A stretch of 64,000 nucleotides of DNA, from NCBI GenBank assembly GCA_964556485.1, contig CAZKVV010000001.1:148551-212550 (forward strand). The letters are read 5' to 3'. Of this stretch, positions 1 through 64,000 are shown in pieces. The number at the start of each line of letters is the position of its first letter. Positions within the stretch are counted from its first letter, which is position 1. A model generated the notes under the pieces. The model searched no databases. It was given only the letters and a program-made list of their open reading frames with translations, and was not told where the DNA came from. The stretch is from an uncultured Pseudomonadales bacterium. GTDB taxonomy: Bacteria; Patescibacteriota; Microgenomatia; UBA1400; PJMF01. Both the position numbers and the translations under genes were made by a program.

Positions 1-192
1 GAGTATTCAAGAAAAAGCAGGCTTCTCCGCAGCTTGCGCAAGTTTAAGTACCAAATTGCAGGCTTTTTTTCCTTCGACAACTACAACAGCAACACAAAAC
101 AAAGATACGACACGATACCGAGCCGATATCGTAATTCTGTTGGGCGCAGACATAGTTGAAGCAAAATAGTCAAGAGGTTGAAAACGAGTGTT

Positions 193-933
193 TTACTCGT
201 CGTCTTCATCAGAGTCAAAGTCTTCGATTATGGGTTCAAAATCACTATCCATATTGGTGAGCTGCACAGGAATTTCGTCCTCAAATACAAATCGTTCGTC
301 TATATCATCACTCGAGCCATTGTTGGCGATTTTGTTTGGTGGGAACGAATGAATATCGTGGTTTTCCTTTGACCTAGATTCTTCCCTTAGGTATACCTCG
401 CAGTTTTTTTGATCGCATGATCGAATGGCACACGAGTAGGTGTTGCCAGTTGTAATCAGCCGAGTAAGACGGAATGACAAGTCTTCAGGAAGGGAGCCGA
501 CATACTTTCCATTTGTTTGCACAGAGATGTATCTGTTTTTAATGAGGAGCTCACAACTCATACCAACAGAGATGGCTTGCAGCACTTCTTTGCCAGCAAG
601 GCGGTGAAGTTCAACCGTTTTTGTCTTTCCTGGTTCTTCAATAAAATGCTGTTGCACAAAAGTGGGGGAGGCAATACTGATATTATTCTTGATCTTATCA
701 AGGTGTTTTTTAGCAATTTTATCTGTTTTATCAACAAGCAGAGCCATTTCAAACTGCTTTTTAGCTAACTTGGTATCTCCAAGCTGTTGATAGGCAACAC
801 CCAATCTATTGAGTGCACCTGTATTTTTTGCCTCGATTTCAAGAATGGCAGCATTGTGATGTACGGCTTCTTCCCAATTTCCTTGCTTGGCTGCAAGTAT
901 GGCCTTTTGTACTAAGGTCGCTTTGGTATTCAT
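193..933 (-). CDS. TPR-repeat protein with strongly acidic C-terminal tail (hypothetical)
   Basis: ORF 193..1329 trimmed to the internal Met (MNTKATLVQ..., ATG at 933) because the longer form overlaps the YebC gene. TPR-like AxxQGNWEEA / LGVAYQQLGD helices. C-terminus DSDFEPIIEDFDSDEDDE. Confidence 0.5.
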   Translation of the reverse strand: MNTKATLVQKAILAAKQGNWEEAVHHNAAILEIEAKNTGALNRLGVAYQQLGDTKLAKKQFEMALLVDKTDKIAKKHLDKIKNNISIASPTFVQQHFIEEPGKTKTVELHRLAGKEVLQAISVGMSCELLIKNRYISVQTNGKYVGSLPEDLSFRLTRLITTGNTYSCAIRSCDQKNCEVYLREESRSKENHDIHSFPPNKIANNGSSDDIDERFVFEDEIPVQLTNMDSDFEPIIEDFDSDEDDE

Positions 934-1017
934 GACTGTATATTGTAGCAACCAACCTCGATTTGACAATCCGCTGTTATAAACGGCAATAGGGTATAAT
1001 GGCATCGAAAGGTTAAC

Positions 1018-1587
1018 ATGGCAGGACATAGTAAATGGCATAACATCAAGAATAGAAAAGGTGCTCTCGACGCAAAACGTGGAAAAGTCTTTGGGGAGAT
1101 TTCTAAAGCAATCCGTATTGCGGTACGTGAAGGCAAATCGGATGATCCTAAAAGTAATCCCACTTTGCGAACGGTGCTTGAGAAAGCTCGTGCCGCAAAC
1201 ATGCCTAAAGAGAAAATTACCAAGGCAATTGAACGCGGTATGGGGAGATCGGCTGCAGGAGCAACAATTCAAGAAGTTGCCTATGAAGGCTTTGGACCGG
1301 GCGGCATAGCCATAATTGCGGTTGCGCATACCGATAATGCAAATAGGATGAGTGCTGAGATAAAGTACGCTTTTTCCCGTAATTACGGCTCTCTAGGGGG
1401 ACCTGGCAGTGCGATGTATCTTTTTCAACGTTCTCAAGATGGTGGATACGCACCAACAATATCTATGGAATTGCCTGATTCTCAGACTGAAACACAGTTG
1501 CGACAGCTCGTTGAGGCTCTACAAGAGTTAGACGAAGTCGAAGACGTGTACATGGCTACCTATTTGCCAGAAGTAGAAGAAGAGTAA
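1018..1587 (+). CDS. yebC: YebC/PmpR-family transcriptional regulator (short variant)
   Basis: N-terminus MAGHSKWHNIKNRKGALDAKRGKVFGEISKAIRIAVREG is the YebC signature. 189 aa versus about 245 aa typical; the middle lobe seems to be missing. Confidence 0.85.
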   Translation: MAGHSKWHNIKNRKGALDAKRGKVFGEISKAIRIAVREGKSDDPKSNPTLRTVLEKARAANMPKEKITKAIERGMGRSAAGATIQEVAYEGFGPGGIAIIAVAHTDNANRMSAEIKYAFSRNYGSLGGPGSAMYLFQRSQDGGYAPTISMELPDSQTETQLRQLVEALQELDEVEDVYMATYLPEVEEE

Positions 1588-1600
1588 AAGATTACGCTGT

Positions 1601-2368
1601 ATGCGAAGAAGAGAGAAGTTTGTTATAGCTTCAATACTCCTCAGTTTGGGGTTGCTTGGTGTGCAAGTGACTGCACTAGAGTTTAGGTATGCAAGCGTGG
1701 CATTTTTCACCTGCATTTCCTATTTAGTGTCTGCCTGGGCGCTTCGAGACGATTTGCAAAAGCATGAATGGCTAACTATTTTGCCATTTCCAGCTCTCTA
1801 TGCAATGGCCGTAAGTCTGTTTTATTTTTTGTTACCACCAAACATAACCTCAAGAGCGCTACTGCTAGGATTATTTGGAGTAGGGATGTACGCCTTATAT
1901 CTCACTACCAATATTTATTCAGTAGCAAAGGGGAGAACCATTCAGTTGATACATGCGGCTCAAGCTATTGCGCTCATCATCACTTTGGTGACTTCGCTGT
2001 TTTTTAGTAACACCATTTTTTCGCTCAGATTACCGTTTTATGTCACTGCATTGTTGGTTGGAATTGCTCATTTTCCTTTGGTATTCATTAATTTATGGTC
2101 AGTAAATCTCGAACAACAATTGAGTGAATCAACCAAAGATTTATCGTTGATGCTAACCGCAATTTTGATGCAACTGGCATTGGTATTATGTTTTGTGCCG
2201 TTAACCGTCTGGTATGCAGCTTTATTTGTGATGTCATTTTTATACATTGGACTCGGCATACTGCAGGCTGCGCTGCGAGGTAGATTATTTGCAAGAACGT
2301 TGACGGAATACTCAATTGTGGCGTTATTTATTGGAATTGTTTTTATCCTAGTGGTGCCATTCAAGTGA
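1601..2368 (+). CDS. polytopic integral membrane protein, unknown function
   Basis: 255-aa ORF, highly hydrophobic with about 8 predicted TM segments. No recognisable motif. Confidence 0.5.
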   Translation: MRRREKFVIASILLSLGLLGVQVTALEFRYASVAFFTCISYLVSAWALRDDLQKHEWLTILPFPALYAMAVSLFYFLLPPNITSRALLLGLFGVGMYALYLTTNIYSVAKGRTIQLIHAAQAIALIITLVTSLFFSNTIFSLRLPFYVTALLVGIAHFPLVFINLWSVNLEQQLSESTKDLSLMLTAILMQLALVLCFVPLTVWYAALFVMSFLYIGLGILQAALRGRLFARTLTEYSIVALFIGIVFILVVPFK

Positions 2369-2848
2369 TATTTTTCTAGATATTTGAAACAGAGAAGTGT
2401 GCAATTTTTTATCCATGCCTGGTGGAGGAGTAGGGTGATATAGTTTGATACAGTTAAGTACCCATGAAATATCGTGAAATTATAGGACTTGAGTGTGGAT
2501 AACTTTAAAAGTTATAGGACTTTAACTGTGTCGTTTAGCCTGGTGCACGTTGCTAAATCTGAGTAGAAAATGTCATATTTGTACCTTTGTGTAGTAAAAA
2601 CTAACAACTGGTTTTAGCCCAGCACCACTGGGGAGCAGAAGTGGTTTGCGGGAATAAAAAACCCGAATGCTATTTGGACGTTTTAATCACATACCAAACT
2701 AGATAGCTAAGAGCCTGAAGAGAGCTGAAAGTACCAGATTGCAGTGCATTAATAACGAATTCATACAGGAATATGTTTTGATATGTGTGGAAGAGGGAGA
2801 GGTGCCCCTCTCCTTAGTGCACCTCGGCCAATGTTGCAATCAGTGTTG

Positions 2849-3095
2849 TGTCGCACAATATAACTTTTACGACTAAGACTCAGATTGTGCGAGAGACCTT
2901 TGTTTGTATGCCTGTTTTAACCGTCAGTTATGTTTTGTTCATACTTTTCTTTTTTTGTGTTTGTACTTTTTTTTTTCCTTTGTTTTCCCTGGATATCCAC
3001 TCCCTTGCTGCCCGCCAGTCTCTATCACTTGCTTGAAGCTTATGTTGCTCCTTACTGTCAGCCTGGTTCGACCGTAGACTCTTATATTGTGCGAC
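2849..3095. repeat. perfect 15-bp inverted repeat pair (TGTCGCACAATATAA / TTATATTGTGCGACA) bracketing about 217 bp of T-rich non-coding DNA
   Basis: Read directly: 2849-2863 is the exact reverse complement of 3081-3095. A third partial copy ATTGTGCGAGAGAC lies at about 2887. It sits inside the 1.4 kb non-coding stretch 2369-3752 upstream of the tyrosine recombinase. Confidence 0.55.
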
Positions 3096-3752
3096 ATAAA
3101 AAAATGGTGAAACTGAGTTCGAAGTGGGCGACTATTGCTTCATTTTTTTGGTGTCAGCCTGGTTTCCTCTGTATTCTTGCTGATTGCTGTTTGATTTTTC
3201 AGTCCCCACCAGGCAGCGAACTTACAAGAGCCTTAAAATCGGCTTTTCTTTTTTTAAATGACCATTTATATGGTTGAAAATATCTAAAGTGTTTTGATTT
3301 TATATATTTAGCAACATTTTGAGATATTTCAGTTGTAGATTTTTACATTCACAGAAATGTGAATGATATTGGATTGACGAGAAAGTTTTTTGAGTCAAAT
3401 ATTTAGAACGTACTTTAGTATCATTGGGTCACGAATGCCGCAAGAAGTTGCTAGATTATTTTTTGCGCCAACGCGCAGGTGCAAAGATGCACAACTTCAG
3501 CAACTAAATGCTACGCATTTTTGAAAGTGCGTTTAATTTAGTATTTGACTCTCAATTGTATTCCTGCCTATACTGAAGGTACCAATTTGTCCACAAGTCC
3601 TCTTTCATGATGGGGGATTAGGATTCTTTTTTTCAAAAATGCGTAAATGATGTGCAGTTTTTAATCGATAGATCCATTAAAACAACCTAGTACAACTATT
3701 AGCGCTCTTCCCTTTTCGCTGCCAATAACTTATAGTATTTCCAGAGGAAACT

Positions 3753-4688
3753 ATGTCCATCCCTACCCTACCCCAATCATGCATCATTACTTTTCTAGAA
3801 CATCTAGAAGTTGAACGAAATGTGAGCAGATTAACCATTAGAAATTATAGTCTCTACTTGAGAAGATTTGTGGCGTGGTTAACAGATCATGACTGCACAG
3901 ATATTTGTAAATTGGACCAAGATTTAGTTCGGCAGTACCGTGTGTTTTTATCTCGCTATGAGGATGAGCAAGGTAGAACCTTATCAAAAAAAACGCAGGG
4001 GTACTACATCATTGCGTTGCGTTCTTTGTTGAAATGGTTGGTGAAAAATGATGTGCCAGTCTTGCATCCAGAAAAAGTTGATCTCCCCAAAGGTGAGTCG
4101 CAACACATGAAGTTTTTACCAATTGATAAAGTAGAACAGCTATTGGCGCAACCAATTTTGTCGTCAAAAACAGGGCTTCGTGACAAGGCAATTCTTGAGG
4201 TACTGTTCTCAACAGGACTGCGTGTCAGTGAGTTGGTTTCGCTCAATCGTGATCAAATTGATTTACAGTCTCGAGAGTTTGGAGTGATTGGAAAAGGCAG
4301 ACGACCTCGTGTTGTGTTCTTAAGTCCGCGCGCTGCTGACTGGCTTGATAGATGGTTAGTATCAAGAGCCGATCAATGGCGGCCGGTGTTTGTTCGATTT
4401 GCTGGCGAAAAACCAGAGCTACTTTCTGACGGTGAAGACATGCGATTAACAACGCGGAGTATTCAGCGATTAGTAGATAAGTACTGTAGAAAGGCTCACT
4501 TGCCCATTAGAGTGAGTCCGCATGGGATTAGACACAGCTTCGCCACGGACCTGCTTTCAAATGGTGCAGGGCTGCGTGAAGTACAAGAGATGCTCGGGCA
4601 CAAAAATATTTCTACCACGCAAATTTATACGCACGTCACACGTCCCCAACTTAAAAAAGTTCATGACGAAAAACATACTGATTTATAG
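3753..4688 (+). CDS. tyrosine site-specific recombinase, XerC/XerD family
   Basis: C-terminal catalytic motifs HGIRHSFATDLLSNGAGLREVQEMLGHKNISTTQIYTHV (His-x-x-Arg ... Tyr). N-terminal SAM-like core-binding domain. 311 aa. AGGAAA RBS before the ATG. Confidence 0.85.
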   Translation: MSIPTLPQSCIITFLEHLEVERNVSRLTIRNYSLYLRRFVAWLTDHDCTDICKLDQDLVRQYRVFLSRYEDEQGRTLSKKTQGYYIIALRSLLKWLVKNDVPVLHPEKVDLPKGESQHMKFLPIDKVEQLLAQPILSSKTGLRDKAILEVLFSTGLRVSELVSLNRDQIDLQSREFGVIGKGRRPRVVFLSPRAADWLDRWLVSRADQWRPVFVRFAGEKPELLSDGEDMRLTTRSIQRLVDKYCRKAHLPIRVSPHGIRHSFATDLLSNGAGLREVQEMLGHKNISTTQIYTHVTRPQLKKVHDEKHTDL

Positions 4689-4702
4689 CTTTTAAAATAA
4701 AA

Positions 4703-4733
4703 AGAGCTACAAATAACGAGTACTTGTAGCTCT
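4703..4733. terminator. hairpin between convergent genes (agagctacaa-N11-ttgtagctct)
   Basis: 10-bp perfect stem, A-run on the left, T/G-rich on the right. Lies between the recombinase stop (4688) and the minus-strand gene end (4750). Confidence 0.4.
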
Positions 4734-4749
4734 TGATTGTTGTGTCAAA

Positions 4750-5211
4750 TTACGATTTTTTTACTTTGCTAGCTGTTTTTTTTACCCAAGCCAGCAAGTA
4801 GAGACATAGTAAGCAAGCCAACCAACCCATCAAAGCATCAATAAAATGATTGTCTGGATATGGTGGGTTGATTGATTGGTTGAATTCATACAAGCTGTAC
4901 ACAATTGCAGTTGCAATCGGTACAGAGAATAAGATGTTCATTCCAGCAGGTTTATATGCCAGATTCGGCTCTAAAAACCGGAAAGTAATAACCAATCCAT
5001 TGCCTATTAGTATAAGGCAAACAAAAAATGATGTCATTGAAAGTTGAAATATTCCCAATTCATTAAAAACAGGCTCGAGAAAGTTTTTTTGTCCATACTG
5101 GTTCTCTTGAACAATATAAAAAAATGTTTCGCCAACCACCCCCAACAACTGGCTTAGCATCATTGCAATTATAAAATTGTTCAAGAATGCTTTTTTCTCT
5201 GCATATCTCAT
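4750..5211 (-). CDS. small integral membrane protein, unknown function
   Basis: 153-aa hydrophobic ORF with about 4 TM segments. Preceded (minus sense) by the shared promoter-like module at 5330-5360. Confidence 0.45.
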   Translation of the reverse strand: MRYAEKKAFLNNFIIAMMLSQLLGVVGETFFYIVQENQYGQKNFLEPVFNELGIFQLSMTSFFVCLILIGNGLVITFRFLEPNLAYKPAGMNILFSVPIATAIVYSLYEFNQSINPPYPDNHFIDALMGWLACLLCLYLLAWVKKTASKVKKS

Positions 5212-5403
5212 TTGCTTGTTGCTCCTTGCGCAATTTTCGTGCCAATAATTTCTCTCAAAGGATATATCGAATCCTAAGTGAAAAACGTAATTTGTTAAAA
5301 AACAATGACCTTAATTATAGCAAATAAAACGCTTTTTGTAAAGTTATAGGCTTATTTGCATGCTGGTGGGGAAATTAAGAATATGACTCTTTATCAAAAA
5401 AAA

Positions 5404-5423
5404 AGACGCCCGGGTGGGCGTCT
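5404..5423 (-). terminator. Rho-independent terminator downstream of the lipoprotein gene
   Basis: agacgccc-gggt-gggcgtct hairpin, preceded on the plus strand by A10 (a T-run on the minus strand). Confidence 0.55.
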
Positions 5424-5471
5424 ATCTCTTAAAAATGTCGTGTGAATTTTTTTATACTGCAAAATTAATGG

Positions 5472-6116
5472 TTACTGGCACGTATAAACCACGCCAGTTT
5501 CATTATTTTTACAATAATACGTAATCAAATCTAAGGTAACACCATGGGAGGAAACCCCCGCAAAGGTATACCCTTCTGGTATCGGAACTTCATCTCCGAT
5601 AACACCTTCTTCTGTGCAAATCAAGACATTTTGCGTCTCATTTTTTTTGCAGTACAAGGTGGTATTTTCAAAGAAATTCCCTTTTGAGGAAGCAGCCGCA
5701 AAGGTATACCCTTCTGGGATGTTGAGCTCACGCTCAATTTTTCCCATGAAAATGAGAAATACCTTGTTAGTTCCATCTTGTTGAACATAGTACTCTGTAT
5801 GTTCAAGAGTTTCCATATACGCCAGCGTAGATGCGCTCAGGAAAGTGTATCCATCGGGAATGGAGATCTCTTCCTGGACAGATCCAGACTCACAGGCGTA
5901 GACAGGCTTGAGGCCGGGAAGTTTGCAGTACTCTGTTGTACTCACACTGTGGGCCATGCCGACAGCATATGAATACGAAGAAGCTTCTACAAACTCATAG
6001 CCGTCTGGTAGAGTCACAGGATCTTCAATGACGAGTGCAGTGTTTTGCACACTACCGCAAGCTGAGAATAAAAATGTAAAAATTCCTACCAATATCAAAA
6101 CCCATTTTTTTTCCAT
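5472..6116 (-). CDS. lipoprotein with four tandem repeats of about 45 aa ([IL]P[DE]GY[TE]F...YYC)
   Basis: Start set at MEKKWVLILVGIFTFLFSACGS (lipobox FSAC; AGGAG RBS 8 nt upstream). Repeats LPDGYEFVEAS / IPDGYTFLSAS / IPEGYTFAAAS / IPEGYTFAGVS, each followed by a YYC or YAC motif. Confidence 0.6.
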   Translation of the reverse strand: MEKKWVLILVGIFTFLFSACGSVQNTALVIEDPVTLPDGYEFVEASSYSYAVGMAHSVSTTEYCKLPGLKPVYACESGSVQEEISIPDGYTFLSASTLAYMETLEHTEYYVQQDGTNKVFLIFMGKIERELNIPEGYTFAAASSKGNFFENTTLYCKKNETQNVLICTEEGVIGDEVPIPEGYTFAGVSSHGVTLDLITYYCKNNETGVVYTCQ

Positions 6117-6267
6117 TTTTCTCCTAAATTTGAAAGGCAAAAATATATGAGAAATTAAAAATTTCTCCACATCAACATATTAAAGAACAAGAACGAGTAG
6201 TATATCAAAAAAATGGGAAATGTGAAGTTATAGGCTTATTTTGCAATAGGTGGGTGTACATACAAAA

Positions 6268-6291
6268 AGACGCCCTTCGAAGGGGGCGTCT
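6268..6291. terminator. bidirectional Rho-independent terminator (agacgccc-ttcgaa-gggggcgtct)
   Basis: GC-rich hairpin flanked by an A-run on the left and a T-run on the right. Immediately downstream of the gene ending at 6322. Confidence 0.55.
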
Positions 6292-6321
6292 TATTTTTTG
6301 CATTACTGTTGTGAAAGCGAA

Positions 6322-7017
6322 CTACCCGTTGGTCTTGTGTCGCCAGCTGTTAAGTTGTTGGCCGTGCGTCCAGACCTTCGTCAAGATTGAAGCTGCACAA
6401 GCGAACTGAAAGCCAGTGATGCCTTCAAGGTCGGCTTCTTGAGAAGTTGCTTCTGCGACTTCTTCGATGCTTCGACCATTTGAAATCTCAATCTGCATTA
6501 GGCGCGCCCATCTTTCGGCATAGTTGATGACAGCTCTGCCATATGGTTCTGGATTATTTGCCACAGTAAGCATCCATGCAGCCTTGTCGGCAAGTTCCAT
6601 TTTTGGCTTTAGTCTAAGTTTTTTCTCTACAGCAACACGCCTAGCCTTTTCTTGGGCCTCATAAGCAACACGCCTAGCCTTTTCTTGGGCCTCATATTCA
6701 GCGCGTGCTTTCTGGCGACGAGCTTCTCGTTGAGCCTCGATGCGAGCATCGTTGGCCTTTTCTTCTTGAGTCAGCTCGGGGGCAGGTTCTGGCCCTACCT
6801 TCTTGGGAATGTACCCATAGAATGCTCGCAACCAGTCGCGGTAGATTAATTCAGGACGGGAATTGCTTGTTATAGTTACGACTACCTCGTTGAATTCGAA
6901 CGAGATGGGTCGATTTTCCTGATTCGACAATTTTATCGCCTCATGAATGGTGTGAGTAATGTCAGCTCCTGCCATTACAACAAAAATTCCGTCTTTTTCC
7001 TTCTGCAAAATGTTCAT
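6322..7017 (-). CDS. hypothetical protein with charged coiled-coil repeat region (EAQEKARRVA repeats)
   Basis: Start at MNILQKEKDG (AGGAG RBS). Central region is imperfect 11-aa repeats rich in A, R, E, Q, K. No recognisable enzymatic motif. Confidence 0.55.
   Translation of the reverse strand: MNILQKEKDGIFVVMAGADITHTIHEAIKLSNQENRPISFEFNEVVVTITSNSRPELIYRDWLRAFYGYIPKKVGPEPAPELTQEEKANDARIEAQREARRQKARAEYEAQEKARRVAYEAQEKARRVAVEKKLRLKPKMELADKAAWMLTVANNPEPYGRAVINYAERWARLMQIEISNGRSIEEVAEATSQEADLEGITGFQFACAASILTKVWTHGQQLNSWRHKTNG
6631..6696. repeat. perfect 33-bp tandem duplication (2 copies) inside the CDS
   Basis: agcaacacgcctagccttttcttgggcctcata occurs twice back to back. It encodes a duplicated YEAQEKARRVA and is in frame. 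Confidence 0.85.
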
Positions 7018-7302
7018 TCTATAATCTCCTTTGAATGCAAAAATGCAGGTTTTCACCTGGCTAATCGAATTGATAGCGCTTCATCCCCAAATAATTCGGG
7101 ACAAGGCGCTACCAATTCAGATAGGAGTATCAATTTTTCACAACATATTAATGTGCGAGATAAAGAAGTAGCATTGCCAGGTTTCCCATGCAAATGAGAG
7201 AAACTGCAATCTTACTTAACTTAGCATTGAATTATACTTCAAAAACTGTTTTCAGTCAATTATTATAGGATGATAGGTTGCGATGAGAATGACATTTTTG
7301 CG

Positions 7303-7379
7303 TGGTGGACCTGAGGGGAATCGAACCCCTTACCTCTTGTATGCCATACAAGCGCTCTAGCCAAATGAGCTACAGGCCC
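7303..7379 (-). tRNA. tRNA-Ala (anticodon GGC)
   Basis: Reverse complement is GGGCCTGTAGCTCA...CTTGT-ATGGCAT-ACAAG...GGTTCGATTCCCCTCAGGTCCACCA. Cloverleaf with a G3:U70 Ala identity pair; anticodon loop AUGGCAU; encoded CCA. Confidence 0.85.
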
Positions 7380-7433
7380 ACAAAGTTTGGAGCGAACGCA
7401 AAAGCATCGCTCCAGACGATGGAATTATATCAG

Positions 7434-10355
7434 TTAGTCCAGGTTTTCTACAGATGCAGCGACGTCATTTTGAGCAGCACTAGGGTCTTCGCCAGCGTCT
7501 TCTTCAGTCTCATCCAGCTCGCCCTCAATCTGTTTGAAAGTCAGAGCAACAGCAACCACTTGATCGGTGCTCTTGAGGCGCATGAGGATGACACCTTGTG
7601 TTGGACGTGTGAGGACCGGAATTGACTTTTTGGTTAGTGGAAGCTTAATGGTCTGCCCTTCTTTGGTGGTGATCACAACTTCTTTGTGTTCATCGGCTAC
7701 AACCTTGCGTGCACTTGCGACTTTGCCAGTCTTTTTGGTAATTTCAGCCACCTTAACGCCCATTCCTGATCGTTTCTGAATAGGATACTGATCTAGGTCT
7801 GTGCGTTTGCCCATGCCGTTTTCAGTAATAAGTAGCAGCTGACGTTCGGTTGCTTCTTTAGAAAGATCTGTGGTCCTGCTGAGAACTTCAAACCCAACCA
7901 CATAGTCATTCTTTTGTAAGGTTATGCCTTTAACACCCTTGGTATCACGGTTTGAAGATTTTACTTCTTCTTCAAGGAAGCGAATGGATTTTCCATCATG
8001 ACTGATCAACATGATTTCGTCTGAACCATTCGATAGTTGACTGTTCACCAACGAGTCGCCTTCATTAAGTGTGATAGCAATGATGCCGTTTTGACGAATG
8101 TTGTCATAAAGTTTAACCGCAGTCTTTTTAACCAAACCATGAGTAGTTGCTAAACTGATGAATTTTTCAGAATCTTTTTCTGGATCTACTACCAATAGTG
8201 CTTGGACAGTTTCCTCTGGCTGCAAATTAACTAGATTGACCATTGCAGTGCCCTTGGCTTGACGAGATGACTCTGGAATTTCAAAAGCGCGCAACTTAAA
8301 TACTTTGCCACGATTGGTGAATACCAAGAGAAAGTCATGCGTGTTGACTGTAAGTAGTGTGGTGACCACGTCTTCAGCCTTCATTTTTACGCCAATACTC
8401 CCCTTCCCTCCTCTGGATTGAGTCCTAAATGAACCTGGGCTGAGTCGTTTGATGTAGCCAGTTTCTGTAAGGGTAATCACAGCTTCTTCGTTTGCAATTA
8501 GATCTTCCTCTGAGAACTCGCCAACTTTGCCTTTGACCAACTGAGTGCGACGCTTGTCTCCGTAGAGAGCAATGAGCTCGTCAGTTTCAGTCTTAATGAC
8601 AGACAGAATGTTGGTAGGTTGAGATAACAAAGTAATGAGTTGCTCGAGTGTTTTCTTAACAGTGTCGTACTCATCTTCAATCTTTTGACGTTCGAGCGCA
8701 GCAAGTCGTTTGAGTTGCATTTCAAGAATTGCGGTAGCTTGGATGTGTGACAGACCAAACTTTTTCATCAATGCTTCGCGGGCGGCGTCGGTGTCTGCAG
8801 AGCGACGAATGGTCTCGATCACGTCATCCAGGTTGGCAAGCGCAATGAGCAAGCCTTCAAGAATATGTGCGCGGTCTCGAGCTTGGATCAGCTCTTGTTG
8901 GCTCCGTTTAACAATAACTAACTGACGGTGAGCAATAAACTCCATCAAAATTTGCTTGATGTTCATGAGCTGAGGCGTGCCTTCACTACTGAGGGCAACC
9001 ATGTTCATGGAGAAGTTTGTTTGTAGTTCGGAGTATTTAAAAAGTTTGTTGAGCACCACTTTTGGAATGGCGTCGCGTTTGAGTTCGATCGTAATCTGCA
9101 TACCTTTGCGGTCAGAATCGTCATTAAGATCTTTGATACCAACAATCTTTTTATCGCGAACTAACTGCACAATTTTTTGGAGTAATCGAGCCTTATTAAC
9201 CTGGTATGGTAGTTCTGTGACAATAATTTGGAAGCCACCTTTTTTGGTTTCAACAATGGAAGCCTTGGCTCTAACGACAACTTTACCTTTACCGGTTTTA
9301 TACCCTTCAGTAATGGCTTTGATGTCATACATGATACCGCCGGTTGGAAAGTCAGGACCTTTCACATGAGTCATTATGTCATCGATAGTAGCCGTAGTTT
9401 GGAAAATTCCAGCTAGTTCTTCAGGCTGAGTAGCGAGTAGCAAATCGATTTGCGCATGCATTGTTTGAATAGCATCGGCGGTGTGTTTACCAGTTGCCTT
9501 GGACTCTGTGCGCTCTGGCATCACAAAGGTGCTGGTTTCCGCTCTTGCCGCACTTCCAGCAGCAATAACTGCCATGATTGCGGTGCATACTTCAGTAAGA
9601 TTATGCGGTGGAATTTTGGTGGCCATACCTACAGCAATACCCTCTGCACCCATCAAAAGTAAGTTTGGTAGTTTTGCTGGTAGCACGGTTGGTTCTTGTA
9701 GCGAACCATCAAAGTTATCGGTGAATGGAACCGTGTTTTTGTCGATGTCAGTGAGTAATTCTTTAGTGATTTTAGCCATGCGAGCCTCGGTATAACGCAT
9801 AGCAGCTGGACTGTCACCATCGACAGAACCAAAGTTACCTTGACCATCAATAAGCTCGTAACGCATACTAAAATCTTGGGCTAAGCGGACCAAAGCCATG
9901 TACACGGAAGAATCACCGTGTGGATGGTACTTACCCAAAACGTCTCCAACAATACGAGCCGATTTTTTGTAGGCAGTGTTGTAATGAATACCACTGCGAT
10001 GCATGGAGTACAAAATACGTCTGTGCACTGGTTTAAGTCCGTCACGAACATCAGGAAGTGCGCGAGAAACGATCACGCTCATGGCGTAATCGAGATAACT
10101 TTTTTCCATTTCATCTTTAATGGAAATGTACTTGAGTTTACCAAAACGAGAATCTTCAATAGTGCCAACCATGTCACCACCAACTGCAATTGGCGCAATT
10201 TTTGGAGCCGCAGCTAGATCGGTTTCTTCTGTAATTTCACTTTCCTCTTCCTCACTATCTACTTCAGTGGATTCATCCTCGGTCTCAGATTCATCTTCTG
10301 AATCGAACTCGAGCTCTTCAATTTCTTCTAGTTGGTTCTTTTCCTCGTCTGTCAT
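7434..10355 (-). CDS. gyrA: DNA gyrase subunit A
   Basis: [34 protein letters not shown], the catalytic Tyr region, GyrA-box beta-pinwheel repeats and an acidic C-tail. A 61-aa acidic N-terminal extension precedes an internal Met (alternative start) about 180 nt downstream of the annotated ATG at 10355, so coding from about coordinate 10175 downward. There is an insertion of about 60 aa before GPDFPTGG. Confidence 0.95.
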
Positions 10356-10382
10356 ATCGTGTGTTTTCTAACTATTGTTGGT

Positions 10383-11327
10383 TTAAGCCAGCGCTTTCTC
10401 TATTGCTGGTGCAATTTCTTTTTTACGTGACATCTTGGGACCAATGTCGAGAATATTGTCGGTAACAGTGCCGCCAAACGCTCTGGTTGCAACAACAGCT
10501 TCATCTTCGCCCATGATGAGTAGCTTAGTATTTACCTTGAGGATATCTGTGATGGCAACGAACAAGAGCGGCACTTGCATCTCCGATTTAACGGTTTGCA
10601 TTGCAGCAAGTAATTCTGCTTTTCTTTCAACTACTAGGATATCTTGTTCAACAGTCTCGAGTTGATCGATCATGGTTTTAGTGCCAAAATCGAACACTTT
10701 GTAATCATTCTTTACAATTTGCTCTATTGTGAGTGAGGAAATATTAGACTTGGCTTTGAAGATTTCAAGCGTAAAAGCGTCAATGTCAGTTACTTCAGCA
10801 ATTGTAGCAAGTTCCATGCCGAAATCTTTGTCTGTTTGCGTGGTTGTTGCTGATTTAAAGCCAACGGTGTCAGAAAGAATTGCAGCAAGCATGAGAGACG
10901 CAATTAATTTATCTGGCACAACGGCACACTGCTTCATCATCCAATACACAATGGTTGAACTAGCGCCCCAAGCCTTGAAAGTCATGAAAACTGGCTGAGA
11001 AAGGTTGAGTTTTGCCTTGTGGTGGTCGACGATTTCAACAATGAGACTTTCATCGAGCCCATCCATACGTTGATCTGCCTCGTTGTGGTCCACTAATACG
11101 ACCGTGTCCCCTTCTGCCAGATCTGCTGCTGAAATAATTCGAGGTGGTGTGACGCCAAATTTTTCGAGTAAAAACCTGGTTTCTGGATTAAGTTCCTCGG
11201 TGATAGCTGCCATTGGATTGGTATATCCAAAGCAGTCTTGTTGTTTAAAAAGAAACTCAAGTGCCATAGGGGCAACTACTGCATCTGTATCTGGTTTTTT
11301 GTGGCCTAAAATGTAGGTGGTTGGCAT
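10383..11327 (-). CDS. ppaC: manganese-dependent inorganic pyrophosphatase (family II, DHH-DHHA2)
   Basis: MPTTYILGHKKPDTDAV, VLVDHNE and IVDHH motifs and a C-terminal SRKKEIAP; co-linear with Bacillus PpaC. AAGGAGG RBS. Confidence 0.85.
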   Translation of the reverse strand: MPTTYILGHKKPDTDAVVAPMALEFLFKQQDCFGYTNPMAAITEELNPETRFLLEKFGVTPPRIISAADLAEGDTVVLVDHNEADQRMDGLDESLIVEIVDHHKAKLNLSQPVFMTFKAWGASSTIVYWMMKQCAVVPDKLIASLMLAAILSDTVGFKSATTTQTDKDFGMELATIAEVTDIDAFTLEIFKAKSNISSLTIEQIVKNDYKVFDFGTKTMIDQLETVEQDILVVERKAELLAAMQTVKSEMQVPLLFVAITDILKVNTKLLIMGEDEAVVATRAFGGTVTDNILDIGPKMSRKKEIAPAIEKALA

Positions 11328-11346
11328 GTTCCTCCTTCTGAATGTT

Positions 11347-13362
11347 CTATACGTCAATTTCTGCTAATTTTGCATGCGTCTGGATGAAGCGTTTGCGTGG
11401 AGCCACATCGTCACCCATGAGTGTGGTGAAGGTTGTGTCTGCATGGTGCGCATCTTCAATAGTGACACGTTTAAGCATTCTGGTTTGTGGATTCATGGTT
11501 GTGTCCCAGAGTTGCTCTGGGTTCATTTCTCCCAAACCTTTGTAGCGTTGAATGCCAATGTTTGCAGTTGGATTTTGTGCCTTAATTTCAGCTACTTTGG
11601 TGTTGCGCTCTTCTTCACTATAAACGTAGTGATCGGTCTTTCCGTAGTTCACCTTGAAGAGTGGTGGCATTGCGATATAGAGGTAGCCTTGTTGTACAAC
11701 CTCTGGTAAATGACGGAAAAAGAAAGTCAGACCAAGTGTTGTAATATGCTCACCGTCAACGTCAGCGTCATTCATAAGAATAATGCGATGATAACGAAGT
11801 TTGTCTGGGTCAAAGGTTTCGCCGATACCAGCTCCAAGGGCAATAACCAAGTTTTTGAGTTCTTCGAAAGCCACAATTTTGTCGAGGCGTGCGCGCTCGG
11901 TGTTAAGGATTTTTCCTCTGAGTGGGAAAATAGCTTGGAACTTGCGGTCTCTTCCCTGTTTTGCGGAGCCACCTGCAGAGTCACCCTCTACAATGTAAAT
12001 TTCTGAATCTGCGGCAATTTTACTTTGACAGTCTGCCAATTTTCCTGGCAATGAGCCGGTTTCGAAGACGCCTTTGCGGATAACGGCATCTTTGGCGGCG
12101 CGAGCAGCCATGCGAGCGCGAGCTGAGAGCATCACCTTCTCGATGATAACCTTACCAGCTTGAGGATCTTCTTCGAGGAATGTTTCAAATCCTTCTTTAA
12201 AAATGGAGTACACAGCCGATTGGGCTTCACCATTATTCAATTTTGTTTTGGTTTGAGATTCAAACTGCAAGTCATTTGATGGCATTTTGACAAACACCAC
12301 TGCCGAAAGGCCTTCTTTTAAGTCTTCAGCAGAAAAACTTTCTTTATCTTTTACCAACCCATGATCTTTAGCATATTTTCTCAGCACATTACTCAAAGCT
12401 GTTCTAAAACCATTGACGTGGGCACCGCCATCTGCAGTGTGAATCACGTTTACGTACGATTCGAGTCGTTCAGTGTAGGTGTCGTTGTACTGCACGGCAA
12501 TTTCAACGCCAATCCCCTTCCCTGTGTTTTCATCAACCCATCTGCCTTCGGTGTACATTACTTTATGGAGTGGTTTTTTGCTCATGTTTATATGTTCAAC
12601 CAATGAACGGATACCACCTTCAAAGTAGTAGTGCTCTTCTGTGGCATCGATAGTGTCTATATATTGAAAATAAATGCCAGCCATGAGGTAGGCACGGTCC
12701 TTTATGATGCTGACCAAGGTCCTGTGACTAAAGCCGGTTGTTGAAAAAATGGTAGAGTCAGGAATGAACTGCAGCATTGTGCCATTTTGATATGTTACGA
12801 AACGTTTTGATTCAATTGGAAATAGATCTAACACTTTTTTTTCTGAAATTTTGGCAACTTCAGCTAATGGATTACCTTGTGAGTAGTATTGGTAGTAATA
12901 TGCTTTGTCTCTCTTAACAACAACTTGTAGTAAATTTGAGAGTGCGTTTACTGCCGAAGAACCAACACCATGGAGTCCACCTGAAGCTTGGTAGGCGGTT
13001 TCCTCAAACTTGCCACCAGCATGTAATTTAGTGAGTACTACTTGTAGTGCAGACACACCTGAACTGTGCATATCAACCGGGATACCACGGCCATTATCGA
13101 CAACGGTAATTGCTTCTTTTTCAGTGAGGGTTTTACCTGCCAATTTACTATGGTGTTCGGTGACTGGAGAACGGAATAATTGGATGCCTTTGCCAAAGCC
13201 AGCAATTGCTTCGTCAACAGCGTTATCGAGGATTTCTTTTGCGAGGTGATGTAGCCCACGTGCGTCCGTGGAACCAATGTACATACCCGGTCGCTTGCGC
13301 ACCGGCTCAAGTCCCTCAAGGACCTTGATTTCTGAGGCTTGGTAACTTGCTTGTTTGGACAT
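11347..13362 (-). CDS. gyrB: DNA gyrase subunit B
   Basis: GHKL ATPase N-terminus, TOPRIM domain (EGDSAGGSAKQGRDR) and C-terminal YKGLGEMNPEQLWDTTMNP. Confidence 0.95.
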   Translation of the reverse strand: MSKQASYQASEIKVLEGLEPVRKRPGMYIGSTDARGLHHLAKEILDNAVDEAIAGFGKGIQLFRSPVTEHHSKLAGKTLTEKEAITVVDNGRGIPVDMHSSGVSALQVVLTKLHAGGKFEETAYQASGGLHGVGSSAVNALSNLLQVVVKRDKAYYYQYYSQGNPLAEVAKISEKKVLDLFPIESKRFVTYQNGTMLQFIPDSTIFSTTGFSHRTLVSIIKDRAYLMAGIYFQYIDTIDATEEHYYFEGGIRSLVEHINMSKKPLHKVMYTEGRWVDENTGKGIGVEIAVQYNDTYTERLESYVNVIHTADGGAHVNGFRTALSNVLRKYAKDHGLVKDKESFSAEDLKEGLSAVVFVKMPSNDLQFESQTKTKLNNGEAQSAVYSIFKEGFETFLEEDPQAGKVIIEKVMLSARARMAARAAKDAVIRKGVFETGSLPGKLADCQSKIAADSEIYIVEGDSAGGSAKQGRDRKFQAIFPLRGKILNTERARLDKIVAFEELKNLVIALGAGIGETFDPDKLRYHRIILMNDADVDGEHITTLGLTFFFRHLPEVVQQGYLYIAMPPLFKVNYGKTDHYVYSEEERNTKVAEIKAQNPTANIGIQRYKGLGEMNPEQLWDTTMNPQTRMLKRVTIEDAHHADTTFTTLMGDDVAPRKRFIQTHAKLAEIDV

Positions 13363-13642
13363 ACGACTGCTCTCTTATTAGCTCTATCAGAACCACTTTT
13401 ATACCACAACTAGATAGCAAACACAAAACTAACTTTCTGCCGAAAATCGGCCATTACAGAGGTTGATATTATCACAGTTTTATCTGGCATACTAGATGAG
13501 CAGTTTAAATATGCAATAAACGGTCTGTTTGCGAGTTGAAATGCTGATTCTTCAACGTTATCAATCTATAAGGTACTATATCAAAACATATATGAATGTA
13601 TAAAAATGATTGATGTAGCGCACAGAACAAATAATGCCCTGT

Positions 13643-13671
13643 ATTAGCAGTCAAGTTGATAGACTGCTAAT
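13643..13671. repeat. hairpin element ATTAGCAGTC-N9-GACTGCTAAT (copy 1 of 2)
   Basis: 10-bp perfect stem. The same stem with a different 9-nt loop occurs at 18936-18964. Confidence 0.6.
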
Positions 13672-13710
13672 TGCCTGTTCCATTCTAGTTTCTCTCCAAA
13701 CAGAATGGCG

Positions 13711-14403
13711 CTAACTTGGAAGTGAAAAAAGTGCTGTTTCGACAACGAGTTGAGGGTTGCAGTTGGCAGCTAATCTGCGGTTGAGTGTGAGTAGAATATG
13801 TACCGTTTTTTGTAGCTCTTTTTTGTCTGGATTCTGTTGAACTGCAGCATGAAAAAAACGCAGTGCTTGGTGACAAAATGCAGTTGCTGTCTCTCTTTCT
13901 TTTAGTTGTAGGGCGAGGTCGATTTTTTCAAGTACTGTCAGTGATAAAAGGTTTGAAAGAGCTGGATGTTCTGGGATTGGTGATTGGCCAGTCTTGTCAT
14001 CAGTTTTGCTCGCTTTGTAATACACCAATGTGCACCTTGATTTGAGTGTTTCGAGCAGTGGTGCGGTGGTGGTAGTTACTAGAACTAAGAGTGTGTGAGT
14101 CGGTGGTTCTTCGAGCTGTTTGAGCAGCGCATTTTGTGCAGGAATCGTGGCTGTTTGAAACTGTTCAATTACATACACCTGTGGTTGCGAAGCTACAGCT
14201 GCGAAACTGAGTTGGGTTTGTAGTTTTCGCGCATCTTCAATTTTGAAACCTTCAGCAGAAGCATAGAGAGTGATGACTGGTTTAATCTCGTTCGTTTTGA
14301 AAGTTGCCAGTATTTCTTGGACATGTTGCAACCCTGCGGCTTCGTGATCAACGCTCGGGACATCGGTGACGATTAGTGGTGTAAAAAAGTGTGCGGAACT
14401 CAT
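13711..14403 (-). CDS. holB: DNA polymerase III delta-prime-like subunit (short, no P-loop)
   Basis: ALLKQLEEPP and LKSRC motifs are typical of clamp-loader delta-prime. 230 aa, lacks Walker A. Confidence 0.6.
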   Translation of the reverse strand: MSSAHFFTPLIVTDVPSVDHEAAGLQHVQEILATFKTNEIKPVITLYASAEGFKIEDARKLQTQLSFAAVASQPQVYVIEQFQTATIPAQNALLKQLEEPPTHTLLVLVTTTTAPLLETLKSRCTLVYYKASKTDDKTGQSPIPEHPALSNLLSLTVLEKIDLALQLKERETATAFCHQALRFFHAAVQQNPDKKELQKTVHILLTLNRRLAANCNPQLVVETALFSLPS

Positions 14404-14470
14404 GTGGTTTGTTTATATCATGTGACAGCTATTGTTGCGCTGTAGCTTTTCCATTATAGTAGTATGAGTT

Positions 14471-16570
14471 ATGCAAGATCCTGCCCAAGATCAAAAACCA
14501 CTTGCTATTCCGGAAAACAAACCTGTCAACAGTATGGGTGGCATTGGTGGACCGGTAAATGACGCGGTTACTCCTCAAACAAGTGACCCAATGATGACCG
14601 ATGATGTGACTATGGCAGTGTCAACAGATGCTGATGCCGCGATTGTTCCAGAAATACTGGTAACGCCAGTTGCTGAAGTTGCAGCGGATCCACCTACTTT
14701 TGCTGCTCCCACCCTCGAACCTCCTCTCATGCCTGTTGTTGAACCTGTTCCACTTCCACTTACCCCTGATGCGGCGATTGCTGCGCTTCCGGTTCCCCCA
14801 GTAGCCGACCCAACTGCAACATTGCCCGGTCTGAGTGGTATGCCAAATACCATTTTAGATATTTTGCTTACCAAGGGCAGCATCACCCAAGATGCATTCA
14901 ACCAAATTACTGTTGAGCATATTAGTACCGGTGCACCTGTTGAATTGATTCTTTCAGATAAAAATTACGCTTCTGAAGAAGACATCACCCGCGCGAAGTC
15001 TGAACTCAATAACATTCCATTTGTAAAGATTTCCGAGTCCGGTAACGATCCACAGGCGCTCACCCAACTTCCAGAGAGTGTGGCTCGTACCTATAAAATG
15101 TTGCCGATTTCCTACGATAAGGCCGAAAACCACATGGTTGTGGCGATGATTAACCCGTTGGATTTGGCGGCTATCGACTTTGCTGAGAAGAAATCGGGCG
15201 TTCGCATTGATGCCAGGTATGCCATGCCGAGTGAACTCGAGCGTAGTTTAGCCGAGCACTATTCACAATCGCTTTCAAGTGAAGTTACCGCTGCCTTGGA
15301 GGAAACCACCCAAGTTGCGGATACCAAGCAGCGTAAACAAGATTTTTCCGAACTATCAGGTGAAACCATTCGCCAAGCCCCTATTACCAAGATCGTGCAC
15401 ACTATTGTTGAGTTTGCTATGAAGGCACTCGCTTCAGACATTCACATTGAACCTCAAGATGGTCGAACTCGCGTGCGATATCGTATAGACGGTATTTTGC
15501 AAGAAAAGTTGATTCTCCCCTCCTCTGTGCATGATGCCGTGGTTTCCAGAATTAAAATTTTGTGTAATTTGAAGATAGATGAAAAACGCGTGCCTCAAGA
15601 TGGTCGCTTTAACTTCCGTGAGAATGATCAAGAAGTTGACCTTCGTGTGTCAACGTTGCCAACCATTCATGGTGAGAAGATCGTGATGCGTCTACTAAAG
15701 AAGGATGAGTCGGTCCCTGAGCTCCCAGATCTTGGTTTGACCGGCCTCGCCCTTCGCCAGGTACAAGATGCGAGTAAGGTTCCTCACGGCATTGTCTTAG
15801 TTACTGGTCCTACTGGTTCTGGTAAAACTACGACCCTATATTCGGTACTACATAGAATTAATTCACCAAAAGTGAATATTATGACGCTCGAAGATCCGGT
15901 TGAGTACCAAATGATTGGTGTGAATCAGGTCCAGATTAATCCTCAAGCGGGCCTATCTTTTGCATCTGGTTTGAGATCCTTCCTTCGTCAAGACCCCAAT
16001 GTGATCATGGTGGGAGAAATTCGTGATTCAGAGACTGCCGAGCTGGCTATTCAAGCTGCACTCACTGGTCACTTGGTCTTTTCTACCCTACACACGTCTT
16101 CGGCAGCCGGTGCGTTGCCTCGTTTACTTGACATGGGTGCTGAGCCATTCTTGTTAGCTTCATCTATGACTTTGGTGATGGCCCAGCGTGTGGTTCGAAA
16201 AATTCATGCTGATTACAAAGAGGAATATGTTCCCGAGAAAGCCGTTCTTGATGATATCAGAAAGGTGTTAGGTGAAAAATTCGATCAATGGTGCAAGACC
16301 AAGGGAGTGAAGCCAGAAGAAATAAAGTTATACCGTGCTAAGAAAGATCGGCCACAAACTGAGCCAGAATATAAGGGGCGTATTGCTATTTTTGAGGTCA
16401 TGCAAATCACTGAAGGTATTGCAAAGCTTATTTTGGAACGACAGCCTGCATCTGAAATGGAGAAACTTGCAATGAAAGATGGTATGCTGTTAATGAAACA
16501 AGACGGCTATATCAAGGCTCTTGAAGGTATGACTACTATTGAAGAAGTACTGCGTGTAGCTCAGATTTAA
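14471..16570 (+). CDS. pilB: type IV pilus assembly ATPase PilB/GspE with a 130-aa Pro/Ala-rich N-terminal extension
   Basis: GSPII_E N-domain, Walker A (LVTGPTGSGKTTTLYS), Asp box, Walker B, His box, and a tetracysteine-less C-terminus typical of the PilB family. Confidence 0.9.
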   Translation: MQDPAQDQKPLAIPENKPVNSMGGIGGPVNDAVTPQTSDPMMTDDVTMAVSTDADAAIVPEILVTPVAEVAADPPTFAAPTLEPPLMPVVEPVPLPLTPDAAIAALPVPPVADPTATLPGLSGMPNTILDILLTKGSITQDAFNQITVEHISTGAPVELILSDKNYASEEDITRAKSELNNIPFVKISESGNDPQALTQLPESVARTYKMLPISYDKAENHMVVAMINPLDLAAIDFAEKKSGVRIDARYAMPSELERSLAEHYSQSLSSEVTAALEETTQVADTKQRKQDFSELSGETIRQAPITKIVHTIVEFAMKALASDIHIEPQDGRTRVRYRIDGILQEKLILPSSVHDAVVSRIKILCNLKIDEKRVPQDGRFNFRENDQEVDLRVSTLPTIHGEKIVMRLLKKDESVPELPDLGLTGLALRQVQDASKVPHGIVLVTGPTGSGKTTTLYSVLHRINSPKVNIMTLEDPVEYQMIGVNQVQINPQAGLSFASGLRSFLRQDPNVIMVGEIRDSETAELAIQAALTGHLVFSTLHTSSAAGALPRLLDMGAEPFLLASSMTLVMAQRVVRKIHADYKEEYVPEKAVLDDIRKVLGEKFDQWCKTKGVKPEEIKLYRAKKDRPQTEPEYKGRIAIFEVMQITEGIAKLILERQPASEMEKLAMKDGMLLMKQDGYIKALEGMTTIEEVLRVAQI

Positions 16571-16578
16571 GGAGAATT

Positions 16579-17640
16579 ATGAATATAATGGATATTTTGC
16601 AGCAGCTCGTAGACATGGAAGGCTCTGATGTCCACTTGGTGGTTGGTACACCACCGATGCTGCGTGTGCATGGCAAGTTGTTTCCGGTTGAAGGTGCGCC
16701 CGTCTTGGGTAAAGCTGAAGCCGAAGCGCTCATCCATCCACTCCTTACTCAAGAACAAAAAGATTACATTGGGGTTAATAAAGAACTTGACTTTGGCTAT
16801 CAGTTTAAAGATCATGGTCGGTTTAGAATTAACGTCTACCACGCTAAAAATGCGGTTGCCGCCGCCCTACGTTTAATTCCAAGTAAAATAAAATCATTAG
16901 AAGATCTCCAGCTTCCTTCAATTTTTCAAGATTTTACCAACTACAGACAGGGACTCGTTTTGATTACGGGTCCAACTGGTGAAGGAAAGTCCACTTCTCT
17001 TGCTGCGATGATTCAGCGCATCAATGAGACTCGTGCTGAGCATATTGTTACGATCGAAGATCCAGTTGAGTTTCTTTATACGCCAGTAAAGAGTGTGATC
17101 TCACAGCGCGAAATTAACCAAGATACGCATGGTTGGGACATAGCACTCAAATCGGTGCTTCGTGAAGATCCAGATGTGGTATTGATTGGTGAAATGCGTG
17201 ACTATGAAACAATTGCAGCTGCAGTTACTATTGCTGAAACAGGCCACTTAGTTTTTGCCACCTTGCATACCGCAACCGCTGCCCAAACGATCGACCGTAT
17301 CATTGACGTTTTTCCTGGTCATCAACAGGGACAAATTCGCCAACAACTTGCTGCTACACTGGTAGCCATTGCTTCTCAGCGCTTGTTGCCAAATACCAGC
17401 GGCGGACGCATTGCGGCACTTGAGATCATGGTTGCTAACCCTGCTATTCGAAATCTCATTCGTGAGGCTAAGACGCATCAGATCGATAATGTCATGCAAA
17501 CTTCAGCCGGTGCCGGAATGGTGCTGATGGAACATCACCTGCAACAGCTGGTTCAACGAGGCTCTGTGAGCAGAGACGTTGCTAAGGAGTATGCATTCAG
17601 AAAAGAAGATATTGATAGACTCTTAGGTATATCTGGATAA
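16579..17640 (+). CDS. pilT: twitching-motility / pilus retraction ATPase PilT
   Basis: MNIMDILQQLVDMEGSDVHLVVG, Walker A (ITGPTGEGKST) and AIRNLIRE motifs. 353 aa. Confidence 0.9.
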   Translation: MNIMDILQQLVDMEGSDVHLVVGTPPMLRVHGKLFPVEGAPVLGKAEAEALIHPLLTQEQKDYIGVNKELDFGYQFKDHGRFRINVYHAKNAVAAALRLIPSKIKSLEDLQLPSIFQDFTNYRQGLVLITGPTGEGKSTSLAAMIQRINETRAEHIVTIEDPVEFLYTPVKSVISQREINQDTHGWDIALKSVLREDPDVVLIGEMRDYETIAAAVTIAETGHLVFATLHTATAAQTIDRIIDVFPGHQQGQIRQQLAATLVAIASQRLLPNTSGGRIAALEIMVANPAIRNLIREAKTHQIDNVMQTSAGAGMVLMEHHLQQLVQRGSVSRDVAKEYAFRKEDIDRLLGISG

Positions 17641-17653
17641 ATAAAGTAGCATT

Positions 17654-18856
17654 ATGCCATTTTTCAAATACAGTGCAAAAAACAGGTTTTCAGAAAATGT
17701 CACGGGAAAAGTAGAAGCTCAGAGTATTGATCAAGCCGCTTCTCTACTTCAAAGTCGTGATTTGTTGGTAATTAAGTTATCGCCATTGACCGAAGAATCT
17801 TTTGCAGCTATCCGCTCAATGTTGTTTGGAGTGAAGTATGACGATATTGTCAACTTTACTCGTCAGTTAGCGACAATGATTACGGCTGGATTACCACTAG
17901 CAAATGGACTGTCAATTTTGGTTCGTCAAAGCAAGCCAGAAATGTCAAAAATGGTTGCAGTCTTGTTGCAAGATGTTGAAGGTGGAAATACTTTTGCAAC
18001 CTCACTAGAAAAGCATCGCAAACAGTTTAGTACTATCTATATTCAGTTGGTGCGCGCAGGTGAAACCGGCGGTGTTTTAGATGAAGTGCTCAACCGTCTT
18101 GCTGACAATATGGAGAAAGAAAAAGAGTTCCGTGGCAAAACCAAAGGTGCCATGATTTATCCTACCATCGTGATTATGGCTATGTTTGCCGTCGGAATTA
18201 TCATGATGATTTTTGTGATTCCAAAGCTTACCGAAATGTACAAAGATTTTGGTGCTCAGTTGCCGTTACCTACATTAATACTCATGGGTATCTCAGATTT
18301 TATGGTCAAATTTTGGTATATTATGCTTGTCGGTGGCATTGGTGGTAGTGTGCTTTTTGGCAGATGGCGAAAGACAAAAATTGGTCGATTAAAGTGGGAC
18401 CGATTTATGTTGCGCATCCCTATCTTTGGCGTCCTTCGTCAAAAAGTAGTACTGACTGAATTTGCTCGTACGCTCTCACTTTTGCTAGGTGCTGGCATCT
18501 CACTTTTACAAGCAATGCAAATCGTGACTGATGGTGTTGATAATGTGATTTATCACAATGCACTTGCAGACGCTACAAAAGAAATTGAAAAAGGTGTATC
18601 ACTTTCACAGGCGTTAGCACGCCACGATGACTTTCCTCCTATTCTGCATCAAATGATGAGTGTGGGTGAGGAAACAGGTAAGCTTGATGATGTGCTGTTT
18701 AAACTTTCTCGTTACTTTGAATCTGAAGCTGAGCAGGCTGTCAAAAATTTAACAGCTGCTATGGAGCCACTGATTATGGTGGTGCTTGGTGTAGGTGTCG
18801 GAGCCATGGTTATAGCCGTGATTATGCCAATCTATAACTTAACATCTCAATTCTAA
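17654..18856 (+). CDS. pilC: type IV pilus inner-membrane platform protein PilC (GspF family)
   Basis: Two GspF repeats and 3 TM segments. 400 aa. Follows pilB-pilT. Confidence 0.9.
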   Translation: MPFFKYSAKNRFSENVTGKVEAQSIDQAASLLQSRDLLVIKLSPLTEESFAAIRSMLFGVKYDDIVNFTRQLATMITAGLPLANGLSILVRQSKPEMSKMVAVLLQDVEGGNTFATSLEKHRKQFSTIYIQLVRAGETGGVLDEVLNRLADNMEKEKEFRGKTKGAMIYPTIVIMAMFAVGIIMMIFVIPKLTEMYKDFGAQLPLPTLILMGISDFMVKFWYIMLVGGIGGSVLFGRWRKTKIGRLKWDRFMLRIPIFGVLRQKVVLTEFARTLSLLLGAGISLLQAMQIVTDGVDNVIYHNALADATKEIEKGVSLSQALARHDDFPPILHQMMSVGEETGKLDDVLFKLSRYFESEAEQAVKNLTAAMEPLIMVVLGVGVGAMVIAVIMPIYNLTSQF

Positions 18857-18935
18857 GTAACGCTCCCGAAACAAATACGAATAAAATAGGTCAGAAAAAA
18901 GATTGATTTATAGCGTAAAACTAAAAGAGGTCAAA

Positions 18936-18964
18936 ATTAGCAGTCTGGCACTGAGACTGCTAAA
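18936..18964. repeat. hairpin element ATTAGCAGTC-N9-GACTGCTAA (copy 2 of 2), downstream of pilC
   Basis: Stem identical to the 13643-13671 copy; loop tggcactga. Confidence 0.6.
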
Positions 18965-19074
18965 AGCTTATAGCATACTTGATAGCCAAGTTCCCTACTT
19001 GCTAAGCAACCTCGATATGTTATACAGTGGAGACATACCAAAAAGTGCCTACGTAATAAGTACTAATTGAAAAG

Positions 19075-19752
19075 GTGCCAAATATGAGACTGTCTAAACA
19101 TTCTTTGTTATCAATACCAAAAAGTATGAGTGGTTTTACCATGATCGAACTACTGATCGTGATTGCCATTCTTGGTATTTTAGCTGTAGCCGTGCTTTCG
19201 GCCATTAATCCTGTCGAACAGATTAATAGAGGTAGAGACACTGGTTCACGTTCAGATGCTGAACAGCTCCTCAGTGCTGTAGATAGATTTAACGCTTTCC
19301 AAGGGTACTTCCCATGGGTCTCAGCCCCAGCAGACGATTCTACATTAGATGATGGTGCTGCTGGTCCATTAGTTGTCGACGATGCTTGGTTTGCGTATGA
19401 CGGTGGTACTCTAACAGACTGTCAAGTTCTAGACAGACTTGCTGAAGGTGCTGTCGGTGGTACTGATCCATGTACTGGTTCGCAAGAACTTAAGATTTCA
19501 TTCACGCAAAGAGTCACTGGCGGTTCGTATAATCCATTATTCATTTACAACCGAGGTGGTCAAGGTGACAGTACTTATGTATGTTTTGTACCTCAATCTG
19601 GAGCCTTTATTCAGGAAGCTGAAAACAGATGTGGCGATGAAGCTGGCGCTAATCTTCCAGGTGACTTAGCCCCAATTGCTGCTTCAGTATGTGGCGGTCA
19701 CTCAGCAGGTGCAGCACCTAATCCTGACAACATGATGGTTTGTTTACCATAA
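19075..19752 (+). CDS. type IV major pilin (prepilin-type N-terminal cleavage/methylation domain)
   Basis: G|FTMIELLIVIAILGILAVAV class III signal. Internal Mets at 19084 and 19126 are alternative starts. Cys-containing C-terminal region. Strong terminator immediately downstream. Confidence 0.8.
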   Translation: MPNMRLSKHSLLSIPKSMSGFTMIELLIVIAILGILAVAVLSAINPVEQINRGRDTGSRSDAEQLLSAVDRFNAFQGYFPWVSAPADDSTLDDGAAGPLVVDDAWFAYDGGTLTDCQVLDRLAEGAVGGTDPCTGSQELKISFTQRVTGGSYNPLFIYNRGGQGDSTYVCFVPQSGAFIQEAENRCGDEAGANLPGDLAPIAASVCGGHSAGAAPNPDNMMVCLP

Positions 19753-19776
19753 CAAACCTGTTCGTTTCGAAATTGA

Positions 19777-19806
19777 AACCAGCCGGTACTTCCCGGCTGG
19801 TTTTGT
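19777..19806 (+). terminator. Rho-independent terminator after the major pilin gene
   Basis: aaccagccgg-tacttc-ccggctggtt followed by TTTTG. Confidence 0.65.
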
Positions 19807-19831
19807 AGTATAAATGCTATACTAATAACCC

Positions 19832-20650
19832 ATGCTTTTTGCACCCTTTTTACTAGCATTACTCTTTTTCTTAGTCCTTGGTGCTGTGATTGGGAGTTTT
19901 ATCAATGTGGTAATAATTCGCACAATTGAAGGTGAGTCCTGGGTTGCTGGTAGGTCGCGGTGCGACCATTGCCGTAAAAACATTGCTTGGTTTGACAACG
20001 TCCCTTTGATTTCTTTTTTCCTGCTGAAAGGAAAATGCCGCTATTGTAAAAAAAATATCGCCCTTTCGCACCCCGTTGTAGAGGCACTCACCGCCCTCCT
20101 CTTTGTGTGGTGGTACATTGGTTTGTTTTTTTTCTTTAAACTTACGCAAGAACCATTTGTGGTTTTGCAGCCTCTCTTTTGGTTAACTGTCGCTGTGATT
20201 CTATTAATCATTTTTTTCACCGACTTGTTAGTCCTGCTTATTCCAGACAAGTTGGTTTTGGCGCTGTCTGTGCTAGTGGTGGTATATCGCATAGCTCTTA
20301 TCTATTCCGGCATCATGCAGCCACGAGATTTTTTCTTGGCTTTGATTGGTATGGTTGTGTTAGTACTGTTTTTCTTTGCACTGTGGTTTTTCTCTGGTGG
20401 TCGAGGTCTTGGTTTTGGCGATGTAAAACTGATTGCGCCGTTGTCACTGCTGATGGGTTGGCCTGAAATGATTGTAGGTGTATTCACTGCGTTTTGTACT
20501 GGTGCAGTCGTTGGCTTATTCCTCGTTGCAACAAAGAGACACGCCCTTAAACAACCACTGCCATTTGGTCCGTTTTTAATCATTGGAACGATTGTTGCCT
20601 TGGTTTGGGGAAATGAGGTTATTGCTTGGTATTTACAGCTTTTTAGCTAG
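19832..20650 (+). CDS. pilD: prepilin peptidase / N-methyltransferase (A24 family)
   Basis: N-terminal CxxC...CxxC zinc motif (CDHCRKNIAWFDNVPLISFFLLKGKCRYCKKNI), polytopic membrane protein, and a GFGDVKL catalytic-Asp region. Confidence 0.85.
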   Translation: MLFAPFLLALLFFLVLGAVIGSFINVVIIRTIEGESWVAGRSRCDHCRKNIAWFDNVPLISFFLLKGKCRYCKKNIALSHPVVEALTALLFVWWYIGLFFFFKLTQEPFVVLQPLFWLTVAVILLIIFFTDLLVLLIPDKLVLALSVLVVVYRIALIYSGIMQPRDFFLALIGMVVLVLFFFALWFFSGGRGLGFGDVKLIAPLSLLMGWPEMIVGVFTAFCTGAVVGLFLVATKRHALKQPLPFGPFLIIGTIVALVWGNEVIAWYLQLFS

Positions 20651-20700
20651 TTTCTGTTGCGGGGGTGACAACTGCCTTATAACTCGCTACTATAGTATGT

Positions 20701-21651
20701 ATGCGGATTTTGTTGTCCATGCTGAAAGTTTTTTTTGCACTGCTAGTGTTAGCTGCTGTGGTTTTGTTAATATCAAGAGAGGCATTACTGATTTCTGCCA
20801 CACACGTAATTACCAGCTCACTGGGAGAGTTGCAGCGTGCAGGCACAAAAGGTACACACATTGGTCAATGTCAGAATCGTGGCTTTGGTTTTATTGATGG
20901 CTCGGAAGCAGTGATGCAACTTCGCTTTTTGAGTGACACCGAGTTTGTTCTAGAAGTAAAGTGTTCTGAAAATTCAACTGAAGCAATTTTAATTTCGAGA
21001 AAGAATTTGCCCCCATTTGTTACGAAAGTGCAAGGCGGCTCTGGATTTCCACTGTTTGGCAGAAGTGCGATTAAGATTGAGGTATTTAGATCGTTTGAAA
21101 CGATGTTAAAGTCGGTGCTCTTTTTTGAGCCGACCTTTTTGCTTCGCAGTAAAACAATTGCTGCTGAAGATGGCTTTATAATTGAAGACTTCTCCCCTTT
21201 TGATTTTGAAAATGGTCCGATTACTTCTTGTAGTGGATATGGTTATTTTTGTTGTGACGCAGTGGCAGAAAAAGGTGCTGGTGAACAAATCATAGGATTA
21301 AATGGTTGCGAAGAACGCTGTTATGCCAGTTGTGTGGCTCGACCTCTAGTTCTTTCATTTACAACCAATCCGTTTTTTGACTTCAAAACAAGAAAATTGT
21401 CTCTGAGAAATGGTGAAACTGTTGAGTTCTCGTATGTAGTTGATACTCCAGCAGGGACTACAGCGACGGCAACATTTGATTTTGGAGATGGTGAAACTAG
21501 CACTGCCGAAGGTGAAAATGGAACAGTTAGTCATACCTATTCATGTCCTAATACCACATGTGAGTATCCAGCATCAATACAGGTTATTGATAATTGGGGC
21601 ATAGAGTCGATCATTTCAGATGTTAGCAAGCTGATGGTGGTTGTAGAATAA
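20701..21651 (+). CDS. secreted/membrane-anchored protein with C-terminal PKD domain
   Basis: N-terminal signal/anchor. C-terminal ATFDFGDGETSTAEGENGTVSHTYSCP is a PKD-domain signature. Confidence 0.6.
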   Translation: MRILLSMLKVFFALLVLAAVVLLISREALLISATHVITSSLGELQRAGTKGTHIGQCQNRGFGFIDGSEAVMQLRFLSDTEFVLEVKCSENSTEAILISRKNLPPFVTKVQGGSGFPLFGRSAIKIEVFRSFETMLKSVLFFEPTFLLRSKTIAAEDGFIIEDFSPFDFENGPITSCSGYGYFCCDAVAEKGAGEQIIGLNGCEERCYASCVARPLVLSFTTNPFFDFKTRKLSLRNGETVEFSYVVDTPAGTTATATFDFGDGETSTAEGENGTVSHTYSCPNTTCEYPASIQVIDNWGIESIISDVSKLMVVVE

Positions 21652-21727
21652 CTCATAACCCACTCCCCTTGCTTTTTGCCTGCATTTCTGCCTAGAATGA
21701 AGCTATATATATCAAGGGACAAGATAC

Positions 21728-22183
21728 ATGCACAAACTACTTCAAAAAAGAAATCGTGGTTTTACTTTACTCGAGCTATTAGTAGTTATTTCGATCATTG
21801 GTATTCTTATTGCAATCAGTGCTGCAGCATTCACAACAGCACAGCAAAAAGCTCGTAATGCAAAACGACAAGGTGATGTTAACGCAATGGCAAAGGCTTT
21901 TGAACAGTATTACGCTATAAACGGTAGTAGCTATGCCGCTACTTGTGGGGCAATGGCTGGTGCATTGCAAGGTGGCATCATACCCTCCGATCCCAAGACC
22001 GGTGTCCGATACGATGTTGGTGGTTCATGCGTATCTGACACTGTAGCAAATACCTACTGTGTTTGTGCTACTCTAGAGCCCACAGGCACAACTGCGGGCA
22101 ACAGTAATGCTACCGCAAATGCCACTTGCTCTGGCCTCTCAGCGGGGAGTGGGCAGTATTTCTGTATAAAGAATCAACAATAG
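21728..22183 (+). CDS. type IV pilin-like protein (prepilin N-terminal domain)
   Basis: RG|FTLLELLVVISIIGILIAIS. Confidence 0.8.
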   Translation: MHKLLQKRNRGFTLLELLVVISIIGILIAISAAAFTTAQQKARNAKRQGDVNAMAKAFEQYYAINGSSYAATCGAMAGALQGGIIPSDPKTGVRYDVGGSCVSDTVANTYCVCATLEPTGTTAGNSNATANATCSGLSAGSGQYFCIKNQQ

Positions 22184-22191
22184 GAGTATTC

Positions 22192-22647
22192 ATGAAACGC
22201 AAGAACACGCAAAAAGGGTTTAGTTTGATAGAACTCCTGGTGGTTTCAACAGTGATTATTGTGATTACAACTATTGGTTTAGTGAGTTTTACTAGCGCTG
22301 GCAAAGGTGCGCGTGATGGCAAGCGTAAAGCCGATTTGGAGGCAGTACGACAAGCCTTGGTGCTCTATAAAGCAGATGGCAACGCCTATCCAACTGGGGC
22401 TGGAACAAATGGTAGTTATGTTACTGTTTCTGCTTCTCTCATAAGTGCGGGCTATCTTAGCAATCCTCGTCCTGATGATCCAAAAAATACGGCTCCCTAT
22501 CAATATTCATACTATGCTCCTGCGACTGGCGATAGCTTTTGTTTATGTGCTTATGCGGAAGATGATGATATAGCCAACCAAAGTGCTACAAACTGCCCAC
22601 TGCTTGGTTTGAGCACGCCAGCATACTACTGTGTGCAGAATCCATAA
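22192..22647 (+). CDS. type IV pilin-like protein
   Basis: Start at MKRKNTQKG|FSLIELLVV (AGGAG RBS). Paralog of the preceding pilin. Confidence 0.8.
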   Translation: MKRKNTQKGFSLIELLVVSTVIIVITTIGLVSFTSAGKGARDGKRKADLEAVRQALVLYKADGNAYPTGAGTNGSYVTVSASLISAGYLSNPRPDDPKNTAPYQYSYYAPATGDSFCLCAYAEDDDIANQSATNCPLLGLSTPAYYCVQNP

Positions 22648-22650
22648 CGT

Positions 22651-23178
22651 ATGAGACTGCCCAAACTCAACACACGAGGATTTTCACTCTTAGAAATGAT
22701 TATTACTGTTTCGATAGTGTTGATTGTATTTGGTGGAGGTCTAGCAGCTTTTATTCGTTTTAACGACCGACAGCGCGTGCAAGCCACAGCCAATGATATT
22801 AAGCAGTTTATAAAAAGTGCTCAGACCAGAGCACGTGTTCGAGATAACCCCGATCAGGCTGGTTGTAACCAGTTGCAGGGCTATCGAGTGACAACAACTG
22901 GTTCGTTAGCAATCATGAATTTGTTATGTGGTGCCACAAAGTTTTCGAATGCACCAGGGATTCAGAGAGCAACGTATACCGTTCAAAGCGGTATTACTGT
23001 CACAAGCATGTCAATCAACTTTTACACTCTCGAAGGTTCTGCAAATGTTATTACACCAGCAGATAATAAGATTAGGGTGAATGGCACCAATGCCTACTAC
23101 TTGTTTAGAGTTGAAGAATCTGGAGAGATTACAGAGGGTTGTTTTGTGACTACAGCAACCAGTGATACGTGTCTGTAA
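22651..23178 (+). CDS. pseudopilin / minor pilin
   Basis: RG|FSLLEMIITVSIVLIVFGGG prepilin signal. Confidence 0.75.
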   Translation: MRLPKLNTRGFSLLEMIITVSIVLIVFGGGLAAFIRFNDRQRVQATANDIKQFIKSAQTRARVRDNPDQAGCNQLQGYRVTTTGSLAIMNLLCGATKFSNAPGIQRATYTVQSGITVTSMSINFYTLEGSANVITPADNKIRVNGTNAYYLFRVEESGEITEGCFVTTATSDTCL

Positions 23179-23191
23179 GAATATGGTGCAT

Positions 23192-23659
23192 ATGAAAAAG
23201 ATAAAGCGACTCAGGTTTCAAATGGGCTCCACACTGGTGGAGTTACTCATTGCCATGATGATTGTTGGCACCATTGTAACGGCTGTTGCAGCAGGAGTTA
23301 CTTCTTCAGTTAAGAACAATGCTGAAGCGAGATATCGTGAAGTTGCAACTAATCTCGGTCAAGAGGTATTGGAAGTGATGCGCAAAGAACGTTCTCAACT
23401 TGGATGGGTGCACTTTTATCAAGCCCTCTCTGGTACGCAGTACTGTGTACCAGCAGGAGTGCGAGATGTAACTGGTTTTCTATCCGGATCAAGTTGCACT
23501 GTTACAGAAGCAAATACTACTTTTAGTCGAATACTGAGCATTACTAAAACTGGAGGCAATGAGCTTTCCGCTACGGTGACAGTGACCTGGGTTAGATCAC
23601 CTGGTAACACGAGTCAAATTACACTTACACAAGAATTCAGGGAAGCAAGTAGAAACTAA
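23192..23659 (+). CDS. pseudopilin / minor pilin
   Basis: MG|STLVELLIAMMIVGTIV prepilin-like N-terminus. An alternative start lies at 23183. Confidence 0.65.
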   Translation: MKKIKRLRFQMGSTLVELLIAMMIVGTIVTAVAAGVTSSVKNNAEARYREVATNLGQEVLEVMRKERSQLGWVHFYQALSGTQYCVPAGVRDVTGFLSGSSCTVTEANTTFSRILSITKTGGNELSATVTVTWVRSPGNTSQITLTQEFREASRN

Positions 23660-23671
23660 CCATTTCTGTTG

Positions 23672-24208
23672 TTAATTTCTCAACACAACCGTGGCAGCAA
23701 AGCTTTCCGTGCTAGCAGGCGTGGCTGCGGTTTGATTAATCGTTGGCGCAACTTTATCTAATTGAAAAGATATATCAACATAGCGAGAGCCATCAGCATT
23801 CTCGTAACAATCAAAAACTAATTGTCGTGCGGCAACGGCATTTGAAGTCAGGAAGGCGCTGTTAGAGGCAATTTTACCAGTTACGTCTAACTGAAGTTCT
23901 GTAGTGCCGCCATTGATCGCATCGAAGGCAATGCTGTCCATACCTGTTTGGCAAATTTGTCCAGTTGCATTGTCAACGAGAGTGTATGAGTTTCTAAGTA
24001 AAAATTCCATTTGTCCGAGGGCATAACTGCCTTCAACCTTAAGTGTGTTTTTGGTATTCGTTTTAGCATTACTGATTAAAAAAGTCATGAACATTGACGA
24101 CACAGTGAGGATGAGAATCACCATTAGCGAAGTAACAATCATCAATTCTATCAGTGTAAAACCATGCTGCTTAGTAATATGGTTGGAGAACTGGGCAATT
24201 TTTGGCAT
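23672..24208 (-). CDS. pseudopilin / minor pilin (translationally coupled to the giant protein upstream)
   Basis: HG|FTLIELMIVTSLMVILIL prepilin signal. Its start abuts the stop of the 24209..27823 gene. Confidence 0.7.
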   Translation of the reverse strand: MPKIAQFSNHITKQHGFTLIELMIVTSLMVILILTVSSMFMTFLISNAKTNTKNTLKVEGSYALGQMEFLLRNSYTLVDNATGQICQTGMDSIAFDAINGGTTELQLDVTGKIASNSAFLTSNAVAARQLVFDCYENADGSRYVDISFQLDKVAPTINQTAATPASTESFAATVVLRN

Positions 24209-27200
24209 CTAGTTTACTTCCTGCCAGATTAGTCCTGGGGCCATGAGGAGTTCGGGCGTCGTTTCTACAAAGTCAGGTCGATATACAAATACAGAGATTG
24301 GATTGAGGTTATTTAGTGCTGCGGAGAGCGCGTTTGATGTATTCGCATAATCGCGCGTGAGAGCAATCCCACTCCAACCTACAAATGTGCCAGCACCAAT
24401 GAATTTACGGTTCTGAATTGCTGGACTCACGTGTGATGCCACGGAAATACTACCATCTGCGACATAGACACCTTCAATATTGGTAACATCAGAAACTGGA
24501 GTAGTAGGATCTAAAAAGCCGACAGTTTCACTAATGGTGATATTTCCGCCAACAATAAATGCTACGTAGCCACCTTGTTCGACCTTGATTAACTCATCAA
24601 GATTATTGGTGTTAGAGATAGTAAGGTCATCACGAACAAAGATAATTCTTCTCTCCCCCGTAGCAATGCTTATTGTAGAAGCAACGTTTGGATCAATTGT
24701 TAAGCTGCCTTCACGATATGAGACTTGTGTGCCGTCGTTAGTATCAGTGAAGCCAACGGTGAGTTGCGTCTTGGTGTTAATGGTAGCGCTAGCAATCTTT
24801 GTCATGCCTGCAAGATCGAAATTGCGCGCAAAGTATGTGTAATCTTGCCTGAGTGCTCTCGAGAAATCAGCCCCTTCTGCTTTGTAGTTTGTCGAAGGTG
24901 GTGTGGCGCCTACATCTGATTCACGGTAATATCCAGCATTACTACTACCGCTACTAATAGTGCCAGAAGCTGCAATAGCTATTCCAGCAGTTTTGTTTGC
25001 ATTTGTCACATCCCTGATTGTAATGTAAGGCGTGCAGATTCCCGTGCCATCTGCAACACATTGATCGGTGATATTTGATACAACTCCGTTGTTGGTTGCA
25101 TAGATGAGCCCTCCAACTCCTTGCCACCATGGACCGTTACTAAGGTCGTATTGTTCGGCATAAAAAGTTACGCCGGTGCGTGGATTTGCTAGTCCTGTGT
25201 ATTGACAGGTAAAAGGATCTGCACCAGGAGCTGGACAAGCGCAGGCTGCGGTGTTAGTAATGTCTGAATTAGTGAAGGTTGAGCTAACAGTCACTGTCCC
25301 CCAGTTGCTCGTGGGTGTGTACGCAGCACCAGTGATGGTGTATGCAAAAGCTGCTCCATTGAAGTTTACATTTGCAGTTATTGGAGTAAAACCACCAGAA
25401 ACGGTACCAGTGACGACGGCAGTAACACCAGGAGCTGGGATTACTGCTGAGCCTCCATTACTACAGATTCCACCAACTATGCTATAACTACCATCTCCAA
25501 GGTAGATGCTCCCAGTCAGATTGGCGATTAAACTAAAGTCAGTAGCTGTTGCCCAGTTTCCATTCTGTGTACCGCATGACGTATTGCGAGCTCTGACGGA
25601 AAAACTGAGATCTCTGCCAGTAGCATACTCGTTTTGAACGTTCGAAATGGTGCGGTTGAGTGTTGAGAAAGTTACTGTGTCGTAGAACATTACATCAGCG
25701 CTGGTTGTACGAACTGCCCAGGCAGCTGTTGGGTTGGCAAAGTCGCCAGTATCCCAGACAATCACATCATATTCATCAACATAGCTAGCTCCAGTTGTAG
25801 GCGCACCCCAACCTAGTGTGATTTGGTTGGCAGTATTGGTCATATTGTATGCTCCTGAGGGAGTTAGATTTGTTGGTGTACCTGGAGTACCAGTTGGACA
25901 AGAAGTGATTTGAACAGGGATTGAACAAGTAGAGCAGTTATTGCTTGGATAGCACATTGCAACACTTGGGTTACCGCTACACCACTCGCCATCTTCGCCA
26001 TAAATATTGGCAGTTACCATATAATTCCCCGCACTCAGTCCGGAAATATCCCAACCGTGAGTGCCATTTGCACTGTATAAATAGTTAGAGTTGCTGGCGT
26101 TGTTCGCGGGTTGCCATGCTGGGGTTGGAGCACAGTAGTTGCCTTGCTGTGAAGTATAGAAAAAGCGGACGTTGGCAACGTCGGTTGTCCAATTTTTATA
26201 AAGCCTCACGTTATCATAATATACTGGCCAAGTAGTGCCGTTTGATGGAGGTCTAAGTATTACTCGTATTTGAGATTCATTGTAGCCCGGATAGTTGGTT
26301 AGACTGAAAGTATGTTCAAACTCCTGCCATTCAGAAGCAGATAGTGTAATTGGTGTTGTATACAAAGTTGAAGGCGGATTTGTCCAGTCTCCACCACTTG
26401 GGTAGGCTTGTATCTGCATGTTAACTGTATTAGCCGTTGAAGAGTGTGCTTTAGCCATGAATTTGAGAGTGAATGATCTGCCGTTTATGTTTTCACCAAC
26501 ATCAATAAAGTTGCTTGCTGCATATGAGTCTCCGGCTGCAGCCCTGGCCATAGCAAAATAATAGCGCCCGTCTGCCGGTGGGCCGTTTAGAAGTGAATCA
26601 GGAGTCCAAAATGCACCTAAGTTATGTTGTATCCACCCATTTGTATTAGCTAATTCGAATGAGTGATTGCCATCGCCAATAATGTAGCCATAGTTTGCGC
26701 CTTCGTAAAAAGAATCGACTGTAATTGGAATGGTGCCAGCGCTCACGTCATAGGTGCCTTGTGGAATGCTAAATCCTTCACAAATAGGGATGGTTGGCAT
26801 TGGATCGCCAGGATCTGGAATTGGTGGGCCTGTGACTTCTATTGTTGATGTGGCGCTACCTGCCATGTAGGTGCCAGGAGTGAGATTCATTTCGCAGCTG
26901 GCTGTGATGATTGCGGTTCCAGTGCTGATTGGAGAAATAACGGTTTGATATGGGGTTGTTGCATCGGAAGGAGATAGGACGCTAGCAACTCCTCCGTTGC
27001 TGTTTGTAAAATTAACTCTACTAACCGAGCCGCCTGTTGAAGTAACACTTGCAGTTAGCGTTGTGCTTGAGCCACCAACTGTGAGGCCAGCAGTTGTTGG
27101 TGAGAGAGTGACTGAGCAACTATTATTTGAATTACATGTGTTTCCACAGTCAACTGGACAGTTGCAGTCTGTTTCTTGTCTGCAAACTGCTGTTCCTTGT

Positions 27201-27823
27201 TCACAAATGCCATTTCCGCACCAGCCACAAGAGCCGCAAGTGCCGCAGTCTTGTCCACAACTTGAGCAGGTCTCCGGAGCCAAGCATAAGAGGTCGCCAC
27301 AGTATCCAGGTGGTTGTGGCGTGTTTGGAGGATTGCTTGGAGTTGGGGTTGGGGTTGGTTGGGGATTTGGAGGGTAATTGCAGCAACTGAGATCTCCACC
27401 CTGAGGTGAGAGAGTACTACAGTCTCCTTGAGTGCCAAGGCAAGTGCCTGTATAAGGCGCGGAGGGACCGCAGTTGCCGCCAACATTTGTACATGCTAAT
27501 CCACCGGCACTGCAGTTACCCGATCCTCCAGGGATGGTATACATGTTGCATCCATTTTTTCCTGGGGCATAGCTGTAACAAGTTCCCGATCCTCCATTTG
27601 TTGAGCATGTGTGAGGGTAATATTGTTGGTCGGTAGTATCATCATTGAGACAATGAGTCGTGCCATTTGTACAATCACGAATTCTCCAGTAGGTATTCGT
27701 ACCTGTGCAGGTTCCACCGTCGCCACATTGAGTGTCTGCCAATGTTTTACTTGGTACTAAAAAAAAGCTCGCTGCTAATAAAATGGCAATTAGTTGATGT
27801 AAAATGGCGCCTTTAGTTTTCAT
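24209..27823 (-). CDS. 1204-aa secreted Cys-rich multidomain surface protein, putative pilus-associated adhesin
   Basis: Signal peptide; Cys/Gly-rich N-terminal modules; PT-rich linker (PNPQPTPTPTPSNPPNTPQPP); Big-like beta-sandwich segment; jelly-roll/CBM-like and FN3-like stretches. No antisense alternative is credible. Confidence 0.8.
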   Translation of the reverse strand: MKTKGAILHQLIAILLAASFFLVPSKTLADTQCGDGGTCTGTNTYWRIRDCTNGTTHCLNDDTTDQQYYPHTCSTNGGSGTCYSYAPGKNGCNMYTIPGGSGNCSAGGLACTNVGGNCGPSAPYTGTCLGTQGDCSTLSPQGGDLSCCNYPPNPQPTPTPTPSNPPNTPQPPGYCGDLLCLAPETCSSCGQDCGTCGSCGWCGNGICEQGTAVCRQETDCNCPVDCGNTCNSNNSCSVTLSPTTAGLTVGGSSTTLTASVTSTGGSVSRVNFTNSNGGVASVLSPSDATTPYQTVISPISTGTAIITASCEMNLTPGTYMAGSATSTIEVTGPPIPDPGDPMPTIPICEGFSIPQGTYDVSAGTIPITVDSFYEGANYGYIIGDGNHSFELANTNGWIQHNLGAFWTPDSLLNGPPADGRYYFAMARAAAGDSYAASNFIDVGENINGRSFTLKFMAKAHSSTANTVNMQIQAYPSGGDWTNPPSTLYTTPITLSASEWQEFEHTFSLTNYPGYNESQIRVILRPPSNGTTWPVYYDNVRLYKNWTTDVANVRFFYTSQQGNYCAPTPAWQPANNASNSNYLYSANGTHGWDISGLSAGNYMVTANIYGEDGEWCSGNPSVAMCYPSNNCSTCSIPVQITSCPTGTPGTPTNLTPSGAYNMTNTANQITLGWGAPTTGASYVDEYDVIVWDTGDFANPTAAWAVRTTSADVMFYDTVTFSTLNRTISNVQNEYATGRDLSFSVRARNTSCGTQNGNWATATDFSLIANLTGSIYLGDGSYSIVGGICSNGGSAVIPAPGVTAVVTGTVSGGFTPITANVNFNGAAFAYTITGAAYTPTSNWGTVTVSSTFTNSDITNTAACACPAPGADPFTCQYTGLANPRTGVTFYAEQYDLSNGPWWQGVGGLIYATNNGVVSNITDQCVADGTGICTPYITIRDVTNANKTAGIAIAASGTISSGSSNAGYYRESDVGATPPSTNYKAEGADFSRALRQDYTYFARNFDLAGMTKIASATINTKTQLTVGFTDTNDGTQVSYREGSLTIDPNVASTISIATGERRIIFVRDDLTISNTNNLDELIKVEQGGYVAFIVGGNITISETVGFLDPTTPVSDVTNIEGVYVADGSISVASHVSPAIQNRKFIGAGTFVGWSGIALTRDYANTSNALSAALNNLNPISVFVYRPDFVETTPELLMAPGLIWQEVN

Positions 27824-28535
27824 GCAAACGAACTCTCAATGGAATAACTACTTTTTCATCAGAAAGAATGGAACTGACTTCTCCTGATTGAGAAAATTGC
27901 GAAGCATTTAGGTTGTAGTTTTTGAGTAGCTGGTGCATAAACTCATAGCCAGGTTGCAATTTATCAACTTCGGTGAGATCTTGGGTTGGATCAATCAAGA
28001 GTGTAACAAATGCTAGGTTTAATGGTCTAGTGTTGATAACACTATCAATGAGATTGTTGACACCTGCATCATCAAATGTGCCCTCAGGGTAGAATGCTTT
28101 TCCATATATCAGTGTTGATGTTTCATTTTCAATGTACTGAGGCACTTTATATCGTTCTACAAAGCCAAGGTTATTTTTATGGTTGCAATTCATCACCGAT
28201 CTGACTCTCCAGCCACCCTTGAGTTCGATTGTTTTCTTCTCAAAGCCAGTTATACGACATGGAAAGGTAACTTTATTTTCTGAAACATCCTTAATGAAGC
28301 TGCTTGAATCGTTTATATCAGAAATGTCAGGAAGTGTGTGCAAGTTGAGCGAGATGCTTGAAAGTCTATTGCTTAAATACGCAGAAACTAAATAGAAAAC
28401 CAAACCAAATAGTAGGATTAAAACAAACGGCAAAGTATACTTCACTTGATTTTTCACTCTACAAGTAATAGTACACCAAGTGACTAGAGACGACAAGCTA
28501 GTTTTTTTTGAGTCGTCTTTAGTGAACCGAAGCAT
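27813..28535 (-). CDS. membrane-anchored protein of the pilus-locus operon, unknown function
   Basis: Single N-terminal TM (YTLPFVLILLFGLVFYLVSAYL). Overlaps neighbouring genes by 11 to 17 nt, consistent with translational coupling. Confidence 0.5.
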   Translation of the reverse strand: MLRFTKDDSKKTSLSSLVTWCTITCRVKNQVKYTLPFVLILLFGLVFYLVSAYLSNRLSSISLNLHTLPDISDINDSSSFIKDVSENKVTFPCRITGFEKKTIELKGGWRVRSVMNCNHKNNLGFVERYKVPQYIENETSTLIYGKAFYPEGTFDDAGVNNLIDSVINTRPLNLAFVTLLIDPTQDLTEVDKLQPGYEFMHQLLKNYNLNASQFSQSGEVSSILSDEKVVIPLRVRLHEN

Positions 28536-30321
28536 TAACTAGCATTGGAAACATAAAGCGATACGAGAGGTCATCAATGACAACTTCAACTAACACTGAA
28601 TTATCACCTGTCTCAACAAAACTGCTGACGTCAGCGTCATATGCGGCTATCAAAGATGCGTAGATTTCCTCTTGCTCTGGGGTTATAGCACTATTTACAC
28701 TCGACTGGTTGAACGAAAGAAAGCTTACACTGAAAAACTCATTTTTTCCGGGAGTCAATGCGCTATTTACCATATTTTGCACAGCTGCATCATCAAAGGT
28801 AACTCCTTCTGGAAGATTAAATGAAAAATATCCGCCACCATCTTTAATTGCGATAACTTTGATTGTTCCGTCGTTCATTGTTTTTTCCATCCATGCTGGA
28901 ATAGAAATTGTTCGCTGATCACCGTTGCTGTCAAAATAGTTTGCATCAATTCGTGCTCGTACGGAAATATCTTGCAAATTGAAGCGCTCAAATGAGGTTC
29001 CCGCATGTTCTAAAATCATTCCATAGAATGTTGATTTTTCGAGTGGACCATTTGCAAACTGCTCTAAGAATAGTTCCATGATTCTTGCTTCATCGGCGTT
29101 TGCAGGTGTTCGCTCGTAAGTGTCTCTGGTTTCTTGAATTTGAGTTGATGTTATATCTACAGTTGGGGTCGCTGTTGGAGATTCTGGAGGGGTAACTTCA
29201 GTTGGTTCAATAGCCGGTTCAGTAGGCTCAACTTCTGGTGCTGGTAAACCTAGCATCGCTGCTCTTTCTGTCTCGTATTGTTCTTTGGTTACAAATACAT
29301 AGACACCTTTGTCTGGATCATATAATAAATAGTATTTTCCGGAAGTGTCTGTATTCGTCCATGTAAGTCCAAACATTCCTGGAACATCAAAAATTTCTTC
29401 GATGGTTGTTTCTCCATCAGGATCAAAAATTTCGTATTGAATATCTAGGTTGGATGGAGTGAGTACGCTACCCTCTTGATCACCTTGCACTTCGAGGCCT
29501 GTTACAACTGCACCTGAAGGGTGGGTGAAGATTAGGTATTGTGCTTGACCACCATCATCAAAACCACAGAGTAGTGCGTCATGCGAACCATATTCCGCAT
29601 CAGCAAAATTAGCATACTCATCTGTTCCTGGTAAGTTTCTAAATCTGAAAAATGGGTTTGCATCCCCTCCGAAGTGTGATAAAAATGCAGGATTTGAGAT
29701 GACTGCCTCGCTGGGTTTCCCTCCGGTAATACCAGTTTCAGCAAAGCACATCTCATAATACTCTTTTAATTCTGGGCTTAGTTCAGTCCAATCACCGCCA
29801 ATTACACCATCTGGAATTCTTGTTAATGCAACTTCTGCAGTTATGCTGGCAGGAGCTTCAAAAGTTGGTGTAGGGGTTAGAGGTATTGCTGTCTGAGCTT
29901 CAAAAGGAGTGGGAGACTCTTCTATTTGGACTGTTTGTGTTGGAAATGAAGTTACGCCAGGTTCAAGTGGTATTGTTGCGCAGGCTGCAAAAAAAACAAT
30001 AGTAATAATAATGAGTGCGAGAATCACTGCGAATCGAGATTCAGCATGACCATTTTCACTTTTTTTCTTAAGATCTATAAATTGAGTCGGATCACCTTTT
30101 AACAAATCGCCTATTGCTTCTTGTGCAGTTTCATTAATTGCTTCAATTTTCTCTGGTGTTAACCCTTGTTCAATAAGAGCTGCCTCAGCAGTTGCCGCAG
30201 CAGCTTCGAGAGAAGTAATAGCTGGTATTCCCGCAATACCTGCAAGGTCCGCAATGTCTACGGGGTGTGATTCTTGGCCTTCCAAGCCATTAATTGCAGC
30301 GAATTCAGCAGGTTGTGCCAT
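28519..30321 (-). CDS. bitopic membrane protein (about 115-aa cytoplasmic N-domain, TM, about 480-aa extracytoplasmic domain), unknown function
   Basis: Start set at MAQPAEFAAING. TM segment FAVILALIIITIVFFAACA. PT/PE-rich linker segments. Confidence 0.5.
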   Translation of the reverse strand: MAQPAEFAAINGLEGQESHPVDIADLAGIAGIPAITSLEAAAATAEAALIEQGLTPEKIEAINETAQEAIGDLLKGDPTQFIDLKKKSENGHAESRFAVILALIIITIVFFAACATIPLEPGVTSFPTQTVQIEESPTPFEAQTAIPLTPTPTFEAPASITAEVALTRIPDGVIGGDWTELSPELKEYYEMCFAETGITGGKPSEAVISNPAFLSHFGGDANPFFRFRNLPGTDEYANFADAEYGSHDALLCGFDDGGQAQYLIFTHPSGAVVTGLEVQGDQEGSVLTPSNLDIQYEIFDPDGETTIEEIFDVPGMFGLTWTNTDTSGKYYLLYDPDKGVYVFVTKEQYETERAAMLGLPAPEVEPTEPAIEPTEVTPPESPTATPTVDITSTQIQETRDTYERTPANADEARIMELFLEQFANGPLEKSTFYGMILEHAGTSFERFNLQDISVRARIDANYFDSNGDQRTISIPAWMEKTMNDGTIKVIAIKDGGGYFSFNLPEGVTFDDAAVQNMVNSALTPGKNEFFSVSFLSFNQSSVNSAITPEQEEIYASLIAAYDADVSSFVETGDNSVLVEVVIDDLSYRFMFPMLVNASVH

Positions 30322-30497
30322 TATTGCTTTCTGTTGGGAGTAAACCACATATTGTTTTATTAAATAGTGGTGTGGTAAACTTCCCTCTTCTTGCACTTAC
30401 TCTACCAGTTTTTGCGTGGTATTTGTATTGTACAAATCGTTCAGTATTTTACCACTGAGTCTTATAATATTGCAATGCGTAGCAGATGTGTAGGGAA

Positions 30498-31067
30498 TTA
30501 GTTAATGACGTTTTCCATCGAATCTAAAATTAGTCTTCTCACGAAATCTGATTTGGATGTATTTCTTTTTTTAGACTCAGTTATAAGAAAAGTGTTCAAT
30601 TTGGAAGATAGTACCATATTAAACCGAATCTCATTGGCTAAGTTCATCTCGAGTAAATAATATTCGACAAGCTCTTTTAATTCAGAATCAGATGAATATT
30701 CACAGAAGAAAACTTTGTTAAGTTTTTCCAAGGTGGGGATGAGATTTGGTTTCGGCTTACCTTTTTTAAAAAAAATTACAACCGGTTTTCCAATGCTTAC
30801 TGCATGAGAAAGGAGGAATCCAACACTCAGGCTTTGTTTGCTGCTTTCTGATATGACAACGTCAGTGCTGGAAATATTTTTAAGTAATTTGAGATGAAAT
30901 GCTGTGTTTTCCAACTCATTTTGCAGGTCAATTTTTTCTTGCGAGTAAGTAGTTACATGGTCACAAATTAAAGTGATTTTGTTGTTATCGCAGACATTCT
31001 TAATGACCTCAATGCTTTTAGCATAAAAATCTTTTTCACGAATTGATCCAATAAAAACTACTTTCAT
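30498..31067 (-). CDS. NDT-like (nucleoside 2-deoxyribosyltransferase/SLOG-like) domain fused to a C-terminal ribbon-helix-helix domain; catalytic Glu replaced by Leu
   Basis: MKVVFIGS start and an SVGFLLSHAVSIGKPVV segment that aligns with the NDT GxGMELGYAxxxGKxV motif but has L in place of the nucleophile E. C-terminal RFNMVLSSKLNTFLITESKKRNTSKSDFVRRLILDSME is a CopG/Arc-like RHH. AT-rich codon usage. Confidence 0.55.
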   Translation of the reverse strand: MKVVFIGSIREKDFYAKSIEVIKNVCDNNKITLICDHVTTYSQEKIDLQNELENTAFHLKLLKNISSTDVVISESSKQSLSVGFLLSHAVSIGKPVVIFFKKGKPKPNLIPTLEKLNKVFFCEYSSDSELKELVEYYLLEMNLANEIRFNMVLSSKLNTFLITESKKRNTSKSDFVRRLILDSMENVIN

Positions 31068-31087
31068 TATTGTTTTGATAGTATATC

Positions 31088-31104
31088 ATACTTACTCAGT
31101 AAGT
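31088..31104. promoter_or_regulatory. 17-bp perfect palindrome TACTTACTcAGTAAGTA in the divergent promoter, candidate RHH operator
   Basis: Read directly. Centred about 26 nt upstream of the 30498..31067 start and about 50 nt upstream of the 31145 start. Confidence 0.5.
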
Positions 31105-31144
31105 AGCTTTGCTGCAAAAAGTGATACAATAACACTCACTAATA

Positions 31145-32188
31145 ATGTCAAAAATGAATAATAACAAATCAGGATTGGTTGAAATTAAACCGTTTATAGT
31201 TAAATCTGTAGGCGAACACAGTATGGGCGCCCCAGTATTGAAATACTTAGAGATAAAGATGCATGATTATCTCAGAGATCACAGTAGAAATTTTAAAAAG
31301 ATTTTAGTTATCGGTGAGTATGATAGAACGTGCTCGATATCTTCATTTGAAAAAGATGGCAAAACATCTAACTGGCAACGTCCAACCGCAGAAATCATCA
31401 ATGATGAGCTAATAATAAAATGTTTTCCTGGAAAGGATTATGTTAGGCATTATGCATCATTAATTGCCTCATATTTGTATTTAACTGATCGAAAGTGGTC
31501 GCATGTTCGATATGTCTTGCCAACAGAAGCGAAATGTGAGGCAGCAGTTGACGACTTATTCCTTGAAAATATTCCCGTTGGAGATGTGTTAATCATTGGA
31601 AGTGGTTTGCCTGCAATCGCAGGCGAAGATCGATGGGAAGGGAATAATCATTATTTATATAAGTCAGTCTCAATTAATAATCAAACGGTAGTATTTTTAA
31701 TTTTTCAGTTTAGTTTTTGGGGTGATATTCTTTACAGAATTATAAAAAAGATGGGTTCATCATTTAAAAAAATTCTCTTCACAGCAAAGGTTGGTGGAAT
31801 TAGATCAGATTTAATTCCTAATGAAACATTAGCAACAGGCAGTCAATCATTTATAGATGGAGAATTTGTAAGTTGGAAAGGTCTTTTCGAAGATGTAACT
31901 TCTCCATTTTTGGTAAAAGGTCGGCATATTAACTCACCTTCAGTACTGTTGGAGACTAAAGCTTGGGTAAAATCATTTTCTGGAATAGAGTTTGTTGACT
32001 CAGAAATTGGCTACTTTATTAAGTCTACTAGAGATATTGGTGTTAACTCTGGATATTTGCACTTTATTTCAAACAATCTTACGAACCCACACGCTGAGGA
32101 TCTCTCAAATGAGAGGGAAAAAAGTGTTATTCTCAAGCGAAGTAAATTGAATGAAGAAATCAGAAGAATAATTTACGAGATTATCTGA
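31145..32188 (+). CDS. hypothetical protein; C-terminal two-thirds resemble the PNP/UDP phosphorylase / nucleosidase fold (low confidence)
   Basis: By-eye motif resemblance only: DVLIIGSGLP, KILFTAKVGGIRSD and FVDSEIGYFI resemble the G-rich phosphate/ribose loops and the (D/E)MEGAA-like segment of MTA/AMP nucleosidases. The 130-aa N-terminal domain is unknown. Very AT-rich. Confidence 0.45.
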   Translation: MSKMNNNKSGLVEIKPFIVKSVGEHSMGAPVLKYLEIKMHDYLRDHSRNFKKILVIGEYDRTCSISSFEKDGKTSNWQRPTAEIINDELIIKCFPGKDYVRHYASLIASYLYLTDRKWSHVRYVLPTEAKCEAAVDDLFLENIPVGDVLIIGSGLPAIAGEDRWEGNNHYLYKSVSINNQTVVFLIFQFSFWGDILYRIIKKMGSSFKKILFTAKVGGIRSDLIPNETLATGSQSFIDGEFVSWKGLFEDVTSPFLVKGRHINSPSVLLETKAWVKSFSGIEFVDSEIGYFIKSTRDIGVNSGYLHFISNNLTNPHAEDLSNEREKSVILKRSKLNEEIRRIIYEII

Positions 32189-32235
32189 TAGAATTCCAGG
32201 TATATGTTATCCAATTTAATAAGGAATGCGAGATT

Positions 32236-32799
32236 ATGAAAGTGCACTTTATTGCTGATGTTGATGGAGATAAAACTGATTATAAAAAGATAATTTCAAC
32301 AATTGAATCACTTAATCATACGATTGTTACAAGGCATTACTTAGAAAGAAAAATTGAGGAAATTGTTCAGGAGTCTCCAGCTGAATCTGAACTATATGCT
32401 AAGAGGTCAATGAGATGGTTGAAAAATGCAGATGTGGTAATTTTTGAAACAACCAAGCCAGATGTGAGTGTGGGGTATGAGCTTGCCGTTGCAGTTAATT
32501 TGAATAATCCTGTGATAGTTATGTATCACAATACAAAAGGTACGCCCCCGAATAGCATAAAGGGTGTAGAATCAGAAAAACTTCAGATCATTGGATACGA
32601 CGACAGCACCTTAGTGGAAATTCTTGAGATTGCACTTGAAAATGCGCATGATTCAACTGATGTCCGCTTCAACTTCTTCATCTCCCCTTCTATTGGTAGC
32701 TATCTCGACTGGATTTCTAAGAATAAGAAAGTCCCACGCTCAGTGTATCTTCGTAATCTCATTCAAAGAGACATGGAAGAGAATGAAGAATATCGATAA
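32236..32799 (+). CDS. NDT-like (nucleoside 2-deoxyribosyltransferase/SLOG-like) domain fused to a C-terminal ribbon-helix-helix domain; catalytic Glu retained
   Basis: Paralog of 30498..31067 (about 30 percent identity, co-linear). SVGYELAVAVNLNNPVIV matches the NDT GxGMELGYA..GKxV motif including the Glu. C-terminal VRFNFFISPSIGSYLDWISKNKKVPRSVYLRNLIQRDME is an RHH. Confidence 0.55.
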   Translation: MKVHFIADVDGDKTDYKKIISTIESLNHTIVTRHYLERKIEEIVQESPAESELYAKRSMRWLKNADVVIFETTKPDVSVGYELAVAVNLNNPVIVMYHNTKGTPPNSIKGVESEKLQIIGYDDSTLVEILEIALENAHDSTDVRFNFFISPSIGSYLDWISKNKKVPRSVYLRNLIQRDMEENEEYR

Positions 32800-32947
32800 G
32801 TTGTCAATCATAACACGATATCTTTATCGATCATGCTTAGCTCAATTTTTCCCACCCTCCTCTTGCGGTTTCTCTGTCTAGTACGCTATAGTAATAAAAG
32901 GTTTATGAGCACGACGCAAAAGTAGTGTATAAATCAGGTAGTACTGC

Positions 32948-33763
32948 ATGTCCAAAACACACCAAACTAATCGACTACAACACGCAAACGTAGTGTGTTG
33001 CGGCAACTCCCAATCTGGTCAAGTTGCTGTGGTTGTATTGCTTATCATGGTGGTATTACTCACCATTGGTCTGTCTCTCGCGGCCAGAACCACCCAAGAA
33101 GTCTTCCTTTCTCAACAACAATCAGATAGTGCTAGAGTATTTAATGCTGCAGAATCTGGCGTTGAAGAGGCTCTGAGTCAAAGTTTTGCTACCGGTGCCA
33201 CAAACGGTAGTCTCGTAGTGGACGGTATTGATGTTAATTACACGGTTAATACTCAAAGTCGACTCGACACACTCATTACTGAGGGTATGAGTGCTCACAT
33301 ACAATTAAATGGTTATGCTGGAAACATTACCATAGACTGGGCGCAAGAAGCCAACTGTGCAGACAGGGCATCGTTCATTGCGACAATTTTTTATGACGAT
33401 GCAGGAGTACTGAGATCTCAACACCTAGCCTTTGGACCACCAACAACTTGCGTCAATCATAACGATAACTTCCTCCAGGGTTCCAACTTGGCAGGAAATC
33501 CGTTCTATCACCGCTACATCATTAGTGGCGCTACGCTCCCAGCCAATTCACAATTTATTCGCCTCAAGCCGGTGTATGCAGATGCTGACATTTTAGTAAC
33601 TGGTAGTACTGGATTCCCAAGTCAACACAATACCATTCGTTCAACTGCTACTTACTCAGGTGGGGATGAACAGCGTAGTATAGAAGTATCGCGTAGTCTA
33701 CCTGCTGCACCAGCATTTATGGATTACGCACTGTATTCAGGAGGAAGCATTACAACGCCATAG
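32948..33763 (+). CDS. PilX-like minor pilin / pilus assembly protein
   Basis: N-terminus QSGQVAVVVLLIMVVLLTIGLSLAARTTQE resembles the PilX N-terminal domain; the rest is secreted. Confidence 0.6.
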   Translation: MSKTHQTNRLQHANVVCCGNSQSGQVAVVVLLIMVVLLTIGLSLAARTTQEVFLSQQQSDSARVFNAAESGVEEALSQSFATGATNGSLVVDGIDVNYTVNTQSRLDTLITEGMSAHIQLNGYAGNITIDWAQEANCADRASFIATIFYDDAGVLRSQHLAFGPPTTCVNHNDNFLQGSNLAGNPFYHRYIISGATLPANSQFIRLKPVYADADILVTGSTGFPSQHNTIRSTATYSGGDEQRSIEVSRSLPAAPAFMDYALYSGGSITTP

Positions 33764-33796
33764 CAAAAATACGTGTAGTATAAGAAAGCCTGCCCT

Positions 33797-34804
33797 ATGT
33801 CCACACTCGCCATCGATATCGGTTCCTATAGTATAAAAGCAGTCAGCGGTAAAGCTGGGGTCTCACCTCATGTTGATCGTGTTGTTGAAGTTTTTAATAC
33901 CACTGGACTTGCGGTCCCTACCGATGATCCAGCTCAAGAAAAACTAGCTGGTTTACTTGAATCTATCCTTGCAGACAATGACTTACCTCGCACAGATGTG
34001 AGACTCTCACTTCCAGAAACAGTTATTTCAACCAAGGTTATCAGCATTCCACCACTCAGTGATGCTGAGCTTGCTTCTGCCATTGGTTGGCAAGCGGAAC
34101 AACACATTCCGATTCCTCCAGAAGAATTGTCTCTCGAATATCAAGTCTTGTACCGTCCTGTCAAAAAAGACAAAGAAATGATGCGTATTCTCCTTGTGGG
34201 TGCTCGCAAACAAGTAGTTGAGCGCTATGTGGAAATGTTCCACATGTTGGGTATTGAACCATCATTGGTAGAAACACAGATTATTTCTATCATCCGCTCT
34301 TTGGTTTTCACCCCACAGGATCCTACAACTTTGGTCGTACACATGGGTGCTTCTTCTATGAATATGGCAATGGTTGCTGGCGGCGAACTTCAGTTTGTGA
34401 CGACTCACATGAATGGTGGTCAGTTGCTCTCTAAAGCACTCGAACAAACCATTGGTTTAGATCGAACACAGGCAGAAAAATACAAGCGCACCTATGGTTT
34501 AGATGAATCTCAGTTCCAAGGTAAAGTGAAGGCAGCATTACTTCCAGCAGTAAACGTACTCACTACCGAGGTAAAAAAGGCTGTGCAGTTTTATATTCAT
34601 GAGCATCCTCAAGATTCTGTCCATCGCGTTGTTTTATCTGGTGGGACTGCCGCACTGCCTCATTTTGTCCAACACATCACTCAAGAATTGGGTACTGAAG
34701 TACTTGTTGCTGCCCCACTTACTAATGTCGGTGGGACGCTTCCAGCAAATATCAATCCTCCTGCACTCGGCGTGTGTATGGGGCTGTTGATGAGAGAAGA
34801 TTAG
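33797..34804 (+). CDS. pilM: type IV pilus assembly protein PilM (actin-like ATPase fold)
   Basis: MSTLAIDIGSYSIKAV start and an ASKHA-fold pattern throughout. 335 aa. Confidence 0.85.
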   Translation: MSTLAIDIGSYSIKAVSGKAGVSPHVDRVVEVFNTTGLAVPTDDPAQEKLAGLLESILADNDLPRTDVRLSLPETVISTKVISIPPLSDAELASAIGWQAEQHIPIPPEELSLEYQVLYRPVKKDKEMMRILLVGARKQVVERYVEMFHMLGIEPSLVETQIISIIRSLVFTPQDPTTLVVHMGASSMNMAMVAGGELQFVTTHMNGGQLLSKALEQTIGLDRTQAEKYKRTYGLDESQFQGKVKAALLPAVNVLTTEVKKAVQFYIHEHPQDSVHRVVLSGGTAALPHFVQHITQELGTEVLVAAPLTNVGGTLPANINPPALGVCMGLLMRED

Positions 34805-34807
34805 CGT

Positions 34808-35386
34808 ATGTCAAGAGATATCAACTTTGTTGCTATTCGGCGCAAAAAGCTTACATCTGAGCAAAAGCGGGATAAAGTTTATTTTAGGTATGCCACATGG
34901 GGCGTCTTGGTTACTTTTGGAGTGATGCTGCTTATCGTTGGCGTGAGATTGTTTGCGGTTATACAAGTCAAGAAACTTACGGATACTCAAGCTTCAACAA
35001 AAAAAGCGATAATGGCGCAAGAGCAAGTCGAGAAAGATTACAATATTTTTGCTCACAAGTTAAAAGCGCTCTCAGAACTTTTTGGCCGACGTTTAGATAA
35101 ACAAGAAGCAATGGTGTTCTTTAGCCAGGCTTTTGGCCAGCATATTATCATTAGTGAGATTGATTATAGTGCTGAAGCTGACGATATTGTAACGTTTACC
35201 CTTACCGCCCCAAGTGTCTTTGATCTAGAAAATGTGTTTGCCATTTTGGAACGTCCCGATGTTTCTGAAAAGTACACTTCAATAGTAAAAAGTGGATTAA
35301 GTCGAGGCGGAGATGGGTTTTACAATATTAAACTTACCATTGCCTTGGGGAAACACAAGTTGCCTGAACCAGAAGTAACGGAATAA
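34808..35386 (+). CDS. pilN: PilN-like pilus assembly protein
   Basis: INFVAIRRKK N-terminus followed by a single TM. Follows pilM. Confidence 0.65.
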   Translation: MSRDINFVAIRRKKLTSEQKRDKVYFRYATWGVLVTFGVMLLIVGVRLFAVIQVKKLTDTQASTKKAIMAQEQVEKDYNIFAHKLKALSELFGRRLDKQEAMVFFSQAFGQHIIISEIDYSAEADDIVTFTLTAPSVFDLENVFAILERPDVSEKYTSIVKSGLSRGGDGFYNIKLTIALGKHKLPEPEVTE

Positions 35387-35392
35387 TACACC

Positions 35393-36193
35393 ATGCTAGA
35401 ACCTAAAGATAAATCACAAATTAATTTTAAAGTTATCTGGACAACCAGAAAATACATGGTGTTTACAGTGGGCATTGTTGCTTTGATAGTGTGTTTAGTT
35501 GCTTTTGGAATGTATCCACAAGTTGCAGCTGTTCTCAAACTAAGAGCTGAGTATCAAAATGAAAAGCCAAAATTAGATAAACTTCAGGCAAAATTGGCAG
35601 AATTACAAAATGTTTTGTTTACTGAAGAGTTTGTTCACGCACCACTAGTCAATGAGGCTCTGCCTTCAAATAAGCCATTGCTAGAGTTTTTAACCAGTTT
35701 AAATACTATTGCGGTAGTCAACGAGATTGCGGTTACCAACTTTGAAATTAATCCGGGAATCATTGCTACTGATGCTTCTCAAGTGAATCAGGCAAGTAAA
35801 GCTAAGGGTTCGGTTGATTCTCTTGAGCTCAGTCTAGAAATTGAAGGTAGTTTTGATCAACTGCAGGCATTTTTATTGGATATCGAGAGAATTTCTCCGT
35901 TTACTACCATCACTACGTTATCACTCGGTAAAGGCGCCTCAGCTGCAGATAGAGGGACTGATAGACTTATTTCCGCATCACTCACAACTAAAACATATTT
36001 CTTTGTTCAAACAATAAAAGCCACTGTCGAAGCGCCATTGCCAAAGTTGGGTGCAAATGATCGAAATGTGTTGAATGCTCTGGCAGAGTTTCAGGCTTCT
36101 GATTTGCCTGAGCAAACAGAGATCATTGGTGGAGGCGTTGAAGATCCATTTGGCGTGGGAAAACTAGAGATACTAAACCAGTTTAAAAACTAA
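35393..36193 (+). CDS. pilO: PilO-like pilus assembly protein
   Basis: N-terminal TM, then coiled coil (LKLRAEYQNEKPKLDKLQAKLAELQN). Position after pilM and pilN. Confidence 0.55.
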   Translation: MLEPKDKSQINFKVIWTTRKYMVFTVGIVALIVCLVAFGMYPQVAAVLKLRAEYQNEKPKLDKLQAKLAELQNVLFTEEFVHAPLVNEALPSNKPLLEFLTSLNTIAVVNEIAVTNFEINPGIIATDASQVNQASKAKGSVDSLELSLEIEGSFDQLQAFLLDIERISPFTTITTLSLGKGASAADRGTDRLISASLTTKTYFFVQTIKATVEAPLPKLGANDRNVLNALAEFQASDLPEQTEIIGGGVEDPFGVGKLEILNQFKN

Positions 36194-36214
36194 GAGATTA
36201 TATAGTTTTTTTGT

Positions 36215-36445
36215 TTATTCAGCGAGAGTGATATGGGCGCGAATGCCCTCTTTTACGGCTCTTATCTTGCCAATATTGCGGATTGATTGAATAACTGAAC
36301 CACCTTTGCCAATCACGCGACCAATGTCATCTTTGTGAACGTGAATGGTATAAAGTAATCCCTGCTCATCTTCAGTTTCAACTACAGATACATCTTCTGG
36401 ATGTTCTACTAGGTGAATGAGGATGTATTCAATAAGATTTTTCAT
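36215..36445 (-). CDS. khpA: KH-domain RNA-binding protein (KhpA/YlqC family)
   Basis: 76 aa with GRVIGKGGSVIQSIRNIG (KH GXXG loop). Immediately downstream of rpsP, as in many bacteria. Confidence 0.75.
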   Translation of the reverse strand: MKNLIEYILIHLVEHPEDVSVVETEDEQGLLYTIHVHKDDIGRVIGKGGSVIQSIRNIGKIRAVKEGIRAHITLAE

Positions 36446-36447
36446 GC

Positions 36448-36843
36448 TTATGCTTGCGTCTTTTCGGTTGTTACTTCTACTGCTTCAACGACTGGGGTTG
36501 GTTCTTCAACTGGTGCTTCTACAGGTTTTGCAGCTTCTAGAGCAGCAGCTGTAGCCTTAGCTTTTGCTTTTTTTGACAAACTTGGCTTCTTTGGTGGGAA
36601 TGGATTGCCAGATTCCAAGCGTTTGGCAAGTCCTGCAACAGTTGGAGTTGGTTGTGCGCCTTTAGTAAGCCACTCTTTGTATAATTCTAGATCAAGATCG
36701 AGAATTTTAGGTGTAGATGTTGGAGCATAATGACCGAGAATTGCGGTATATTTACCATCACGTTTTGTTTTTGCTTCGTTTAGCACAATACGGAAATGTG
36801 GTTGATTTTTCTTACCGAATCGAGCGAGTTTAATTTTGAGCAT
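36448..36843 (-). CDS. rpsP: 30S ribosomal protein S16 with Ala/Lys/Pro-rich C-terminal extension
   Basis: MLKIKLARFGKKNQPHFRIVLNEAKTKRDGKY. Confidence 0.9.
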   Translation of the reverse strand: MLKIKLARFGKKNQPHFRIVLNEAKTKRDGKYTAILGHYAPTSTPKILDLDLELYKEWLTKGAQPTPTVAGLAKRLESGNPFPPKKPSLSKKAKAKATAAALEAAKPVEAPVEEPTPVVEAVEVTTEKTQA

Positions 36844-36924
36844 ACTAGTTTCTTTGCTATATGTTAGTTTTGGTCTGACTACAGAGTTGAAATTATACTC
36901 CAGGAACCGGCGATTCTCAAGTAA

Positions 36925-37596
36925 CTAAATAGTGTTTGTATCAGGATACTTCTGGAGTGCTTTTTCGGCTGCCGCTTGTTGCGCTCGCTGCTTGCTTTTT
37001 CCTACACCAGTGCCTATGGTTTTGCCATCCACAACAGCATTAACTGTAAATTGTTTGTCGTGGTCTGGGCCTTCAGCCGCGATAACTTCATAGGTTGGTG
37101 TGTCAAATCCAAGCGACTGCACAATTTCTTGCAAGTGACTCTTGGCATCCTTATAGAGTTTATTAGTCAAAATGTCATCTATTTCGACGAAAAGCTCGGT
37201 ATGCAAGAAGGTTCTAACGACTTCAATGCCTTGGTCTAAGTACAGAGCTCCAATAATGGCTTCCATGGTGTCTGCAAGCAGGCTGCTATTAGTGCGTCCT
37301 CCGGTAGCTTCCTCTCCTTTGCTCATGTAGAGTTTATTTCCTAGGTCTAGTTGCGCGGCAATTTTTGCCAATGTGTTTGTTTTTACTAAAGCACTCCGGT
37401 AGGCAGTTAATATGCCCTCAGGTTGTTCAGGAAATTTTTCGTATAAGAACTCGGTTGCGATTAGTTCGAGTACCGCATCGCCAAGAAACTCAAGTCTCTC
37501 ATTACTCTCATTTGAGAGGGTACCAACTTCATTAAGGGCGCTGCGGTGCGTGAGCGCGGTAGTAAGTAGTGAGGTGTTGGTGAATTGAGGAATCAT
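36925..37596 (-). CDS. rnc: ribonuclease III
   Basis: ERLEFLGDAVLELIATEFLYEKFP signature and a C-terminal dsRBD. Confidence 0.9.
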   Translation of the reverse strand: MIPQFTNTSLLTTALTHRSALNEVGTLSNESNERLEFLGDAVLELIATEFLYEKFPEQPEGILTAYRSALVKTNTLAKIAAQLDLGNKLYMSKGEEATGGRTNSSLLADTMEAIIGALYLDQGIEVVRTFLHTELFVEIDDILTNKLYKDAKSHLQEIVQSLGFDTPTYEVIAAEGPDHDKQFTVNAVVDGKTIGTGVGKSKQRAQQAAAEKALQKYPDTNTI

Positions 37597-37599
37597 ACC

Positions 37600-37869
37600 T
37601 TAGCCAAGTTCAACTTCTTCACAAGCCACAGCAGCTAATCCTCGCACTGTTGTTACGCTCTCCTCTGCCGCGAGTTCTTTAGCGTTAAGATTAATTTGGA
37701 GCTCGTCATTTACTGCTGCAACAATGCGCAAAAAATCGGTTGGGCCAATTTCGAGTTCTTCATCAAGGATTGAATCGGGCGTGATTTCTTCAAAATCAGT
37801 GCCGGTTTCATCAGAAATAATGGTTCGAACTTGCTCAAGTATTGTTTCGTAGAGTTCTTGGTTAGTCAT
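37600..37869 (-). CDS. acyl-carrier-protein-like protein lacking the canonical phosphopantetheine Ser
   Basis: ACP-like helical pattern, but ITPDSILDEELEIGPTDFLRIV has Thr where the DSL Ser is expected. Lies upstream of rnc as acpP does in Firmicutes. The ORF could start at 37905, which would give a Lys-rich leader. Confidence 0.55.
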   Translation of the reverse strand: MTNQELYETILEQVRTIISDETGTDFEEITPDSILDEELEIGPTDFLRIVAAVNDELQINLNAKELAAEESVTTVRGLAAVACEEVELG

Positions 37870-38284
37870 GCTGATATTCCTCTTCTTTTTCTGTTGTTTC
37901 TTCATTAGTAGCTTCTTCTCCTTCTGGAAGAAGTAATGTGGCTAGCGCGCCATTAATAAACCTTGACGATGATTCGCTACCAAACTCTTTTGCCATCTCA
38001 ATAGCTTCATTGATTAACACTTTTTTTGGCGTATCTTTATGTTTTGATTCAAACACAATGCTACGTAGGATTGCAAGGTCCACTTGGTTAATTTCAGAAA
38101 GAGGTCTCTCTGGTGCTACAACCTGGATTTCAGCGTCTAGTTCTGTGAGTGAGGTTAGAATCTTGTAAATCGTAGAATCTGGCTCTCGCTCTTCCAAGCA
38201 AATAGCTGTATTTTGATCATTAAAAGTACAAGCAAATAAATCTTGCATTACTTTAATTCGTTTATCGTGTCGATAATCGGACAT
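37862..38284 (-). CDS. nusB: NusB-like transcription antitermination factor with acidic C-terminal tail
   Basis: RHDKRIKVMQDLFA N-terminus and an FINGAL (FVNGVL-like) motif. 140 aa. Confidence 0.65.
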   Translation of the reverse strand: MSDYRHDKRIKVMQDLFACTFNDQNTAICLEEREPDSTIYKILTSLTELDAEIQVVAPERPLSEINQVDLAILRSIVFESKHKDTPKKVLINEAIEMAKEFGSESSSRFINGALATLLLPEGEEATNEETTEKEEEYQHD

Positions 38285-38358
38285 ACAGTGACCCTATCCA
38301 CGCATTGAGGCTCACCTTCTAAAGGCGAGGACTGCGCTTAGTGTGTAACGAGAATTCG

Positions 38359-38520
38359 TTACTGTTTGATACCTACTTTTTTAAGGATATCATTAACTAG
38401 AGACTGTTTGTGAAGAGGAACCTTAGCAACGTTCGCATCTTTAGTTACTGTTGGTGTATTGCCTCGGCGTCTTTTACCTCGTTCAACACTTGTTATCTTA
38501 TTTTTTGGTAGTGCTCCCAT
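38359..38520 (-). CDS. rpmF: 50S ribosomal protein L32 (small ORF absent from the ORF track)
   Basis: Manual translation of the minus strand: MGALPKNKITSVERGKRRRGNTPTVTKDANVAKVPLHKQSLVNDILKKVGIKQ. The N-terminus matches the L32 pattern MAVPKRKTSKSRRDKRR. 53 aa. Confidence 0.5.
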   Translation of the reverse strand: MGALPKNKITSVERGKRRRGNTPTVTKDANVAKVPLHKQSLVNDILKKVGIKQ

Positions 38521-38623
38521 GGGGCCTTTCTTATCTTTTCGGTGGTAATTTTTGTGTTAGGTGTGCAGTATAGCACTTACATATACAAGAATCCCAGAGC
38601 CTAGAATAGTATCACTAGAGTAG

Positions 38624-40618
38624 TTAGTTGGCAAGTGGAATACTCTTGGTGGGTGTAGTGGTAAAAAGTGCCGACTCCCAGTGGGGTGGTAGGGTTTCTG
38701 AAACTGCCTTTGCGGTGGTAATGAGTTCAAGATTTGCCCAGTCTGCAAACTGCAAGGTTGAAAAGCCATGCTGACTGGTCCCGAAGATATCACCAGACCC
38801 TCTATTTTGGAGGTCTAATTCTGCAAGCTCTAGGCCTTTTTGAAGTTTGGTAAATGCTGACAAACGATTTTTGCTGGCAAGCGAATGACTGTTATTGAAC
38901 AGTATACAGTAGCCTTGTTGGCCAGCACGCCCGACTCTTCCCCGGAGTTGATGTAAGCTTGCAAGACCAAATCTTTCTGCGGCTTCGATAACAATAATGC
39001 TGGCTTTTGGTAAATCGAGACCAACTTCAACCATTGGTGTGGTGACCAAGACTTGAATCTCGCCTGCATACAGCTTTTTTATGACTGCGTTTTTCTCCGT
39101 TTTTTTCTGTCTACCATGCAGCAGGCCTAGTTTAAGCTCTGGAAATTGAGTTGTATATTCTTCCTGTAGTTTTGCAAATGTCTCCTCTGCCGCAGCAACA
39201 TTTTCTAGCGCTTCATACTCAGAAGGGTCAATAAAGGGACAAACAACGATTGCTTGTTGATCATTTGTTAGCACTTGCTGGGCTAGCCAAATCAGGGAGT
39301 CATGTCTTTTTGCCTCTGGAATTAACCACGTCTTGGTTTGTAGTCTGCCTTTGGGAAGTTCGTCAATAACGCTGACTCCTAGGTGAGAAAATAAGGTCAG
39401 GAGTAAGGTTCGAGGTATTGGAGTTGCTGTCATAGTTAACACATGAGGCATATATCCTAAAAACATCGCCTCAGAGCGATGAGAAACGCCAAAGCGGTGT
39501 TGCTCGTCGTAGACGATCAATGCTGGCTGAATTTTTTCCAAAGCGTTAATAACTGCATGTGTTCCCACATAGAAACTTGGTTTTGAGAAATCCTTTATTT
39601 TTACGGTACCGGTAAACAATTCTACTGGCATTTGGGGAAAAAGTTTTCGAAGTGTTTGGACGTGTTGTGCTGCCAAAATCGCCGTAGGTGCAATCAGTGC
39701 ACAACTGTGGCGCTTGGTAACGCACGCACTTGCAGCGAGTCCTGCTACTACCGTTTTTCCTGAGCCAACATCCCCAATGAGTAGTCGGTTCATAGGAGTA
39801 GTGCTGGTTAGTTCTGAAAGTATCGTTTTAGCAGCCGCTTGTTGTGATTGTGTCAATTCAAACGGAATAGCATTGGGAATGCCTTGGAGAATTGTTTGCC
39901 AATTGCCGGTCGGGATCTCAAAAGCTGGCGCAGAGTGCAACTGCTTCCACTCTTCTTTAATTTTGCTTGAAGTAGCAATGAGTGCCAAAAGTTCTTCTAA
40001 TGCTAGGCGATTTCTTGCGGCAACAATTGCTTCTTCAGAATCTGGAAAGTGAATCTGGGCTAGTGCAGTAGTGAGAAGCAATTGAGAAATAGATTGCTTC
40101 TCCCCCTGGACTAAGGTGAAGTTGTCGGTAATTTCCTTGAGAATCCGGCGCAAACTACCTTCTTTAATGGGAATAGTACTACTATAATGCGGCACTAATC
40201 GATTGGTGTGGATGGTATTTTCTGAAACTTTTTCAATAACTGGTTGGGTCATTGATTTATACTTTGAGCTTACTTTTCCACTGATAAAGTATTCTCTGCC
40301 TTCAGTAATATTGCTGATGACATGTGGATTGTTAAACCACATCAGCTTAACAGAACCAGTCGCATCGATTGCCTTTGCAGATTGGATGCTTTTTCTTCCT
40401 TTATAGAATGTTTTTGGAGCAGAAATGATTGCTTTAATGGTGACAATTTCATCAACTGGAGCTTCAGCAATAAATACCTGCAGCGAACGGTCTTCATAGC
40501 GGAGTGGAACTGCTAACAGTAAATCTTTGACAGTGAAATAGTCATTTTTGTGTAGCAGTGCAACGAGTTTCTCCCCTATGCCTTTGACGGCGACAAGAGG
40601 TGTAGAAAAAGTGTACAT
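38624..40618 (-). CDS. recG: ATP-dependent DNA helicase RecG
   Basis: Start at MYTFSTPLVAVKGIGEKL (wedge domain), helicase motifs I to VI (GDVGSGKT, DEQHRFG), and a TRG motif. Confidence 0.9.
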   Translation of the reverse strand: MYTFSTPLVAVKGIGEKLVALLHKNDYFTVKDLLLAVPLRYEDRSLQVFIAEAPVDEIVTIKAIISAPKTFYKGRKSIQSAKAIDATGSVKLMWFNNPHVISNITEGREYFISGKVSSKYKSMTQPVIEKVSENTIHTNRLVPHYSSTIPIKEGSLRRILKEITDNFTLVQGEKQSISQLLLTTALAQIHFPDSEEAIVAARNRLALEELLALIATSSKIKEEWKQLHSAPAFEIPTGNWQTILQGIPNAIPFELTQSQQAAAKTILSELTSTTPMNRLLIGDVGSGKTVVAGLAASACVTKRHSCALIAPTAILAAQHVQTLRKLFPQMPVELFTGTVKIKDFSKPSFYVGTHAVINALEKIQPALIVYDEQHRFGVSHRSEAMFLGYMPHVLTMTATPIPRTLLLTLFSHLGVSVIDELPKGRLQTKTWLIPEAKRHDSLIWLAQQVLTNDQQAIVVCPFIDPSEYEALENVAAAEETFAKLQEEYTTQFPELKLGLLHGRQKKTEKNAVIKKLYAGEIQVLVTTPMVEVGLDLPKASIIVIEAAERFGLASLHQLRGRVGRAGQQGYCILFNNSHSLASKNRLSAFTKLQKGLELAELDLQNRGSGDIFGTSQHGFSTLQFADWANLELITTAKAVSETLPPHWESALFTTTPTKSIPLAN

Positions 40619-40736
40619 GGTATTACAACAAGAATAAGCCACTTGCAAGACTACTGAGCACCAGGACTAAGATAATCATGATCACAAAAACATTGAGTAT
40701 TTTCTTCTTGACTGCCTTTTTCATGTTCTCCTTACG

Positions 40737-41960
40737 TTACGCTAGTGATAGTGCAAAATAGGCACGTTTACCAATTCGCAGATGGGTTACTGTTTTTGTT
40801 GGTTGCGTGATGGTTATCACGTATTGAGGATCACTAGGACGTTCACTACTGTGATCACTGTAAAAAATTTCGACTGCTCCCTGCATGATTAATCTACGCA
40901 AATTGGAGCTGCTTTCTTCTGACATGCACAGTTTAACGCATTCAAGCAGACTGATGAGGTCTTGGTTAATTTGCACTGTCGGCATGTCGACTGGCAGCTC
41001 TTTGTTTTGAACCGTTTTTTCGAAATGTTCTTGAGCCGATGTAGCAGCTTTGGTGTCGTGATACATTTCTGTAATACAAAAAGCTAGTTGCTTTTTAAAC
41101 TGCATGGGGTTTCCCCCCGCTCCTATGGCTGCCTGCATCGTTTCAATTTCATCACTCGATACTGAAGTAAGCACTAAAAAGTACTCGATTACCATTGAGT
41201 CAGCAATTGACATCAACTTTCCATACATATCAATAGGATTTTCGGTAAGCGCAATAAAATTATCGTACGACTTACTCATTTTTCGACCGTCAGTGCCATT
41301 AATTATTGGTGTGGTGAGCACCCACTTCTCTTTGTTGTGGTACTGTTTTTGCAAAGATCGACCCATCATCATGTTGAAGGTTTGGTCTGTTCCACCAATT
41401 TCTAAATCAACGTCCATGACAACTGAATCATAACCTTGTAGCAGTGGGTACATAATTTCATGTCCATGAATAGGTAGATTTTTAGACATTCTTTCCTGAA
41501 ACATGTCTCGCTCTAACAATTGCTGCACCGTGGTTTTAGCCATTAGTTTAACAATGTCTGAGTAGGTGAGTTTATCTAGCCAGTCGCCGTTGTATTTAAT
41601 TTCAATTTTAGAAAAATCGAGAACTTTGCTAGCCTGCTCCTTCCATGTTTGAAAATTCTCAATAATTTTTTCATTGGTGAGTTCGGGACGTGTAGAGTCT
41701 CTGCCCGTTGGGTCACCAATTTTTACGGTACCGTTGCCGATAAGTAAAATGACCTCGTGTCCTAGTTCTGCAAATTGCTGAAGTTTCCGTAGAACCACGC
41801 TGTGACCCAGGGTAAGGAGTGATCCAGTAGGATCTATGCCTAAGTATAATTTTAGACGTCTGCTTTGTAAGGCTTTTTTAAGTTCCTCAGTACTTGGAAG
41901 TACTTCTGCAACTCCGCGAGTTAGTACTTCATCAATTGAAAACGTTGTTTGATCTGTCAT
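40737..41960 (-). CDS. tyrS: tyrosine--tRNA ligase
   Basis: Class I Rossmann fold (LYLGIDPTGSLLTLGH), KMSKS motif, and a C-terminal S4-like anticodon-binding region. Confidence 0.9.
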   Translation of the reverse strand: MTDQTTFSIDEVLTRGVAEVLPSTEELKKALQSRRLKLYLGIDPTGSLLTLGHSVVLRKLQQFAELGHEVILLIGNGTVKIGDPTGRDSTRPELTNEKIIENFQTWKEQASKVLDFSKIEIKYNGDWLDKLTYSDIVKLMAKTTVQQLLERDMFQERMSKNLPIHGHEIMYPLLQGYDSVVMDVDLEIGGTDQTFNMMMGRSLQKQYHNKEKWVLTTPIINGTDGRKMSKSYDNFIALTENPIDMYGKLMSIADSMVIEYFLVLTSVSSDEIETMQAAIGAGGNPMQFKKQLAFCITEMYHDTKAATSAQEHFEKTVQNKELPVDMPTVQINQDLISLLECVKLCMSEESSSNLRRLIMQGAVEIFYSDHSSERPSDPQYVITITQPTKTVTHLRIGKRAYFALSLA

Positions 41961-41978
41961 ACCAGTGTATTGTACAGC

Positions 41979-42248
41979 TTACCGCTGCACCTTTCTTGAT
42001 GCTTTCATAATGAGTTCAAAGATTTGTTCAACATATTCTTGCGGAAGTTCTTGCAGCTTTGCTCGTTCTCGCATATTTGAAATAACTTGGTGTTCGCGTT
42101 CGTAGTCTCTCACCTTTAGCCCAAGCTCCTTTTTGAGCTCCCCAACTTTTTTAGTGATCTCCATACGCTTTCCCAGCAGATCTATGATTTGATTGTTTAG
42201 CGTATCGATCTCTACTCGAAAATATTCAATTTGTTTCATGCTTGCCAT
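41979..42248 (-). CDS. chorismate mutase, AroQ class (CM_2)
   Basis: Start at MASMKQ with an AAGGAG RBS. IEYFRVEIDTLNNQIIDLLGKRMEITKKVGELKKE matches the AroQ helix-1 RxxIDxxDxxLxxLLxxR pattern. 18 nt upstream of tyrS. Confidence 0.7.
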   Translation of the reverse strand: MASMKQIEYFRVEIDTLNNQIIDLLGKRMEITKKVGELKKELGLKVRDYEREHQVISNMRERAKLQELPQEYVEQIFELIMKASRKVQR

Positions 42249-42270
42249 TTTTACTCCTTTATTTTTCATA

Positions 42271-42330
42271 AAAAAAGCCCCTATTTATTTGGGGCTGTCG
42301 GAAGATGTTGTCGTACTGATTGAGCCCCTA
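42271..42330 (-). promoter_or_regulatory. candidate leader attenuator: terminator hairpin GCCCC-N9-GGGGC plus U7, with a competing upstream AGGGGCU segment
   Basis: On the minus strand the hairpin at 42277-42295 is followed by T7 and sits about 25 nt upstream of the chorismate mutase start. Upstream AGGGGCT (plus 42323-42329) could pair with the 5' arm as an antiterminator. Confidence 0.35.
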
Positions 42331-42592
42331 GCTGTTACTAAGATTGTAAGAATAGCTGGAGAATTGAGTGTACGTTCTCATAACAATACTTATTGTAACA
42401 TGTGCATTTTTTGTTTGCAGCTTAGATCAATGGTAAAATGGCAGAATGAAACCAACTGTGCAAAAGCTTGTGGTGCAATTCAAACAAGCAATTCATACAC
42501 TCGACGCTCGGCTCACTACTCGATTTGTGTGGTATCCTCAACTTAAAGGCAGACTACAGCAAAAGAGCCAAGTAGTGTTTAATGAAGTTACT

Positions 42593-45268
42593 ATGTTCAT
42601 GCGTCGCAAACAACGAGCTCGATCAAGAAAAGCTGGAGCAATAAATCCAGATCAAATGAAGCTTCGATACCTCAAGCTGTTTCGCTTTGGCGCCATAGCC
42701 TCTGTAGGTGGTGCTCTTGCAATGATTGTGTTGTTTTTTGTCGCAGTGGCATGGTTCTCTCGAGAACTGCCAAAACCAGGAGAAGTTGTTCGTCGTGAAG
42801 GATACAGTACTAAGATTTATGATCGCAATGGTGGACTCCTGTATGATCTTTTTGATGAAGAACGCAGAAATCCAGTCAAAACTGAAGATATACCAGAGCA
42901 TCTCAAACAAGCTGTTGTTGCAATCGAAGATAAAGATTTTTACAAGCACAGTGGGTTCGACTATTTAACTATATTGCGTATTCCATACAATTTTATTTTC
43001 AAACAACGCGTAGTTGGTGGTTCAACACTTACCCAACAGTTGGTCAAGAATGCTCTACTCACCAATGAACGAAGTATTTCAAGAAAATTTAAAGAATTTG
43101 TGTTGTCTTTGCAGTTAGAGCGCAAATTTTCTAAAGACGAAATTTTAACAATGTATCTTAATGAAGCTCCATATGGCGGCACTGCTTGGGGTGTTGGTAC
43201 TGCATCAGAAATTTATTTCAACAAAAAAGTAAATGAATTGAATTTAGTAGAATCAGCAATTTTGGCCGGACTTCCTCAACGACCTTCAGCCTACTCTCCC
43301 TACATTGGCAAAACAGATGATGATGGCGAACCACTTTGGAAGCTCCGCACCAGAGGTGTCTTGCGCAGAATGCAAGAGGATAACTACATTACCGACTTGG
43401 CGTATGAGCAATCTCTCGTAGATTTAGATAAGGTTGTGTTTGAACGCGGCTCGGTAGACATTAAAGCCCCTCATTTTGTTTTCTATGTTCAGGATCAGTT
43501 GGAAGAATTACTAGGTGAAGATGTGGTAAATGCCGGTGGATTTAAAGTTACTACTACTCTAGATTGGATCCTGCAGGAAGAAGCGCAAGCTATTGTGAAA
43601 GAGGAGATAGATGATGTAGCTCGTTTGAATATTACCAATGGCGCCGCAGTTATGATTGCACCTTCTAATGGTGAAATTATTGCCATGGTTGGAAGTAGAG
43701 ACTACAACGAATCGAGCATGAGTGGTCAGTTTAACGTTGTTGTAGATGGACTTCGACAGCCAGGATCTGCAATTAAACCAATCACCTATTTAGCTATGTT
43801 CCAACGAGGTTTTGCCCCATCAACAATGCTTGCTGACGTACAGACAACTTTCACACAGAATGACCAAATCGATCCATATGAACCAAAAAACTATGACGGT
43901 AAGTTTCGGGGTCCGGTTTCAATTCGTAATAGTTTGGGGAGTTCGCTCAATATTCCTGCGGTGAAGTCGCTAGCAACTGTTGGTGTTGGCTCGTTTTTAC
44001 AGCTCGCATATGACATGGGACTCAATACTTTTGAACCTACAGAAGCAAACATGAAGCGCTTTGGTTTAGCTGTTACGCTTGGTGGTGCAGAAGTGCACAT
44101 GCTAGATTTAGCTTCGGCATACAGTGCCTTTGCAAATGGTGGCAGCAGGGTTGCGCCAGTTTCAATTTTGAAAGTTGAAGATGCAAATGGTCGTACCGTG
44201 TACGCTCATAAACAGGTTTCAGGCAAAAAGGTCATGACGCCTCAAGAGGCATTTTTGATTAATCACATTTTGTCCGACAACGTTGCTCGTTACACTGCCT
44301 TTGGTTCTAACTCTCTCTTAAACTTGGGTGCCGGAGTAGCGGTCAAAACAGGTACTACTAATGATCAACGTGATAACTGGGCTATTGGTTGGAGCAGAGA
44401 TGTGCTCGTTACCGCATGGGTTGGAAATAATGATAATAGTGCAATGAAGCAAGTCGCCTCCGGTGTTTCTGGTGCAACTCCTATATGGAGACGCATCATG
44501 CAGGCTGCGCTAGAAAAGGATGGCATAGAGGCACCAGCCTGGGAGCCGCCACAAGGTGTGGAAAAAGTGAAAGTTGATGCAATTTCTGGGTATCCAGAAC
44601 ACGATTCTTTCCCGGCTCTAGAAGATTATTTTATTGCAGGTACTGTTCCAGAACTTCCAGATCCAGTTCATAGCAACTTAAAATTGTGTAAAGGTGAACG
44701 AAAATTAGCAACAGACGCTAAAATTGCCGCAAATGATTTTGATCTTTCTGAATTCATTATCTTAAATGAAAAAGATCCCTACAGTGAAGATGGCACTAAT
44801 AGATGGCAGCTGGGTATTAATTCTTGGATAAGTGGTCAAGAAGATAGTAGATACAAGGTGCCAACTGAGTACTGTGGAGACCAAGGTGAAGTTTTCGTGG
44901 ATGTGCGTGAACCACAAAATGAAAAGAATTTTGATGGCGAGTCGATTAAAATAGTTATTGAAGCTGAATCGCCAGAAGGAATTGAGAAAGTTGAGTTATA
45001 TGTTGATGGTCAATTGCGTGAAACTATTACTAATCGCAGGTACGAAGGAAATATTAGTTTGCCAAAAGGTAAGCACGAAATTTACGCTAAAGCATTTGAT
45101 AAAAAAGGCAAAGAACGTACTAGTAGCAAGAAGAAAATTGGAACGGGTGGTGTTACATGGAACCAAGCAGATCCAAGCCCTACCCCTACTCCTTCTCCTT
45201 CACCTACACCAGTACTTTCACCAATTCCAAGCGTGTTACCAAGTCTCACTCCTTCGCCCACACCATAA
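42593..45268 (+). CDS. bifunctional penicillin-binding protein 1A (GT51 transglycosylase + transpeptidase) with about 200-aa C-terminal extension ending in a PT-rich tail
   Basis: Start at MFMRRKQ, TM segment, GT51 motifs (EDKDFYKHSGFD, GGSTLTQQL), TPase SxxK/SxN/KTG motifs, and a C-terminal PSPTPTPSPSPTP tail. A sigma70-like promoter TTGTTT-N17-TGgTAAAAT lies at about 42406-42440. Confidence 0.9.
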   Translation: MFMRRKQRARSRKAGAINPDQMKLRYLKLFRFGAIASVGGALAMIVLFFVAVAWFSRELPKPGEVVRREGYSTKIYDRNGGLLYDLFDEERRNPVKTEDIPEHLKQAVVAIEDKDFYKHSGFDYLTILRIPYNFIFKQRVVGGSTLTQQLVKNALLTNERSISRKFKEFVLSLQLERKFSKDEILTMYLNEAPYGGTAWGVGTASEIYFNKKVNELNLVESAILAGLPQRPSAYSPYIGKTDDDGEPLWKLRTRGVLRRMQEDNYITDLAYEQSLVDLDKVVFERGSVDIKAPHFVFYVQDQLEELLGEDVVNAGGFKVTTTLDWILQEEAQAIVKEEIDDVARLNITNGAAVMIAPSNGEIIAMVGSRDYNESSMSGQFNVVVDGLRQPGSAIKPITYLAMFQRGFAPSTMLADVQTTFTQNDQIDPYEPKNYDGKFRGPVSIRNSLGSSLNIPAVKSLATVGVGSFLQLAYDMGLNTFEPTEANMKRFGLAVTLGGAEVHMLDLASAYSAFANGGSRVAPVSILKVEDANGRTVYAHKQVSGKKVMTPQEAFLINHILSDNVARYTAFGSNSLLNLGAGVAVKTGTTNDQRDNWAIGWSRDVLVTAWVGNNDNSAMKQVASGVSGATPIWRRIMQAALEKDGIEAPAWEPPQGVEKVKVDAISGYPEHDSFPALEDYFIAGTVPELPDPVHSNLKLCKGERKLATDAKIAANDFDLSEFIILNEKDPYSEDGTNRWQLGINSWISGQEDSRYKVPTEYCGDQGEVFVDVREPQNEKNFDGESIKIVIEAESPEGIEKVELYVDGQLRETITNRRYEGNISLPKGKHEIYAKAFDKKGKERTSSKKKIGTGGVTWNQADPSPTPTPSPSPTPVLSPIPSVLPSLTPSPTP

Positions 45269-46504
45269 CAGCAAAATCACAAGTAGAAGTTGGCCTGATT
45301 GCAACGTGTACACGTAGTGATCTAACACAAGCAGCGGCAGGGAAAGTAACGCGGCATATCCTAAAGTCTGCAGCAAAAAATGGTGCGTTTTTTTTGAGTA
45401 CAATTTGTAAACAATTGTAACAATTGTCAGTATCCCTACTAGACCTATTTCTGCCAAGAGTAAGATACCTACATGATGTGCAGGTTGGACAAATCGTACC
45501 ACTTCTTTTGTAGGACTATATTTTTCAACTTGGCTTGTGAACGCACCAACCCCTACTCCTGCAACTGGGTTAGCTACAAACATTTGCCAACCAGCAACAG
45601 ATAAGTATCCTCTTCGAGTAATCGAAGCATTTGAAGTTTTCCAGAATGGCAGCAGGAGTGGCACCACGAGTAATGCCGTCACATACAGTGCGACAATTAG
45701 TTTTCTGGCAGGTTTGTTTTGTAAAAAGAGCCACAACAGGCCAAACATAAAAACGAGCAACGCTGAGAACGATTGAGTGAGGAGTAAACAGCACAAACCT
45801 AGGCCAAGTACTGCGCTATTTGGTTTTGTGCTCAGTTGCAGGTAGATCAACAGATACACTGCAAGGACTCCACCGAGTACGTTGGGATGTGCGGTGGTTC
45901 CGTATGGCAATACTTTTTCTATTCCGCCATGAGTTGTTTTTGCGAGACCTGCAAAGCTGGAAATGTTTGTTTCTCCTAAAAACCAGTAGCCCGCCAGTGA
46001 TTTTTGCATTCCAAATTGGTATATACCTACCAAACTTTGAAGCATGATAGTTGCGGCAACTGCAAAGATCGATACTTTTGATGGTATTTTGGTTTTTAGT
46101 TGCCAAGCTACAGCAAAAAACAGAGTAAATAGTAGTAATTTAGCTAAGAGCCAAACTGACAAAATGGGTATCTGCAGGGTTAGCTGGAATACGCTAAACA
46201 GTACAAAAAAGACTCCACTGATTTGAAATGTTTGATTTTTTAAGAGTCGTTTAAAAGCTGGAATCAGTGTTTTTTTATACACCACCAATCCAACTACAGT
46301 AGCTGCGCCGATCAGAATGTCGGAAAGATACAACTTGGGAAGGAGATAGTCTACTCGAAGTCCATGCACTCGACTATTAACTTCAGTTAGCACTAAAAAT
46401 AAGTTGGTTGGAACCAAAAAAATGACAACGGCTAACAAAATCTCAAAGAATTTTTTCACACCATCAGTATACTGCGCATGCCAAGATTTGCTATACTGTG
46501 CCAA
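45236..46504 (-). CDS. polytopic membrane protein, O-antigen ligase/polymerase-like (Wzy_C-like)
   Basis: 422 aa with about 11 TM segments and a large periplasmic loop. By-eye family assignment only. Confidence 0.45.
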   Translation of the reverse strand: MAQYSKSWHAQYTDGVKKFFEILLAVVIFLVPTNLFLVLTEVNSRVHGLRVDYLLPKLYLSDILIGAATVVGLVVYKKTLIPAFKRLLKNQTFQISGVFFVLFSVFQLTLQIPILSVWLLAKLLLFTLFFAVAWQLKTKIPSKVSIFAVAATIMLQSLVGIYQFGMQKSLAGYWFLGETNISSFAGLAKTTHGGIEKVLPYGTTAHPNVLGGVLAVYLLIYLQLSTKPNSAVLGLGLCCLLLTQSFSALLVFMFGLLWLFLQNKPARKLIVALYVTALLVVPLLLPFWKTSNASITRRGYLSVAGWQMFVANPVAGVGVGAFTSQVEKYSPTKEVVRFVQPAHHVGILLLAEIGLVGILTIVTIVYKLYSKKTHHFLLQTLGYAALLSLPLLVLDHYVYTLQSGQLLLVILLLWCGRRSETW

Positions 46505-48473
46505 CTAAGCTGGCATTGTGTGCAGTTTGGACTGCAGATACGACGGCTTTGCGAATGGTTTCAATTTCAGCGGCGGTAAGTGATTTTTCTGCATGCCAAT
46601 ACGTAAGTGAAAAAGTATAGTTCTGATTATATACACTTGCAAGTCGTACTCCAGTAATCTGTGAGTCTGCGCCCCTCAGAGTTGCTAGAACCGGTCCAAC
46701 GGGGATTTGCTCGGGCAGTGTGAAGGTGAGATCTTCTTTTACTTCTGGAGTCTTTGGAATGCTTTTGTATGAAGGATGAGATTTGGCAACTTGTTGCAAA
46801 GCAGCGAGTGAAAGCTCAATTGCTGCTTGTCCACCTCGCAAAAAGTGGATGGTACCCAGGATTGTTGTATCAACCCATACTTCACCAGATTGACTTGCCA
46901 GCCTGGTACTTTCTTGCAGCGGCACAATACGCAGCTGCTCTGGGGTAATAAAGAACTGACTAAGCAGTGACTCGAGGGTTCCGCGCACCTCTCGATATGG
47001 TTTGGCACTCAAAAGTGTGAGATAGAGTTCCTGTGCAGGTAATTCTCCAGCAATTGGATGGTACGCATGAGCTAACTCAAAAAATTGTAAGCCTGCAGTT
47101 CCTGAATTCTGTTCAAGAATTTCGAGCAATGAAGGAATCAGTGATCGGCGAAGGTAGACGCGATCTTCAGTAAGTGGATTTTGCAATTTGAGGTGACTTT
47201 CGAGTGTGTGACCAGATTGTTGTGCAATAATATCACTCACCATCGAGTAGGAATAGAGTTCTTGCCACCCAAGGTCAACCAAAAAGTGCTTAATGCGACC
47301 TTCAAATACAAAGTCTGTAGTAGATTGTCGAATAATAGGAATTGCCGTATCCATTAGCTTACTCGGCAAATTGTGATAGCCATAAATGCGTGCAATTTCT
47401 TCGATAATGTCAGCAGCAATGGCAATATCTGGACGAAACGTTGGTGGTGTGACAACTAGTGTTTCGCCATTTAATTCAACCGCGCACTCAAGAGTTCCAA
47501 GAATAGTTTTAATCTGTTGTTTTTCTAATAAAATTCCGAGGTAATCTGATACTCTTTGCAGAGTTACTGTAACGGGTTGTGGTGCCGTGTTACCTGGAAA
47601 ATCATCATAGAGTTTGCTCGCAATGGTCGCGTGGCACAGTTCTCGGTAGAGTTCTGCCCCACGTTTTATGACAAGTTCTGCTAAGTTGGCATCAACATTT
47701 TTTTCACTTAGTTGGGCTGCAACGGTACGAATCGCATGAGTCATACTGGCGTACCTCACCTTTTGCGCATCGAGTGTTTCCGCCCATAGCAGTACATTTT
47801 TAGTTGTCTCAGAGATTGATGTGTTTGCTGTTCCCTTAATTGCTGGTAGGTCGATAATAGCACCAACTGGATTTTTAAAGACTACTTCTCCGCCAACTGT
47901 TTGGTACTCTGTGCCATCGAGCGTGGTAAATGTTTCACCTGGGCGGGCTTCAGTCACTGTAATTTCACCGCCTAGTTCCATGACTTTGTCATAGTCAAAA
48001 GCGTGACAGGGATGGCCAAGCTCATGAGTGATGTAGTTGGTAATATCGATAACACTATCGTGAACATTCTGGTCGGTTTGTGTTAGTCGCGCAGCCATCC
48101 AGCTTGGAGTTGGTGTGCGTTGTACATCTTTTAGTACGATACAGACTACTCGTTTACACAGTGCTGCATTTTGGACAATTGTGGGCAATGGCAGCTCAGT
48201 GGTCATCGAAACATCGTACTGTGGTAATGGTTTGAGTGATGATGGTAGTCCAGCTTGTGTCAAAATCACTGCTGCCTCTCTGGCAATGCCACGCACGGAC
48301 ATGCTGTCAACGCGGTTGGTTGTGACTTCGATATCGTAGACAGACTCGCCTTCTCTGTCGTAAATTCGTTCGACCGAGGGTCCAGAAAGTGATAGCTGTT
48401 TTTGAATTTCATCTGGTGTTGCTGCAGTATCTAGGTGTTCGAGGAGCCATGAGTGTGGAATAAGTATGTTCAT
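46491..48473 (-). CDS. pheT: phenylalanine--tRNA ligase beta subunit
   Basis: MNILIPHSWLLEHLDTAATPDEIQKQLSLSGPSVE N-terminus, B3/B4 and catalytic-like domains. 660 aa. Confidence 0.9.
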   Translation of the reverse strand: MNILIPHSWLLEHLDTAATPDEIQKQLSLSGPSVERIYDREGESVYDIEVTTNRVDSMSVRGIAREAAVILTQAGLPSSLKPLPQYDVSMTTELPLPTIVQNAALCKRVVCIVLKDVQRTPTPSWMAARLTQTDQNVHDSVIDITNYITHELGHPCHAFDYDKVMELGGEITVTEARPGETFTTLDGTEYQTVGGEVVFKNPVGAIIDLPAIKGTANTSISETTKNVLLWAETLDAQKVRYASMTHAIRTVAAQLSEKNVDANLAELVIKRGAELYRELCHATIASKLYDDFPGNTAPQPVTVTLQRVSDYLGILLEKQQIKTILGTLECAVELNGETLVVTPPTFRPDIAIAADIIEEIARIYGYHNLPSKLMDTAIPIIRQSTTDFVFEGRIKHFLVDLGWQELYSYSMVSDIIAQQSGHTLESHLKLQNPLTEDRVYLRRSLIPSLLEILEQNSGTAGLQFFELAHAYHPIAGELPAQELYLTLLSAKPYREVRGTLESLLSQFFITPEQLRIVPLQESTRLASQSGEVWVDTTILGTIHFLRGGQAAIELSLAALQQVAKSHPSYKSIPKTPEVKEDLTFTLPEQIPVGPVLATLRGADSQITGVRLASVYNQNYTFSLTYWHAEKSLTAAEIETIRKAVVSAVQTAHNASLVGTV

Positions 48474-48492
48474 AGGTATCTTTCAGAATGCA

Positions 48493-49557
48493 TTAAAATT
48501 GTCGTAAGAATCGTAAATCTCCACTATAGAGTAGTCTAATGTCGTCGAGATTGAGGCCTTCTTTGAGAGTGTAGGTTCTTTCAACTCCCCAACCAAACGC
48601 AAATCCGGTGTATTCTTCTGGGTCTATTCCTCCAGCTTTGAGAACATTTGGGTGTACCATGCCGGCGCCACCAACTTCATGCCATCCTGACTTGCAGAAA
48701 CGACACTTGGTTTTTTCAGTCTCAAGATATCCTGTTCCATTGCAGATATGACAGGAAAAGTCGACTTCGAATGAAGGTTCGGTAAATTGAAAATGAAAAG
48801 GTCTGATACGAGATTTGGTGCCGGGACCATAAAATTGTTCCGCAAAGTAATCTAATGTTCCCTTGAGATGTTGAATAGTAATGCCTTTGTCGACAACTAG
48901 GCCTTCGAACTGATGAAACATTTGTGTGTGTGTCGCGTCTTGTTGCCTTCGATAGCAGCGAGCGATGTTAATCATGCGAATGGGTGGCGTGGCATTGAGT
49001 CGCTCCATTTCACGAACTTGGCCATTTGAGGTGTGAGTAGTGAGGACCATTTTGCCTTTATCACTAGATTCTGGAGCATCAATAAAGAATGTTTCCCATT
49101 CATCACGGGCTGGATGACTTTTTGGCATATTTAAAGATTCGAATACATACCAATCCCAGTCGACTTCAGGATAGCGGACGCGGGTAAAGCCAATTTGTTC
49201 AAAAATATGTGTAATTTCTTCCATGGCTTGTGAGACAGGATGCATGTGACCAACCTCAGGCTGAATTCCGGGAATAGTAAGATCTACCCAGGTTTGTGTT
49301 TGCGCAAGCTGGTTTGATTTTTCAGCTACAAGAGTCTCAAGTTGCTGTTTAGTGGTGTTGAGAACAGCGCCAGCTTCTTTTCTGTCTTGAACTTCTAAAT
49401 CAGTAATTTGTTTAGATAGTACCGTAAAGCTGCCTTTTTTTCCTAGAAATGAAACACTGCATTTCTCTACATCTGCACTTGAAAGACATGTGCTGAGTAT
49501 AGATGTTAATGTACTGACGAGTATTTGGAGCTGTTGGGTGTATTCCTGAAGTGTCAT
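48493..49557 (-). CDS. pheS: phenylalanine--tRNA ligase alpha subunit
   Basis: Class II motifs (FRPSYFPFTEPS-like: RIRPFHFQFTEPSFEVD) and GWGVERTY (motif 3). Confidence 0.9.
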   Translation of the reverse strand: MTLQEYTQQLQILVSTLTSILSTCLSSADVEKCSVSFLGKKGSFTVLSKQITDLEVQDRKEAGAVLNTTKQQLETLVAEKSNQLAQTQTWVDLTIPGIQPEVGHMHPVSQAMEEITHIFEQIGFTRVRYPEVDWDWYVFESLNMPKSHPARDEWETFFIDAPESSDKGKMVLTTHTSNGQVREMERLNATPPIRMINIARCYRRQQDATHTQMFHQFEGLVVDKGITIQHLKGTLDYFAEQFYGPGTKSRIRPFHFQFTEPSFEVDFSCHICNGTGYLETEKTKCRFCKSGWHEVGGAGMVHPNVLKAGGIDPEEYTGFAFGWGVERTYTLKEGLNLDDIRLLYSGDLRFLRQF

Positions 49558-49612
49558 GGTAAGTCCTTATTCTACCTCTTTTTTATTTCCTATGTTAGTT
49601 GTGCGCCTGATA

Positions 49613-49637
49613 TTAAAAAACCCCGCATGGTGCGGGG
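49613..49637 (-). terminator. Rho-independent terminator between rplT and pheS
   Basis: Minus strand reads CCCCGCA-CCA-TGCGGGG followed by TTTTTT. Confidence 0.6.
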
Positions 49638-49666
49638 TCTTTCGTTTTCATTTGTTAGATGTTCGT

Positions 49667-50023
49667 TTAGTTTCCACGCACTTTTGATACGATGGTTTTA
49701 AACGAAGCAAAGTCTGCAATTGCAATTTCAGATAACATCTTGCGGTTAAGCTGAACGTTAGCTTTCTTCATTGCATTGAGGAATCTTGAATAGTTGAGTG
49801 TTGCATCAACTTCTTTAAGAGCAGCACTGATACGGACAATCCATAACTGGCGCATGTCTCTCTTACGAAGTTTGCGACCAATATAGGCATACTCACCTGC
49901 GTGCAATAATGCTTCTTTTGCGCGCTTGTATAGTCTGCTATTAGCACCTCTAAAGCCTTTGGTAAGTCCCAAAACTTTTTTGTGCCTTCTTTTTCTAGTG
50001 AAACCTGATTTTACTCTGGACAT
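49667..50023 (-). CDS. rplT: 50S ribosomal protein L20
   Basis: MSRVKSGFTRKRRHKKVLGLTKGFRGANSRLYKRAKEA. Confidence 0.95.
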   Translation of the reverse strand: MSRVKSGFTRKRRHKKVLGLTKGFRGANSRLYKRAKEALLHAGEYAYIGRKLRKRDMRQLWIVRISAALKEVDATLNYSRFLNAMKKANVQLNRKMLSEIAIADFASFKTIVSKVRGN

Positions 50024-50045
50024 TGTATCTTTCTACTTTTTGGTG

Positions 50046-50249
50046 TTAAGCCATTCCAAGCATACGCTTGATCTTGCGGGCCCACTTGCCAGTTACTTCA
50101 ATTGGAATACCATAAGCTCTAATAGTTTTTTTACTTTTAATTCTTCGACGGTGTCGCATGTTTTGTGAACGTCTAAGAACTTTACCGGTAGCGGTAATTT
50201 TAAAACGTTTTTCAACACCAGATCTAGTTTTTTGTTTTATCTTTTTCAT
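50046..50249 (-). CDS. rpmI: 50S ribosomal protein L35
   Basis: MKKIKQKTRSGVEKRFKITATGKVLRRSQNMRHRRR. Confidence 0.9.
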   Translation of the reverse strand: MKKIKQKTRSGVEKRFKITATGKVLRRSQNMRHRRRIKSKKTIRAYGIPIEVTGKWARKIKRMLGMA

Positions 50250-50261
50250 GAGCGCCTCTCT

Positions 50262-50801
50262 TTATTTTTTCACCGGCATTAACTGAGCCATAAGTTTTTT
50301 GCCCAGTAACTTTGGTGCCACTTCGACTGTGGATCTATCAGCTGTTCTGCTAATTACCTTTTCGAAGATGTCATATCCAAACTCTTTTTTTGTAATTGCT
50401 CTACCTTTAAACTGCAAGGAAAGCCTGACCTTATCTCCTTTTTCAAGGAATTTAAATACTTTGTTTAAACGAGCCTCGAAGTCACCATCGCCCATAAAGG
50501 GAGAAAAACGAACTTCTTTAATATCCTGTATCTTAGCGTTTTTGCGATTTTGTGCTTCACGCTGTTGTAGCTGATATTTGTATTTTGCGAGTTCAATAAT
50601 CTTAACAATCGGTGGTGCAGCATTACCACTCACCATTACTAAGTCTTTATCCTCAGCTCGGGCAAGACGAAGTGCTTCTTCTCTACTCATTATCCCAAGC
50701 ATCTCTTTGTGTTCGGATAAGACTCTGACTTCTGAAGCGAAAATGCGCTCGTTAGCAACAATACGTTGCTTAGTTTGTTGATTCGAGTTGTATTTATTCA
50801 C
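50262..50801 (-). CDS. infC: translation initiation factor IF-3
   Basis: IF-3 N and C domains (RIVANERIFASEVRVL...; KEVRFSPFMGDGDFEARLNKVFKFLEKGDKV). Classic infC-rpmI-rplT-pheST order. Confidence 0.9.
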   Translation of the reverse strand: MNKYNSNQQTKQRIVANERIFASEVRVLSEHKEMLGIMSREEALRLARAEDKDLVMVSGNAAPPIVKIIELAKYKYQLQQREAQNRKNAKIQDIKEVRFSPFMGDGDFEARLNKVFKFLEKGDKVRLSLQFKGRAITKKEFGYDIFEKVISRTADRSTVEVAPKLLGKKLMAQLMPVKK

Positions 50802-50869
50802 GAGTCTTAGTACTTATCTTTCCACAAATAGATTTGTATTCTACAACAGCAGTTGAAAAAACAAAAGGG

Positions 50870-50943
50870 TGAACTCGAGAGGACTCGAACCTCTGACCTC
50901 TTCGATGTCAACGAAGCGCTCTAACCAACTGAGCTACGAGTTC
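50870..50943 (-). tRNA. tRNA-Val (anticodon GAC)
   Basis: Reverse complement is GAACTCGTAGCTCAGTTGGTTAGAGCGCTTCGTTGACATCGAAGAGGTCAGAGGTTCGAGTCCTCTCGAGTTCA. Anticodon loop UUGACAU. CCA not fully encoded. Confidence 0.8.
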
Positions 50944-50981
50944 AAGATTGTCTCAACTAGGCAGGAGGATTATATCAGAAC

Positions 50982-51653
50982 TTAGCCGCCAGAGTAAGTG
51001 CTTGATCGCTCATGGTGCATCATGTCAAACACTGTCTTGGTTTGTTCATGTGCTTGGCCCACGATTTGTAATCCAGCACCGCTGCGCTTTTGTTTTTTGC
51101 TTTGTTTAGTATGAAATTGTGTTGCCCAGGTGCGAGCACTATGAATTTTTTGTCTGAGCAACATGATGAAGTGACGAAGTTCTCTGAAAAAAGTAAGGTA
51201 ATATTTACCAGTTTGACCTGGATGTGCAACTTCAGATTGCAGAGTAACTTCAATTTCTTTATGGAATGCTCCTACTTCTTTTGAAAGTAATTTTAGTTCC
51301 GCTCTTAGCTGATCGATTTCTCTTTTAACCTGTTTTTCTCTCGCATCATACACTGCGTGCATATCAACCGGATTAACTTGATCATGCAATTTTTTGCGTA
51401 GCATCTCTTTTTTTTGCTGTTTTTCAAGTAACGCTCGCTGCTGTTCTTGCCACTCGGTATTTGTTGTTGTGTCTTGGGGTAATTGACCGCCTGTGCGCGC
51501 CAAGGCTTCACTAAATGGATTTAGAGGGGTTTCGGCAAGTTGTTGTGAACCGCTATACGTTTTTTCAGTTTCAGCCAATGCACGAGCGAACGGATTAACG
51601 CTGCCGCTTGTACTTGTAGAACCCTGTGGTGTTTTTTTATGTCCTGCTTGCAT
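50982..51653 (-). CDS. hypothetical protein (NPF-x-ALA repeats at the N-terminus, coiled-coil centre)
   Basis: 223-aa ORF with no recognisable motif. Promoter region carries two CCTATAA(C/T)T motifs. Confidence 0.45.
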   Translation of the reverse strand: MQAGHKKTPQGSTSTSGSVNPFARALAETEKTYSGSQQLAETPLNPFSEALARTGGQLPQDTTTNTEWQEQQRALLEKQQKKEMLRKKLHDQVNPVDMHAVYDAREKQVKREIDQLRAELKLLSKEVGAFHKEIEVTLQSEVAHPGQTGKYYLTFFRELRHFIMLLRQKIHSARTWATQFHTKQSKKQKRSGAGLQIVGQAHEQTKTVFDMMHHERSSTYSGG

Positions 51654-51761
51654 TTCTTATGTTGCATCTTTCTCAAGATGAGAAATTTTCTAATTATAGG
51701 ACCTATATGTCGAAAAGTCAACAAGATTTTCTCAAGTGATCAGAGTTTGCAAAAAATGCAG

Positions 51762-52685
51762 TTATAGGCTCAGAAGATAGTCGGCCACTTTTTGCCTGAG
51801 CAATGTTTCGGTAAGCATTGATTGATAGCGAGGATCTGCCATTTGTTGTGATTTGAGCTTTTCATCAGTTGTTTTTTCAATCACAGCTTCGATTTCTTTG
51901 TTAGTAACTGTTAGTTTTTGTTCTTCGGCTACTGCGCTTATGATGAATGTTGCTTGTAATCGAGCTAAAGCGCCAGCTGCTAACTCAGTTGAAAGTTGGT
52001 CAAAAGTCATCTTTCTACCTTCAAGAAACTTTTCAAAGGTAATATTGAGCTGTTGCAGTCTGCGGGCGATGTTATCTAGGTCGTATCGGGTTTCTTCTTT
52101 CACTAACAACTCTGCTATTTGAGGTTTGACAGTGGTAATTAACTCTTGATAGATGGTTTGCAATACATGCTCTCGCTTTTGTGGTTCGGTAATTTCATGA
52201 GGATGATCGTGCTTTTCACCATTCTTTATTGCTTCTTCGACATGTTTTTTCATTTCAACTTGTTGTTTTTCAAGTTCTGCTGCAGCTTTTTTCTTTGCAT
52301 CTTTTACAGTTTTCGTGTAGTTGCCAAGCTTTATTTCTGGCTTTTCGGCAATATGCACTTCAAGTTTCCAATCTTCTTCTTTGTTCAAAGATACTGGTTT
52401 AAATTCTGGGTAAGTTAGAGGATGTTTTTTTTCGGATTCAATGAGTCTTTGATACAAATCTGGAACTACTTGTTGGAGTGCTTCTTCAATAATCTTTTCT
52501 GATCCTAGTAGCTCTTCTGCAACCTGCGTAGGCACTTTGCCTTTTCTAAATCCAGCGGTTTTAACACCAACACTCAGCTTTGCCAAACTTTTCTTGTAAG
52601 CTTTGGTAGCTTGCTCTTTTGGGATGATGAGAGTCAAAATGGTGTTAGGAATAATGAGGGGTTGATCTTGTTTCTTTTCTGTCAT
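51762..52685 (-). CDS. tig: trigger factor (short form)
   Basis: GFRKGKVP ribosome-binding signature in the N-domain. 307 aa versus about 430 typical; the PPIase domain is probably reduced. Confidence 0.65.
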   Translation of the reverse strand: MTEKKQDQPLIIPNTILTLIIPKEQATKAYKKSLAKLSVGVKTAGFRKGKVPTQVAEELLGSEKIIEEALQQVVPDLYQRLIESEKKHPLTYPEFKPVSLNKEEDWKLEVHIAEKPEIKLGNYTKTVKDAKKKAAAELEKQQVEMKKHVEEAIKNGEKHDHPHEITEPQKREHVLQTIYQELITTVKPQIAELLVKEETRYDLDNIARRLQQLNITFEKFLEGRKMTFDQLSTELAAGALARLQATFIISAVAEEQKLTVTNKEIEAVIEKTTDEKLKSQQMADPRYQSMLTETLLRQKVADYLLSL

Positions 52686-52781
52686 AGGGGTGCATTATAC
52701 CTCAGACTCTTTGATCTACAAAAGCTTAAGTGAAAATGCTATACTCACACCTTGTTACAACTACAAAATAAGGAACGTTAC

Positions 52782-53600
52782 ATGCCTCAAAAAGTACTAT
52801 TACACCACATTGATGATTACGCTCCAGGAGGACTTGAGTTTGCAGAAATTGACACACGTTTATATAGCAAATTAGCACAACCACATGAGGTGCTCATCCA
52901 TGATGTTTCGGTTCCCTCTCTAGATACGGTTGCTTTGGGGTTCGTCACCTCACAGCTTGCATATGCGGATTTTGATGGCAGAATGGTGATTTATGGCAAT
53001 TGTGCCCCAAGAAGAAGTTCTGAGCGCGCGCAACTTAATAATATTGATCATGGGATTAAGTACGCTAAGTTAAAAAATGGTGTTGAGATTATTAATGTGT
53101 GGTCCGAGCATGCTTTTGGCTTTGTAAAGCAGGATATTGTGGAATTTAGAGATTTAAACTGTCCAAACTCTGGTTCTCAATTTCGATCGCGTGATTTTTT
53201 CCCCATTGTGGTAGCTCAAATTGTAAATGGGGATTACTCGGCTTTTGGTAAGGAATTACATGTGGATGATATTCCAGAGATTCCAAATAATATCGTTGCT
53301 TGGACTGATGGCTTTGGAAATATCAAAACTACAATGCGAATGTCAGATCTTAAGGAAATGGGTCTTAACCCAGGAGACAAAGTACAGGTAATCATGAATG
53401 GCGTTTCGATGATTGGAGTGATGTCTATAGGTGGCTTTCAGGTCGATCGAGGGGTGTTGGCAGTTAATGCTGGCTCTTCTGGTTATGCTAATCCCTTTAT
53501 TGAATTGTTCTTACGTGTGCATAAAATTTCTGAGAGAACTGCTGCTGTGCGATTTGACTACCCAGTTGGTGGCACCGAGTTTGTGATTAAGCAGTTGTAA
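52782..53600 (+). CDS. SAM hydroxide adenosyltransferase family protein (DUF62, chlorinase/fluorinase-like SAM hydrolase)
   Basis: Start at MPQKVLLHHIDDYAPGG (AAGGA RBS). C-terminal WTDGFGNIKTTM matches the IDxFGNxITN signature. Confidence 0.65.
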   Translation: MPQKVLLHHIDDYAPGGLEFAEIDTRLYSKLAQPHEVLIHDVSVPSLDTVALGFVTSQLAYADFDGRMVIYGNCAPRRSSERAQLNNIDHGIKYAKLKNGVEIINVWSEHAFGFVKQDIVEFRDLNCPNSGSQFRSRDFFPIVVAQIVNGDYSAFGKELHVDDIPEIPNNIVAWTDGFGNIKTTMRMSDLKEMGLNPGDKVQVIMNGVSMIGVMSIGGFQVDRGVLAVNAGSSGYANPFIELFLRVHKISERTAAVRFDYPVGGTEFVIKQL

Positions 53601-53756
53601 GATTGAGGCAAAATTGGATATCACCTTGCTTGAACAATAATTGGCTGTAAATTTATTGCTATAGGATATTATAGCTTACTGTTTTACTACCTCTCATTGG
53701 GAGAGGTTTAGGATTTTGGGATTTACGTTGATAATCCTAGGCTTTTTTCGTTTGTG

Positions 53757-53830
53757 AGGCACGAACGGGATTCGAACCCGTGAACGAAGGTTTTGCAGAC
53801 CTTGCCATTAGACCGCTCTGGTATCGTGCC
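53757..53830 (-). tRNA. tRNA-Cys (anticodon GCA)
   Basis: Reverse complement is GGCACGATACCAGAGCGGTCTAATGGCAAGGTCTGCAAAACCTTCGTTCACGGGTTCGAATCCCGTTCGTGCCT. Loop CUGCAAA. Discriminator U73, typical of tRNA-Cys. Confidence 0.8.
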
Positions 53831-53912
53831 ATGTACGGTGCAATTATACAGTACCTTGGTAGTGTTTCATCAACAATTTGTAATTAGTTTTGTCTGGTAT
53901 ACTATACACTCC

Positions 53913-55073
53913 ATGAAAAAGAAGAAAACCTATTATATCCATACTTTTGGTTGTCAGTCTAACAAATCTGATTCGGAGCGTATTGCTGGCGATTATGCAG
54001 CACGAGGATATGAAGAAGCTAAGAATTGGAAAAATTGTGACGAGCTAGTCATTAATACATGTGCAGTAAGACAACGTGCCGAAGATAGAGCGCGTGGATT
54101 TTTACACGCGGTGGTGGTGTACTTTCACGAGAATAGTCTGCCCAGACCAAAGCTTATCCTCACTGGATGTATGGTTCATCATGGCAATGAACAACTCTAC
54201 AAAATGATGCCGATGATTGATGAGATTCTCCCGATTAATGAGGTGGGGTTTAATCAGTCGACAGTTCGAAAAGATCAAAACCATGCTTGGATTCCTATTT
54301 CTGTAGGTTGTAACTCATTTTGTACCTACTGTATTGTCCCCTATTCTCGAGGTCGCGAAAAATCTCGAGCATTTGATGACATCATGACTGAAGTGACTGA
54401 TTTAGTTTCAAAAGGATACACAGAAATTACGCTCCTCGGCATGAATGTGAATTCTTGGGGACTTGAAAAGCTGGGAATTGGATTTAGAAAACTCTTGATG
54501 GAAAAGAAAGAGTTTACTAGAGAAGATTTGCCAGATAACCAGTCGCAGTATTTAACACCAACGGGCATCCCACCGTTTGTAAAACTATTGCAAGCAGTGA
54601 CTGACTTTCCTGAAATTAAAAAAGTACGTTTTATGAGTAGTAATCCATGGGATTTCCATGACGAACTTATTGCAGAAATTGGCGTCAATAAAAAAATTGA
54701 TCGCTATATTCATTTACCCATCCAATCTGGAAGTGATGCAGTTTTGTATCGAATGAACCGTGGGTACACGATTAAGCGATATCAAGAGGTTGTTGAAAAA
54801 CTACGTGCTGCTGACCCCAAAATTGTGATCGGTACCGACATAGTAGTGGGATTTGCGGGTGAAACAGAGGCTGAGTTTAATGAAACCGTCGAGTTTGCCC
54901 AAAAAATTGATTGGAAAGTTGGGTTTGTCGCCATTTACTCTCCTCGCCCTGGCACGGCGAGTTGGAGAATCTACCCTGATGACATTCCGCATGCAGAAAA
55001 AAAACGTCGTTGGGAAGTGTTGGATCAAATCATTAATAAGGACAATTTGTCTGTTCGTCCATATGTTGTGTAA
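53913..55073 (+). CDS. miaB: tRNA-i6A37 methylthiotransferase MiaB (apparently lacking the C-terminal TRAM domain)
   Basis: Start at MKKKKTYYIHTFGCQSNKSDSE (MTTase N-domain Cys); radical-SAM CxxxCxxC (CNSFCTYC). Ends about 50 aa earlier than typical MiaB. Confidence 0.85.
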   Translation: MKKKKTYYIHTFGCQSNKSDSERIAGDYAARGYEEAKNWKNCDELVINTCAVRQRAEDRARGFLHAVVVYFHENSLPRPKLILTGCMVHHGNEQLYKMMPMIDEILPINEVGFNQSTVRKDQNHAWIPISVGCNSFCTYCIVPYSRGREKSRAFDDIMTEVTDLVSKGYTEITLLGMNVNSWGLEKLGIGFRKLLMEKKEFTREDLPDNQSQYLTPTGIPPFVKLLQAVTDFPEIKKVRFMSSNPWDFHDELIAEIGVNKKIDRYIHLPIQSGSDAVLYRMNRGYTIKRYQEVVEKLRAADPKIVIGTDIVVGFAGETEAEFNETVEFAQKIDWKVGFVAIYSPRPGTASWRIYPDDIPHAEKKRRWEVLDQIINKDNLSVRPYVV

Positions 55074-55996
55074 TGCATAAAATCCCCTGTATTTCTATAG
55101 TTGGTATGACGGCATCGGGAAAAACTGCAGTGGCATTAATGTTGGCGGAAGAAATCGCAAGGCTTGGTCGTGGTGTAACACTAATTTCAGCAGATTCACG
55201 CCAAGTATATAAAGATATTCCCATTCTATCTGGTGCAGATGTACCCGCTGATTTTTTTAAAACGAACGACTCAGTTTTTGAGCACCCCTTTTTTCAGAAT
55301 CAAACAGGGACCATCCAACTACATGGATGTAGCATGCTGGCAAGTTCGGTAGAATGGTCTTTGGGACTTTTTAGGCAGTTTGCGTTAGATGTCATGATGC
55401 AGGCTATTGCAGATGGTCGCGTGGTACTTATTGTTGGTGGTACCGGTTTGTATCAGACTAAATTGTTTACAACTGATACTCAGGTTAATGTCAAACCCGA
55501 CCCAGCATGGAGAAAAGAAGCAAGCATCATGACTCTTTTAGAACTCCAAAAGCAATTGGAAGCTATTGATCCAAACAGACTGACAGCAATGAATAATTCA
55601 GATAGTAATAATCCCCGTAGATTGCAGCGTGCAATTGAAATTGCTAGAGCGCCAAAATTGCTGGTGACTAACAAATACCAAGATCTGTTGCAACATGTCC
55701 AACAACAAATTATTGGTTTGCAAGGATCTGCTAAGAGTAACGAAATAATTAAAGATCGCGTAATTGCGAGAATTAATGCTGGCGCAATTTTTGAAGTAGA
55801 AAAATGTCTACAGCTAGAAAATGTTGCCTCTCATCTACAAACCACCTTGGGTTTCTTAGAAATTTCTCAATACCTTGAGGGAAAATACACTAAAGCAGAG
55901 CTTATCGATATGTGGGCGTTGCATGAGTGCCAATATGCAAAAAGACAGATGACTTGGTGGAAGGCGCAGCCGTCAGTTGCATGGTATGATGTTTAG
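55073..55996 (+). CDS. miaA: tRNA dimethylallyltransferase
   Basis: P-loop ISIVGMTASGKTAVAL, then ISADSRQVYKDIPILSG. Confidence 0.85.
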   Translation: MHKIPCISIVGMTASGKTAVALMLAEEIARLGRGVTLISADSRQVYKDIPILSGADVPADFFKTNDSVFEHPFFQNQTGTIQLHGCSMLASSVEWSLGLFRQFALDVMMQAIADGRVVLIVGGTGLYQTKLFTTDTQVNVKPDPAWRKEASIMTLLELQKQLEAIDPNRLTAMNNSDSNNPRRLQRAIEIARAPKLLVTNKYQDLLQHVQQQIIGLQGSAKSNEIIKDRVIARINAGAIFEVEKCLQLENVASHLQTTLGFLEISQYLEGKYTKAELIDMWALHECQYAKRQMTWWKAQPSVAWYDV

Positions 55997-55999
55997 TAT

Positions 56000-57031
56000 A
56001 TGTTTTCGTACTTCAAAAACCGCCACTCTGTTACCATAGATCCGCTCTCGTTTTTATTTTTATCGATGATGGTGCTCGTTGCCTATTTTTTGTTTCTGAT
56101 CACCGACATTTTAATACTACTTTTTATGTCGTTTATCCTAATGGTTGCAATCAATCCCATTGTTTCATTTTTCCAACGAAAAGTTGGAATGCCGAGAATC
56201 ATTGCTATTGTATCGGCTTACCTTACTTTGGTTAGTTGTGTTGTCTTGTTCATTGGTTTGGTTGTTCCACCTTTAACGCAACAGTTTATTGGTTTTGTGC
56301 AAAAACTATCATTACCAGGCCTCAATGGCTACTTCAAAGACATTAACTTTACATTACAAGAAGTGAGCGCTTTAGTTGGCAGAGTGGGAGAATCAGCCTC
56401 AATGGTTGCTGCTGCTATTACTTCTGCATTCAGTAGTGTTTTTACGTTTGTAACATTATTTGTTTTATCATTTTATTTTATGCTCGAGCGGGAAAAATTA
56501 CACACTAAAGTTGGTTGGTTTACAAAAGATAAAAATGTTTTTTTGTTGTTTGAAAAATTTCTTGCAGATGCTGAAGTGCAACTGGGTGGTTGGGTAAGGG
56601 CTCAAATTTTATTAATGCTTGTAATCGGAGTCGTCACCTTCATTGGACTGTCTTTGTTGCAAATACCTTATGCACTCGCACTTGCACTTGTTGCAGGTTT
56701 GCTTGAAGTTTTACCCAATCTTGGTCCACTCATTGCCGCTGTACCCGCAATAATTATTGCATATGTCACCTTTGGTCCAATCAGTGCGGGAATAGTGTTG
56801 CTTTTTTATATTATAGTTCAACAGCTCGAAAATAATATTCTTGTGCCTAAAATCATTGCTGCAAGCGCAAATGTGAGTCCGCTCATATCTATAGTTGTTA
56901 TTCTCATTGGTCTTAAGTTGGGCGGAGTGATTGGTGCACTTTTGGCTGTTCCAATTTATATTATTTTTAGACTTACTTACTCGACTTTTGTAATGCACAA
57001 CATTACTAATACACCGGAGCAGGATAGATAG
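56000..57031 (+). CDS. AI-2E family transporter (UPF0118/PerM-like)
   Basis: 8 TM segments. Conserved LLEVLPNLGPLIAAVPAIIIA segment. Confidence 0.8.
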   Translation: MFSYFKNRHSVTIDPLSFLFLSMMVLVAYFLFLITDILILLFMSFILMVAINPIVSFFQRKVGMPRIIAIVSAYLTLVSCVVLFIGLVVPPLTQQFIGFVQKLSLPGLNGYFKDINFTLQEVSALVGRVGESASMVAAAITSAFSSVFTFVTLFVLSFYFMLEREKLHTKVGWFTKDKNVFLLFEKFLADAEVQLGGWVRAQILLMLVIGVVTFIGLSLLQIPYALALALVAGLLEVLPNLGPLIAAVPAIIIAYVTFGPISAGIVLLFYIIVQQLENNILVPKIIAASANVSPLISIVVILIGLKLGGVIGALLAVPIYIIFRLTYSTFVMHNITNTPEQDR

Positions 57032-57066
57032 AGCTTCGCTTGCTTGTCTGCTGTATACTATTAAAG

Positions 57067-57412
57067 CTGCAAAGATCGGATAGTGGCCGTAAACCTTTTG
57101 GTTTATGGAGGAAAGTCCGGACAGCTGAATAGAGGGTGCCACATGGAGTTCAAGTAATTGAAGTAAGTGTGGGACTTGGCTAGCAATAGCTAAGGACAGT
57201 TAGAGCAACAGTGACGAATCGGGTAGCGCCGAGTGAAACGACCAAGCGGTGTGCCAAGGCTTGCAAGGGTCTTGGAGCGGCAATCCTCCCTGCTGCAACT
57301 GGCGAGCTTCACCATTGGACCTATTCCCGAGCTCTGCAAGGAGCTGGTGATAATGCCCCAGGCATAGATAGATCACTATCAAATACAGAATCCGGCTTAT
57401 GATCTTTGCAGC
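57067..57412 (+). ncRNA. rnpB: RNase P RNA (bacterial type A-like)
   Basis: P1 pairing GCTGCAAAGATC (57067) with GATCTTTGCAGC (57401). P4 halves GGAGGAAAGTCCGGAC and ACAGAATCCGGCTTA are present. About 346 nt. Confidence 0.8.
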
Positions 57413-57500
57413 GCTGTGGCTTAGTCAAGAAATGCTTGCCTGGTGTTTCTCAAGTGAAAACATGATAGTATAGTTGTGATGGTAGTTCGTAATAAAAAAG

Positions 57501-58196
57501 GTGAACATGAACACTTCTCTCATGAATTCTAGCGCGCTTCTAGTTGAAGAAACAACCAAAACGATTGCTGACTTTTTGCCAGCCATTTTGGGAGCGTTAT
57601 TTTTATTGGTAGTTGGTGGCATTATTGCCAAAGCAGCTCGTGGGTTGGTAATTAAGCTCTTTGAGTCTCTCAACCTGAGCAAAGCAGTTAAAAAAACCCC
57701 GATTGAACATTTTTTAGAGAACGCAGAACTTGGTTCCAAGATTGAAGTGATTATTGGTAACGTAGCTTATTGGCTGATTATGTTGGTAGTGGTTCAGTCT
57801 GCAGTGTCTGTTTTGGGATTACATTCTCTGGTTCAACTGTTAGATAGAGTGCTAGGGTACTTGCCAAGAATTCTTGCAGCTATTTTTGTTTTATTCTTTG
57901 GTGTGTTATTGGCAGGTTTGGTAGAGGCACTTATAAAAGGTGCGCTCAAAACCATTGATGCCAGCAGCTCTCGCCTGTTTGGTAAAGTTGCAAGTTACTT
58001 AGTAGTCACCATTTCAGTTATGGCAGCTATCTCAGAATTAGGTATAGCTAATGAATTTATACTTATTTTATTTGTCGGCTTAGTTACCGCAATGTCATTA
58101 GGATTTGGATTAGCACTTGGTTTGGGTGGTAAAGATTTAATTCAAAAATTGCTTGATAAGTGGTATAAAAATTTACAAAAACAGGTTACTGAATAA
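57501..58196 (+). CDS. membrane protein with repeated conserved TM-helix modules, unknown function
   Basis: 231 aa with 4 to 5 TM segments. No catalytic motif. Confidence 0.5.
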   Translation: MNMNTSLMNSSALLVEETTKTIADFLPAILGALFLLVVGGIIAKAARGLVIKLFESLNLSKAVKKTPIEHFLENAELGSKIEVIIGNVAYWLIMLVVVQSAVSVLGLHSLVQLLDRVLGYLPRILAAIFVLFFGVLLAGLVEALIKGALKTIDASSSRLFGKVASYLVVTISVMAAISELGIANEFILILFVGLVTAMSLGFGLALGLGGKDLIQKLLDKWYKNLQKQVTE

Positions 58197-58206
58197 CCGA
58201 TCTTCG

Positions 58207-58836
58207 CTACTCTTTCCCAAAGTGAGCTACAACAATGCATTTGTATTCTGGGTCCTCGATGCTGTCGCAGTCGATTGCAATTCCCACATCTGTGTACAGA
58301 GGATGTAGCATTTCTTTGTTGTGCGTTTCACTCTCTTTCCATGCAGTAAAAATATCCCACTCCGAGCCGATATTAAAGGCAAGGTTTTCACCTGCAATTG
58401 AGTAGTGGTAGCCAGCTAATTGTATAAACTCCCAAGTTGTTTGCTTATTTTCATCCTCGTGCTGATAATACCCTTTTGAGATCATATCGTTTAGTTTTAG
58501 TTGTGCGGAGGCAATCAGCTTTGGATGCAAGCGCACTTTGGGAATGTGATGTTCATCACGATGCGCATTAATGAGCAAAAATAGTTTTTCTATTGCGAGC
58601 AGTTGTTCATTTGTTGTTGCAGTAGCCCTTCCAAGAACTTCTGTTGTACTTGGTTGTGTTGTGACAGTTGCGGATGGTGATGCTAGTGGTGAAGGCATGC
58701 TCGTTTGAATTTTGGAAGTTAGATCGGTTGTTTTTGAAATAGACGCGGTCAAAAAGCCAAGAAACAGAATGATTGAGACTATTCCGAATGGGAGAAAGAA
58801 GAACAATGCACTGCGGACACGAAGTGAAAGCGCCAT
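58207..58836 (-). CDS. secreted CAP/SCP-domain protein (cysteine-rich secretory protein family)
   Basis: N-terminal TM/signal, ST-rich linker, then NAHRDEHH...HYSIAGENLAFN and a C-terminal YKCIVVAHFG. Typical CAP-domain motifs. Confidence 0.65.
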   Translation of the reverse strand: MALSLRVRSALFFFLPFGIVSIILFLGFLTASISKTTDLTSKIQTSMPSPLASPSATVTTQPSTTEVLGRATATTNEQLLAIEKLFLLINAHRDEHHIPKVRLHPKLIASAQLKLNDMISKGYYQHEDENKQTTWEFIQLAGYHYSIAGENLAFNIGSEWDIFTAWKESETHNKEMLHPLYTDVGIAIDCDSIEDPEYKCIVVAHFGKE

Positions 58837-58853
58837 ACTACTATTTTCTATTG

Positions 58854-60368
58854 TTAGAGCGATTGTATGCGATACTGTAGTGCTTCTGCAATGTGATCGG
58901 CAGAAATATGATCAGAATCATCAAGATCTGCAATTGTTTGGGCAGTGGCAATCGTTTTGTAGTAACTTCTAGCAGATAGCAACAGTTTTGTTGTGGCTTT
59001 TCCAAGTAGTATACGCGCCGAGGCTGTAAGTGAGCAAAATTGGTCAACTGTTTGGGAAGTAAGTGCAGCATTGCACGTGAGTTGTGTGTTTTGGTATCTT
59101 TTTTGTTGTTTTTGGTAGGCTAGTGACACTGCTCCAGCAGCTTGCTGGGTGGACATGCCGCTGTGTGCTTCTGGATGCTTGATGAGCGTGCTGCTTGGCA
59201 AGTCAAAAACTTTGACGCTTAAGTCCACTCTATCTAGCAATGGACCACTTATTTTTTTTCGGTATCGTTGCTTAACTGCCGGACTACAGGTGCATGGCTT
59301 TGTGAGGGAGTACGCTTGACCACAGGCACACGGATTGAGTGCCAGTATGACCGAGCAATGTGCTGGATAGGTAACACTACCTTGGGCGTTCGTAATCGTA
59401 ATTAAGCCACTTTCCAGTGGTTGGCGGAGGGTTTCTAATACTGATGCTTTAAATTCGGTACATTCATCGAGAAACAGTACTCCACAATGCGCAAGTGAAA
59501 TTTCACCAGGTTGCAAGAGTATACCACCGCCAACTAGACCTCGATTAGTAATGGTGTGATGCGGTGAGCGAAATGGTCTTTGAGTAATTAGCGAACCAGA
59601 AAGTTTGCCTGCAACAGAGTAAATCGTAGAAACGTCCCTACTCTCTTGCAACGTGAGTGGTGGGAGAAAGCCCTGCACTGCTTGTGCAAGTAAGGTTTTG
59701 CCCGATCCTGGTGAGCCAGAAAGCATGAGATTATGTCTTCCTGCAGCTGCAATGAGTGCGGCTCGTTTGGCAACTGACTGTCCTTGAATATGTTCTAGCA
59801 TCACCCCGTAAGCTAGTGATTGCGAAAGTGATGGAGCTGGTTTCCATACTGGTGGCAGTTGTGACTGACGATAATAAGAAAAAAGAGTTTGAATGTTTGC
59901 TACTGGGTATGCGCAAACCGCTAAACCATCTGGAATTTCCGTTCTGTTTTCATATGGTATAACTAGTGAAGTAAAACCTAATTGGGCTGCAGAAAGTGCC
60001 AGCGGCAGTACGCCTTTACAAGCTTTTAATTGACCGTCGAGCGACAGTTCACCCAAGAAAAGTGTTGTGGCACCATTTGGTATGTGCATCCCCTGTAGTT
60101 GTGCCAGACTTACGGCAATCGCTAATTCAAGGTTGCTACCTTTCTTGTGCAAATCTGCGGGCGCTAAGTTAACGACGGTTCGTTTGGTCTTAAGCCGAAT
60201 ACCACTATGAGTAAGCGAAGAGGTAATTCTTTCCCTTGATTCTTCGACCGACTTTGAAGCAAGTCCAATAAATACGAGAGTGGGTATTCCGGATGTAGTT
60301 TCAGTTTCAATCTGAATTTTGATGGGAGTAAGTCCTACCATAGTGGCGCTGAATGTACGAGAAACCAT
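58854..60368 (-). CDS. comM: YifB/ComM-family Mg-chelatase-like AAA+ ATPase
   Basis: Lon-like N-domain, Walker A LMLSGSPGSGKTLLAQ, Walker B VLFLDE, and C-terminal ChlI/HTH. Confidence 0.85.
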   Translation of the reverse strand: MVSRTFSATMVGLTPIKIQIETETTSGIPTLVFIGLASKSVEESRERITSSLTHSGIRLKTKRTVVNLAPADLHKKGSNLELAIAVSLAQLQGMHIPNGATTLFLGELSLDGQLKACKGVLPLALSAAQLGFTSLVIPYENRTEIPDGLAVCAYPVANIQTLFSYYRQSQLPPVWKPAPSLSQSLAYGVMLEHIQGQSVAKRAALIAAAGRHNLMLSGSPGSGKTLLAQAVQGFLPPLTLQESRDVSTIYSVAGKLSGSLITQRPFRSPHHTITNRGLVGGGILLQPGEISLAHCGVLFLDECTEFKASVLETLRQPLESGLITITNAQGSVTYPAHCSVILALNPCACGQAYSLTKPCTCSPAVKQRYRKKISGPLLDRVDLSVKVFDLPSSTLIKHPEAHSGMSTQQAAGAVSLAYQKQQKRYQNTQLTCNAALTSQTVDQFCSLTASARILLGKATTKLLLSARSYYKTIATAQTIADLDDSDHISADHIAEALQYRIQSL

Positions 60369-60430
60369 TCGATAACTATAGCGTTAGTTTCTTACACCAA
60401 CTGTGATACTAGAATAGTTTTTGAACTGGG

Positions 60431-61474
60431 CTAGCCTACTTTGCTAACTTGCTCAACCAGGCGGTTGCAGTAACCCCATTCGTTGTCGTACCAGCTAATC
60501 ACCTTGAGGAGATTGCCTCCCACCACATTGGTGAGTGATAAGTCGACAATTGAGGATTCAGCTCTGCCCACGATGTCGGAGGAAACGACTGGATCATGAG
60601 TAACTGCGAGAATGCCTTGCCACTCACTTTTTTGGCTTTCTGCTTCGAGCATGGTATTTACTTCTTCAATAGTGATATCTCGGGAAGTGACCATAACAAT
60701 GTCAGAAAGTGAGCCAACAGGTGTTGGTACGCGAATAGCAAGTCCATCGAATTTATTCTTTAGTTCAGGAATAATTTCGGTTGTAGCAATCGCTGCTCCA
60801 GTGCTGGTAGGGATAATATTTTCAGCTGCACTGCGAGCTCTGCGCATATCTTTGTGTGAATTATCTTGCACATTTTGGTCGTCAGTATATGAGTGAATGG
60901 TGCTGAGTAAGGCTTTTTCAATTCCAAAGTGTTGTTGTACCAACTTTACGACTGGAGCCACGCAGTTTGTTGTACAGGAAGCATTAGAGAAGATGTGAAT
61001 GTTGGTATCAAAGGTATTCACTCCAAGGACGCTGGTACTTACATGACCACCAGTGGCTGGTGCACTAATAATGACATTTTTGGCACCGCCTACAAAATGT
61101 TGTGCTGCTTTTTCTTCAGTAGTAAAGACTCCAGTACTATCAATCACCGTGTTAACGCCAAATTTTCCCCAAGGAATGAGGGTTGGATTTTTTTGGGCAG
61201 TCACCACAATGGTTTTGTCTCCAACTTTAAGATTTCCTAAAATTGGATTGGCATCGGTAACATCTTTTTTTGATTGAATTCTCTCAACGGTAATGGACTC
61301 CGAAAAAACCCCATAGTTTGAGTCATACTTCAGCAAATGAGCCCACTGCTCAATTTCCATTGAGCCAGAAGTGTTGATTAGTTTTAAATCTGTTTGCTCT
61401 TGTAAGTTTTCCCACCAGACGCGGAAACTCGTTCTACCAATTCTGCCGAAGCCATTAATGCCAAACGTATTCAT
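60431..61474 (-). CDS. gap: glyceraldehyde-3-phosphate dehydrogenase
   Basis: MNTFGINGFGRIGR and active-site SNASCTTNCVAP. Confidence 0.95.
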   Translation of the reverse strand: MNTFGINGFGRIGRTSFRVWWENLQEQTDLKLINTSGSMEIEQWAHLLKYDSNYGVFSESITVERIQSKKDVTDANPILGNLKVGDKTIVVTAQKNPTLIPWGKFGVNTVIDSTGVFTTEEKAAQHFVGGAKNVIISAPATGGHVSTSVLGVNTFDTNIHIFSNASCTTNCVAPVVKLVQQHFGIEKALLSTIHSYTDDQNVQDNSHKDMRRARSAAENIIPTSTGAAIATTEIIPELKNKFDGLAIRVPTPVGSLSDIVMVTSRDITIEEVNTMLEAESQKSEWQGILAVTHDPVVSSDIVGRAESSIVDLSLTNVVGGNLLKVISWYDNEWGYCNRLVEQVSKVG

Positions 61475-61577
61475 ATGATCCTTTCAAATACAAACAAGTG
61501 CATGTAACGAGACGCACTCTCAGTATAGACTAGAATCATTTCGGGTAAAAGTAACGGTGTAAAGAGCGCCGTGAACG

Positions 61578-62318
61578 TTATGATAGTTGAGTCGTGACTT
61601 CGTTTGAAACGTAGGTGCCGATATCTTCGCCATCGACTGCTCGAATGAGATTCTCACCCTTGAAGAGCTCAAAGACCATTAGCGGCATGTCGTTTTCCTT
61701 TGACATAGCAAGGGCTGCAGTGTCCATAACTTGGACATCATCCATTTCAATCGCATCTTTAAAGCTAATGGTGCGGTAGCGTTTTGCATCAGGGAATTGT
61801 TCTGGATCTTTGTCAAATATGCCATCAACTTTGGTGGCTTTCATAAGCACGTCACATTGTAACTCGAGGGCATGAAGTGAGGCGCCTGTGTCGGTGGTTA
61901 CATATGGTACGCCGGTACCCGCTCCTAAAATTACCACTCTTCCCTTTTCCATATGGCGTATGGCTTTGCGGCGAACAAAACTTTCCGCGACAGCTGGCAT
62001 TTGTAAGGCAGATTGAAGGCGGGTTGGAACACCAACTTTCTCAAGAGCATCTTGCAATGCTAACCCGTTCATGACAGTTGCCATCATTCCGATGTAGTCT
62101 GCGGTTGCTCGATCAATACCATTTTTAGACCCTGCAACCCCTCGAAAAATATTGCCGCCGCCGATGACGACTGCAATTTCCACATGCTTTGTATATACCT
62201 GTTTGATTTTTTCAGCAACTTCTAATGCTGCTTTAGGATCAATGCCATATGGTCTGTCTCCCATTATCGATTCTCCGCCTACCTTGAGTAGAATTCTTTT
62301 AAATCGTGGTGCAGCCAT
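61578..62318 (-). CDS. pyrH: UMP kinase
   Basis: RILLKVGGESIMG, VIGGGNIFRG and a carbamate/amino-acid kinase fold. Confidence 0.95.
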   Translation of the reverse strand: MAAPRFKRILLKVGGESIMGDRPYGIDPKAALEVAEKIKQVYTKHVEIAVVIGGGNIFRGVAGSKNGIDRATADYIGMMATVMNGLALQDALEKVGVPTRLQSALQMPAVAESFVRRKAIRHMEKGRVVILGAGTGVPYVTTDTGASLHALELQCDVLMKATKVDGIFDKDPEQFPDAKRYRTISFKDAIEMDDVQVMDTAALAMSKENDMPLMVFELFKGENLIRAVDGEDIGTYVSNEVTTQLS

Positions 62319-62363
62319 ATCGGTTCCTTTCGAGCTAAAGCCAACGCATTTGCTGGCTACGTA

Positions 62364-63395
62364 TTATAAATGCAATTTTGCCTTTAGTCTAAGCCACTTC
62401 CAGCGTAGATCATCGGTCACTTTAAAAATGCCATACATGCTTGGGTTTGTGACAAGGTCATATGTTCCTAGGAATTCAACCAAATCACCACCATATCCTT
62501 TTTTGAAGCGATGAAAACCAAACCATGGATCACTTTGGTTTGGCTCTGGTCCGAGCGATCCCCACATGTCGAAAACATGGCAGCCTTGAGCCTTTCCAAA
62601 TCGAATCATTTCCCACATCAATAAGTTGCTGGCCATGACGTCTCTATGCTCACGACGACTCGCACCATATGGGTAGTACAAAACACCGTTATGAATAAAA
62701 AGAATCCAGGAAACCAGCACCTTTCCTTCATAAACGGCCGTAAAGATTCTCATTATCCCAGATGGAGCTAGATGATCAAACATCTTAGTGAAGTACTCAG
62801 TGTTGTGTGCATAGAAGCCCTGGCGTTTAGTTGTTTCTGCCAAGATATCTACATATTGTTGCATGCCTTCTTTTGTAGTATTCTCAAAAATTTGCACGCC
62901 TTTTTTGTGTGCGAGATTGACGTTGTATCGAGTTTTGCTTTCGAGTCTCTCAAATAATTCTTCTTCTGAATGATCAAGATTGAGTTGAAAGGTGTATTTG
63001 GTAAAGAGTGGCCTGCCAGCAACTGCGCCGTGTTTTTCTAGGAAATCAACGATATGACTATGGGCAGAAGGAGTACCAACTTTTTGAGCAATGTTGGGTT
63101 CAAGTTTAACAAACAATGCGTTTCTATTACTGGCCAGCTCTTTGAGTGCGGCAATTTGTTCATCGTCAGGCATATCGCCCTTGGGAAAGTAGCCAACATT
63201 TTGACCAAACACTGGTATTGGATGGAAGGTCACCTGCAATCCGCGCTGCAGTATGCCATTTTCAAAAAAACCAAGCCGATCGACAGTCACACCGGTTGTT
63301 TTACGAAACTCGCCCCATTCCCAGGTTTGCAAGGGATGACGGACGACAGTATTAAATGCTTCTTTTTCTTCTGGGCGAACTTCTCGTATCAACAT
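62364..63395 (-). CDS. FemAB-family aminoacyl-tRNA-dependent peptidoglycan branch transferase
   Basis: 343 aa. Acyl-CoA N-acyltransferase-like double domain, with a FemAB-like HxF...YGG pattern (HRFKKGYGG). Confidence 0.7.
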   Translation of the reverse strand: MLIREVRPEEKEAFNTVVRHPLQTWEWGEFRKTTGVTVDRLGFFENGILQRGLQVTFHPIPVFGQNVGYFPKGDMPDDEQIAALKELASNRNALFVKLEPNIAQKVGTPSAHSHIVDFLEKHGAVAGRPLFTKYTFQLNLDHSEEELFERLESKTRYNVNLAHKKGVQIFENTTKEGMQQYVDILAETTKRQGFYAHNTEYFTKMFDHLAPSGIMRIFTAVYEGKVLVSWILFIHNGVLYYPYGASRREHRDVMASNLLMWEMIRFGKAQGCHVFDMWGSLGPEPNQSDPWFGFHRFKKGYGGDLVEFLGTYDLVTNPSMYGIFKVTDDLRWKWLRLKAKLHL

Positions 63396-63426
63396 GGTGG
63401 CATCATTATAGGCAAAACAAGTAACT

Positions 63427-64000
63427 TTAGCTATCTATGAAACTATCAATATCAAATTCGCCTGAAAGTACACCTTCAGCCATGTCTTCATCAACTGGAA
63501 TATAACGGCGTTTGTCGCTATATGCAGGCGTTTTATTTTGTTGATAGCGAGGTTGATAATGACTTGATCCACCTCCTAAAAGTTCGAGTAGTTGTGGTGA
63601 GATATCACCAACAAAGCGACTACGAATGGCACCAGTTGTGGTGCCAAACTGGAATCGTGTCCGTGCGTGTGTGAGATAGAGTTTTGATTTGGCTCGAGTT
63701 ATTCCCACATAACAAAGTCGGCGTTCTTCTTCCATTTGATCGGGATCAAACAACGAGCGATTATGAGGTAATAATCCATCTTCCATTCCCACCATACACA
63801 CCACACTAAACTCTAAGCCCTTAGCTGCGTGGAAGCTCATCAGATTGACGGCATTGGTTTGTTCTTGCTGCCCATCCATGAGGTAATCATTTTGAATCAG
63901 GGCAACATTTTCCAAAAACTGATGCGGTGTTTGAAATTGAGCCGCAACGTTTAGCAACTCTTGGACGTTACTGGTTCGTTGTAAGTTTTCTTCAGAATCA
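63427..64000 (-). CDS. UvrD/PcrA-family helicase, C-terminal part (5' end beyond the window)
   Basis: Helicase motifs V and VI (MSFHAAKGLEFSVVCMVGMEDGLLPH; RRLCYVGITRAKSKLYL). The ORF runs off the right edge. Confidence 0.7.
   Translation of the reverse strand, partial: DSEENLQRTSNVQELLNVAAQFQTPHQFLENVALIQNDYLMDGQQEQTNAVNLMSFHAAKGLEFSVVCMVGMEDGLLPHNRSLFDPDQMEEERRLCYVGITRAKSKLYLTHARTRFQFGTTTGAIRSRFVGDISPQLLELLGGGSSHYQPRYQQNKTPAYSDKRRYIPVDEDMAEGVLSGEFDIDSFIDS

Follow-up and report, generated by a model that had tools for sequence, protein, structure and literature searches.

The locus at positions 14,471 to 36,193 of the window (the whole 64,000-nucleotide stretch analysed, which also encodes a CAP-domain protein, DUF5656 and DUF5660) raises the question of whether a giant secreted protein encoded among type IV pilus (T4P) genes belongs to the pilus, and in which role. 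The pilus layout proposed by a previous sequence-only reading was borne out, every ORF being recovered at its position (Table 1).

The pilus locus and its core machine

The locus opens with pilB, pilT, pilC, a prepilin, pilD, a PKD-domain protein gene and four further prepilins, followed by a four-gene minus-strand operon, three genes formerly called an island, a PilX-like gene and pilM-N-O. The top NCBIfam matches of the pilB-type ATPase were GspE and PilB, each under the equivalog cut-off, and pilD showed 7 hydrophobic helices. The claimed PilX-like plus pilMNO block stood for pilM and pilO, which scored over their cut-offs (the pilO product with a TM helix at 22-40), while the two remaining assignments are weaker. 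The pilN-like product is probably correctly named on positional grounds: its gene lies between pilM and pilO in every one of 23 loci, its N-terminal I-N-F motif is invariant, a TM helix spans 34-52, and no family match was obtained for the window copy or 20 relatives (21 members). The neighbouring 271-aa product appears PilX-like: the window copy fell under the Pfam cut-off, PilX_N was matched by 9 of 18 members of its family (best E 6.5e-6), and Glu5 is absent after the hydrophobic N-terminus (TM helix 26-44).

Table 1. Features of the pilus locus (positions in the window).
Feature	Length (aa)	Coordinates	Strand	Evidence and remarks
pilB-type extension ATPase	699	14471..16570	+	T2SSE 402 bits; MshEN
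pilT retraction ATPase	353	16579..17640	+	TIGR01420 446 bits, cut-off 319
pilC platform protein	400	17654..18856	+	two T2SSF stretches, E 8.5e-65
Prepilin, G↓FTMIE	225	19075..19752	+	N_methyl 31.8 bits; between pilC and pilD
pilD prepilin peptidase	272	19832..20650	+	A24_N_bact; Peptidase_A24
Single-pass Cys-rich protein, C-terminal PKD domain	316	20701..21651	+	PKD 31 bits
Prepilin, GspG-like	151	21728..22183	+	N_methyl 38 bits; TIGR01710 44 bits, under cut-off
Prepilin, GspG-like	151 (from ATG at 22192)	22192..22647	+	T2SSG 26.5 bits; N_methyl
Minor prepilin	175	22651..23178	+	N_methyl; PRK10506 and GspH under cut-off
Minor prepilin	165	23162..23659	+	TIGR02523 pilV 40 bits, cut-off 52
Core minor prepilin p178		23672..24208	-	N_methyl 29.5 bits; final gene of minus-strand operon
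Giant, secreted modular protein	1204	24209..27823	-	signal peptide, Cys-rich, no prepilin motif
U2, single-pass membrane protein	240	27813..28535	-	TM helix 37-55
U1, single-pass membrane protein, first cassette gene	625	28519..30396	-	TM helix 122-140
Junction gene, heads minus-strand operon	189	30498..31067	-	paralog of 187-aa gene, 30% identity, E 3e-20
Junction gene, variable middle gene of module	347	31145..32188	+	no known family
Junction gene, directly upstream of pilX-like	187	32236..32799	+	PF05014 27.6 bits, cut-off 28.8
PilX/GspK-like pilin-like protein	271	32948..33763	+	PilX_N 21 bits, Pfam cut-off 25.5
pilM	335	33797..34804	+	PilM_2 131 bits; TIGR01175 163 bits, cut-off 133
pilN-like single-pass protein	192	34808..35386	+	position, topology, N-terminal motif
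pilO/GspM-like single-pass protein	266	35393..36193	+	T2SSM_b 29.4 and PilO 25.8 bits, each over cut-off

Six prepilins with a class III leader, G↓F(T/S)xxE or G↓STLVE, were counted, all inside the pilus locus; together with the PilX-like gene they match the five pilins plus one coupled pilin described before. The 225-aa prepilin, found in about 38 related loci and carrying a terminator-like hairpin (19737-19758) at the end of its gene, is the candidate major pilin. The ORF of the second 151-aa prepilin opens at 22126, upstream of the ATG given in Table 1. Judged by their N-termini only, the 175-aa and 165-aa minor prepilins appear to be GspH/FimU-like and PilV/GspI-like, respectively. The PKD protein (TM helix at residues 3-21) matched no NCBIfam family. 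Its homolog was present at 35 of 71 related loci, always in the order pilD, PKD protein, first short prepilin, and the alignment contained 24 invariant columns, including 9 Cys; it is a conserved, locus-specific or lineage-specific accessory component.

A Pfam scan of 55 window ORFs, all but two of those of at least 150 aa, returned neither Secretin nor PilY1/PilC domains, a result that concerns the ORFs of the 64-kb window as distinct from the rest of the genome. The lack of pilQ noted earlier therefore holds for these ORFs, as would be expected of a cell lacking an outer membrane; a co-localised T4P gene set without PilQ was reported for CPR (10.1101/335083). Related loci were labelled Patescibacteria, Pacebacteria, Woesebacteria or Microgenomates. 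The data support the assignment of the locus to a Patescibacteria genome of Microgenomates/Pacebacteria type, as a secretin-less, retractile pilus cluster that is type IVa-like. As such the cluster is ordinary for Patescibacteria, and the new part is the giant secreted protein family.

The giant protein, its cassette and the junction genes

The minus-strand operon reads, 5' to 3', U1, U2, giant and p178, with overlaps of 17 nt (U1/U2) and 11 nt (U2/giant), and the p178 ATG directly follows the giant stop with 0 gap. Its earlier description as two membrane proteins, a Cys-rich secreted protein and a coupled pseudopilin was confirmed by the TM helices, the signal peptide, the Cys content and the prepilin leader. 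The giant protein consists of a signal peptide (1-30), a Cys-rich region (31-235, with 28 of the 44 Cys), an Ig-like domain (~236-340), a weak CBM_4_9-like stretch (~447-526), further beta domains and a conserved C-terminal dock-like domain (~895-1204) ending in WQEVN; PF02018 was matched by one homolog. Family searches detected no catalytic domain. With a signal peptide and no prepilin motif, it is supported as a non-pilin exported by Sec, its gene lying tightly against that of a minor pilin, an arrangement that recurs in dozens of related loci.

Counted as clusters at 50% identity, the family comprised at least 454, this being the number at E <= 1e-10; the looser limit of E <= 1e-3 gave 653 representatives and the stricter one of E <= 1e-30 gave 158. 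The matched part extended to the C-terminus, the N-terminal parts varied (300-1600 aa), and the C-terminal domain of ~310 aa with its terminal motif was common to the family. This domain had no sequence match in Pfam, NCBIfam or PDB, and its AF2 model was beta-solenoid-like with weak DUF3494 similarity. A PilY1 domain at this position was ruled out by the absence of the PF05567 signature and by a model without a beta-propeller. The tail residues W466 and E468 are invariant, yet the last six positions had pLDDT < 50 in the monomer prediction, which is what a partner-binding tail would be expected to show. The family is large and undescribed, and is built like PilY1 but on a different fold.

The p178 AF2 model (pLDDT 91) is a classical pilin lollipop, and family alignments showed the leader G↓FTLIEL, two invariant Cys and the C-terminus ...LRN; p178 occurs in relatives both with and without the giant gene, and subclass comparisons gave it no PilW/GspJ assignment. 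U1 has ~120 aa predicted in the cytoplasm and ~485 aa outside; its homologs were found only in L002 and L058, its C-terminal ~215 aa were unalignable even against L002, and weak similarity to U2 was seen in the C-terminal part. U2 has a hypervariable extracellular part, no family and no homolog by jackhmmer, and no homology was detectable among U2 clusters. Compared with the closest relative, p178 was 80% identical and the giant protein 71-77% between residue 301 and its C-terminus and 45-55% over its N-terminus; U1 reached 47% or could not be aligned, and U2 was 20% identical to its positional counterpart, where neighbouring proteins reached ~80%. The conserved domain of the giant protein thus matches the conserved pilins, and not U1 or U2. 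Divergence rates were also alike (mean -ln identity 1.06 for the C-terminal domain and 1.08 for the minor pilins), and the domain co-diverges with the locus (r 0.54-0.78); no p178-specific signal emerged from a mirror-tree test.

In order to assess the synteny, 47 related loci with full flanks were compared, pilus-gene absence being judged within 10 kb. The giant-pilin arrangement was found in 27, where the same minor prepilin lay directly downstream (26 of them inside the same T4P gene order), with a gap of ~40 nt or less in most loci. The remaining 20 had no pilus gene near the giant gene, and most of them had one or both of the membrane-protein genes upstream; they included Chloroflexi contigs of 1.7-3.7 Mb, and one stood beside AbiE/ParA genes on a 3.6-Mb contig. 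Conversely, the close relatives L073-L078 retained the same pilus locus and flanking genes, with the pilin and the "island", and lacked the cassette. The pilus therefore needs no cassette, and the cassette may not need the pilus. U1, U2 and giant constitute an accessory cassette directly upstream of the core minor pilin p178.

The roles assigned earlier to island and surroundings are thus reversed, as the cassette is present or absent while about a dozen related loci have the three junction genes at this same position. Homologs of the 189-aa protein, a weak Nuc_deoxyrib_tr match, occupied this junction in L002, L003, L007, L013, L018, L058, L073-75, L078 and L080, and those of the 347-aa protein, which had no match in Pfam, NCBIfam, PADLOC or PDB, only in L013, L073-75 and L078. 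The N-terminal domain of the 187-aa protein is nucleoside 2-deoxyribosyltransferase-like, its orthologs in L073/L074 matching PF05014 at E <= 1e-5. The 189-aa and 187-aa paralogs each head one of two divergent pilus operons; the junction genes are resident leader genes and no recent insertion.

Possible roles of the giant protein

We regard it as plausible, at slightly less than even chances, that the giant protein is a pilus-tip adhesin and a functional analog of PilY1, to which it is likened on account of common architecture and gene context. The conserved C-terminal domain would dock through its invariant free tail on the conserved minor-pilin complex, the variable N-terminal modules (Cys-rich, Ig-like, weakly CBM-like) would face outwards and bind the host surface, and PilT-driven retraction would then draw the cell onto the host. 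U1 and U2 may be membrane partners, fast-evolving and exposed at the surface, which hold or load the giant protein or cooperate with it, the PilX-like protein would be the cap pilin of the machine, and unlinked paralogous cassettes might supply alternative heads to the same pilus. Against this reading stand the missing PilY1 domain, the non-propeller model, the 20 unlinked loci, the cassette-less relatives, the mirror-tree result and the lack of a subclass assignment for p178; the "probable tip adhesin" of the sequence-only reading is no more than an analogy.

The cassette-less pilus loci of close relatives are also what would be expected if the cassette were a self-contained cell-surface adhesin or envelope complex, with U1 and U2 serving to anchor the giant protein to the cell body or to present it there. 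This is possible but rather doubtful. The position in a pilus locus would then reflect only that both serve attachment and are co-regulated, the pilus as a long-range tether and the giant protein in close-range binding; such a two-step attachment, with the pilus preceding close-range adhesins, has been put forward for Saccharibacteria (PMC12206443). ORFs of U1 size occur upstream of the giant gene in 39 of the 47 loci and ORFs of U2 size in 32, in T4P-linked, unlinked and Chloroflexi loci alike, and 31 of the latter 32 carry a TM helix at the N-terminus; this pair is a more constant companion of the giant gene than the pilin is, in keeping with a self-contained complex. However, the conserved domain would have to bind hypervariable partners, and it would remain unexplained why the cassette in T4P loci always ends at the start of the minor pilin (27/27).

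We consider it improbable that the giant protein is cargo which the pilus, or a pseudopilus acting as a type II secretion-like piston, moves through the cell wall or S-layer, its task then being that of a carbohydrate-binding or enzymatic protein, either released or wall-bound. The top NCBIfam matches, GspE for the ATPase, GspF for the platform protein and GspG for the short pilins (all under cut-off), the CBM_4_9 and PF02018 signals, and the description of PilY1 itself as an analog of T2SS substrates (PMC7541494) are in line with it, but PilT over its family cut-off marks a retractile pilus, no catalytic domain was found, and the conserved part is the extreme C-terminus, with no recognisable enzyme core. 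Similarly unlikely is a locus serving mainly as a DNA-uptake (competence) pilus, with the cassette as a hitch-hiking variable surface module devoid of any pilus role. Although CPR T4P have been linked to DNA uptake besides attachment (10.1101/335083; PMC9938205), and the cassette is facultative, its insertion point beside p178 is strictly conserved and it co-diverges with the locus over at least 30 loci, which argues against a random passenger; moreover, no com genes were found among the scanned window ORFs.

Comparison with known systems

PilY1 has a type I signal peptide and a C-terminal domain that is conserved, whereas its N-terminus is poorly so; its gene accompanies those of minor pilins, and the protein is mounted on PilX, a pilin without Glu5 (PMC7541494). 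Like PilY1/PilC with FimU-PilV-PilW-PilX in Pseudomonas, Neisseria and Myxococcus, the giant protein is encoded among minor pilins and near a Glu5-less putative cap pilin, and has paralogs with different heads. Unlike PilY1, it lacks PF05567 and a vWA domain, its C-terminus is modelled as a beta-solenoid instead of a seven-bladed propeller, two single-pass membrane proteins precede it in most loci, ~40% of loci are far from pilus genes, and there is no secretin to cross on the way to a tip location that is putative here.

In two independent libraries, the structure closest to the C-terminal domain was the DUF3494 / type 1 ice-binding-protein beta-helix (PDB 6bg8_A, E 3.4e-3, prob 1.00; a viral DUF3494 protein, prob 0.96). 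With a TM-score of only 0.40-0.44, ~10% identity and no Pfam DUF3494 match, the modelled likeness is at most one of fold class, and implies neither family membership nor function. Streptococcus sanguinis likewise displays adhesive modules on a monoderm-type T4P through its modular pilins PilB and PilC; there the module is fused to the pilin, whereas the giant protein, lacking a pilin N-terminus, would need a non-covalent attachment.

The locus resembles the CPR T4P set (10.1101/335083) and Saccharibacteria T4P-1/T4P-2 (PMC12206443) in the co-localisation of pilB, pilT, pilC, pilD and pilM with CPR-specific pilins, in the absence of PilQ and in the proposed role in host attachment and motility; the accessible text of both makes no mention of the PKD membrane protein or the junction genes. 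For Saccharibacteria the candidate adhesin is PilX2, in which a beta-propeller domain is grafted onto a pilin-like protein (PMC12206443), whereas here the candidate is secreted as a protein apart, has a conserved docking-type domain of its own and comes with two membrane partners.

The type IV pilus cluster and its surroundings

All the ORFs that a first, sequence-only reading had assigned to a type IV pilus (T4P) locus were found exactly at the positions it had reported. On the plus strand, a PilB/GspE-type ATPase is followed by PilT, PilC, a 225-aa prepilin, PilD, a PKD-domain protein and four further prepilins. The extension ATPase scored under both equivalog cut-offs, those for PilB (516 against 676) and for GspE (536 against 630). 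Six prepilins, recognised by a class III leader of the G|F..E type and a hydrophobic helix, are encoded in the 64-kb window, all within the pilus locus. The proposed pilMNO block held for pilM and pilO, which were supported by family scores, while pilN was assigned from its position, its topology and an N-terminal I-N-F motif only, none of the 21 members analyzed giving a family hit. The 271-aa PilX-like protein shows QVAVVVLL after the Gly, with no Glu; PilX_N was matched by 9 of the 18 members of its family, the window member alone falling under the cut-off.

Features of the pilus locus and of the remaining window
Feature	Position	Strand	Evidence or remark
PilB/GspE-type extension ATPase		+	T2SSE 402 bits, MshEN
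PilT retraction ATPase		+	TIGR01420 446 bits, above cut-off 319
PilC platform protein		+	two T2SSF stretches
PilD prepilin peptidase		+	A24_N_bact and Peptidase_A24
Terminator-like hairpin	19737-19758	+	overlaps the 3' end of the 225-aa prepilin gene
PKD protein	20701-21651	+	single-pass, Cys-rich
p178, minor prepilin	23672-24208	-	directly 3' of the giant gene
Giant secreted protein, 1204 aa	24209-27823	-	44 cysteines
Junction genes (189, 347 and 187 aa)	30498-32799		between two divergent pilus operons
PilX_N-like protein, 271 aa			between junction genes and PilM; PilX/GspK class, PilX_N-type N-terminus without Glu5
PilM			after junction genes; TIGR01175 163 bits, above cut-off 133
PilO			after the PilN-like gene; assigned to its family
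Tyrosine recombinase (integrase)	3753-4688	+
Weak phage tail-terminator match	5472-6170
Tad4-domain protein, 244 aa	6322-7056	-	E 9.6e-22, 77.8 bits, cut-off 25
tRNA-Ala	7303-7379	-
GyrA, 973 aa	7434-10355	-	DNA_topoisoIV match divided into two stretches
CAP-domain protein and proteins with DUF5656 and DUF5660	58207-58836; 1601-2368; 50982-51653	-; +; -

A Pfam scan of window ORFs that included all but two of those with at least 150 aa found neither a Secretin domain (PilQ) nor a PilY1 domain, in agreement with the missing pilQ of the sequence-only reading. The locus is almost certainly a T4a-like pilus cluster, flanked by housekeeping genes on either side (gyrA, gyrB and holB; rpsP, rnc, the acyl-carrier protein gene, nusB and recG). 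The cluster itself is not new and illustrates well a known type of locus, since the co-localisation of pilB, pilT, pilC, pilD and pilM, the CPR-specific pilins and the lack of PilQ, a known state, have already been described for CPR (10.1101/335083). In Saccharibacteria, T4P-dependent motility and host binding are reported as demonstrated by experiment (PMC12206443).

The PKD protein occurred in 35 of 71 related loci, always between pilD and the first short prepilin, and the alignment from 31 loci showed 24 invariant columns, including 9 Cys. It is a conserved component specific to this locus. No curated family was found for it beyond the PKD domain itself, and it may be an unrecognised component of the CPR pilus machine. 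The hairpin at the 225-aa prepilin gene would suit strong expression of a major pilin, yet the promoter and terminator scans returned counts equal to chance expectation.

The related loci were labelled Patescibacteria, Pacebacteria, Woesebacteria or Microgenomates, and many TPA metagenome-assembled genomes bearing a CPR-type pilus locus (among loci L002-L072) were titled "uncultured Pseudomonadales", "Gammaproteobacteria", "Limisphaerales" or "Methylococcaceae". As their gene content is CPR-type, this suggests that such titles or bins are wrong. The CAP family is reported to be almost CPR-specific (10.1101/335083) and therefore supports the taxonomic placement. The gene for a protein with a Tad4 (type I Thoeris inhibitor) domain adjoins tRNA-Ala and an integrase gene; together they may form an integrated element of a CPR genome, one that carries an anti-defence gene. 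Within GyrA, the DNA_topoisoIV match is split by an unrelated weak match, so that the catalytic domain may contain an inserted segment.

The giant secreted protein and its family

The minus strand encodes four translationally coupled genes, for proteins of 625 aa (U1, or p625), 240 aa (U2, or p240) and 1204 aa, followed by the sixth prepilin, p178, whose ATG abuts the stop codon of the 1204-aa gene with no gap. U1 and U2 have one transmembrane helix apiece, and the giant protein shows a signal peptide, read from the sequence, and no prepilin motif; the operon thus has the composition first proposed for it, with two membrane proteins, a Cys-rich secreted protein and a coupled pseudopilin. For p178, considered as a possible PilW/GspJ-class minor pilin, NCBIfam and PDB profile matches were confined to the N-terminal helix. 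The predicted structure of p178 is that of a classical pilin (pLDDT 91), and Foldseek returned no significant neighbour for it.

Only 3 relatives of the giant protein emerged from a word-indexed homolog search, and an exhaustive search of representatives was needed to reveal its family. It numbered 653 representatives at E <= 1e-3; the stricter limits of E <= 1e-10 and E <= 1e-30 left 454 and 158. The family comprises at least 454 clusters at 50% identity. Members are 300-1600 aa long, and the match almost always runs to their last residue, with a typical terminus of the form F.YRPDF..N.P..M..P...WQEVN. The C-terminal domain is conserved and the N-terminal parts differ, those of the window protein comprising a Cys-rich region, an Ig-like repeat and a weak CBM_4_9-like stretch. 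The C-terminal domain matched no Pfam entry even at E <= 5 and no NCBIfam model, and its family profile found no PDB sequence; PDB sequence searches with the giant protein, the 347-aa junction protein and the profiles of the giant C-terminal domain, p178, PilN and PilX returned nothing useful. The family that the giant protein defines is an undescribed one.

For residues 735-1204, an AF2 model (pLDDT 80, pTM 0.77) showed many short strands, and its nearest folds in two libraries were DUF3494 ice-binding-type beta-helices, with a weak likeness (TM-score 0.40-0.44). As modelled, the domain is no beta-propeller; membership of the DUF3494/IBP-1 family was not borne out either, PF11999 being without a Pfam match and the fold likeness being weak. 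In the tail, W466 and E468 are invariant, yet pLDDT fell below 50 for the last six residues. A C-terminal sorting signal of the sortase, exosortase or T9SS type was rejected, no hydrophobic segment following the conserved tail. Polymorphic toxins have conserved N-termini and variable C-termini; the family shows the reverse pattern, and a polymorphic-toxin reading was discarded. In the public protein collection, the gene is represented only by a product of 893 aa that begins at Met312 (P0001, NCBI source), a call that is probably too short, since the ORF in the window is uninterrupted over 1204 aa and includes a signal peptide.

Species-representative genomes were scanned with the giant domain profile, yielding 71 loci whose six-frame ORFs were annotated with the window proteins. 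The synteny comparison with CPR pilus loci, suggested by the sequence-only reading, showed a common order in about 45 loci: the giant gene is followed by a p178-type prepilin, convergent with 165-aa-type, 175-aa-type and two 151-aa-type prepilins, and then by the PKD protein, pilD, a 225-aa-type prepilin, pilC, pilT and pilB. In Pacebacteria-like loci pilX-pilM-pilN-pilO lies upstream of the giant gene on the same strand, and the block is inverted in the closer relatives of the window. Flanking sequence was sufficient in 47 loci. In 27 of these, a prepilin lay directly 3' of the giant gene, mostly after a gap of <=40 nt, and T4P machine genes were also present in 26 of the 27; the other 20 had neither the downstream prepilin nor T4P machine genes. 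Several loci carried two giant paralogs in tandem.

Variability and distribution of the three-gene cassette

The cassette formed by U1, U2 and the giant gene varied both in its sequence and in its occurrence. An ORF of at least 300 aa, the size class of U1, preceded the giant gene in 39 of 47 loci, and a second upstream ORF of 140-300 aa, the size class of U2, was found in 32 of them, with an N-terminal hydrophobic helix in 31; this pattern was common to pilus-linked and unlinked loci. Searches with phmmer and jackhmmer gave homologs of p625 in L002 (the closest relative of the window) and L058 only and none of p240 across loci, and hhalign between U2 clusters returned probabilities below 8%. 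The upstream proteins are therefore positional and topological counterparts only, because homology across loci could not be demonstrated, with the exception of U2 and its L002 counterpart (20% identity, E 3e-5). Within several lineages, a C-terminal domain is common to the long and the short upstream proteins.

Identity to L002 amounted to 82% for PilX, 80% for PilN and 80% for p178. The giant protein was 71-77% identical from residue 301 to its C-terminus and 45-55% over the first 200 residues, and U1 was 47% identical over its N-terminal 408 residues and unalignable beyond. By this gradient, evolution within the locus is fastest in the predicted ectodomains of U1 and U2 and at the tip of the giant protein.

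Gene contexts retrieved through the pilin differed from those retrieved through the giant protein. Four loci (L073, L074, L075 and L078) had the flanking genes, the pilus genes and the three junction genes of the window but no U1, U2 or giant gene, p178 coming straight after the junction; in two more (L076 and L077) pilX and p178 adjoin back to back with nothing between them. Among the loci retrieved with the PKD protein, the cassette was present in four, L078 had the junction genes only, and L090 had a reversed p178 and no annotated cassette. Judged by gene content, the cassette is facultative.

The three weakly annotated genes at the junction, which the sequence-only reading had taken for an embedded island, appear to belong to the site itself: the 189-aa and 187-aa paralogs, 30% identical, recur at the same position in about a dozen loci (L002, L003, L007, L013, L018, L058, L073-75, L078 and L080), cassette-free ones included. 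Each paralog heads one of the two divergent pilus operons, the middle gene being variable, and at L093 a methyltransferase gene occupies the junction instead. Both paralogs have a nucleoside 2-deoxyribosyltransferase-like domain, and we infer a resemblance of their C-terminal 40 residues to a small DNA-binding motif. We read the junction genes as resident leader genes, possibly regulators, and not as a foreign island. The G+C content of the module is 0.33-0.37 against 0.42-0.47 around it, and PADLOC found no defence-system match among its genes, returning only a ThsB TIR-like hit (E 0.032).

Giant-family genes, often with two upstream genes, were also found on Chloroflexi contigs of 1.7-3.7 Mb (L010-L012, L015 and L040) with no pilus genes nearby. 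Outside pilus loci, the full cassette of two membrane proteins and a giant protein was seen on L040 and on L092, a 3.6-Mb contig where AbiE, ParA and KAP NTPase genes are next to it, again with no pilus genes nearby. All three L040 genes are homologous (30-42% identity) to cassettes within CPR-type pilus loci. The presence of the family in these large non-CPR genomes suggests a surface module common to, or exchanged between, CPR and Chloroflexi.

Candidate roles of the giant protein and comparison with PilY1

By analogy, the giant protein could be a tip adhesin and an analog of PilY1, a reading for which the chances appear slightly short of even. The strongest indirect case for docking on the pilus is that the conserved C-terminal domain matches the minor pilins in its divergence and co-diverges with the locus, while U1 and U2, its sole other constant neighbours, are hypervariable; a mirror-tree co-evolution test gave no p178-specific signal. 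The strongest case against docking comes from the 20 unlinked loci and from the relatives whose pilus locus is without the cassette. These same loci are what a pilus-independent surface complex, anchored by U1 and U2, would have to its credit; we consider such a complex possible but rather unlikely. Smaller weight is given to the giant protein as a cargo of secretion and to the cassette as a passenger.

Extending the tip-adhesin reading, we tentatively propose, as an unlikely scheme, that the C-terminal domain (about 310 aa, with WQEVN at its end) would act as a new dock, independent of PilY1, by which exchangeable adhesin heads are loaded on a secretin-less T4P. The hypervariable ectodomains of U1 and U2 and the N-terminus of the giant protein would then jointly set host range in Microgenomates-type CPR, and the same cassette would be common to Chloroflexi, possible hosts or donors. 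If true, this would provide a sequence-readable host-specificity module for uncultured episymbionts; if the cassette is pilus-independent, it would still be a new three-protein surface module common to CPR and Chloroflexi.

For the recognition and holding of hosts by uncultured CPR bacteria, we know of no candidate adhesin outside Saccharibacteria. The locus offers a concrete and widespread one, with a family of at least 454 clusters, a searchable conserved domain and a fixed place in the pilus cluster, and its steep conservation gradient separates the parts likely to contact the pilus from those likely to contact the surroundings.

By its published definition, PilY1 has a type I signal peptide, a variable N-terminus and a conserved C-terminal domain, clusters with minor pilins and contacts the Glu5-less PilX (PMC7541494). 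The giant protein has the same architecture and, in 27 of 47 loci, the same minor-pilin gene context. However, it is unlike PilY1 in its conserved domain, where the modified beta-propeller of PF05567 was not found, no Pfam or PDB match was obtained and the nearest folds are of the DUF3494 type. A PilY1-like solution may thus have arisen on a different fold.

Follow-up and report, generated by a model that had tools for sequence, protein, structure and literature searches.

The window, a stretch of DNA of 64,000 nucleotides, carries on its minus strand an operon of four genes that encode, in this order, a 625-aa membrane protein, a 240-aa membrane protein, a 1204-aa secreted multidomain protein and a 178-aa minor pilin (Table 1). 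The first three genes form what we call the cassette. The gene of the 1204-aa protein sits between two blocks of type IV pilus genes, the PilB-to-minor-pilin block, which is also present in related loci, and the PilX_N-like-PilM-PilN-PilO block, which related loci likewise keep across the cassette from the first block.

Table 1. Features of the locus, with positions numbered from the first letter of the window.
Feature	Residues	Position	Strand	Basis
1204-aa secreted multidomain protein	1-1204	24209..27823	minus	ORF, ATG start; homologues P0002, P0003
Sec-type signal peptide, cleavage probably between TLA and D	1-29	27737..27823	-	direct reading; layout of relatives
Cys/Gly-rich N-terminal region with PT linker, 28 Cys	30-232	27128..27736	-	Cys count; homologues
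Big_2-like Ig β-sandwich	~233-335	26819..27127	-	homologues; AF2
CBM4/9/22-type jelly-roll module	~375-545	26189..26701	-	Pfam; homologues; Foldseek
Three further β-sandwich segments	~546-860	25244..26188	-	homologues; AF2; Foldseek
Cys-containing sandwich	546-640	part of 25244..26188	-	
FN3-like domain	641-765	part of 25244..26188	-	
Domain type with CarboxypepD_reg match in one relative	766-860	part of 25244..26188	-	
Family-defining C-terminal β-helix domain	861-1204	24212..25243	-	alignment; profile; AF2
Partner pseudopilin (minor pilin), 178 aa		23672..24208	-	Pfam; NCBIfam; start abuts stop of 1204-aa gene
240-aa bitopic membrane protein, cassette gene 2		27813..28535	-	ORF; overlaps start of 1204-aa gene by 11 nt
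625-aa membrane protein, cassette gene 1		28519..30396	-	C-terminal paralogy to 240-aa protein
Convergent type IV pilus block: PilB, PilT, PilC, major-type pilin, PilD, PKD-domain membrane protein, four minor pilins		14471..23659	+	Pfam
Major-type pilin		19075-19752	+	within block 14471..23659
PilX_N-like protein (32948-33763), PilM, PilN-like, PilO/GspM-like		32948..36193	+	domain matches

The ORF list and the translation bear out the 1204-aa frame given in a preliminary description of this DNA, and both junctions reported there can be read in the sequence. The TAG stop is directly followed by the ATG of the 178-aa ORF ('...gaagtaaacTAGATGcca'), which has a Shine-Dalgarno-like GGAAG motif 8 nt on its 5' side, and the start is overlapped over 11 nt by the 240-aa ORF (ATGAAAACTAA). 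Judged by its homologues, the ORF is a real gene, since the N-terminal module, the Big_2 domain, the mid region and the C-terminal domain all have relatives: in BLASTP comparisons, P0002 matches the C-terminal domain (E 2e-38) and is 43% identical over the N-terminal module, and P0003 matches residues 861-1204 (E 1e-20). The product deposited at NCBI, which is of 893 aa and begins at M312, is too short for this gene.

The N-terminus of the protein, MKTKGAILHQLIAILLAASFFLVPSKTLA followed by DTQC, is by direct reading a Sec-type signal, in keeping with the signal peptide claimed earlier, and most of the 151 listed relatives are laid out in the same way, a first Cys coming after the signal peptide. 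The prepilin motif (G/A-F-[ST]-L-x-E) is found neither in the 1204-aa protein nor in any of these 151 relatives, which, together with the Sec signal, points to a non-pilin partner of the pilus in the manner of PilY1. The Cys-rich region contains, within residues 31-232, 28 of the 44 Cys of the protein, and includes a PT linker (residues 151-172); its residues 43-148 share 42% identity with N-termini of P0002, P0007, P0150 and P0006 being further matches, and its AlphaFold2 (AF2) model is not confident (pLDDT ~30). The strings quoted in the preliminary description (CGDGGTCTGT, CSSCGQDCGTCGSCGWCGNGIC, the PT linker, VYYDNVRLY and ANVRFFYTSQ) are all found in the translation, and the domains that it proposed are supported to different degrees. 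The Big-like β-sandwich finds support in homology and in AF2 (pLDDT ~90), residues ~233-335 being 44% identical to the matching stretch of P0003, which has a precomputed Big_2 match; in P0084, a Big_2 match that passes the cut-off overlaps the beginning of the segment that aligns with the 1204-aa protein. In the case of the jelly-roll or CBM-like segment, the protein's own CBM_4_9 (PF02018) score is 16.6 bits (E 0.011) against a cut-off of 25.9, and the homologues aligned over residues ~375-545 pass this cut-off (P0049 with 38.4 bits, P0077 and P0064 with 31.6 bits). The model of this segment matches CBM4/16/22 structures and a porphyran-binding CBM in Foldseek, mostly with TMt 0.6-0.72 (8xmz_A 0.72, 2zex_A 0.64, 4xup/4xuo 0.61-0.62, 2y6j 0.61 and 3p6b 0.53, all with prob 1.0), and the segment is predicted to have the β-jelly-roll fold of the CBM4/9/16/22 type, in agreement with the earlier claim. 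It is joined to no recognisable enzyme, and carbohydrate binding is predicted for it.

The segments of residues ~546-860 are modelled with pLDDT 60-94 and match Ig/FN3 arrays in Foldseek, which also shows a resemblance of the mid-region to surface proteins with Ig arrays, the S-layer protein SbsB being one example. Many family members keep the segments 641-765 and 766-860 directly N-terminal of the C-terminal domain; the fn3 and CarboxypepD_reg matches in relatives are weak, those of fn3 being sub-threshold. The FN3-like regions of the preliminary description are thus retained in a weaker form, resting on these sub-threshold fn3 matches in homologues and on the Foldseek Ig/FN3 arrays, and its general picture, a secreted protein of several domains, one of them of carbohydrate-binding type, is supported by the Sec signal, the homologues and the AF2 and Foldseek results.

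The family-defining part of the protein is the C-terminal domain of ~320-340 aa, which had not been flagged before. The profile of this domain finds 3,304 cluster representatives (50% identity clusters), 596 of them at E ≤ 1e-30, in which the domain is always terminal and whose hosts are mostly Patescibacteria, with some Chloroflexota. Every source-named member seen carries the name 'hypothetical', and no Pfam or NCBIfam model matched the domain. By this profile search, the 1204-aa protein belongs to a distinct and previously unannotated family, which agrees with the 'distinct adhesin class' surmised earlier as far as its distinctness is concerned. All the motifs of the domain (CxCP, WWQ..GG, FV.GDL.I, GGF.AFIV.G.I, EGVY.ADG, KF.G.GTFVGW.G..L.RD, YRPD and WQEV-COOH) are present in the 1204-aa protein (alignment A3), the residues R297-D298, R322-P323-D324 and E342 (domain numbering) are invariant, and 113 of 137 members have a W[QRK]E motif at a distance of 2-3 residues from the protein end, the 1204-aa protein ending 2 residues past WQE. 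The N-terminal portions of the family vary, with CBM_4_9, F5/8 type C, TSP1, fn3 and Big_2 modules in relatives, and this arrangement of varied upstream modules and a conserved terminal domain suggests a binding end combined with a docking end. Neither a sortase signal nor a C-terminal TM anchor is present in the 1204-aa protein, so that its retention must rest on protein contacts.

The C-terminal domain models as a β-helix (mean pLDDT 70, core pLDDT 80-97), a fold assignment that we make with modest confidence. Its best PDB matches in Foldseek are DUF3494 ice-binding-type β-helices (E 4e-3, TM 0.35/0.51), structures in which a β-helix has a flanking helix (e.g. PDB 5b5h and 4nu2; E 4e-3 to 3e-2, prob ~1.0, TMt 0.45-0.51), and the top match in a viral structure library is also a DUF3494 protein; however, the match spans only part of the model, with an rmsd of ~10 Å, and the DUF3494 Pfam family gives no sequence-level match for the domain or the relatives searched. 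DUF7305 (PF23981; cut-off 27 bits) does not match the domain at E ≤ 1; it matches 2 of 40 relatives at E ≤ 0.001, the one shown scoring 21.2 bits and hence under the cut-off, and has a precomputed match in one distant relative. The PilY1 domain PF05567 matches neither the 1204-aa protein at E ≤ 1 nor any of 40 family members, and no β-propeller is found among the PDB matches of the C-terminal model. Membership of the PilY1/PilC family (PF05567) is rejected on the result of this search and on the β-helix model, in line with the preliminary description, which had noted no PilY1 propeller.

The pseudopilin announced downstream is a true prepilin, with the cleavage and methylation motif KQHG/FTLIELMIV followed by a hydrophobic helix with Glu5; it scores 29.5 bits against a cut-off of 21.2 for PF07963, and 24.6 against 16.3 for TIGR02532; its GspH/GspJ-type NCBIfam matches cover the N-terminal helix only. 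Its coupling to the 1204-aa gene, also announced, is found again in many genomes. Among 53 related genome loci, there are 24 in which the family gene has an orthologous pseudopilin next downstream on the same strand. The sample was drawn with motifs of the subgroup holding the 1204-aa protein, so that these pairing frequencies are not family-wide; the measured gaps are of -35 to +61 nt, with another gene between the two in one locus. All 24 paired loci share the same type IV pilus super-locus layout, pilus genes are nearby in 5 further loci, and 24 loci (~45%), among them all those of Chloroflexota, have no pilus gene within the flank examined, which was of up to 10 kb, some contigs being short. 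In the reverse direction, 29 pseudopilin-anchored metagenome loci have the family gene directly upstream in 13 cases and within 4 kb in 4 more, and 6 loci have pilus genes yet no family gene. Since the pseudopilin also occurs in pilus loci devoid of the family gene, it is a minor pilin of the core set, with the adhesin cassette as an optional extra.

The two other members of the cassette also recur. The family gene is preceded in most of 55 loci by a gene for a ~170-240-aa protein with one N-terminal TM helix, and the position of cassette gene 1 is filled in most of them by an ORF of ~500-770 aa on the same strand. The C-terminal ~130 aa of the 625-aa protein are paralogous to the 240-aa protein (E 8e-5), as is also the case in L001 (E 2e-21), and the 240-aa protein has no Pfam or NCBIfam match. 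Homology of the upstream proteins holds only within subgroups, the probability given by profile comparison between subgroups being ≤20%. Both proteins are kept in most of the loci without pilus genes in the flank, and the number of loci in which they stand with the family gene exceeds that of the pilin; it may be these two proteins, and not the pilin, that are the universal partner of the C-terminal domain.

In the model we propose, to which we give an even chance of being correct, an ultrasmall, Patescibacteria-type bacterium without an outer membrane exports the 1204-aa protein by the Sec route as a disulfide-rich adhesin, which is associated with the type IV pilus in the manner of PilY1 and docks through a new domain. 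Its variable N-terminal and middle part, composed of the Cys-rich region, the Big_2 domain, the CBM4/9/22 jelly roll and the Ig/FN3 spacers, would be the binding end, and the conserved C-terminal β-helix domain with its free WQEV tail would be the docking end. After export, the soluble adhesin would be held at the membrane by the two membrane proteins, in a cell with no periplasm that could confine it. The β-helix domain would bind the co-translated minor pilin and thereby the minor-pilin priming complex, and the extension of the pilus would carry the adhesin outward, as PilY1 is carried in Pseudomonas and Myxococcus, the CBM end then binding the glycans of a host cell or of a surface. What the analysis shows is the domains, the family and the kept gene pairing and context; the location at the pilus tip is what synteny and gene order alone lead us to infer, and the protein contacts invoked here are put forward in the same conditional manner.

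The likeness to PilY1/PilC of Pseudomonas, Myxococcus and Neisseria is that of a large Sec-exported non-pilin, proposed as a tip adhesin and encoded with T4aP-type minor pilins; here, PilB, PilT, PilC, PilD, PilM, PilN, PilO and minor pilins flank the 1204-aa gene. Both proteins combine a variable N-terminal binding part with a conserved C-terminal part, which in the case of PilY1 sits on the minor-pilin priming complex. They differ in that the conserved C-terminus is a β-propeller in PilY1 and a predicted β-helix here, with no relation of sequence or fold; the gene described here has one dedicated pilin gene in start-stop coupling with it and two membrane-protein genes before it, and its host has no outer membrane or periplasm.

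The same observations can be read without the pilus. The 1204-aa protein could be a cell-surface adhesin or a surface-layer-type protein whose β-helix docks on the ectodomains of the two cassette membrane proteins and which is displayed on the cell body, its adjacency to pilus genes reflecting co-regulated contact functions or a convenient insertion site. Such direct anchoring seems to us rather unlikely, and stays a live alternative because pilus genes are absent within 10 kb from ~45% of the related loci. The persistence of the two upstream proteins beside the family gene even in such loci, the three family paralogues scattered over one Aggregatilineales genome and the resemblance of the mid-region to SbsB and similar Ig-array proteins all speak for it. 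It leaves unexplained, however, why one specific orthologous minor pilin is start-stop coupled in 24 loci and why the family gene is directly upstream in 13 pilin-anchored loci, and the restriction of upstream-protein homology to subgroups also speaks against it.

Two further explanations give the protein a task other than adhesion. CBMs are typically appended to glycan-active enzymes, and the β-helix could be a polysaccharide lyase or hydrolase of the pectate-lyase or tailspike kind, secreted or at the surface, which the CBM would target against host cell-wall polymers; the invariant R, D and E residues of the C-terminal domain are in its favour, as is some weak similarity to polygalacturonase and alginate lyase in Foldseek (E 3.8-7.4). 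We consider this enzyme improbable, as the best fold matches in both the PDB and the viral library are non-enzymatic DUF3494 helices, lyases and tailspikes matching much less well, the searches of Pfam and NCBIfam gave no enzyme family, and the secondary-structure map places the invariant charged residues in the C-terminal cap and tail and not in the helix groove. Moreover, the sequence of the domain is kept while the binding modules are swapped, which would be unusual for a substrate-specific enzyme. The type IV pilus and the type II secretion system share machinery, and type II substrates bear a Sec signal as the 1204-aa protein does. A short pseudopilin piston could let the protein out across the cell wall or S-layer instead of carrying it, and the coupling of its gene to a pseudopilin with GspH/GspJ-type matches, limited to the N-terminal helix, would fit this scheme. 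It is the least probable of the explanations and very doubtful in our eyes: PilT is present at the locus together with a complete T4aP-like set including PilM, PilN and PilO, a terminal docking-type domain with varied binding modules better fits a retained adhesin than a released cargo, and neither an outer membrane nor a secretin is expected in this phylum (10.1101/335083).

If the protein is the pilus adhesin, it provides a second solution, structurally unrelated, to the PilY1 problem, a sequence handle to predict from metagenomes the host or ligand specificity of uncultured episymbionts, and a concrete target for binding and cryo-ET work; if the protein is instead anchored by the two membrane proteins, these bacteria possess a new surface-display system. 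What is defined here is a large family in which a docking-type domain is conserved and the binding modules can be swapped, and which is paired with a minor pilin in many genomes. The Patescibacteria (CPR) lead a life attached to other microbes, with type IV pili in nearly all of them. A host-recognising component of the pilus is known for one cultured Saccharibacterium only (PMC11623550). The adhesin model could be extended, tentatively and with less than an even chance, to the whole phylum: the cassette, with its two membrane tethers and its Sec-exported protein, whose new β-helix domain would serve as docking end universally, would be a plug-in adhesin system of ultrasmall episymbionts that equips the type IV pilus, via one dedicated minor pilin, with exchangeable binding modules (CBM, discoidin, TSP1, Ig). 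In cells without an outer membrane, it would take over the function of PilY1, and it would be a main determinant of which host cell is grabbed.

The tapirins of Caldicellulosiruptor (PDB 6n2b), which we take to be carbohydrate-binding surface proteins encoded beside a type IV pilus locus and ending in a β-helix, differ in that their β-helix itself binds cellulose; their Foldseek match is non-significant (E 2.3), and we know of no pseudopilin coupled to them. ComZ of Thermus thermophilus (PDB 6qvi) is likewise a β-solenoid protein, associated with the pilus tip and working with a partner minor pilin, but its solenoid is inserted in a pilin fold and binds DNA, and the Foldseek match is again non-significant (E 2.1). 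In the same phylum-level group, the Saccharibacteria TM7x possess PilX1 and PilX2, large lectin-like pilus-locus proteins; efficient binding to the host requires PilX2, for which the role of a glycan-specific adhesin at the tip has been proposed (PMC11623550). Compared by description, they resemble the 1204-aa protein in being the largest proteins of the pilus locus and in their lectin- or jelly-roll-like domains. They are modular pilins, however, with an N-terminal hydrophobic helix, a pilin domain and a C-terminal binding domain (PMC11623550), and a modular (fused) type IV pilin of this kind, of which S. sanguinis PilB is another example, is rejected for the present protein, which has a Sec signal, no prepilin motif and no pilin part, carries its binding modules at the N-terminal side and has its pilin encoded by a separate gene.

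The part that defines the family of the 1204-aa protein is its last ~340 residues (residues 861-1204), which the preliminary description had not flagged. They align with the corresponding part of two homologues, P0002 (E 2e-38) and P0003 (E 1e-20), the architectures of which are otherwise different. A first word-indexed homologue search with the large protein returned 3 matches only, presumably as a result of low-complexity words taking up the list of candidates; this limit was overcome by an exhaustive profile search of the C-terminal domain against 1.84 billion cluster representatives, which retrieved 3,304 proteins with E<=1e-3, 596 of them with E<=1e-30. In almost every one of the 150 relatives listed, the domain stands at the C-terminal end, and a W[QRK]E motif is found 2-3 residues from this end in 113 of 137 members. 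The parts that precede it are variable and in most cases open with a signal peptide and stretches rich in Cys; the Pfam matches among 40 scanned members were F5/8 type C (4), CBM_4_9 (3), TSP1 (2), fn3 (2) and Big_2 (1). The C-terminal domain itself matches no Pfam or NCBIfam model. The large protein does not pass the DUF3494 and DUF7305 cut-offs, the latter family giving sub-threshold matches only, in 2 of the 40 members, and when the whole protein or the C-terminal profile was taken as the query, searches of Pfam, NCBIfam and the PDB sequences yielded only a weak CBM_4_9 match. All relatives with a source name are designated 'hypothetical protein' and come from Pacebacteria, Paceibacterota and Chloroflexi.

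The AF2 model of the C-terminal domain, built from a 20-sequence alignment, is β-rich, with a mean pLDDT of 70, values of 80-97 for core residues 130-300 and a poor prediction of the first ~130 residues. The predicted fold is a β-helix: the top Foldseek matches in the PDB are β-helices of the DUF3494 ice-binding type (E 4e-3, prob 1.0, TMt 0.51), with matches to ComZ and to the C-terminal domain of tapirin at E~2 only, and a DUF3494 protein, not the tailspike depolymerases, again comes first in a viral library search. The PilY1-type propeller, which the preliminary description had named as a finding that would contradict its reading, is absent among the PDB fold matches of this domain. In the relative P0081, a segment reading like an F5/8 type C (discoidin) domain putatively sits within a loop of the β-helix domain, so that the loop running from ...NTVG to VEGVY... 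can apparently accommodate a large insertion. P0003 (locus L002, 2827-5049) carries a Hint/intein-like domain (PF01079) near its N-terminus.

Most of the architecture first proposed for the remainder of the protein was borne out. The Sec-type signal peptide (MKTKGAILHQLIAILLAASFFLVPSKTLA, followed by DTQC) is present, 28 of the 44 Cys lie within residues 31-232, and the PT linker corresponds to residues 151-172. The Cys-rich N-terminal module is kept in a subset of the relatives (42% identity to P0002) and its AF2 model is not confident. The Big-like domain (residues ~233-335, AF2 pLDDT about 90) is an Ig domain of the Big_2 type, 44% identical to the matching stretch of P0003, for which a precomputed Big_2 match exists; in another relative, P0084, an above-cut-off Big_2 match overlaps the beginning of the region that aligns with the large protein. 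The CBM-like segment (~375-545) scores below the CBM_4_9 cut-off on its own (16.6 bits versus 25.9), but homologues aligned over it exceed this value (P0049, 38.4 bits; P0077 and P0064, 31.6 bits) and Foldseek superposes its AF2 model on CBM4, CBM16, CBM22 and a porphyran-binding CBM (TMt 0.6-0.72); we regard it as a divergent representative of the CBM4/9/22 fold. Residues ~546-860 form further β-sandwiches. The sandwich at 641-765 is FN3-like, and residues 766-860 form a sandwich of the type that has a CarboxypepD_reg match in one relative. These two sandwiches, which adjoin the C-terminal domain, are conserved in many family members, with weak Pfam scores only.

The ORF call and the homologous N-termini establish that the 1204-aa ORF is a real gene. 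The deposited NCBI product, P0001, has 893 aa and begins at M312, thereby lacking 311 residues that comprise the signal peptide, the Cys-rich module and most of the Big_2 domain. Since these residues, along with the signal peptide that they contain, have homologous counterparts at the N-termini of other family members, the long ORF is correct and the deposited start lies too far downstream. The gene junctions are as initially described: the 240-aa upstream ORF overlaps the start of the large gene by 11 nt, and the ATG of the pseudopilin, preceded at 8 nt by a GGAAG Shine-Dalgarno-like motif, directly abuts the TAG stop. The large gene and the pseudopilin share the same reading frame with the TAG alone between them, and read-through would fuse an adhesin to a prepilin. 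Such a fusion was rejected and the shared frame is probably incidental, since most of the gaps measured in the other loci are not divisible by three. A promoter and terminator scan gave counts at chance level and was uninformative; two promoter-like sites upstream of the 625-aa ORF are not evidence. The window contains no rRNA, and its taxon was inferred from the nearest loci.

Features of the pilus super-locus and its surroundings (window coordinates)
Feature	Position	Strand	Remark
PilB, PilT, PilC, major-type pilin, PilD, PKD-domain membrane protein, four minor pilins	14471-23659	+	
316-aa membrane protein	20701-21651	+	Cys-rich region and PKD domain; between PilD and minor pilins
Convergent operon 625 aa > 240 aa > 1204 aa > pseudopilin		-	
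178-aa pseudopilin ORF	23672..24208	-	
Stop-start junction of large gene and pseudopilin	24206-24211	-	
1204-aa ORF	24209..27823	-	
Part of the 1204-aa ORF up to M312, the deposited start of P0001	26888-27823	-	
Nucleoside 2-deoxyribosyltransferase-like ORFs and 347-aa ORF	30498-32799		lowest GC of window (35%)
Nucleoside 2-deoxyribosyltransferase-like ORF	30498-31067	-	
Nucleoside 2-deoxyribosyltransferase-like ORF	32236-32799	+	PF05014, E 3e-6
PilX_N-like protein, PilM, PilN, PilO	32948-36193		
271-aa protein	32948-33763	+	just upstream of PilM

The pseudopilin is a canonical prepilin (KQHG/FTLIELMIV; PF07963, 29.5 bits with a cut-off of 21.2; TIGR02532, 24.6 bits with a cut-off of 16.3), the match of which with solved pilins is confined to the N-terminal helix. 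A scan of one genome per species gave 53 related loci, mostly from Patescibacteria (Pacebacteria, Paceibacterota, Microgenomates) with a few from Chloroflexota; many of the TPA assemblies among them carry the title 'Pseudomonadales', a label that we treated as unreliable. An orthologous pseudopilin of ~165-195 aa lies downstream of the family gene, on the same strand, in 24 of the 53 loci, a frequency that is not family-wide, since the motifs used to draw the sample came from the subgroup of the window itself. The measured gaps range from -35 to +61 nt, one locus having an intervening gene, and the pilin motif is GF[TS]L[IL]E in 15 of these loci and the variant AFTL[LI]E in 9. All 24 share the super-locus layout of the window, and pilus genes are near the family gene in 5 further loci; in the other 24, all Chloroflexota loci included, no pilus gene was found in the flank (up to 10 kb, some contigs being short). 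The reverse test started from 29 metagenome loci, with the pseudopilin's globular part as the anchor: the family gene is immediately upstream in 13 and within 4 kb in 4 more, pilus genes occur without it in 6, and 6 are too short to judge. From these counts, the pseudopilin is one of the core minor pilins, and the adhesin cassette that precedes it is an optional addition, albeit a frequent one. Six metagenome loci (L056, L057, L060, L064, L065, L073) are pilus super-loci with the pseudopilin and without the family gene or cassette within 6 kb; these minimal versions are possible natural controls. Two family genes in tandem (~615-680 aa, then ~440-470 aa) precede the pseudopilin in L018 (9134-12329), L023, L028, L029, L034, L035 and L039, and the pilin-proximal copy has [FN][YI][LA]RE[IVL]QP[KR] (e.g. 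FYLRELQPK) at the place in the C-terminal tail where the WQE motif would stand.

Whether or not pilus genes are present, the family gene is directly preceded in most loci by a pair of genes, the upstream one encoding a ~500-770-aa protein and the other a ~170-240-aa protein made of a short basic N-terminus, one transmembrane helix and an outside domain. Both proteins have a common, paralogous C-terminal domain in the window and in locus L001. The 625-aa and 240-aa proteins display no BLASTP similarity to their positional counterparts of L001 and L002, hhalign between subgroups gives a probability of <=20%, and the upstream proteins have no Pfam matches. The pair diverges fast in sequence, with homology demonstrable within subgroups only, and position, size and topology are all that is conserved. 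On one 3.7-Mb Chloroflexota contig (Aggregatilineales, CBDCER010000003.1), three family paralogues stand at separate sites (L009, L010, L011), with no pilus genes within 10 kb; a ~296-319-aa ORF precedes each of them, accompanied in two by a ~140-aa ORF, and replaces the Patescibacteria pair.

The model we propose builds on what the analysis has shown: the domains, the family, the division into variable and conserved parts, and a coupling to a minor pilin that is conserved within a pilus super-locus. We infer all contacts between proteins, as well as where on the pilus the large protein sits. The large protein would be exported by Sec and fold with many disulfides. Since the cell lacks a periplasm that could contain it, the two cassette proteins, which are anchored, would keep it at the membrane, and its β-helix domain and free WQEV tail would dock onto the co-translated minor pilin as well as the priming complex. 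The pilus would then carry it outward, and the CBM and other modules would bind glycans of a host cell or a surface. We judge the chances that this mechanism is right as a whole to be about even. It recalls PilY1/PilC, which are likewise Sec-exported non-pilins encoded with minor pilins and combine a variable binding part with a conserved docking part, docking being presumed in our case; however, the propeller domain that defines them was tested and is absent, and the large protein is therefore not a member of that family. A precedent within the phylum of the window organism is provided by PilX1 and PilX2 of TM7x, large lectin-like pilus-locus proteins described as modular pilins, PilX2 being needed to bind the host efficiently (PMC11623550). 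There the adhesin and the pilin are united, whereas here they are separate genes. For this reason, and since none of the 151 listed relatives has a prepilin motif, the identification of the large protein as a modular pilin was rejected; natural pilin fusions of the C-terminal domain are likewise absent among these relatives. What is new is a widespread, unannotated and putative docking domain, with its own cassette, on what would be a pilus-associated adhesin.

The loci that are free of pilus genes would be accounted for if the protein were a cell-surface adhesin or an S-layer-like protein that the two membrane proteins display independently of the pilus, but the start-stop coupling to one orthologous pilin would then be left unexplained, and we regard this possibility as rather unlikely. 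The invariant R, D and E residues of the C-terminal domain could belong to a CBM-targeted, glycan-degrading β-helix enzyme; yet the best fold matches are non-enzymatic and no enzyme family was matched, which makes such an activity improbable. Least credible of all is a secreted cargo of the T2SS-like kind.

Three other elements of the super-locus and its surroundings deserve mention. Homologues of the 316-aa PKD protein (24 ORFs across the related loci) adjoin PilD wherever both genes were detected, and this protein therefore looks like an uncharacterised core part of the pilus system. The 271-aa protein matches PilX_N weakly (E 3e-4, below cut-off) and has one N-terminal hydrophobic helix but no canonical prepilin site, and its position next to PilM is conserved in about 20 loci. 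Finally, the two deoxyribosyltransferase-like ORFs are paralogous and flank the 347-aa ORF, which has no Pfam match; members of this family of 187-193-aa ORFs lie upstream of the cassette in L003, L008, L012, L014 and L021, and a counterpart of the 347-aa ORF is present in L012.

Follow-up and report, generated by a model that had tools for sequence, protein, structure and literature searches.

Two paralogous genes, A and C, in a type IV pilus (T4P) locus of the analysed window (the whole stretch of 64,000 nucleotides) encode proteins that most likely act as nucleotide-responsive switches and not as an immune or toxin system. With a probability of roughly 0.55, we interpret both as nucleotide-sensing one-component regulators with variable cargo genes, and possibly the pilus operons, as their targets. 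The N-terminal domain, which resembles DNPH1/Rcl, would sense a (deoxy)nucleotide or nucleoside and the C-terminal ribbon-helix-helix (RHH) domain would bind DNA. In this genome, A and C flank a cargo slot of highly variable content, occupied here by gene B, which separates two T4P operons transcribed in opposite directions. To our knowledge, Patescibacteria encode very few recognisable regulators. A multi-paralogue family that combines a nucleotide fold with a DNA-binding domain would provide a concrete handle on how these organisms sense their nutrient status or control their pili.

All three open reading frames (ORFs) reported in the preliminary description were recovered: gene A (30498-31067, minus strand, 189 aa, GC 0.325), gene B (31145-32188, plus strand, 347 aa, GC 0.342) and gene C (32236-32799, plus strand, 187 aa, GC 0.371). 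NCBI calls B at 344 aa, so its start may be located at 31154. The AT-richness claimed for this block holds, as A and B are the two genes with the lowest GC content and C the fifth lowest among the 55 genes of the window (mean 0.418, sd 0.032). The flanks are indeed T4P regions, comprising PilB/T/C/D-type genes, pseudopilins, PilM and PilO, together with a weak PilX_N match. Past A, the minus-strand pilus-associated operon contains ORFs of 625, 240 and 1204 aa followed by a pseudopilin. Genes for RNase III (36925-37596) and NusB (37862-38284) were also identified. A recent insertion of the three-gene 'island' was rejected, as the arrangement is kept in relatives at only 50-78% protein identity. 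In all 23 genomes compared, the slot is poorer in GC than the pilXMNO genes of the same locus, while its GC content tracks that of the host. No tRNA, integration hot-spot or mobile-element genes were found near the locus, an Rfam search of 30200-33100 recovered no known RNA element, and an NCBIfam search gave no meaningful match.

The alignment of A with C spans both proteins from end to end at 30% identity (E 3e-20), which bears out their proposed paralogy, and the motifs quoted for their N-terminal domains are present (SVGYELAVAVNLNNPVIV in C and SVGFLLSHAVSIGKPVVI in A). These domains had been likened to nucleoside 2-deoxyribosyltransferases (NDT); the superfamily assignment stands, but DNPH1/Rcl and not classical NDT is the closer relative. 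Against the PDB, the family profile matches DNPH1/Rcl with E 3e-22, compared with E 0.18 for classical NDT, and DNPH1 fills the top 50 Foldseek matches (E 4e-9, TM about 0.8). The AlphaFold2 (AF2) model of C has a pLDDT of 90.7. C falls slightly short of the Pfam threshold for PF05014 (E 3.4e-6, 27.6 bits, threshold 28.8), and many homologues carry a precomputed match to this family; A matches it weakly (E 0.13) and aligns with the family profile. In C, the DNPH1-like domain extends from 32236 to about 32655 and is followed by a canonical RHH domain (about 32656-32796, plus strand), whereas in A, on the minus strand, the sensor domain (about 30639-31067) is joined to a diverged RHH domain (about 30501-30638). 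The family shares with DNPH1/Rcl the fold, sequence homology over about 135 residues and an 'ADVVV-E...PS-GVGYE-G...GKP' core, and differs from it in the RHH domain present at the C-terminus of every member.

Residues were mapped onto DNPH1 from the HMM alignment of the family profile. We take the nucleophile of DNPH1 to be Glu93 in rat (Glu104 in human), the catalytic Asp and Tyr to be D69/D80 and Y13/Y24, respectively, and the 5'-phosphate site to be formed by Ser87 and the GSIRGG loop. C is 'E-type' and retains the nucleophile (Glu82), with Asp76 at the Ser87 position and an N-terminal loop (ADVDGD) that contains no Arg and is not of the GSIRGG type. A is 'R-type' and retains the phosphate-site Ser and a GSIRE loop with Arg at the position of DNPH1 Arg19, while its catalytic Glu is replaced by Leu. 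Of 138 family members, 74 retain the nucleophile and 62 lack it (54% vs 45%), and orthologues proximal to pilX have Glu (10) or Leu/Ile/Val (12) at this position. The equivalent of Asp69/80 is never acidic, being M/L/V/A/S/T in all 76 aligned members, so that this catalytic residue of DNPH1 is found in no DNPH1-RHH protein, and at the position of Tyr13/24, C has His, A has Val and the family as a whole has Tyr or His. Furthermore, DNPH1 has both Arg19 and Glu93, whereas family members almost never combine the two equivalents (Arg in 53 of 65 non-Glu members vs 2 of 75 Glu members). These residue states suggest two near-exclusive pocket classes, Arg-type and Glu-type, and catalysis appears to be dispensable in the family. 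A rule by which each pair would consist of one Glu-type and one Arg-type protein was rejected (nine EE, five ER and five RR pairs).

With its nucleophile Glu in place, C could be a simple enzyme. In this alternative, which we consider unlikely, Glu-type DNPH1-like domains such as that of C would be active (deoxy)nucleotide N-glycosidases that, together with B, degrade or sanitise nucleotides from imported DNA, and the RHH domain would only autoregulate or tether the enzyme to DNA, like PutA or BirA. The nucleophile in C and in more than half of the members, the strong similarity to DNPH1, the nucleotide enzymes among the neighbours and the enzyme-like invariant residues of B are in line with such a role, but it is difficult to reconcile with the absence of the Asp69/80 equivalent throughout the family, the replacement of Tyr13/24 in both A and C, the free switching of same-position orthologues between Glu and Leu/Ile/Val, and the Asp at the phosphate-binding Ser87 position of C next to a loop of another type. 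If A and C are instead nucleotide-responsive regulators, the Arg-type pocket of A, which lacks the nucleophile, would serve ligand binding only, and the Glu-type pocket of C might turn its ligand over as well. DNPH1 is a current drug target in humans, and the natural Glu/Arg pocket variants could inform studies of ligand specificity.

The C-terminal part of A and C had been assigned to the RHH fold. The AF2 model of C shows an extended segment (residues 141-150) followed by two helices (151-164 and 168-182; pLDDT about 75-96 for 141-182), a predicted beta-alpha-alpha topology of about 45 residues; DSSP assigns no strand in this model, as expected for a monomer. In the PDB, the C-terminal profile matched only two proteins, both of the RHH type, namely a CopG-family regulator (7by2, E 0.21) and YiiF (2k5j, E 1.6), and Pfam RHH_3 matched 11 of 20 members below threshold (best E 0.0019). 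The putative beta-strand contains an invariant Asn146 and a nearly invariant Arg144. Weak but consistent scores (E 0.002-0.2) and the monomer model thus tentatively favour an RHH domain. Among 1.84 billion representatives, this RHH type is confined to the 190-aa fusion (162 clusters), and its canonical form is tied to the pilX-proximal position (18 of 23).

As the preliminary description had supposed, a literature search found no paper describing the NDT-RHH fusion. The coupling of an RHH domain to a small-molecule-binding or enzymatic domain resembles NikR, MetJ and PutA, in which a metabolite sets promoter occupancy through the RHH-coupled domain. However, the RHH domain is C-terminal in A and C and N-terminal in NikR and PutA, and in the literature searched the DNPH1/NDT sensor fold is absent from described RHH regulators. 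A functional analogy may be drawn to PurR of B. subtilis (PRTase fold), PyrR and NrdR (ATP-cone), where a fold of nucleotide metabolism, in many cases without catalytic activity, couples the expression of nucleotide genes to nucleotide status, although the folds and the DNA- or RNA-binding modules of these regulators are unrelated to those of DNPH1-RHH. The family would be a new example of an enzyme fold turned sensor.

Gene B was suspected to encode a PNP/UDP-type nucleosidase fold, and the NP-I alpha/beta fold was confirmed. About 140 conserved residues form an N-terminal domain, which is followed by a catalytic-type domain (about aa 145-347). We regard B as a divergent NP-I-fold (PNP/UDP/MTAN/AMP-nucleosidase-like) enzyme, predicted to be a nucleoside/nucleotide N-glycosidase or phosphorylase. 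It differs from the NP-I superfamily (PNP, UP, MTAN, AMP nucleosidase; PF01048) in an identity of only 9-14% and in the additional N-terminal domain, which is under strong conservation (EK..K..NWQRPT). Pfam gave no match for the window protein, PNP_UDP_1 included, and a few of its homologues have a precomputed PF01048 match; P0144 scores 21.3 bits, below the threshold of 25.1. The invariant residues of B form a tightly conserved, enzyme-like set, and some of its motifs resemble active-site motifs of NP-I enzymes, with Asn in place of the putative catalytic Asp in the window protein. An hhalign comparison of the B profile with an approximate sequence of E. coli DeoD, intended to map the active site, gave no significant alignment. 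Distant homologues stand alone or in other pathways. The family appears to represent an uncharacterised enzyme of modified-purine nucleotide pathways. For partner X, a motif-based assignment as a TGT/DpdA-like transglycosylase was dropped, as it found no sequence support in Pfam or the PDB.

The DNPH1-RHH family is restricted to Patescibacteria, besides a few archaeal or misbinned records, and is multi-paralogue; arrays of paralogues are common and can reach four or more copies. In about 25 of 81 loci, a family gene is located directly upstream of pilX-pilMNO, and this position is kept even in loci that lack A and B. The 81 loci were drawn from reference genomes and earlier look-ups, and those from related genomes are not statistically independent. 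The cargo slot between the paralogues is hypervariable and contains SAM methyltransferases, a deaminase, a UPRT-like protein or B. Methyltransferases are the most frequent of these (about 14 loci), and as they are not salvage enzymes, they weigh against the nucleotide-sensor reading. B itself was identified in only three of the 80 reference-genome loci carrying the family. The earlier view of the three genes as one co-occurring system therefore fails, although they are not unique to this genome, as the A/B/C triad recurs in one subclade. The conserved partnership is that of DNPH1-RHH genes with pilX-pilMNO and a variable cargo slot, and not that of DNPH1-RHH with B.

About two thirds of the family members are located outside pilus loci, beside nucleotide or sugar-nucleotide enzymes. 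Genes of a salvage-type set (PfkB, thymidine kinase, dCMP/cytidine deaminase, UPRT-like protein and B) account for 35 of 332 genes within two genes of family members and for 5 of 704 at greater distance (odds about 16). Other paralogues are found in stable syntenic arrangements with the genes for thymidine kinase, PfkB and RecR. These distributions bear on the possibility that the locus is a pilus-accessory island, in which variable enzymes modify pilins, the pilus machinery or incoming DNA and A and C are local regulators answering a non-nucleotide signal. Other T4P loci carry variable accessory genes, and the conserved position of the slot between two pilus operons, the predominance of methyltransferases among the cargo and the adjoining large, conserved pilus-associated ORFs without Pfam match would all suit this explanation. 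We nevertheless judge it improbable, given the many members outside pilus loci, the nucleotide-binding fold of the sensor and the NP-I, deaminase and UPRT-like cargos, which act on nucleosides or nucleotides.

A toxin-antitoxin-like module, with the RHH domain as antitoxin or autorepressor and the DNPH1-like or NP-I protein as a nucleotide-depleting toxin, is very hard to credit. RHH domains are typical of antitoxins and nucleotide-degrading toxins exist, but here the RHH domain is covalently fused to the supposed toxin domain (about 140 aa), a conserved small partner ORF is lacking, arrays that can reach four or more copies occur in stable core contexts and B is usually absent.

The preliminary description had also considered a role in phage defence. 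In a conflict or defence island, a hypervariable, AT-rich hot-spot would carry nucleotide-modifying or -depleting effectors (nucleosidase, deaminase, methyltransferases) under the control of NDT/TIR-like sensors, directed at phages or competitors or serving to modify self DNA. The hypervariable cargo slot, domain shuffling by recombination, the location of one B homologue on a plasmid-like contig, and the low GC content of the slot in all 23 genomes would fit this scenario, as would similarities to TIR/ThsB and SLOG defence sensors, which are distantly related Rossmann-like folds with weak scores (PADLOC ThsB1, E 0.032; TIR 8fz9, E 0.0019). These scores are, however, far below those for DNPH1, and neither defence partner genes nor a defence-island setting accompany the family. 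Searches against PADLOC and PHROGs yielded no significant match, and tblastn searches of phages with B and C gave nothing significant. Moreover, the absence of mobile-element genes and tRNAs nearby, a GC content that follows the host, the stable synteny of other paralogues and the invariably housekeeping setting in reduced genomes (T4P, RNase III, NusB, RecR) make a defence function rather improbable and do not support the earlier defence or toxin reading.

Compared with a sister locus (L038), blastn placed recombination breakpoints at 30481 on the left and at 32658 on the right, the latter at codon 141 of C and thus at the DNPH1/RHH junction. The two loci are 96% identical in the RHH domain and only 26% identical in the N-domain. 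Between this genome and its sister, sensor domains have been exchanged at the junction of the two domains.

The remaining suggestion of the preliminary description, a regulated nucleoside or nucleotide module in a nucleotide-auxotrophic symbiont, agrees with the neighbourhood statistics. Patescibacteria do not synthesise nucleotides de novo, and competence and T4P have been proposed as their nucleotide source, although the sole genetically studied Patescibacterium does not need its competence genes to grow, and the essentiality of its T4P has been linked at least partly to motility (PMC11665869, PMC10633639). It is possible, if rather speculative, that DNPH1-RHH proteins are phylum-specific nucleotide-pool sensors, which in these nucleotide-auxotrophic organisms couple T4P/DNA uptake and enzymes salvaging or sanitising possibly modified nucleotides to (deoxy)nucleotide status, with Glu- and Arg-type pockets reading different ligands and sensors being exchanged by recombination at the junction. 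In a large part of the Microgenomates-type lineages, the family occurs beside nucleotide enzymes and directly upstream of an operon for pilus assembly, which makes the proposal that DNA uptake serves nucleotide acquisition accessible to experiments with small, soluble proteins.

A and B are separated by a divergent control region of 77 bp (31068-31144), which contains consensus-type matches to an extended -10-like box for each gene, at 31080-31088 for A (AGTATATCA, which is TGATATACT on the minus strand) and at 31122-31130 for B (TGATACAAT). The k-mer TGATATAA(T), enriched upstream of family genes, corresponds to this extended -10 box, and k-mer enrichment recovered nothing else upstream of these genes. 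Between both boxes lies a perfect 8-1-8 palindrome (31089-31105, TACTTACT-C-AGTAAGTA), a candidate RHH operator that occurs nowhere else in the window. When the 77-bp region was shuffled, an arm of at least 8 arose in 391 of 20000 cases (p about 0.02). The palindrome does not recur significantly in other loci, orthologous divergent regions have no palindrome in common, and k-mer and palindrome comparison revealed no operator common to the loci. Enrichment of a TAAGTA half-site was noted post hoc and is confounded by the AT-rich composition of intergenic regions.

In our preferred reading of A and C as nucleotide-responsive regulators, RHH dimers would bind operators in the A/B region, with the palindrome as a candidate, and perhaps also close to the promoters of the flanking pilus operons. 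Occupation of the DNPH1-like pocket by a nucleotide-type ligand would alter DNA binding, so that expression of the cargo enzyme would be tuned to the nucleotide pool, and with no terminators predicted at the locus, read-through might extend this tuning to pilX-pilMNO and the minus-strand pilus operon.

Upstream of pilX, a promoter-like element (32857-32892, plus strand) consists of a C-rich tract with a -35-like box (CTCCTCTTGCGG, 32857-32868), an 18-nt spacer and a -10-like TATAGT (32887-32892), and its motif is present in most of the 23 syntenic loci. Of 37 motif matches in the loci, 12 are located upstream of pilX, and no family gene is preceded by one. The C-rich motif was rejected as an RHH site: it is confined to pilX and pseudopilin promoters, and its absence from family-gene promoters leaves it without a link to the RHH domain. 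As pilX is served by a conserved promoter of its own, whose motif is absent at family genes, control of the pilus genes by A and C is a conjecture. On the minus strand, a conserved non-coding stretch (30397-30497) separates the stop codon of A from the pilus operon; the segment 30297-30481 has 83% DNA identity to L038, and promoter-like matches were identified on the minus strand at 30475-30446 and 30492-30464.

Genes A (30498-31067, minus strand), B (31145-32188, plus strand) and C (32236-32799, plus strand) are open reading frames (ORFs) with exactly the boundaries claimed in the preliminary description, and the paralogy it proposed for A and C is borne out by an end-to-end alignment (30% identity, E 3e-20). 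The block is AT-rich as described, with A (GC 0.325) and B (0.342) showing the two lowest values among the 55 genes of the window (mean 0.418, sd 0.032) and C the fifth lowest. Its type IV pilus (T4P) setting is likewise confirmed by pilus-type genes on both sides. Genes for a PilB-like protein (T2SSE plus MshEN), a PilT-like ATPase, PilC/T2SSF and PilD/A24 are located upstream, the pseudopilins of the locus contain N_methyl motifs, and a weak PilX_N protein followed by PilM and PilO is encoded downstream, after which RNase III and NusB are found. Furthermore, three large ORFs downstream of A (1204, 240 and 625 aa; 24209-30396, minus strand) lack a Pfam match; as their synteny with the pseudopilin gene is kept in many Patescibacteria loci, they are probably lineage-specific pilus components.

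The N-terminal domains of A and C, previously compared with nucleoside 2-deoxyribosyltransferases (NDT), are more precisely named DNPH1-like. C falls narrowly below the threshold of Pfam PF05014 (27.6 vs 28.8 bits). A profile built from 76 members of the family, i.e. DNPH1-ribbon-helix-helix (RHH) proteins of ~190 aa including A and C, matches DNPH1/Rcl structures in the PDB over positions 3-136 with an E-value of 3e-22, but classical NDTs only with 0.18. In addition, the 50 best Foldseek matches of the AlphaFold model of C (pLDDT 90.7) are all DNPH1 entries (E 4e-9, target TM about 0.8). Conservation within the family is highest in the C-terminal ~45 residues, which form an extended segment and two helices in the model of C. 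A profile of this segment matched RHH proteins only (CopG-family 7by2 and YiiF) in the PDB, and Pfam RHH_3 matched 11 of 20 members, in both cases with weak scores; RHH is the best assignment for this domain, not a proven one, and the folds originally guessed were right. This RHH type is restricted to the fusion (162 clusters among 1.84 billion representatives), where it always occupies residues about 140-190.

The DNPH1 catalytic residues were located in the family through HMM alignment. The nucleophile Glu is retained in 74 of 138 members and replaced by Leu, Ile or Val in 62, and orthologous pilX-proximal genes encode Glu in ten cases and a hydrophobic residue in twelve. The equivalent of DNPH1 Asp69/80 is never acidic. 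An Arg at the Arg19 equivalent occurs in 53 of 65 non-Glu members vs 2 of 75 Glu members, so that, in contrast to DNPH1, which has both residues, family members almost never combine them (positions 10 and 82 in C). This near-exclusivity suggests two ligand classes, corresponding to Arg-type and Glu-type pockets. A is Arg-type: its loop reads GSIRE, its phosphate site has a Ser, and the nucleophile is missing. C is Glu-type with an Asp at the Ser87 position. That the role is conserved even where the nucleophile is gone favors ligand sensing over an obligatory catalytic function, although Glu-type members may turn over their ligand. A trigger-enzyme or plain-enzyme role of A and C, compatible with such turnover and at odds with the widespread nucleophile loss, is considered unlikely. 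We favor, with a probability of about 0.55, a reading of A and C as one-component, nucleotide-sensing RHH regulators whose genes flank that of a variable cargo enzyme, here the NP-I-fold protein B (344-347 aa), between two pilus operons.

The cassette has a lower GC content than the pilXMNO genes of the same genome in all 23 genomes compared (mean difference -7.4 points), and its GC tracks that of the host. The low GC therefore characterizes the slot itself and is not a sign of recent import. In the sister locus L038, pilus proteins are 85-91% identical to those of the window, and DNA similarity ends at 30481 and resumes at 32658 (6425 and 8435 in L038), the latter corresponding to codon 141 of C at the DNPH1/RHH domain junction. 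The cassette was evidently replaced by recombination between the two genomes. The C-position proteins share 96% identity in the RHH vs only 26% in the N-terminal domain, the N-terminal domains match cross-wise between the two positions (41% and 44%), and the middle gene of L038 is UPRT-like. Across pilus loci, the canonical RHH resides in the pilX-proximal gene (18 of 23) and the divergently oriented partner encodes a diverged RHH, while the sensor type is independent of RHH type and position. With the DNA-binding domain tied to position and the sensor exchangeable, these proteins behave as modular regulators.

Both families, DNPH1-RHH and B, occur mainly in Patescibacteria metagenomes, with further B homologs in archaeal records, fungi and Streptomyces plasmids. 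Many metagenome-assembled genomes titled 'uncultured Pseudomonadales bacterium' (L016-L094) combine Patescibacteria-typical gene content with the family, and their 'Pseudomonadales' labels look wrong. Relatives whose proteins are only 50-78% identical again show the arrangement A(-)/B(+)/C(+) between pseudopilins and PilM, and one more distant genome contains four family paralogs around B at a site without a pilus locus. A species scan with one genome each identified 171 relatives, from which 80 loci were analyzed. Co-occurrence of the three genes holds for the recurring triad, but only 3 of the 80 family-carrying loci contain B. Tandem arrays of two to four family paralogs are common, and in ~25 of 81 loci analyzed, including genomes without A and B, the gene immediately preceding pilX-like/pilM/N/O belongs to the family. 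As B is rare, the pilX-adjacent family gene occurs without A and B, and more distant B homologs stand alone, the triad is a lineage-specific arrangement and no fixed three-component system. That the block is a pilus-accessory island seems improbable. A second conserved block, RecR-PfkB-radical SAM (SPASM)-family gene-RmlC-M29 peptidase, was observed in 13-15 loci (e.g. L029 6180-10492, L026, L059 and L067), with the RmlC-like epimerase on the opposite strand and M29 being an aminopeptidase.

Pilus loci share a recurrent layout in which a minus-strand family gene facing the pilus operon, a cargo gene and a plus-strand family gene precede pilX and pilMNO. In about 14 loci the cargo is a class-I SAM methyltransferase, belonging to one of several unrelated types; elsewhere it is a dCMP/cytidine-type deaminase (4 loci), B (3 loci plus the window), a UPRTase-like protein (2 loci) or a GFO/IDH/MocA oxidoreductase (1 locus). 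Counting PfkB kinases, thymidine kinase, deaminase, UPRT-like proteins and B in all contexts, salvage-type genes make up 35 of the 332 ORFs no more than two genes from a family gene vs 5 of 704 at greater distance (odds about 16), and all but the PfkB kinases are always direct neighbors. Some loci derive from related genomes and are not independent, so the enrichment p-values overstate the evidence; nevertheless, the diversity of the enzymes argues that the enrichment is real. The hypervariable slot keeps a conflict or defence island, as initially proposed, in consideration as a doubtful alternative, whereas PADLOC, PHROGs and phage tblastn searches lend it no direct support; a toxin-antitoxin module is very improbable.

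The 77-bp A/B intergenic region contains two outward-facing extended -10-like boxes, between which lies a perfect 8-1-8 palindrome (31089-31105) that is unique in the window (chance level about 0.02) but does not recur significantly at other loci. A k-mer search for a shared operator upstream of family genes recovered only the extended -10 box. As no terminators were predicted within 30300-33100, transcription from the cassette could continue into both pilus operons. A promoter-like element of its own precedes pilX (32857-32892). It consists of a -35 box joined to a C-rich tract (CTCC[C/T]NTTGC), ~17-18 nt and a -10 box, and is conserved in most of 23 distant genomes in the intergenic regions upstream of pilX (L015-L092). 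The motif also matches at the pseudopilin operon (21663-21698), is absent from family genes and may be a pilus-regulon signature for some factor. With a separate promoter at pilX and no shared operator recovered, control of pilus genes by A and C is a possibility that their position suggests.

RHH regulators under ligand control and enzyme folds turned into sensors are known. New are the DNPH1 sensor fold on an RHH and its two pocket classes, the exchange of domains at their junction, and the conserved location, in Patescibacteria, ahead of a pilus operon. In agreement with the preliminary description, our literature search found no paper describing a DNPH1/NDT-RHH fusion, and family proteins are recorded as 'hypothetical', 'nucleoside 2-deoxyribosyltransferase' or 'DNPH1'. 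A nucleotide-to-pilus link is attractive because Patescibacteria do not synthesize nucleotides de novo and might, according to one proposal, obtain them through competence/T4P; in the one species tested, however, competence genes were dispensable for growth, and T4P essentiality is tied, at least partly, to motility (PMC11665869, PMC10633639).

Two Streptomyces plasmids encode a B homolog (37% identity, E 9e-80) within the conserved cluster QueD-QueE-GTP cyclohydrolase I (FolE)-X-B-thymidylate kinase-DUF2797-SAM methyltransferase-NUDIX (L100 2301-9107, Streptomyces sp. NBC_00536 plasmid; L101 3365-10080). X has no match among Pfam and PDB sequences but is homologous to the N-terminal half of 603-aa B fusion proteins (E 1e-22). 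In the natural 600-aa fusions P0137 (910-kb metagenome contig) and P0144 (archaeal record), X forms the N-terminal and B the C-terminal half, a Rosetta-stone link between the two; the P0137 gene (L006 6001-7812) adjoins a thymidylate-kinase-family gene. B thus reappears in pathways at the nucleotide level, the Streptomyces example being a 7-deazapurine pathway, which fits a putative NP-I enzyme with a nucleoside or nucleotide as substrate. A literature search found no published account of the QueD-to-NUDIX cluster, which apparently represents an undescribed 7-deazapurine nucleotide pathway. On a Klebsiella oxytoca plasmid, a B-like match too weak to interpret (L098 5007-5897; 23% identity, E 4e-4) lies within a 296-aa ORF that is flanked by IS elements and carries the annotation 'RHS repeat-associated core domain-containing protein'. 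Fungal homologs with 32-38% identity (P0187, P0197, P0201, P0203, P0206 and P0216) are encoded by Mycena, Aspergillus, and lichen-forming and other ascomycetes, and B represents an uncharacterised NP-I subfamily with a patchy, cross-kingdom distribution.
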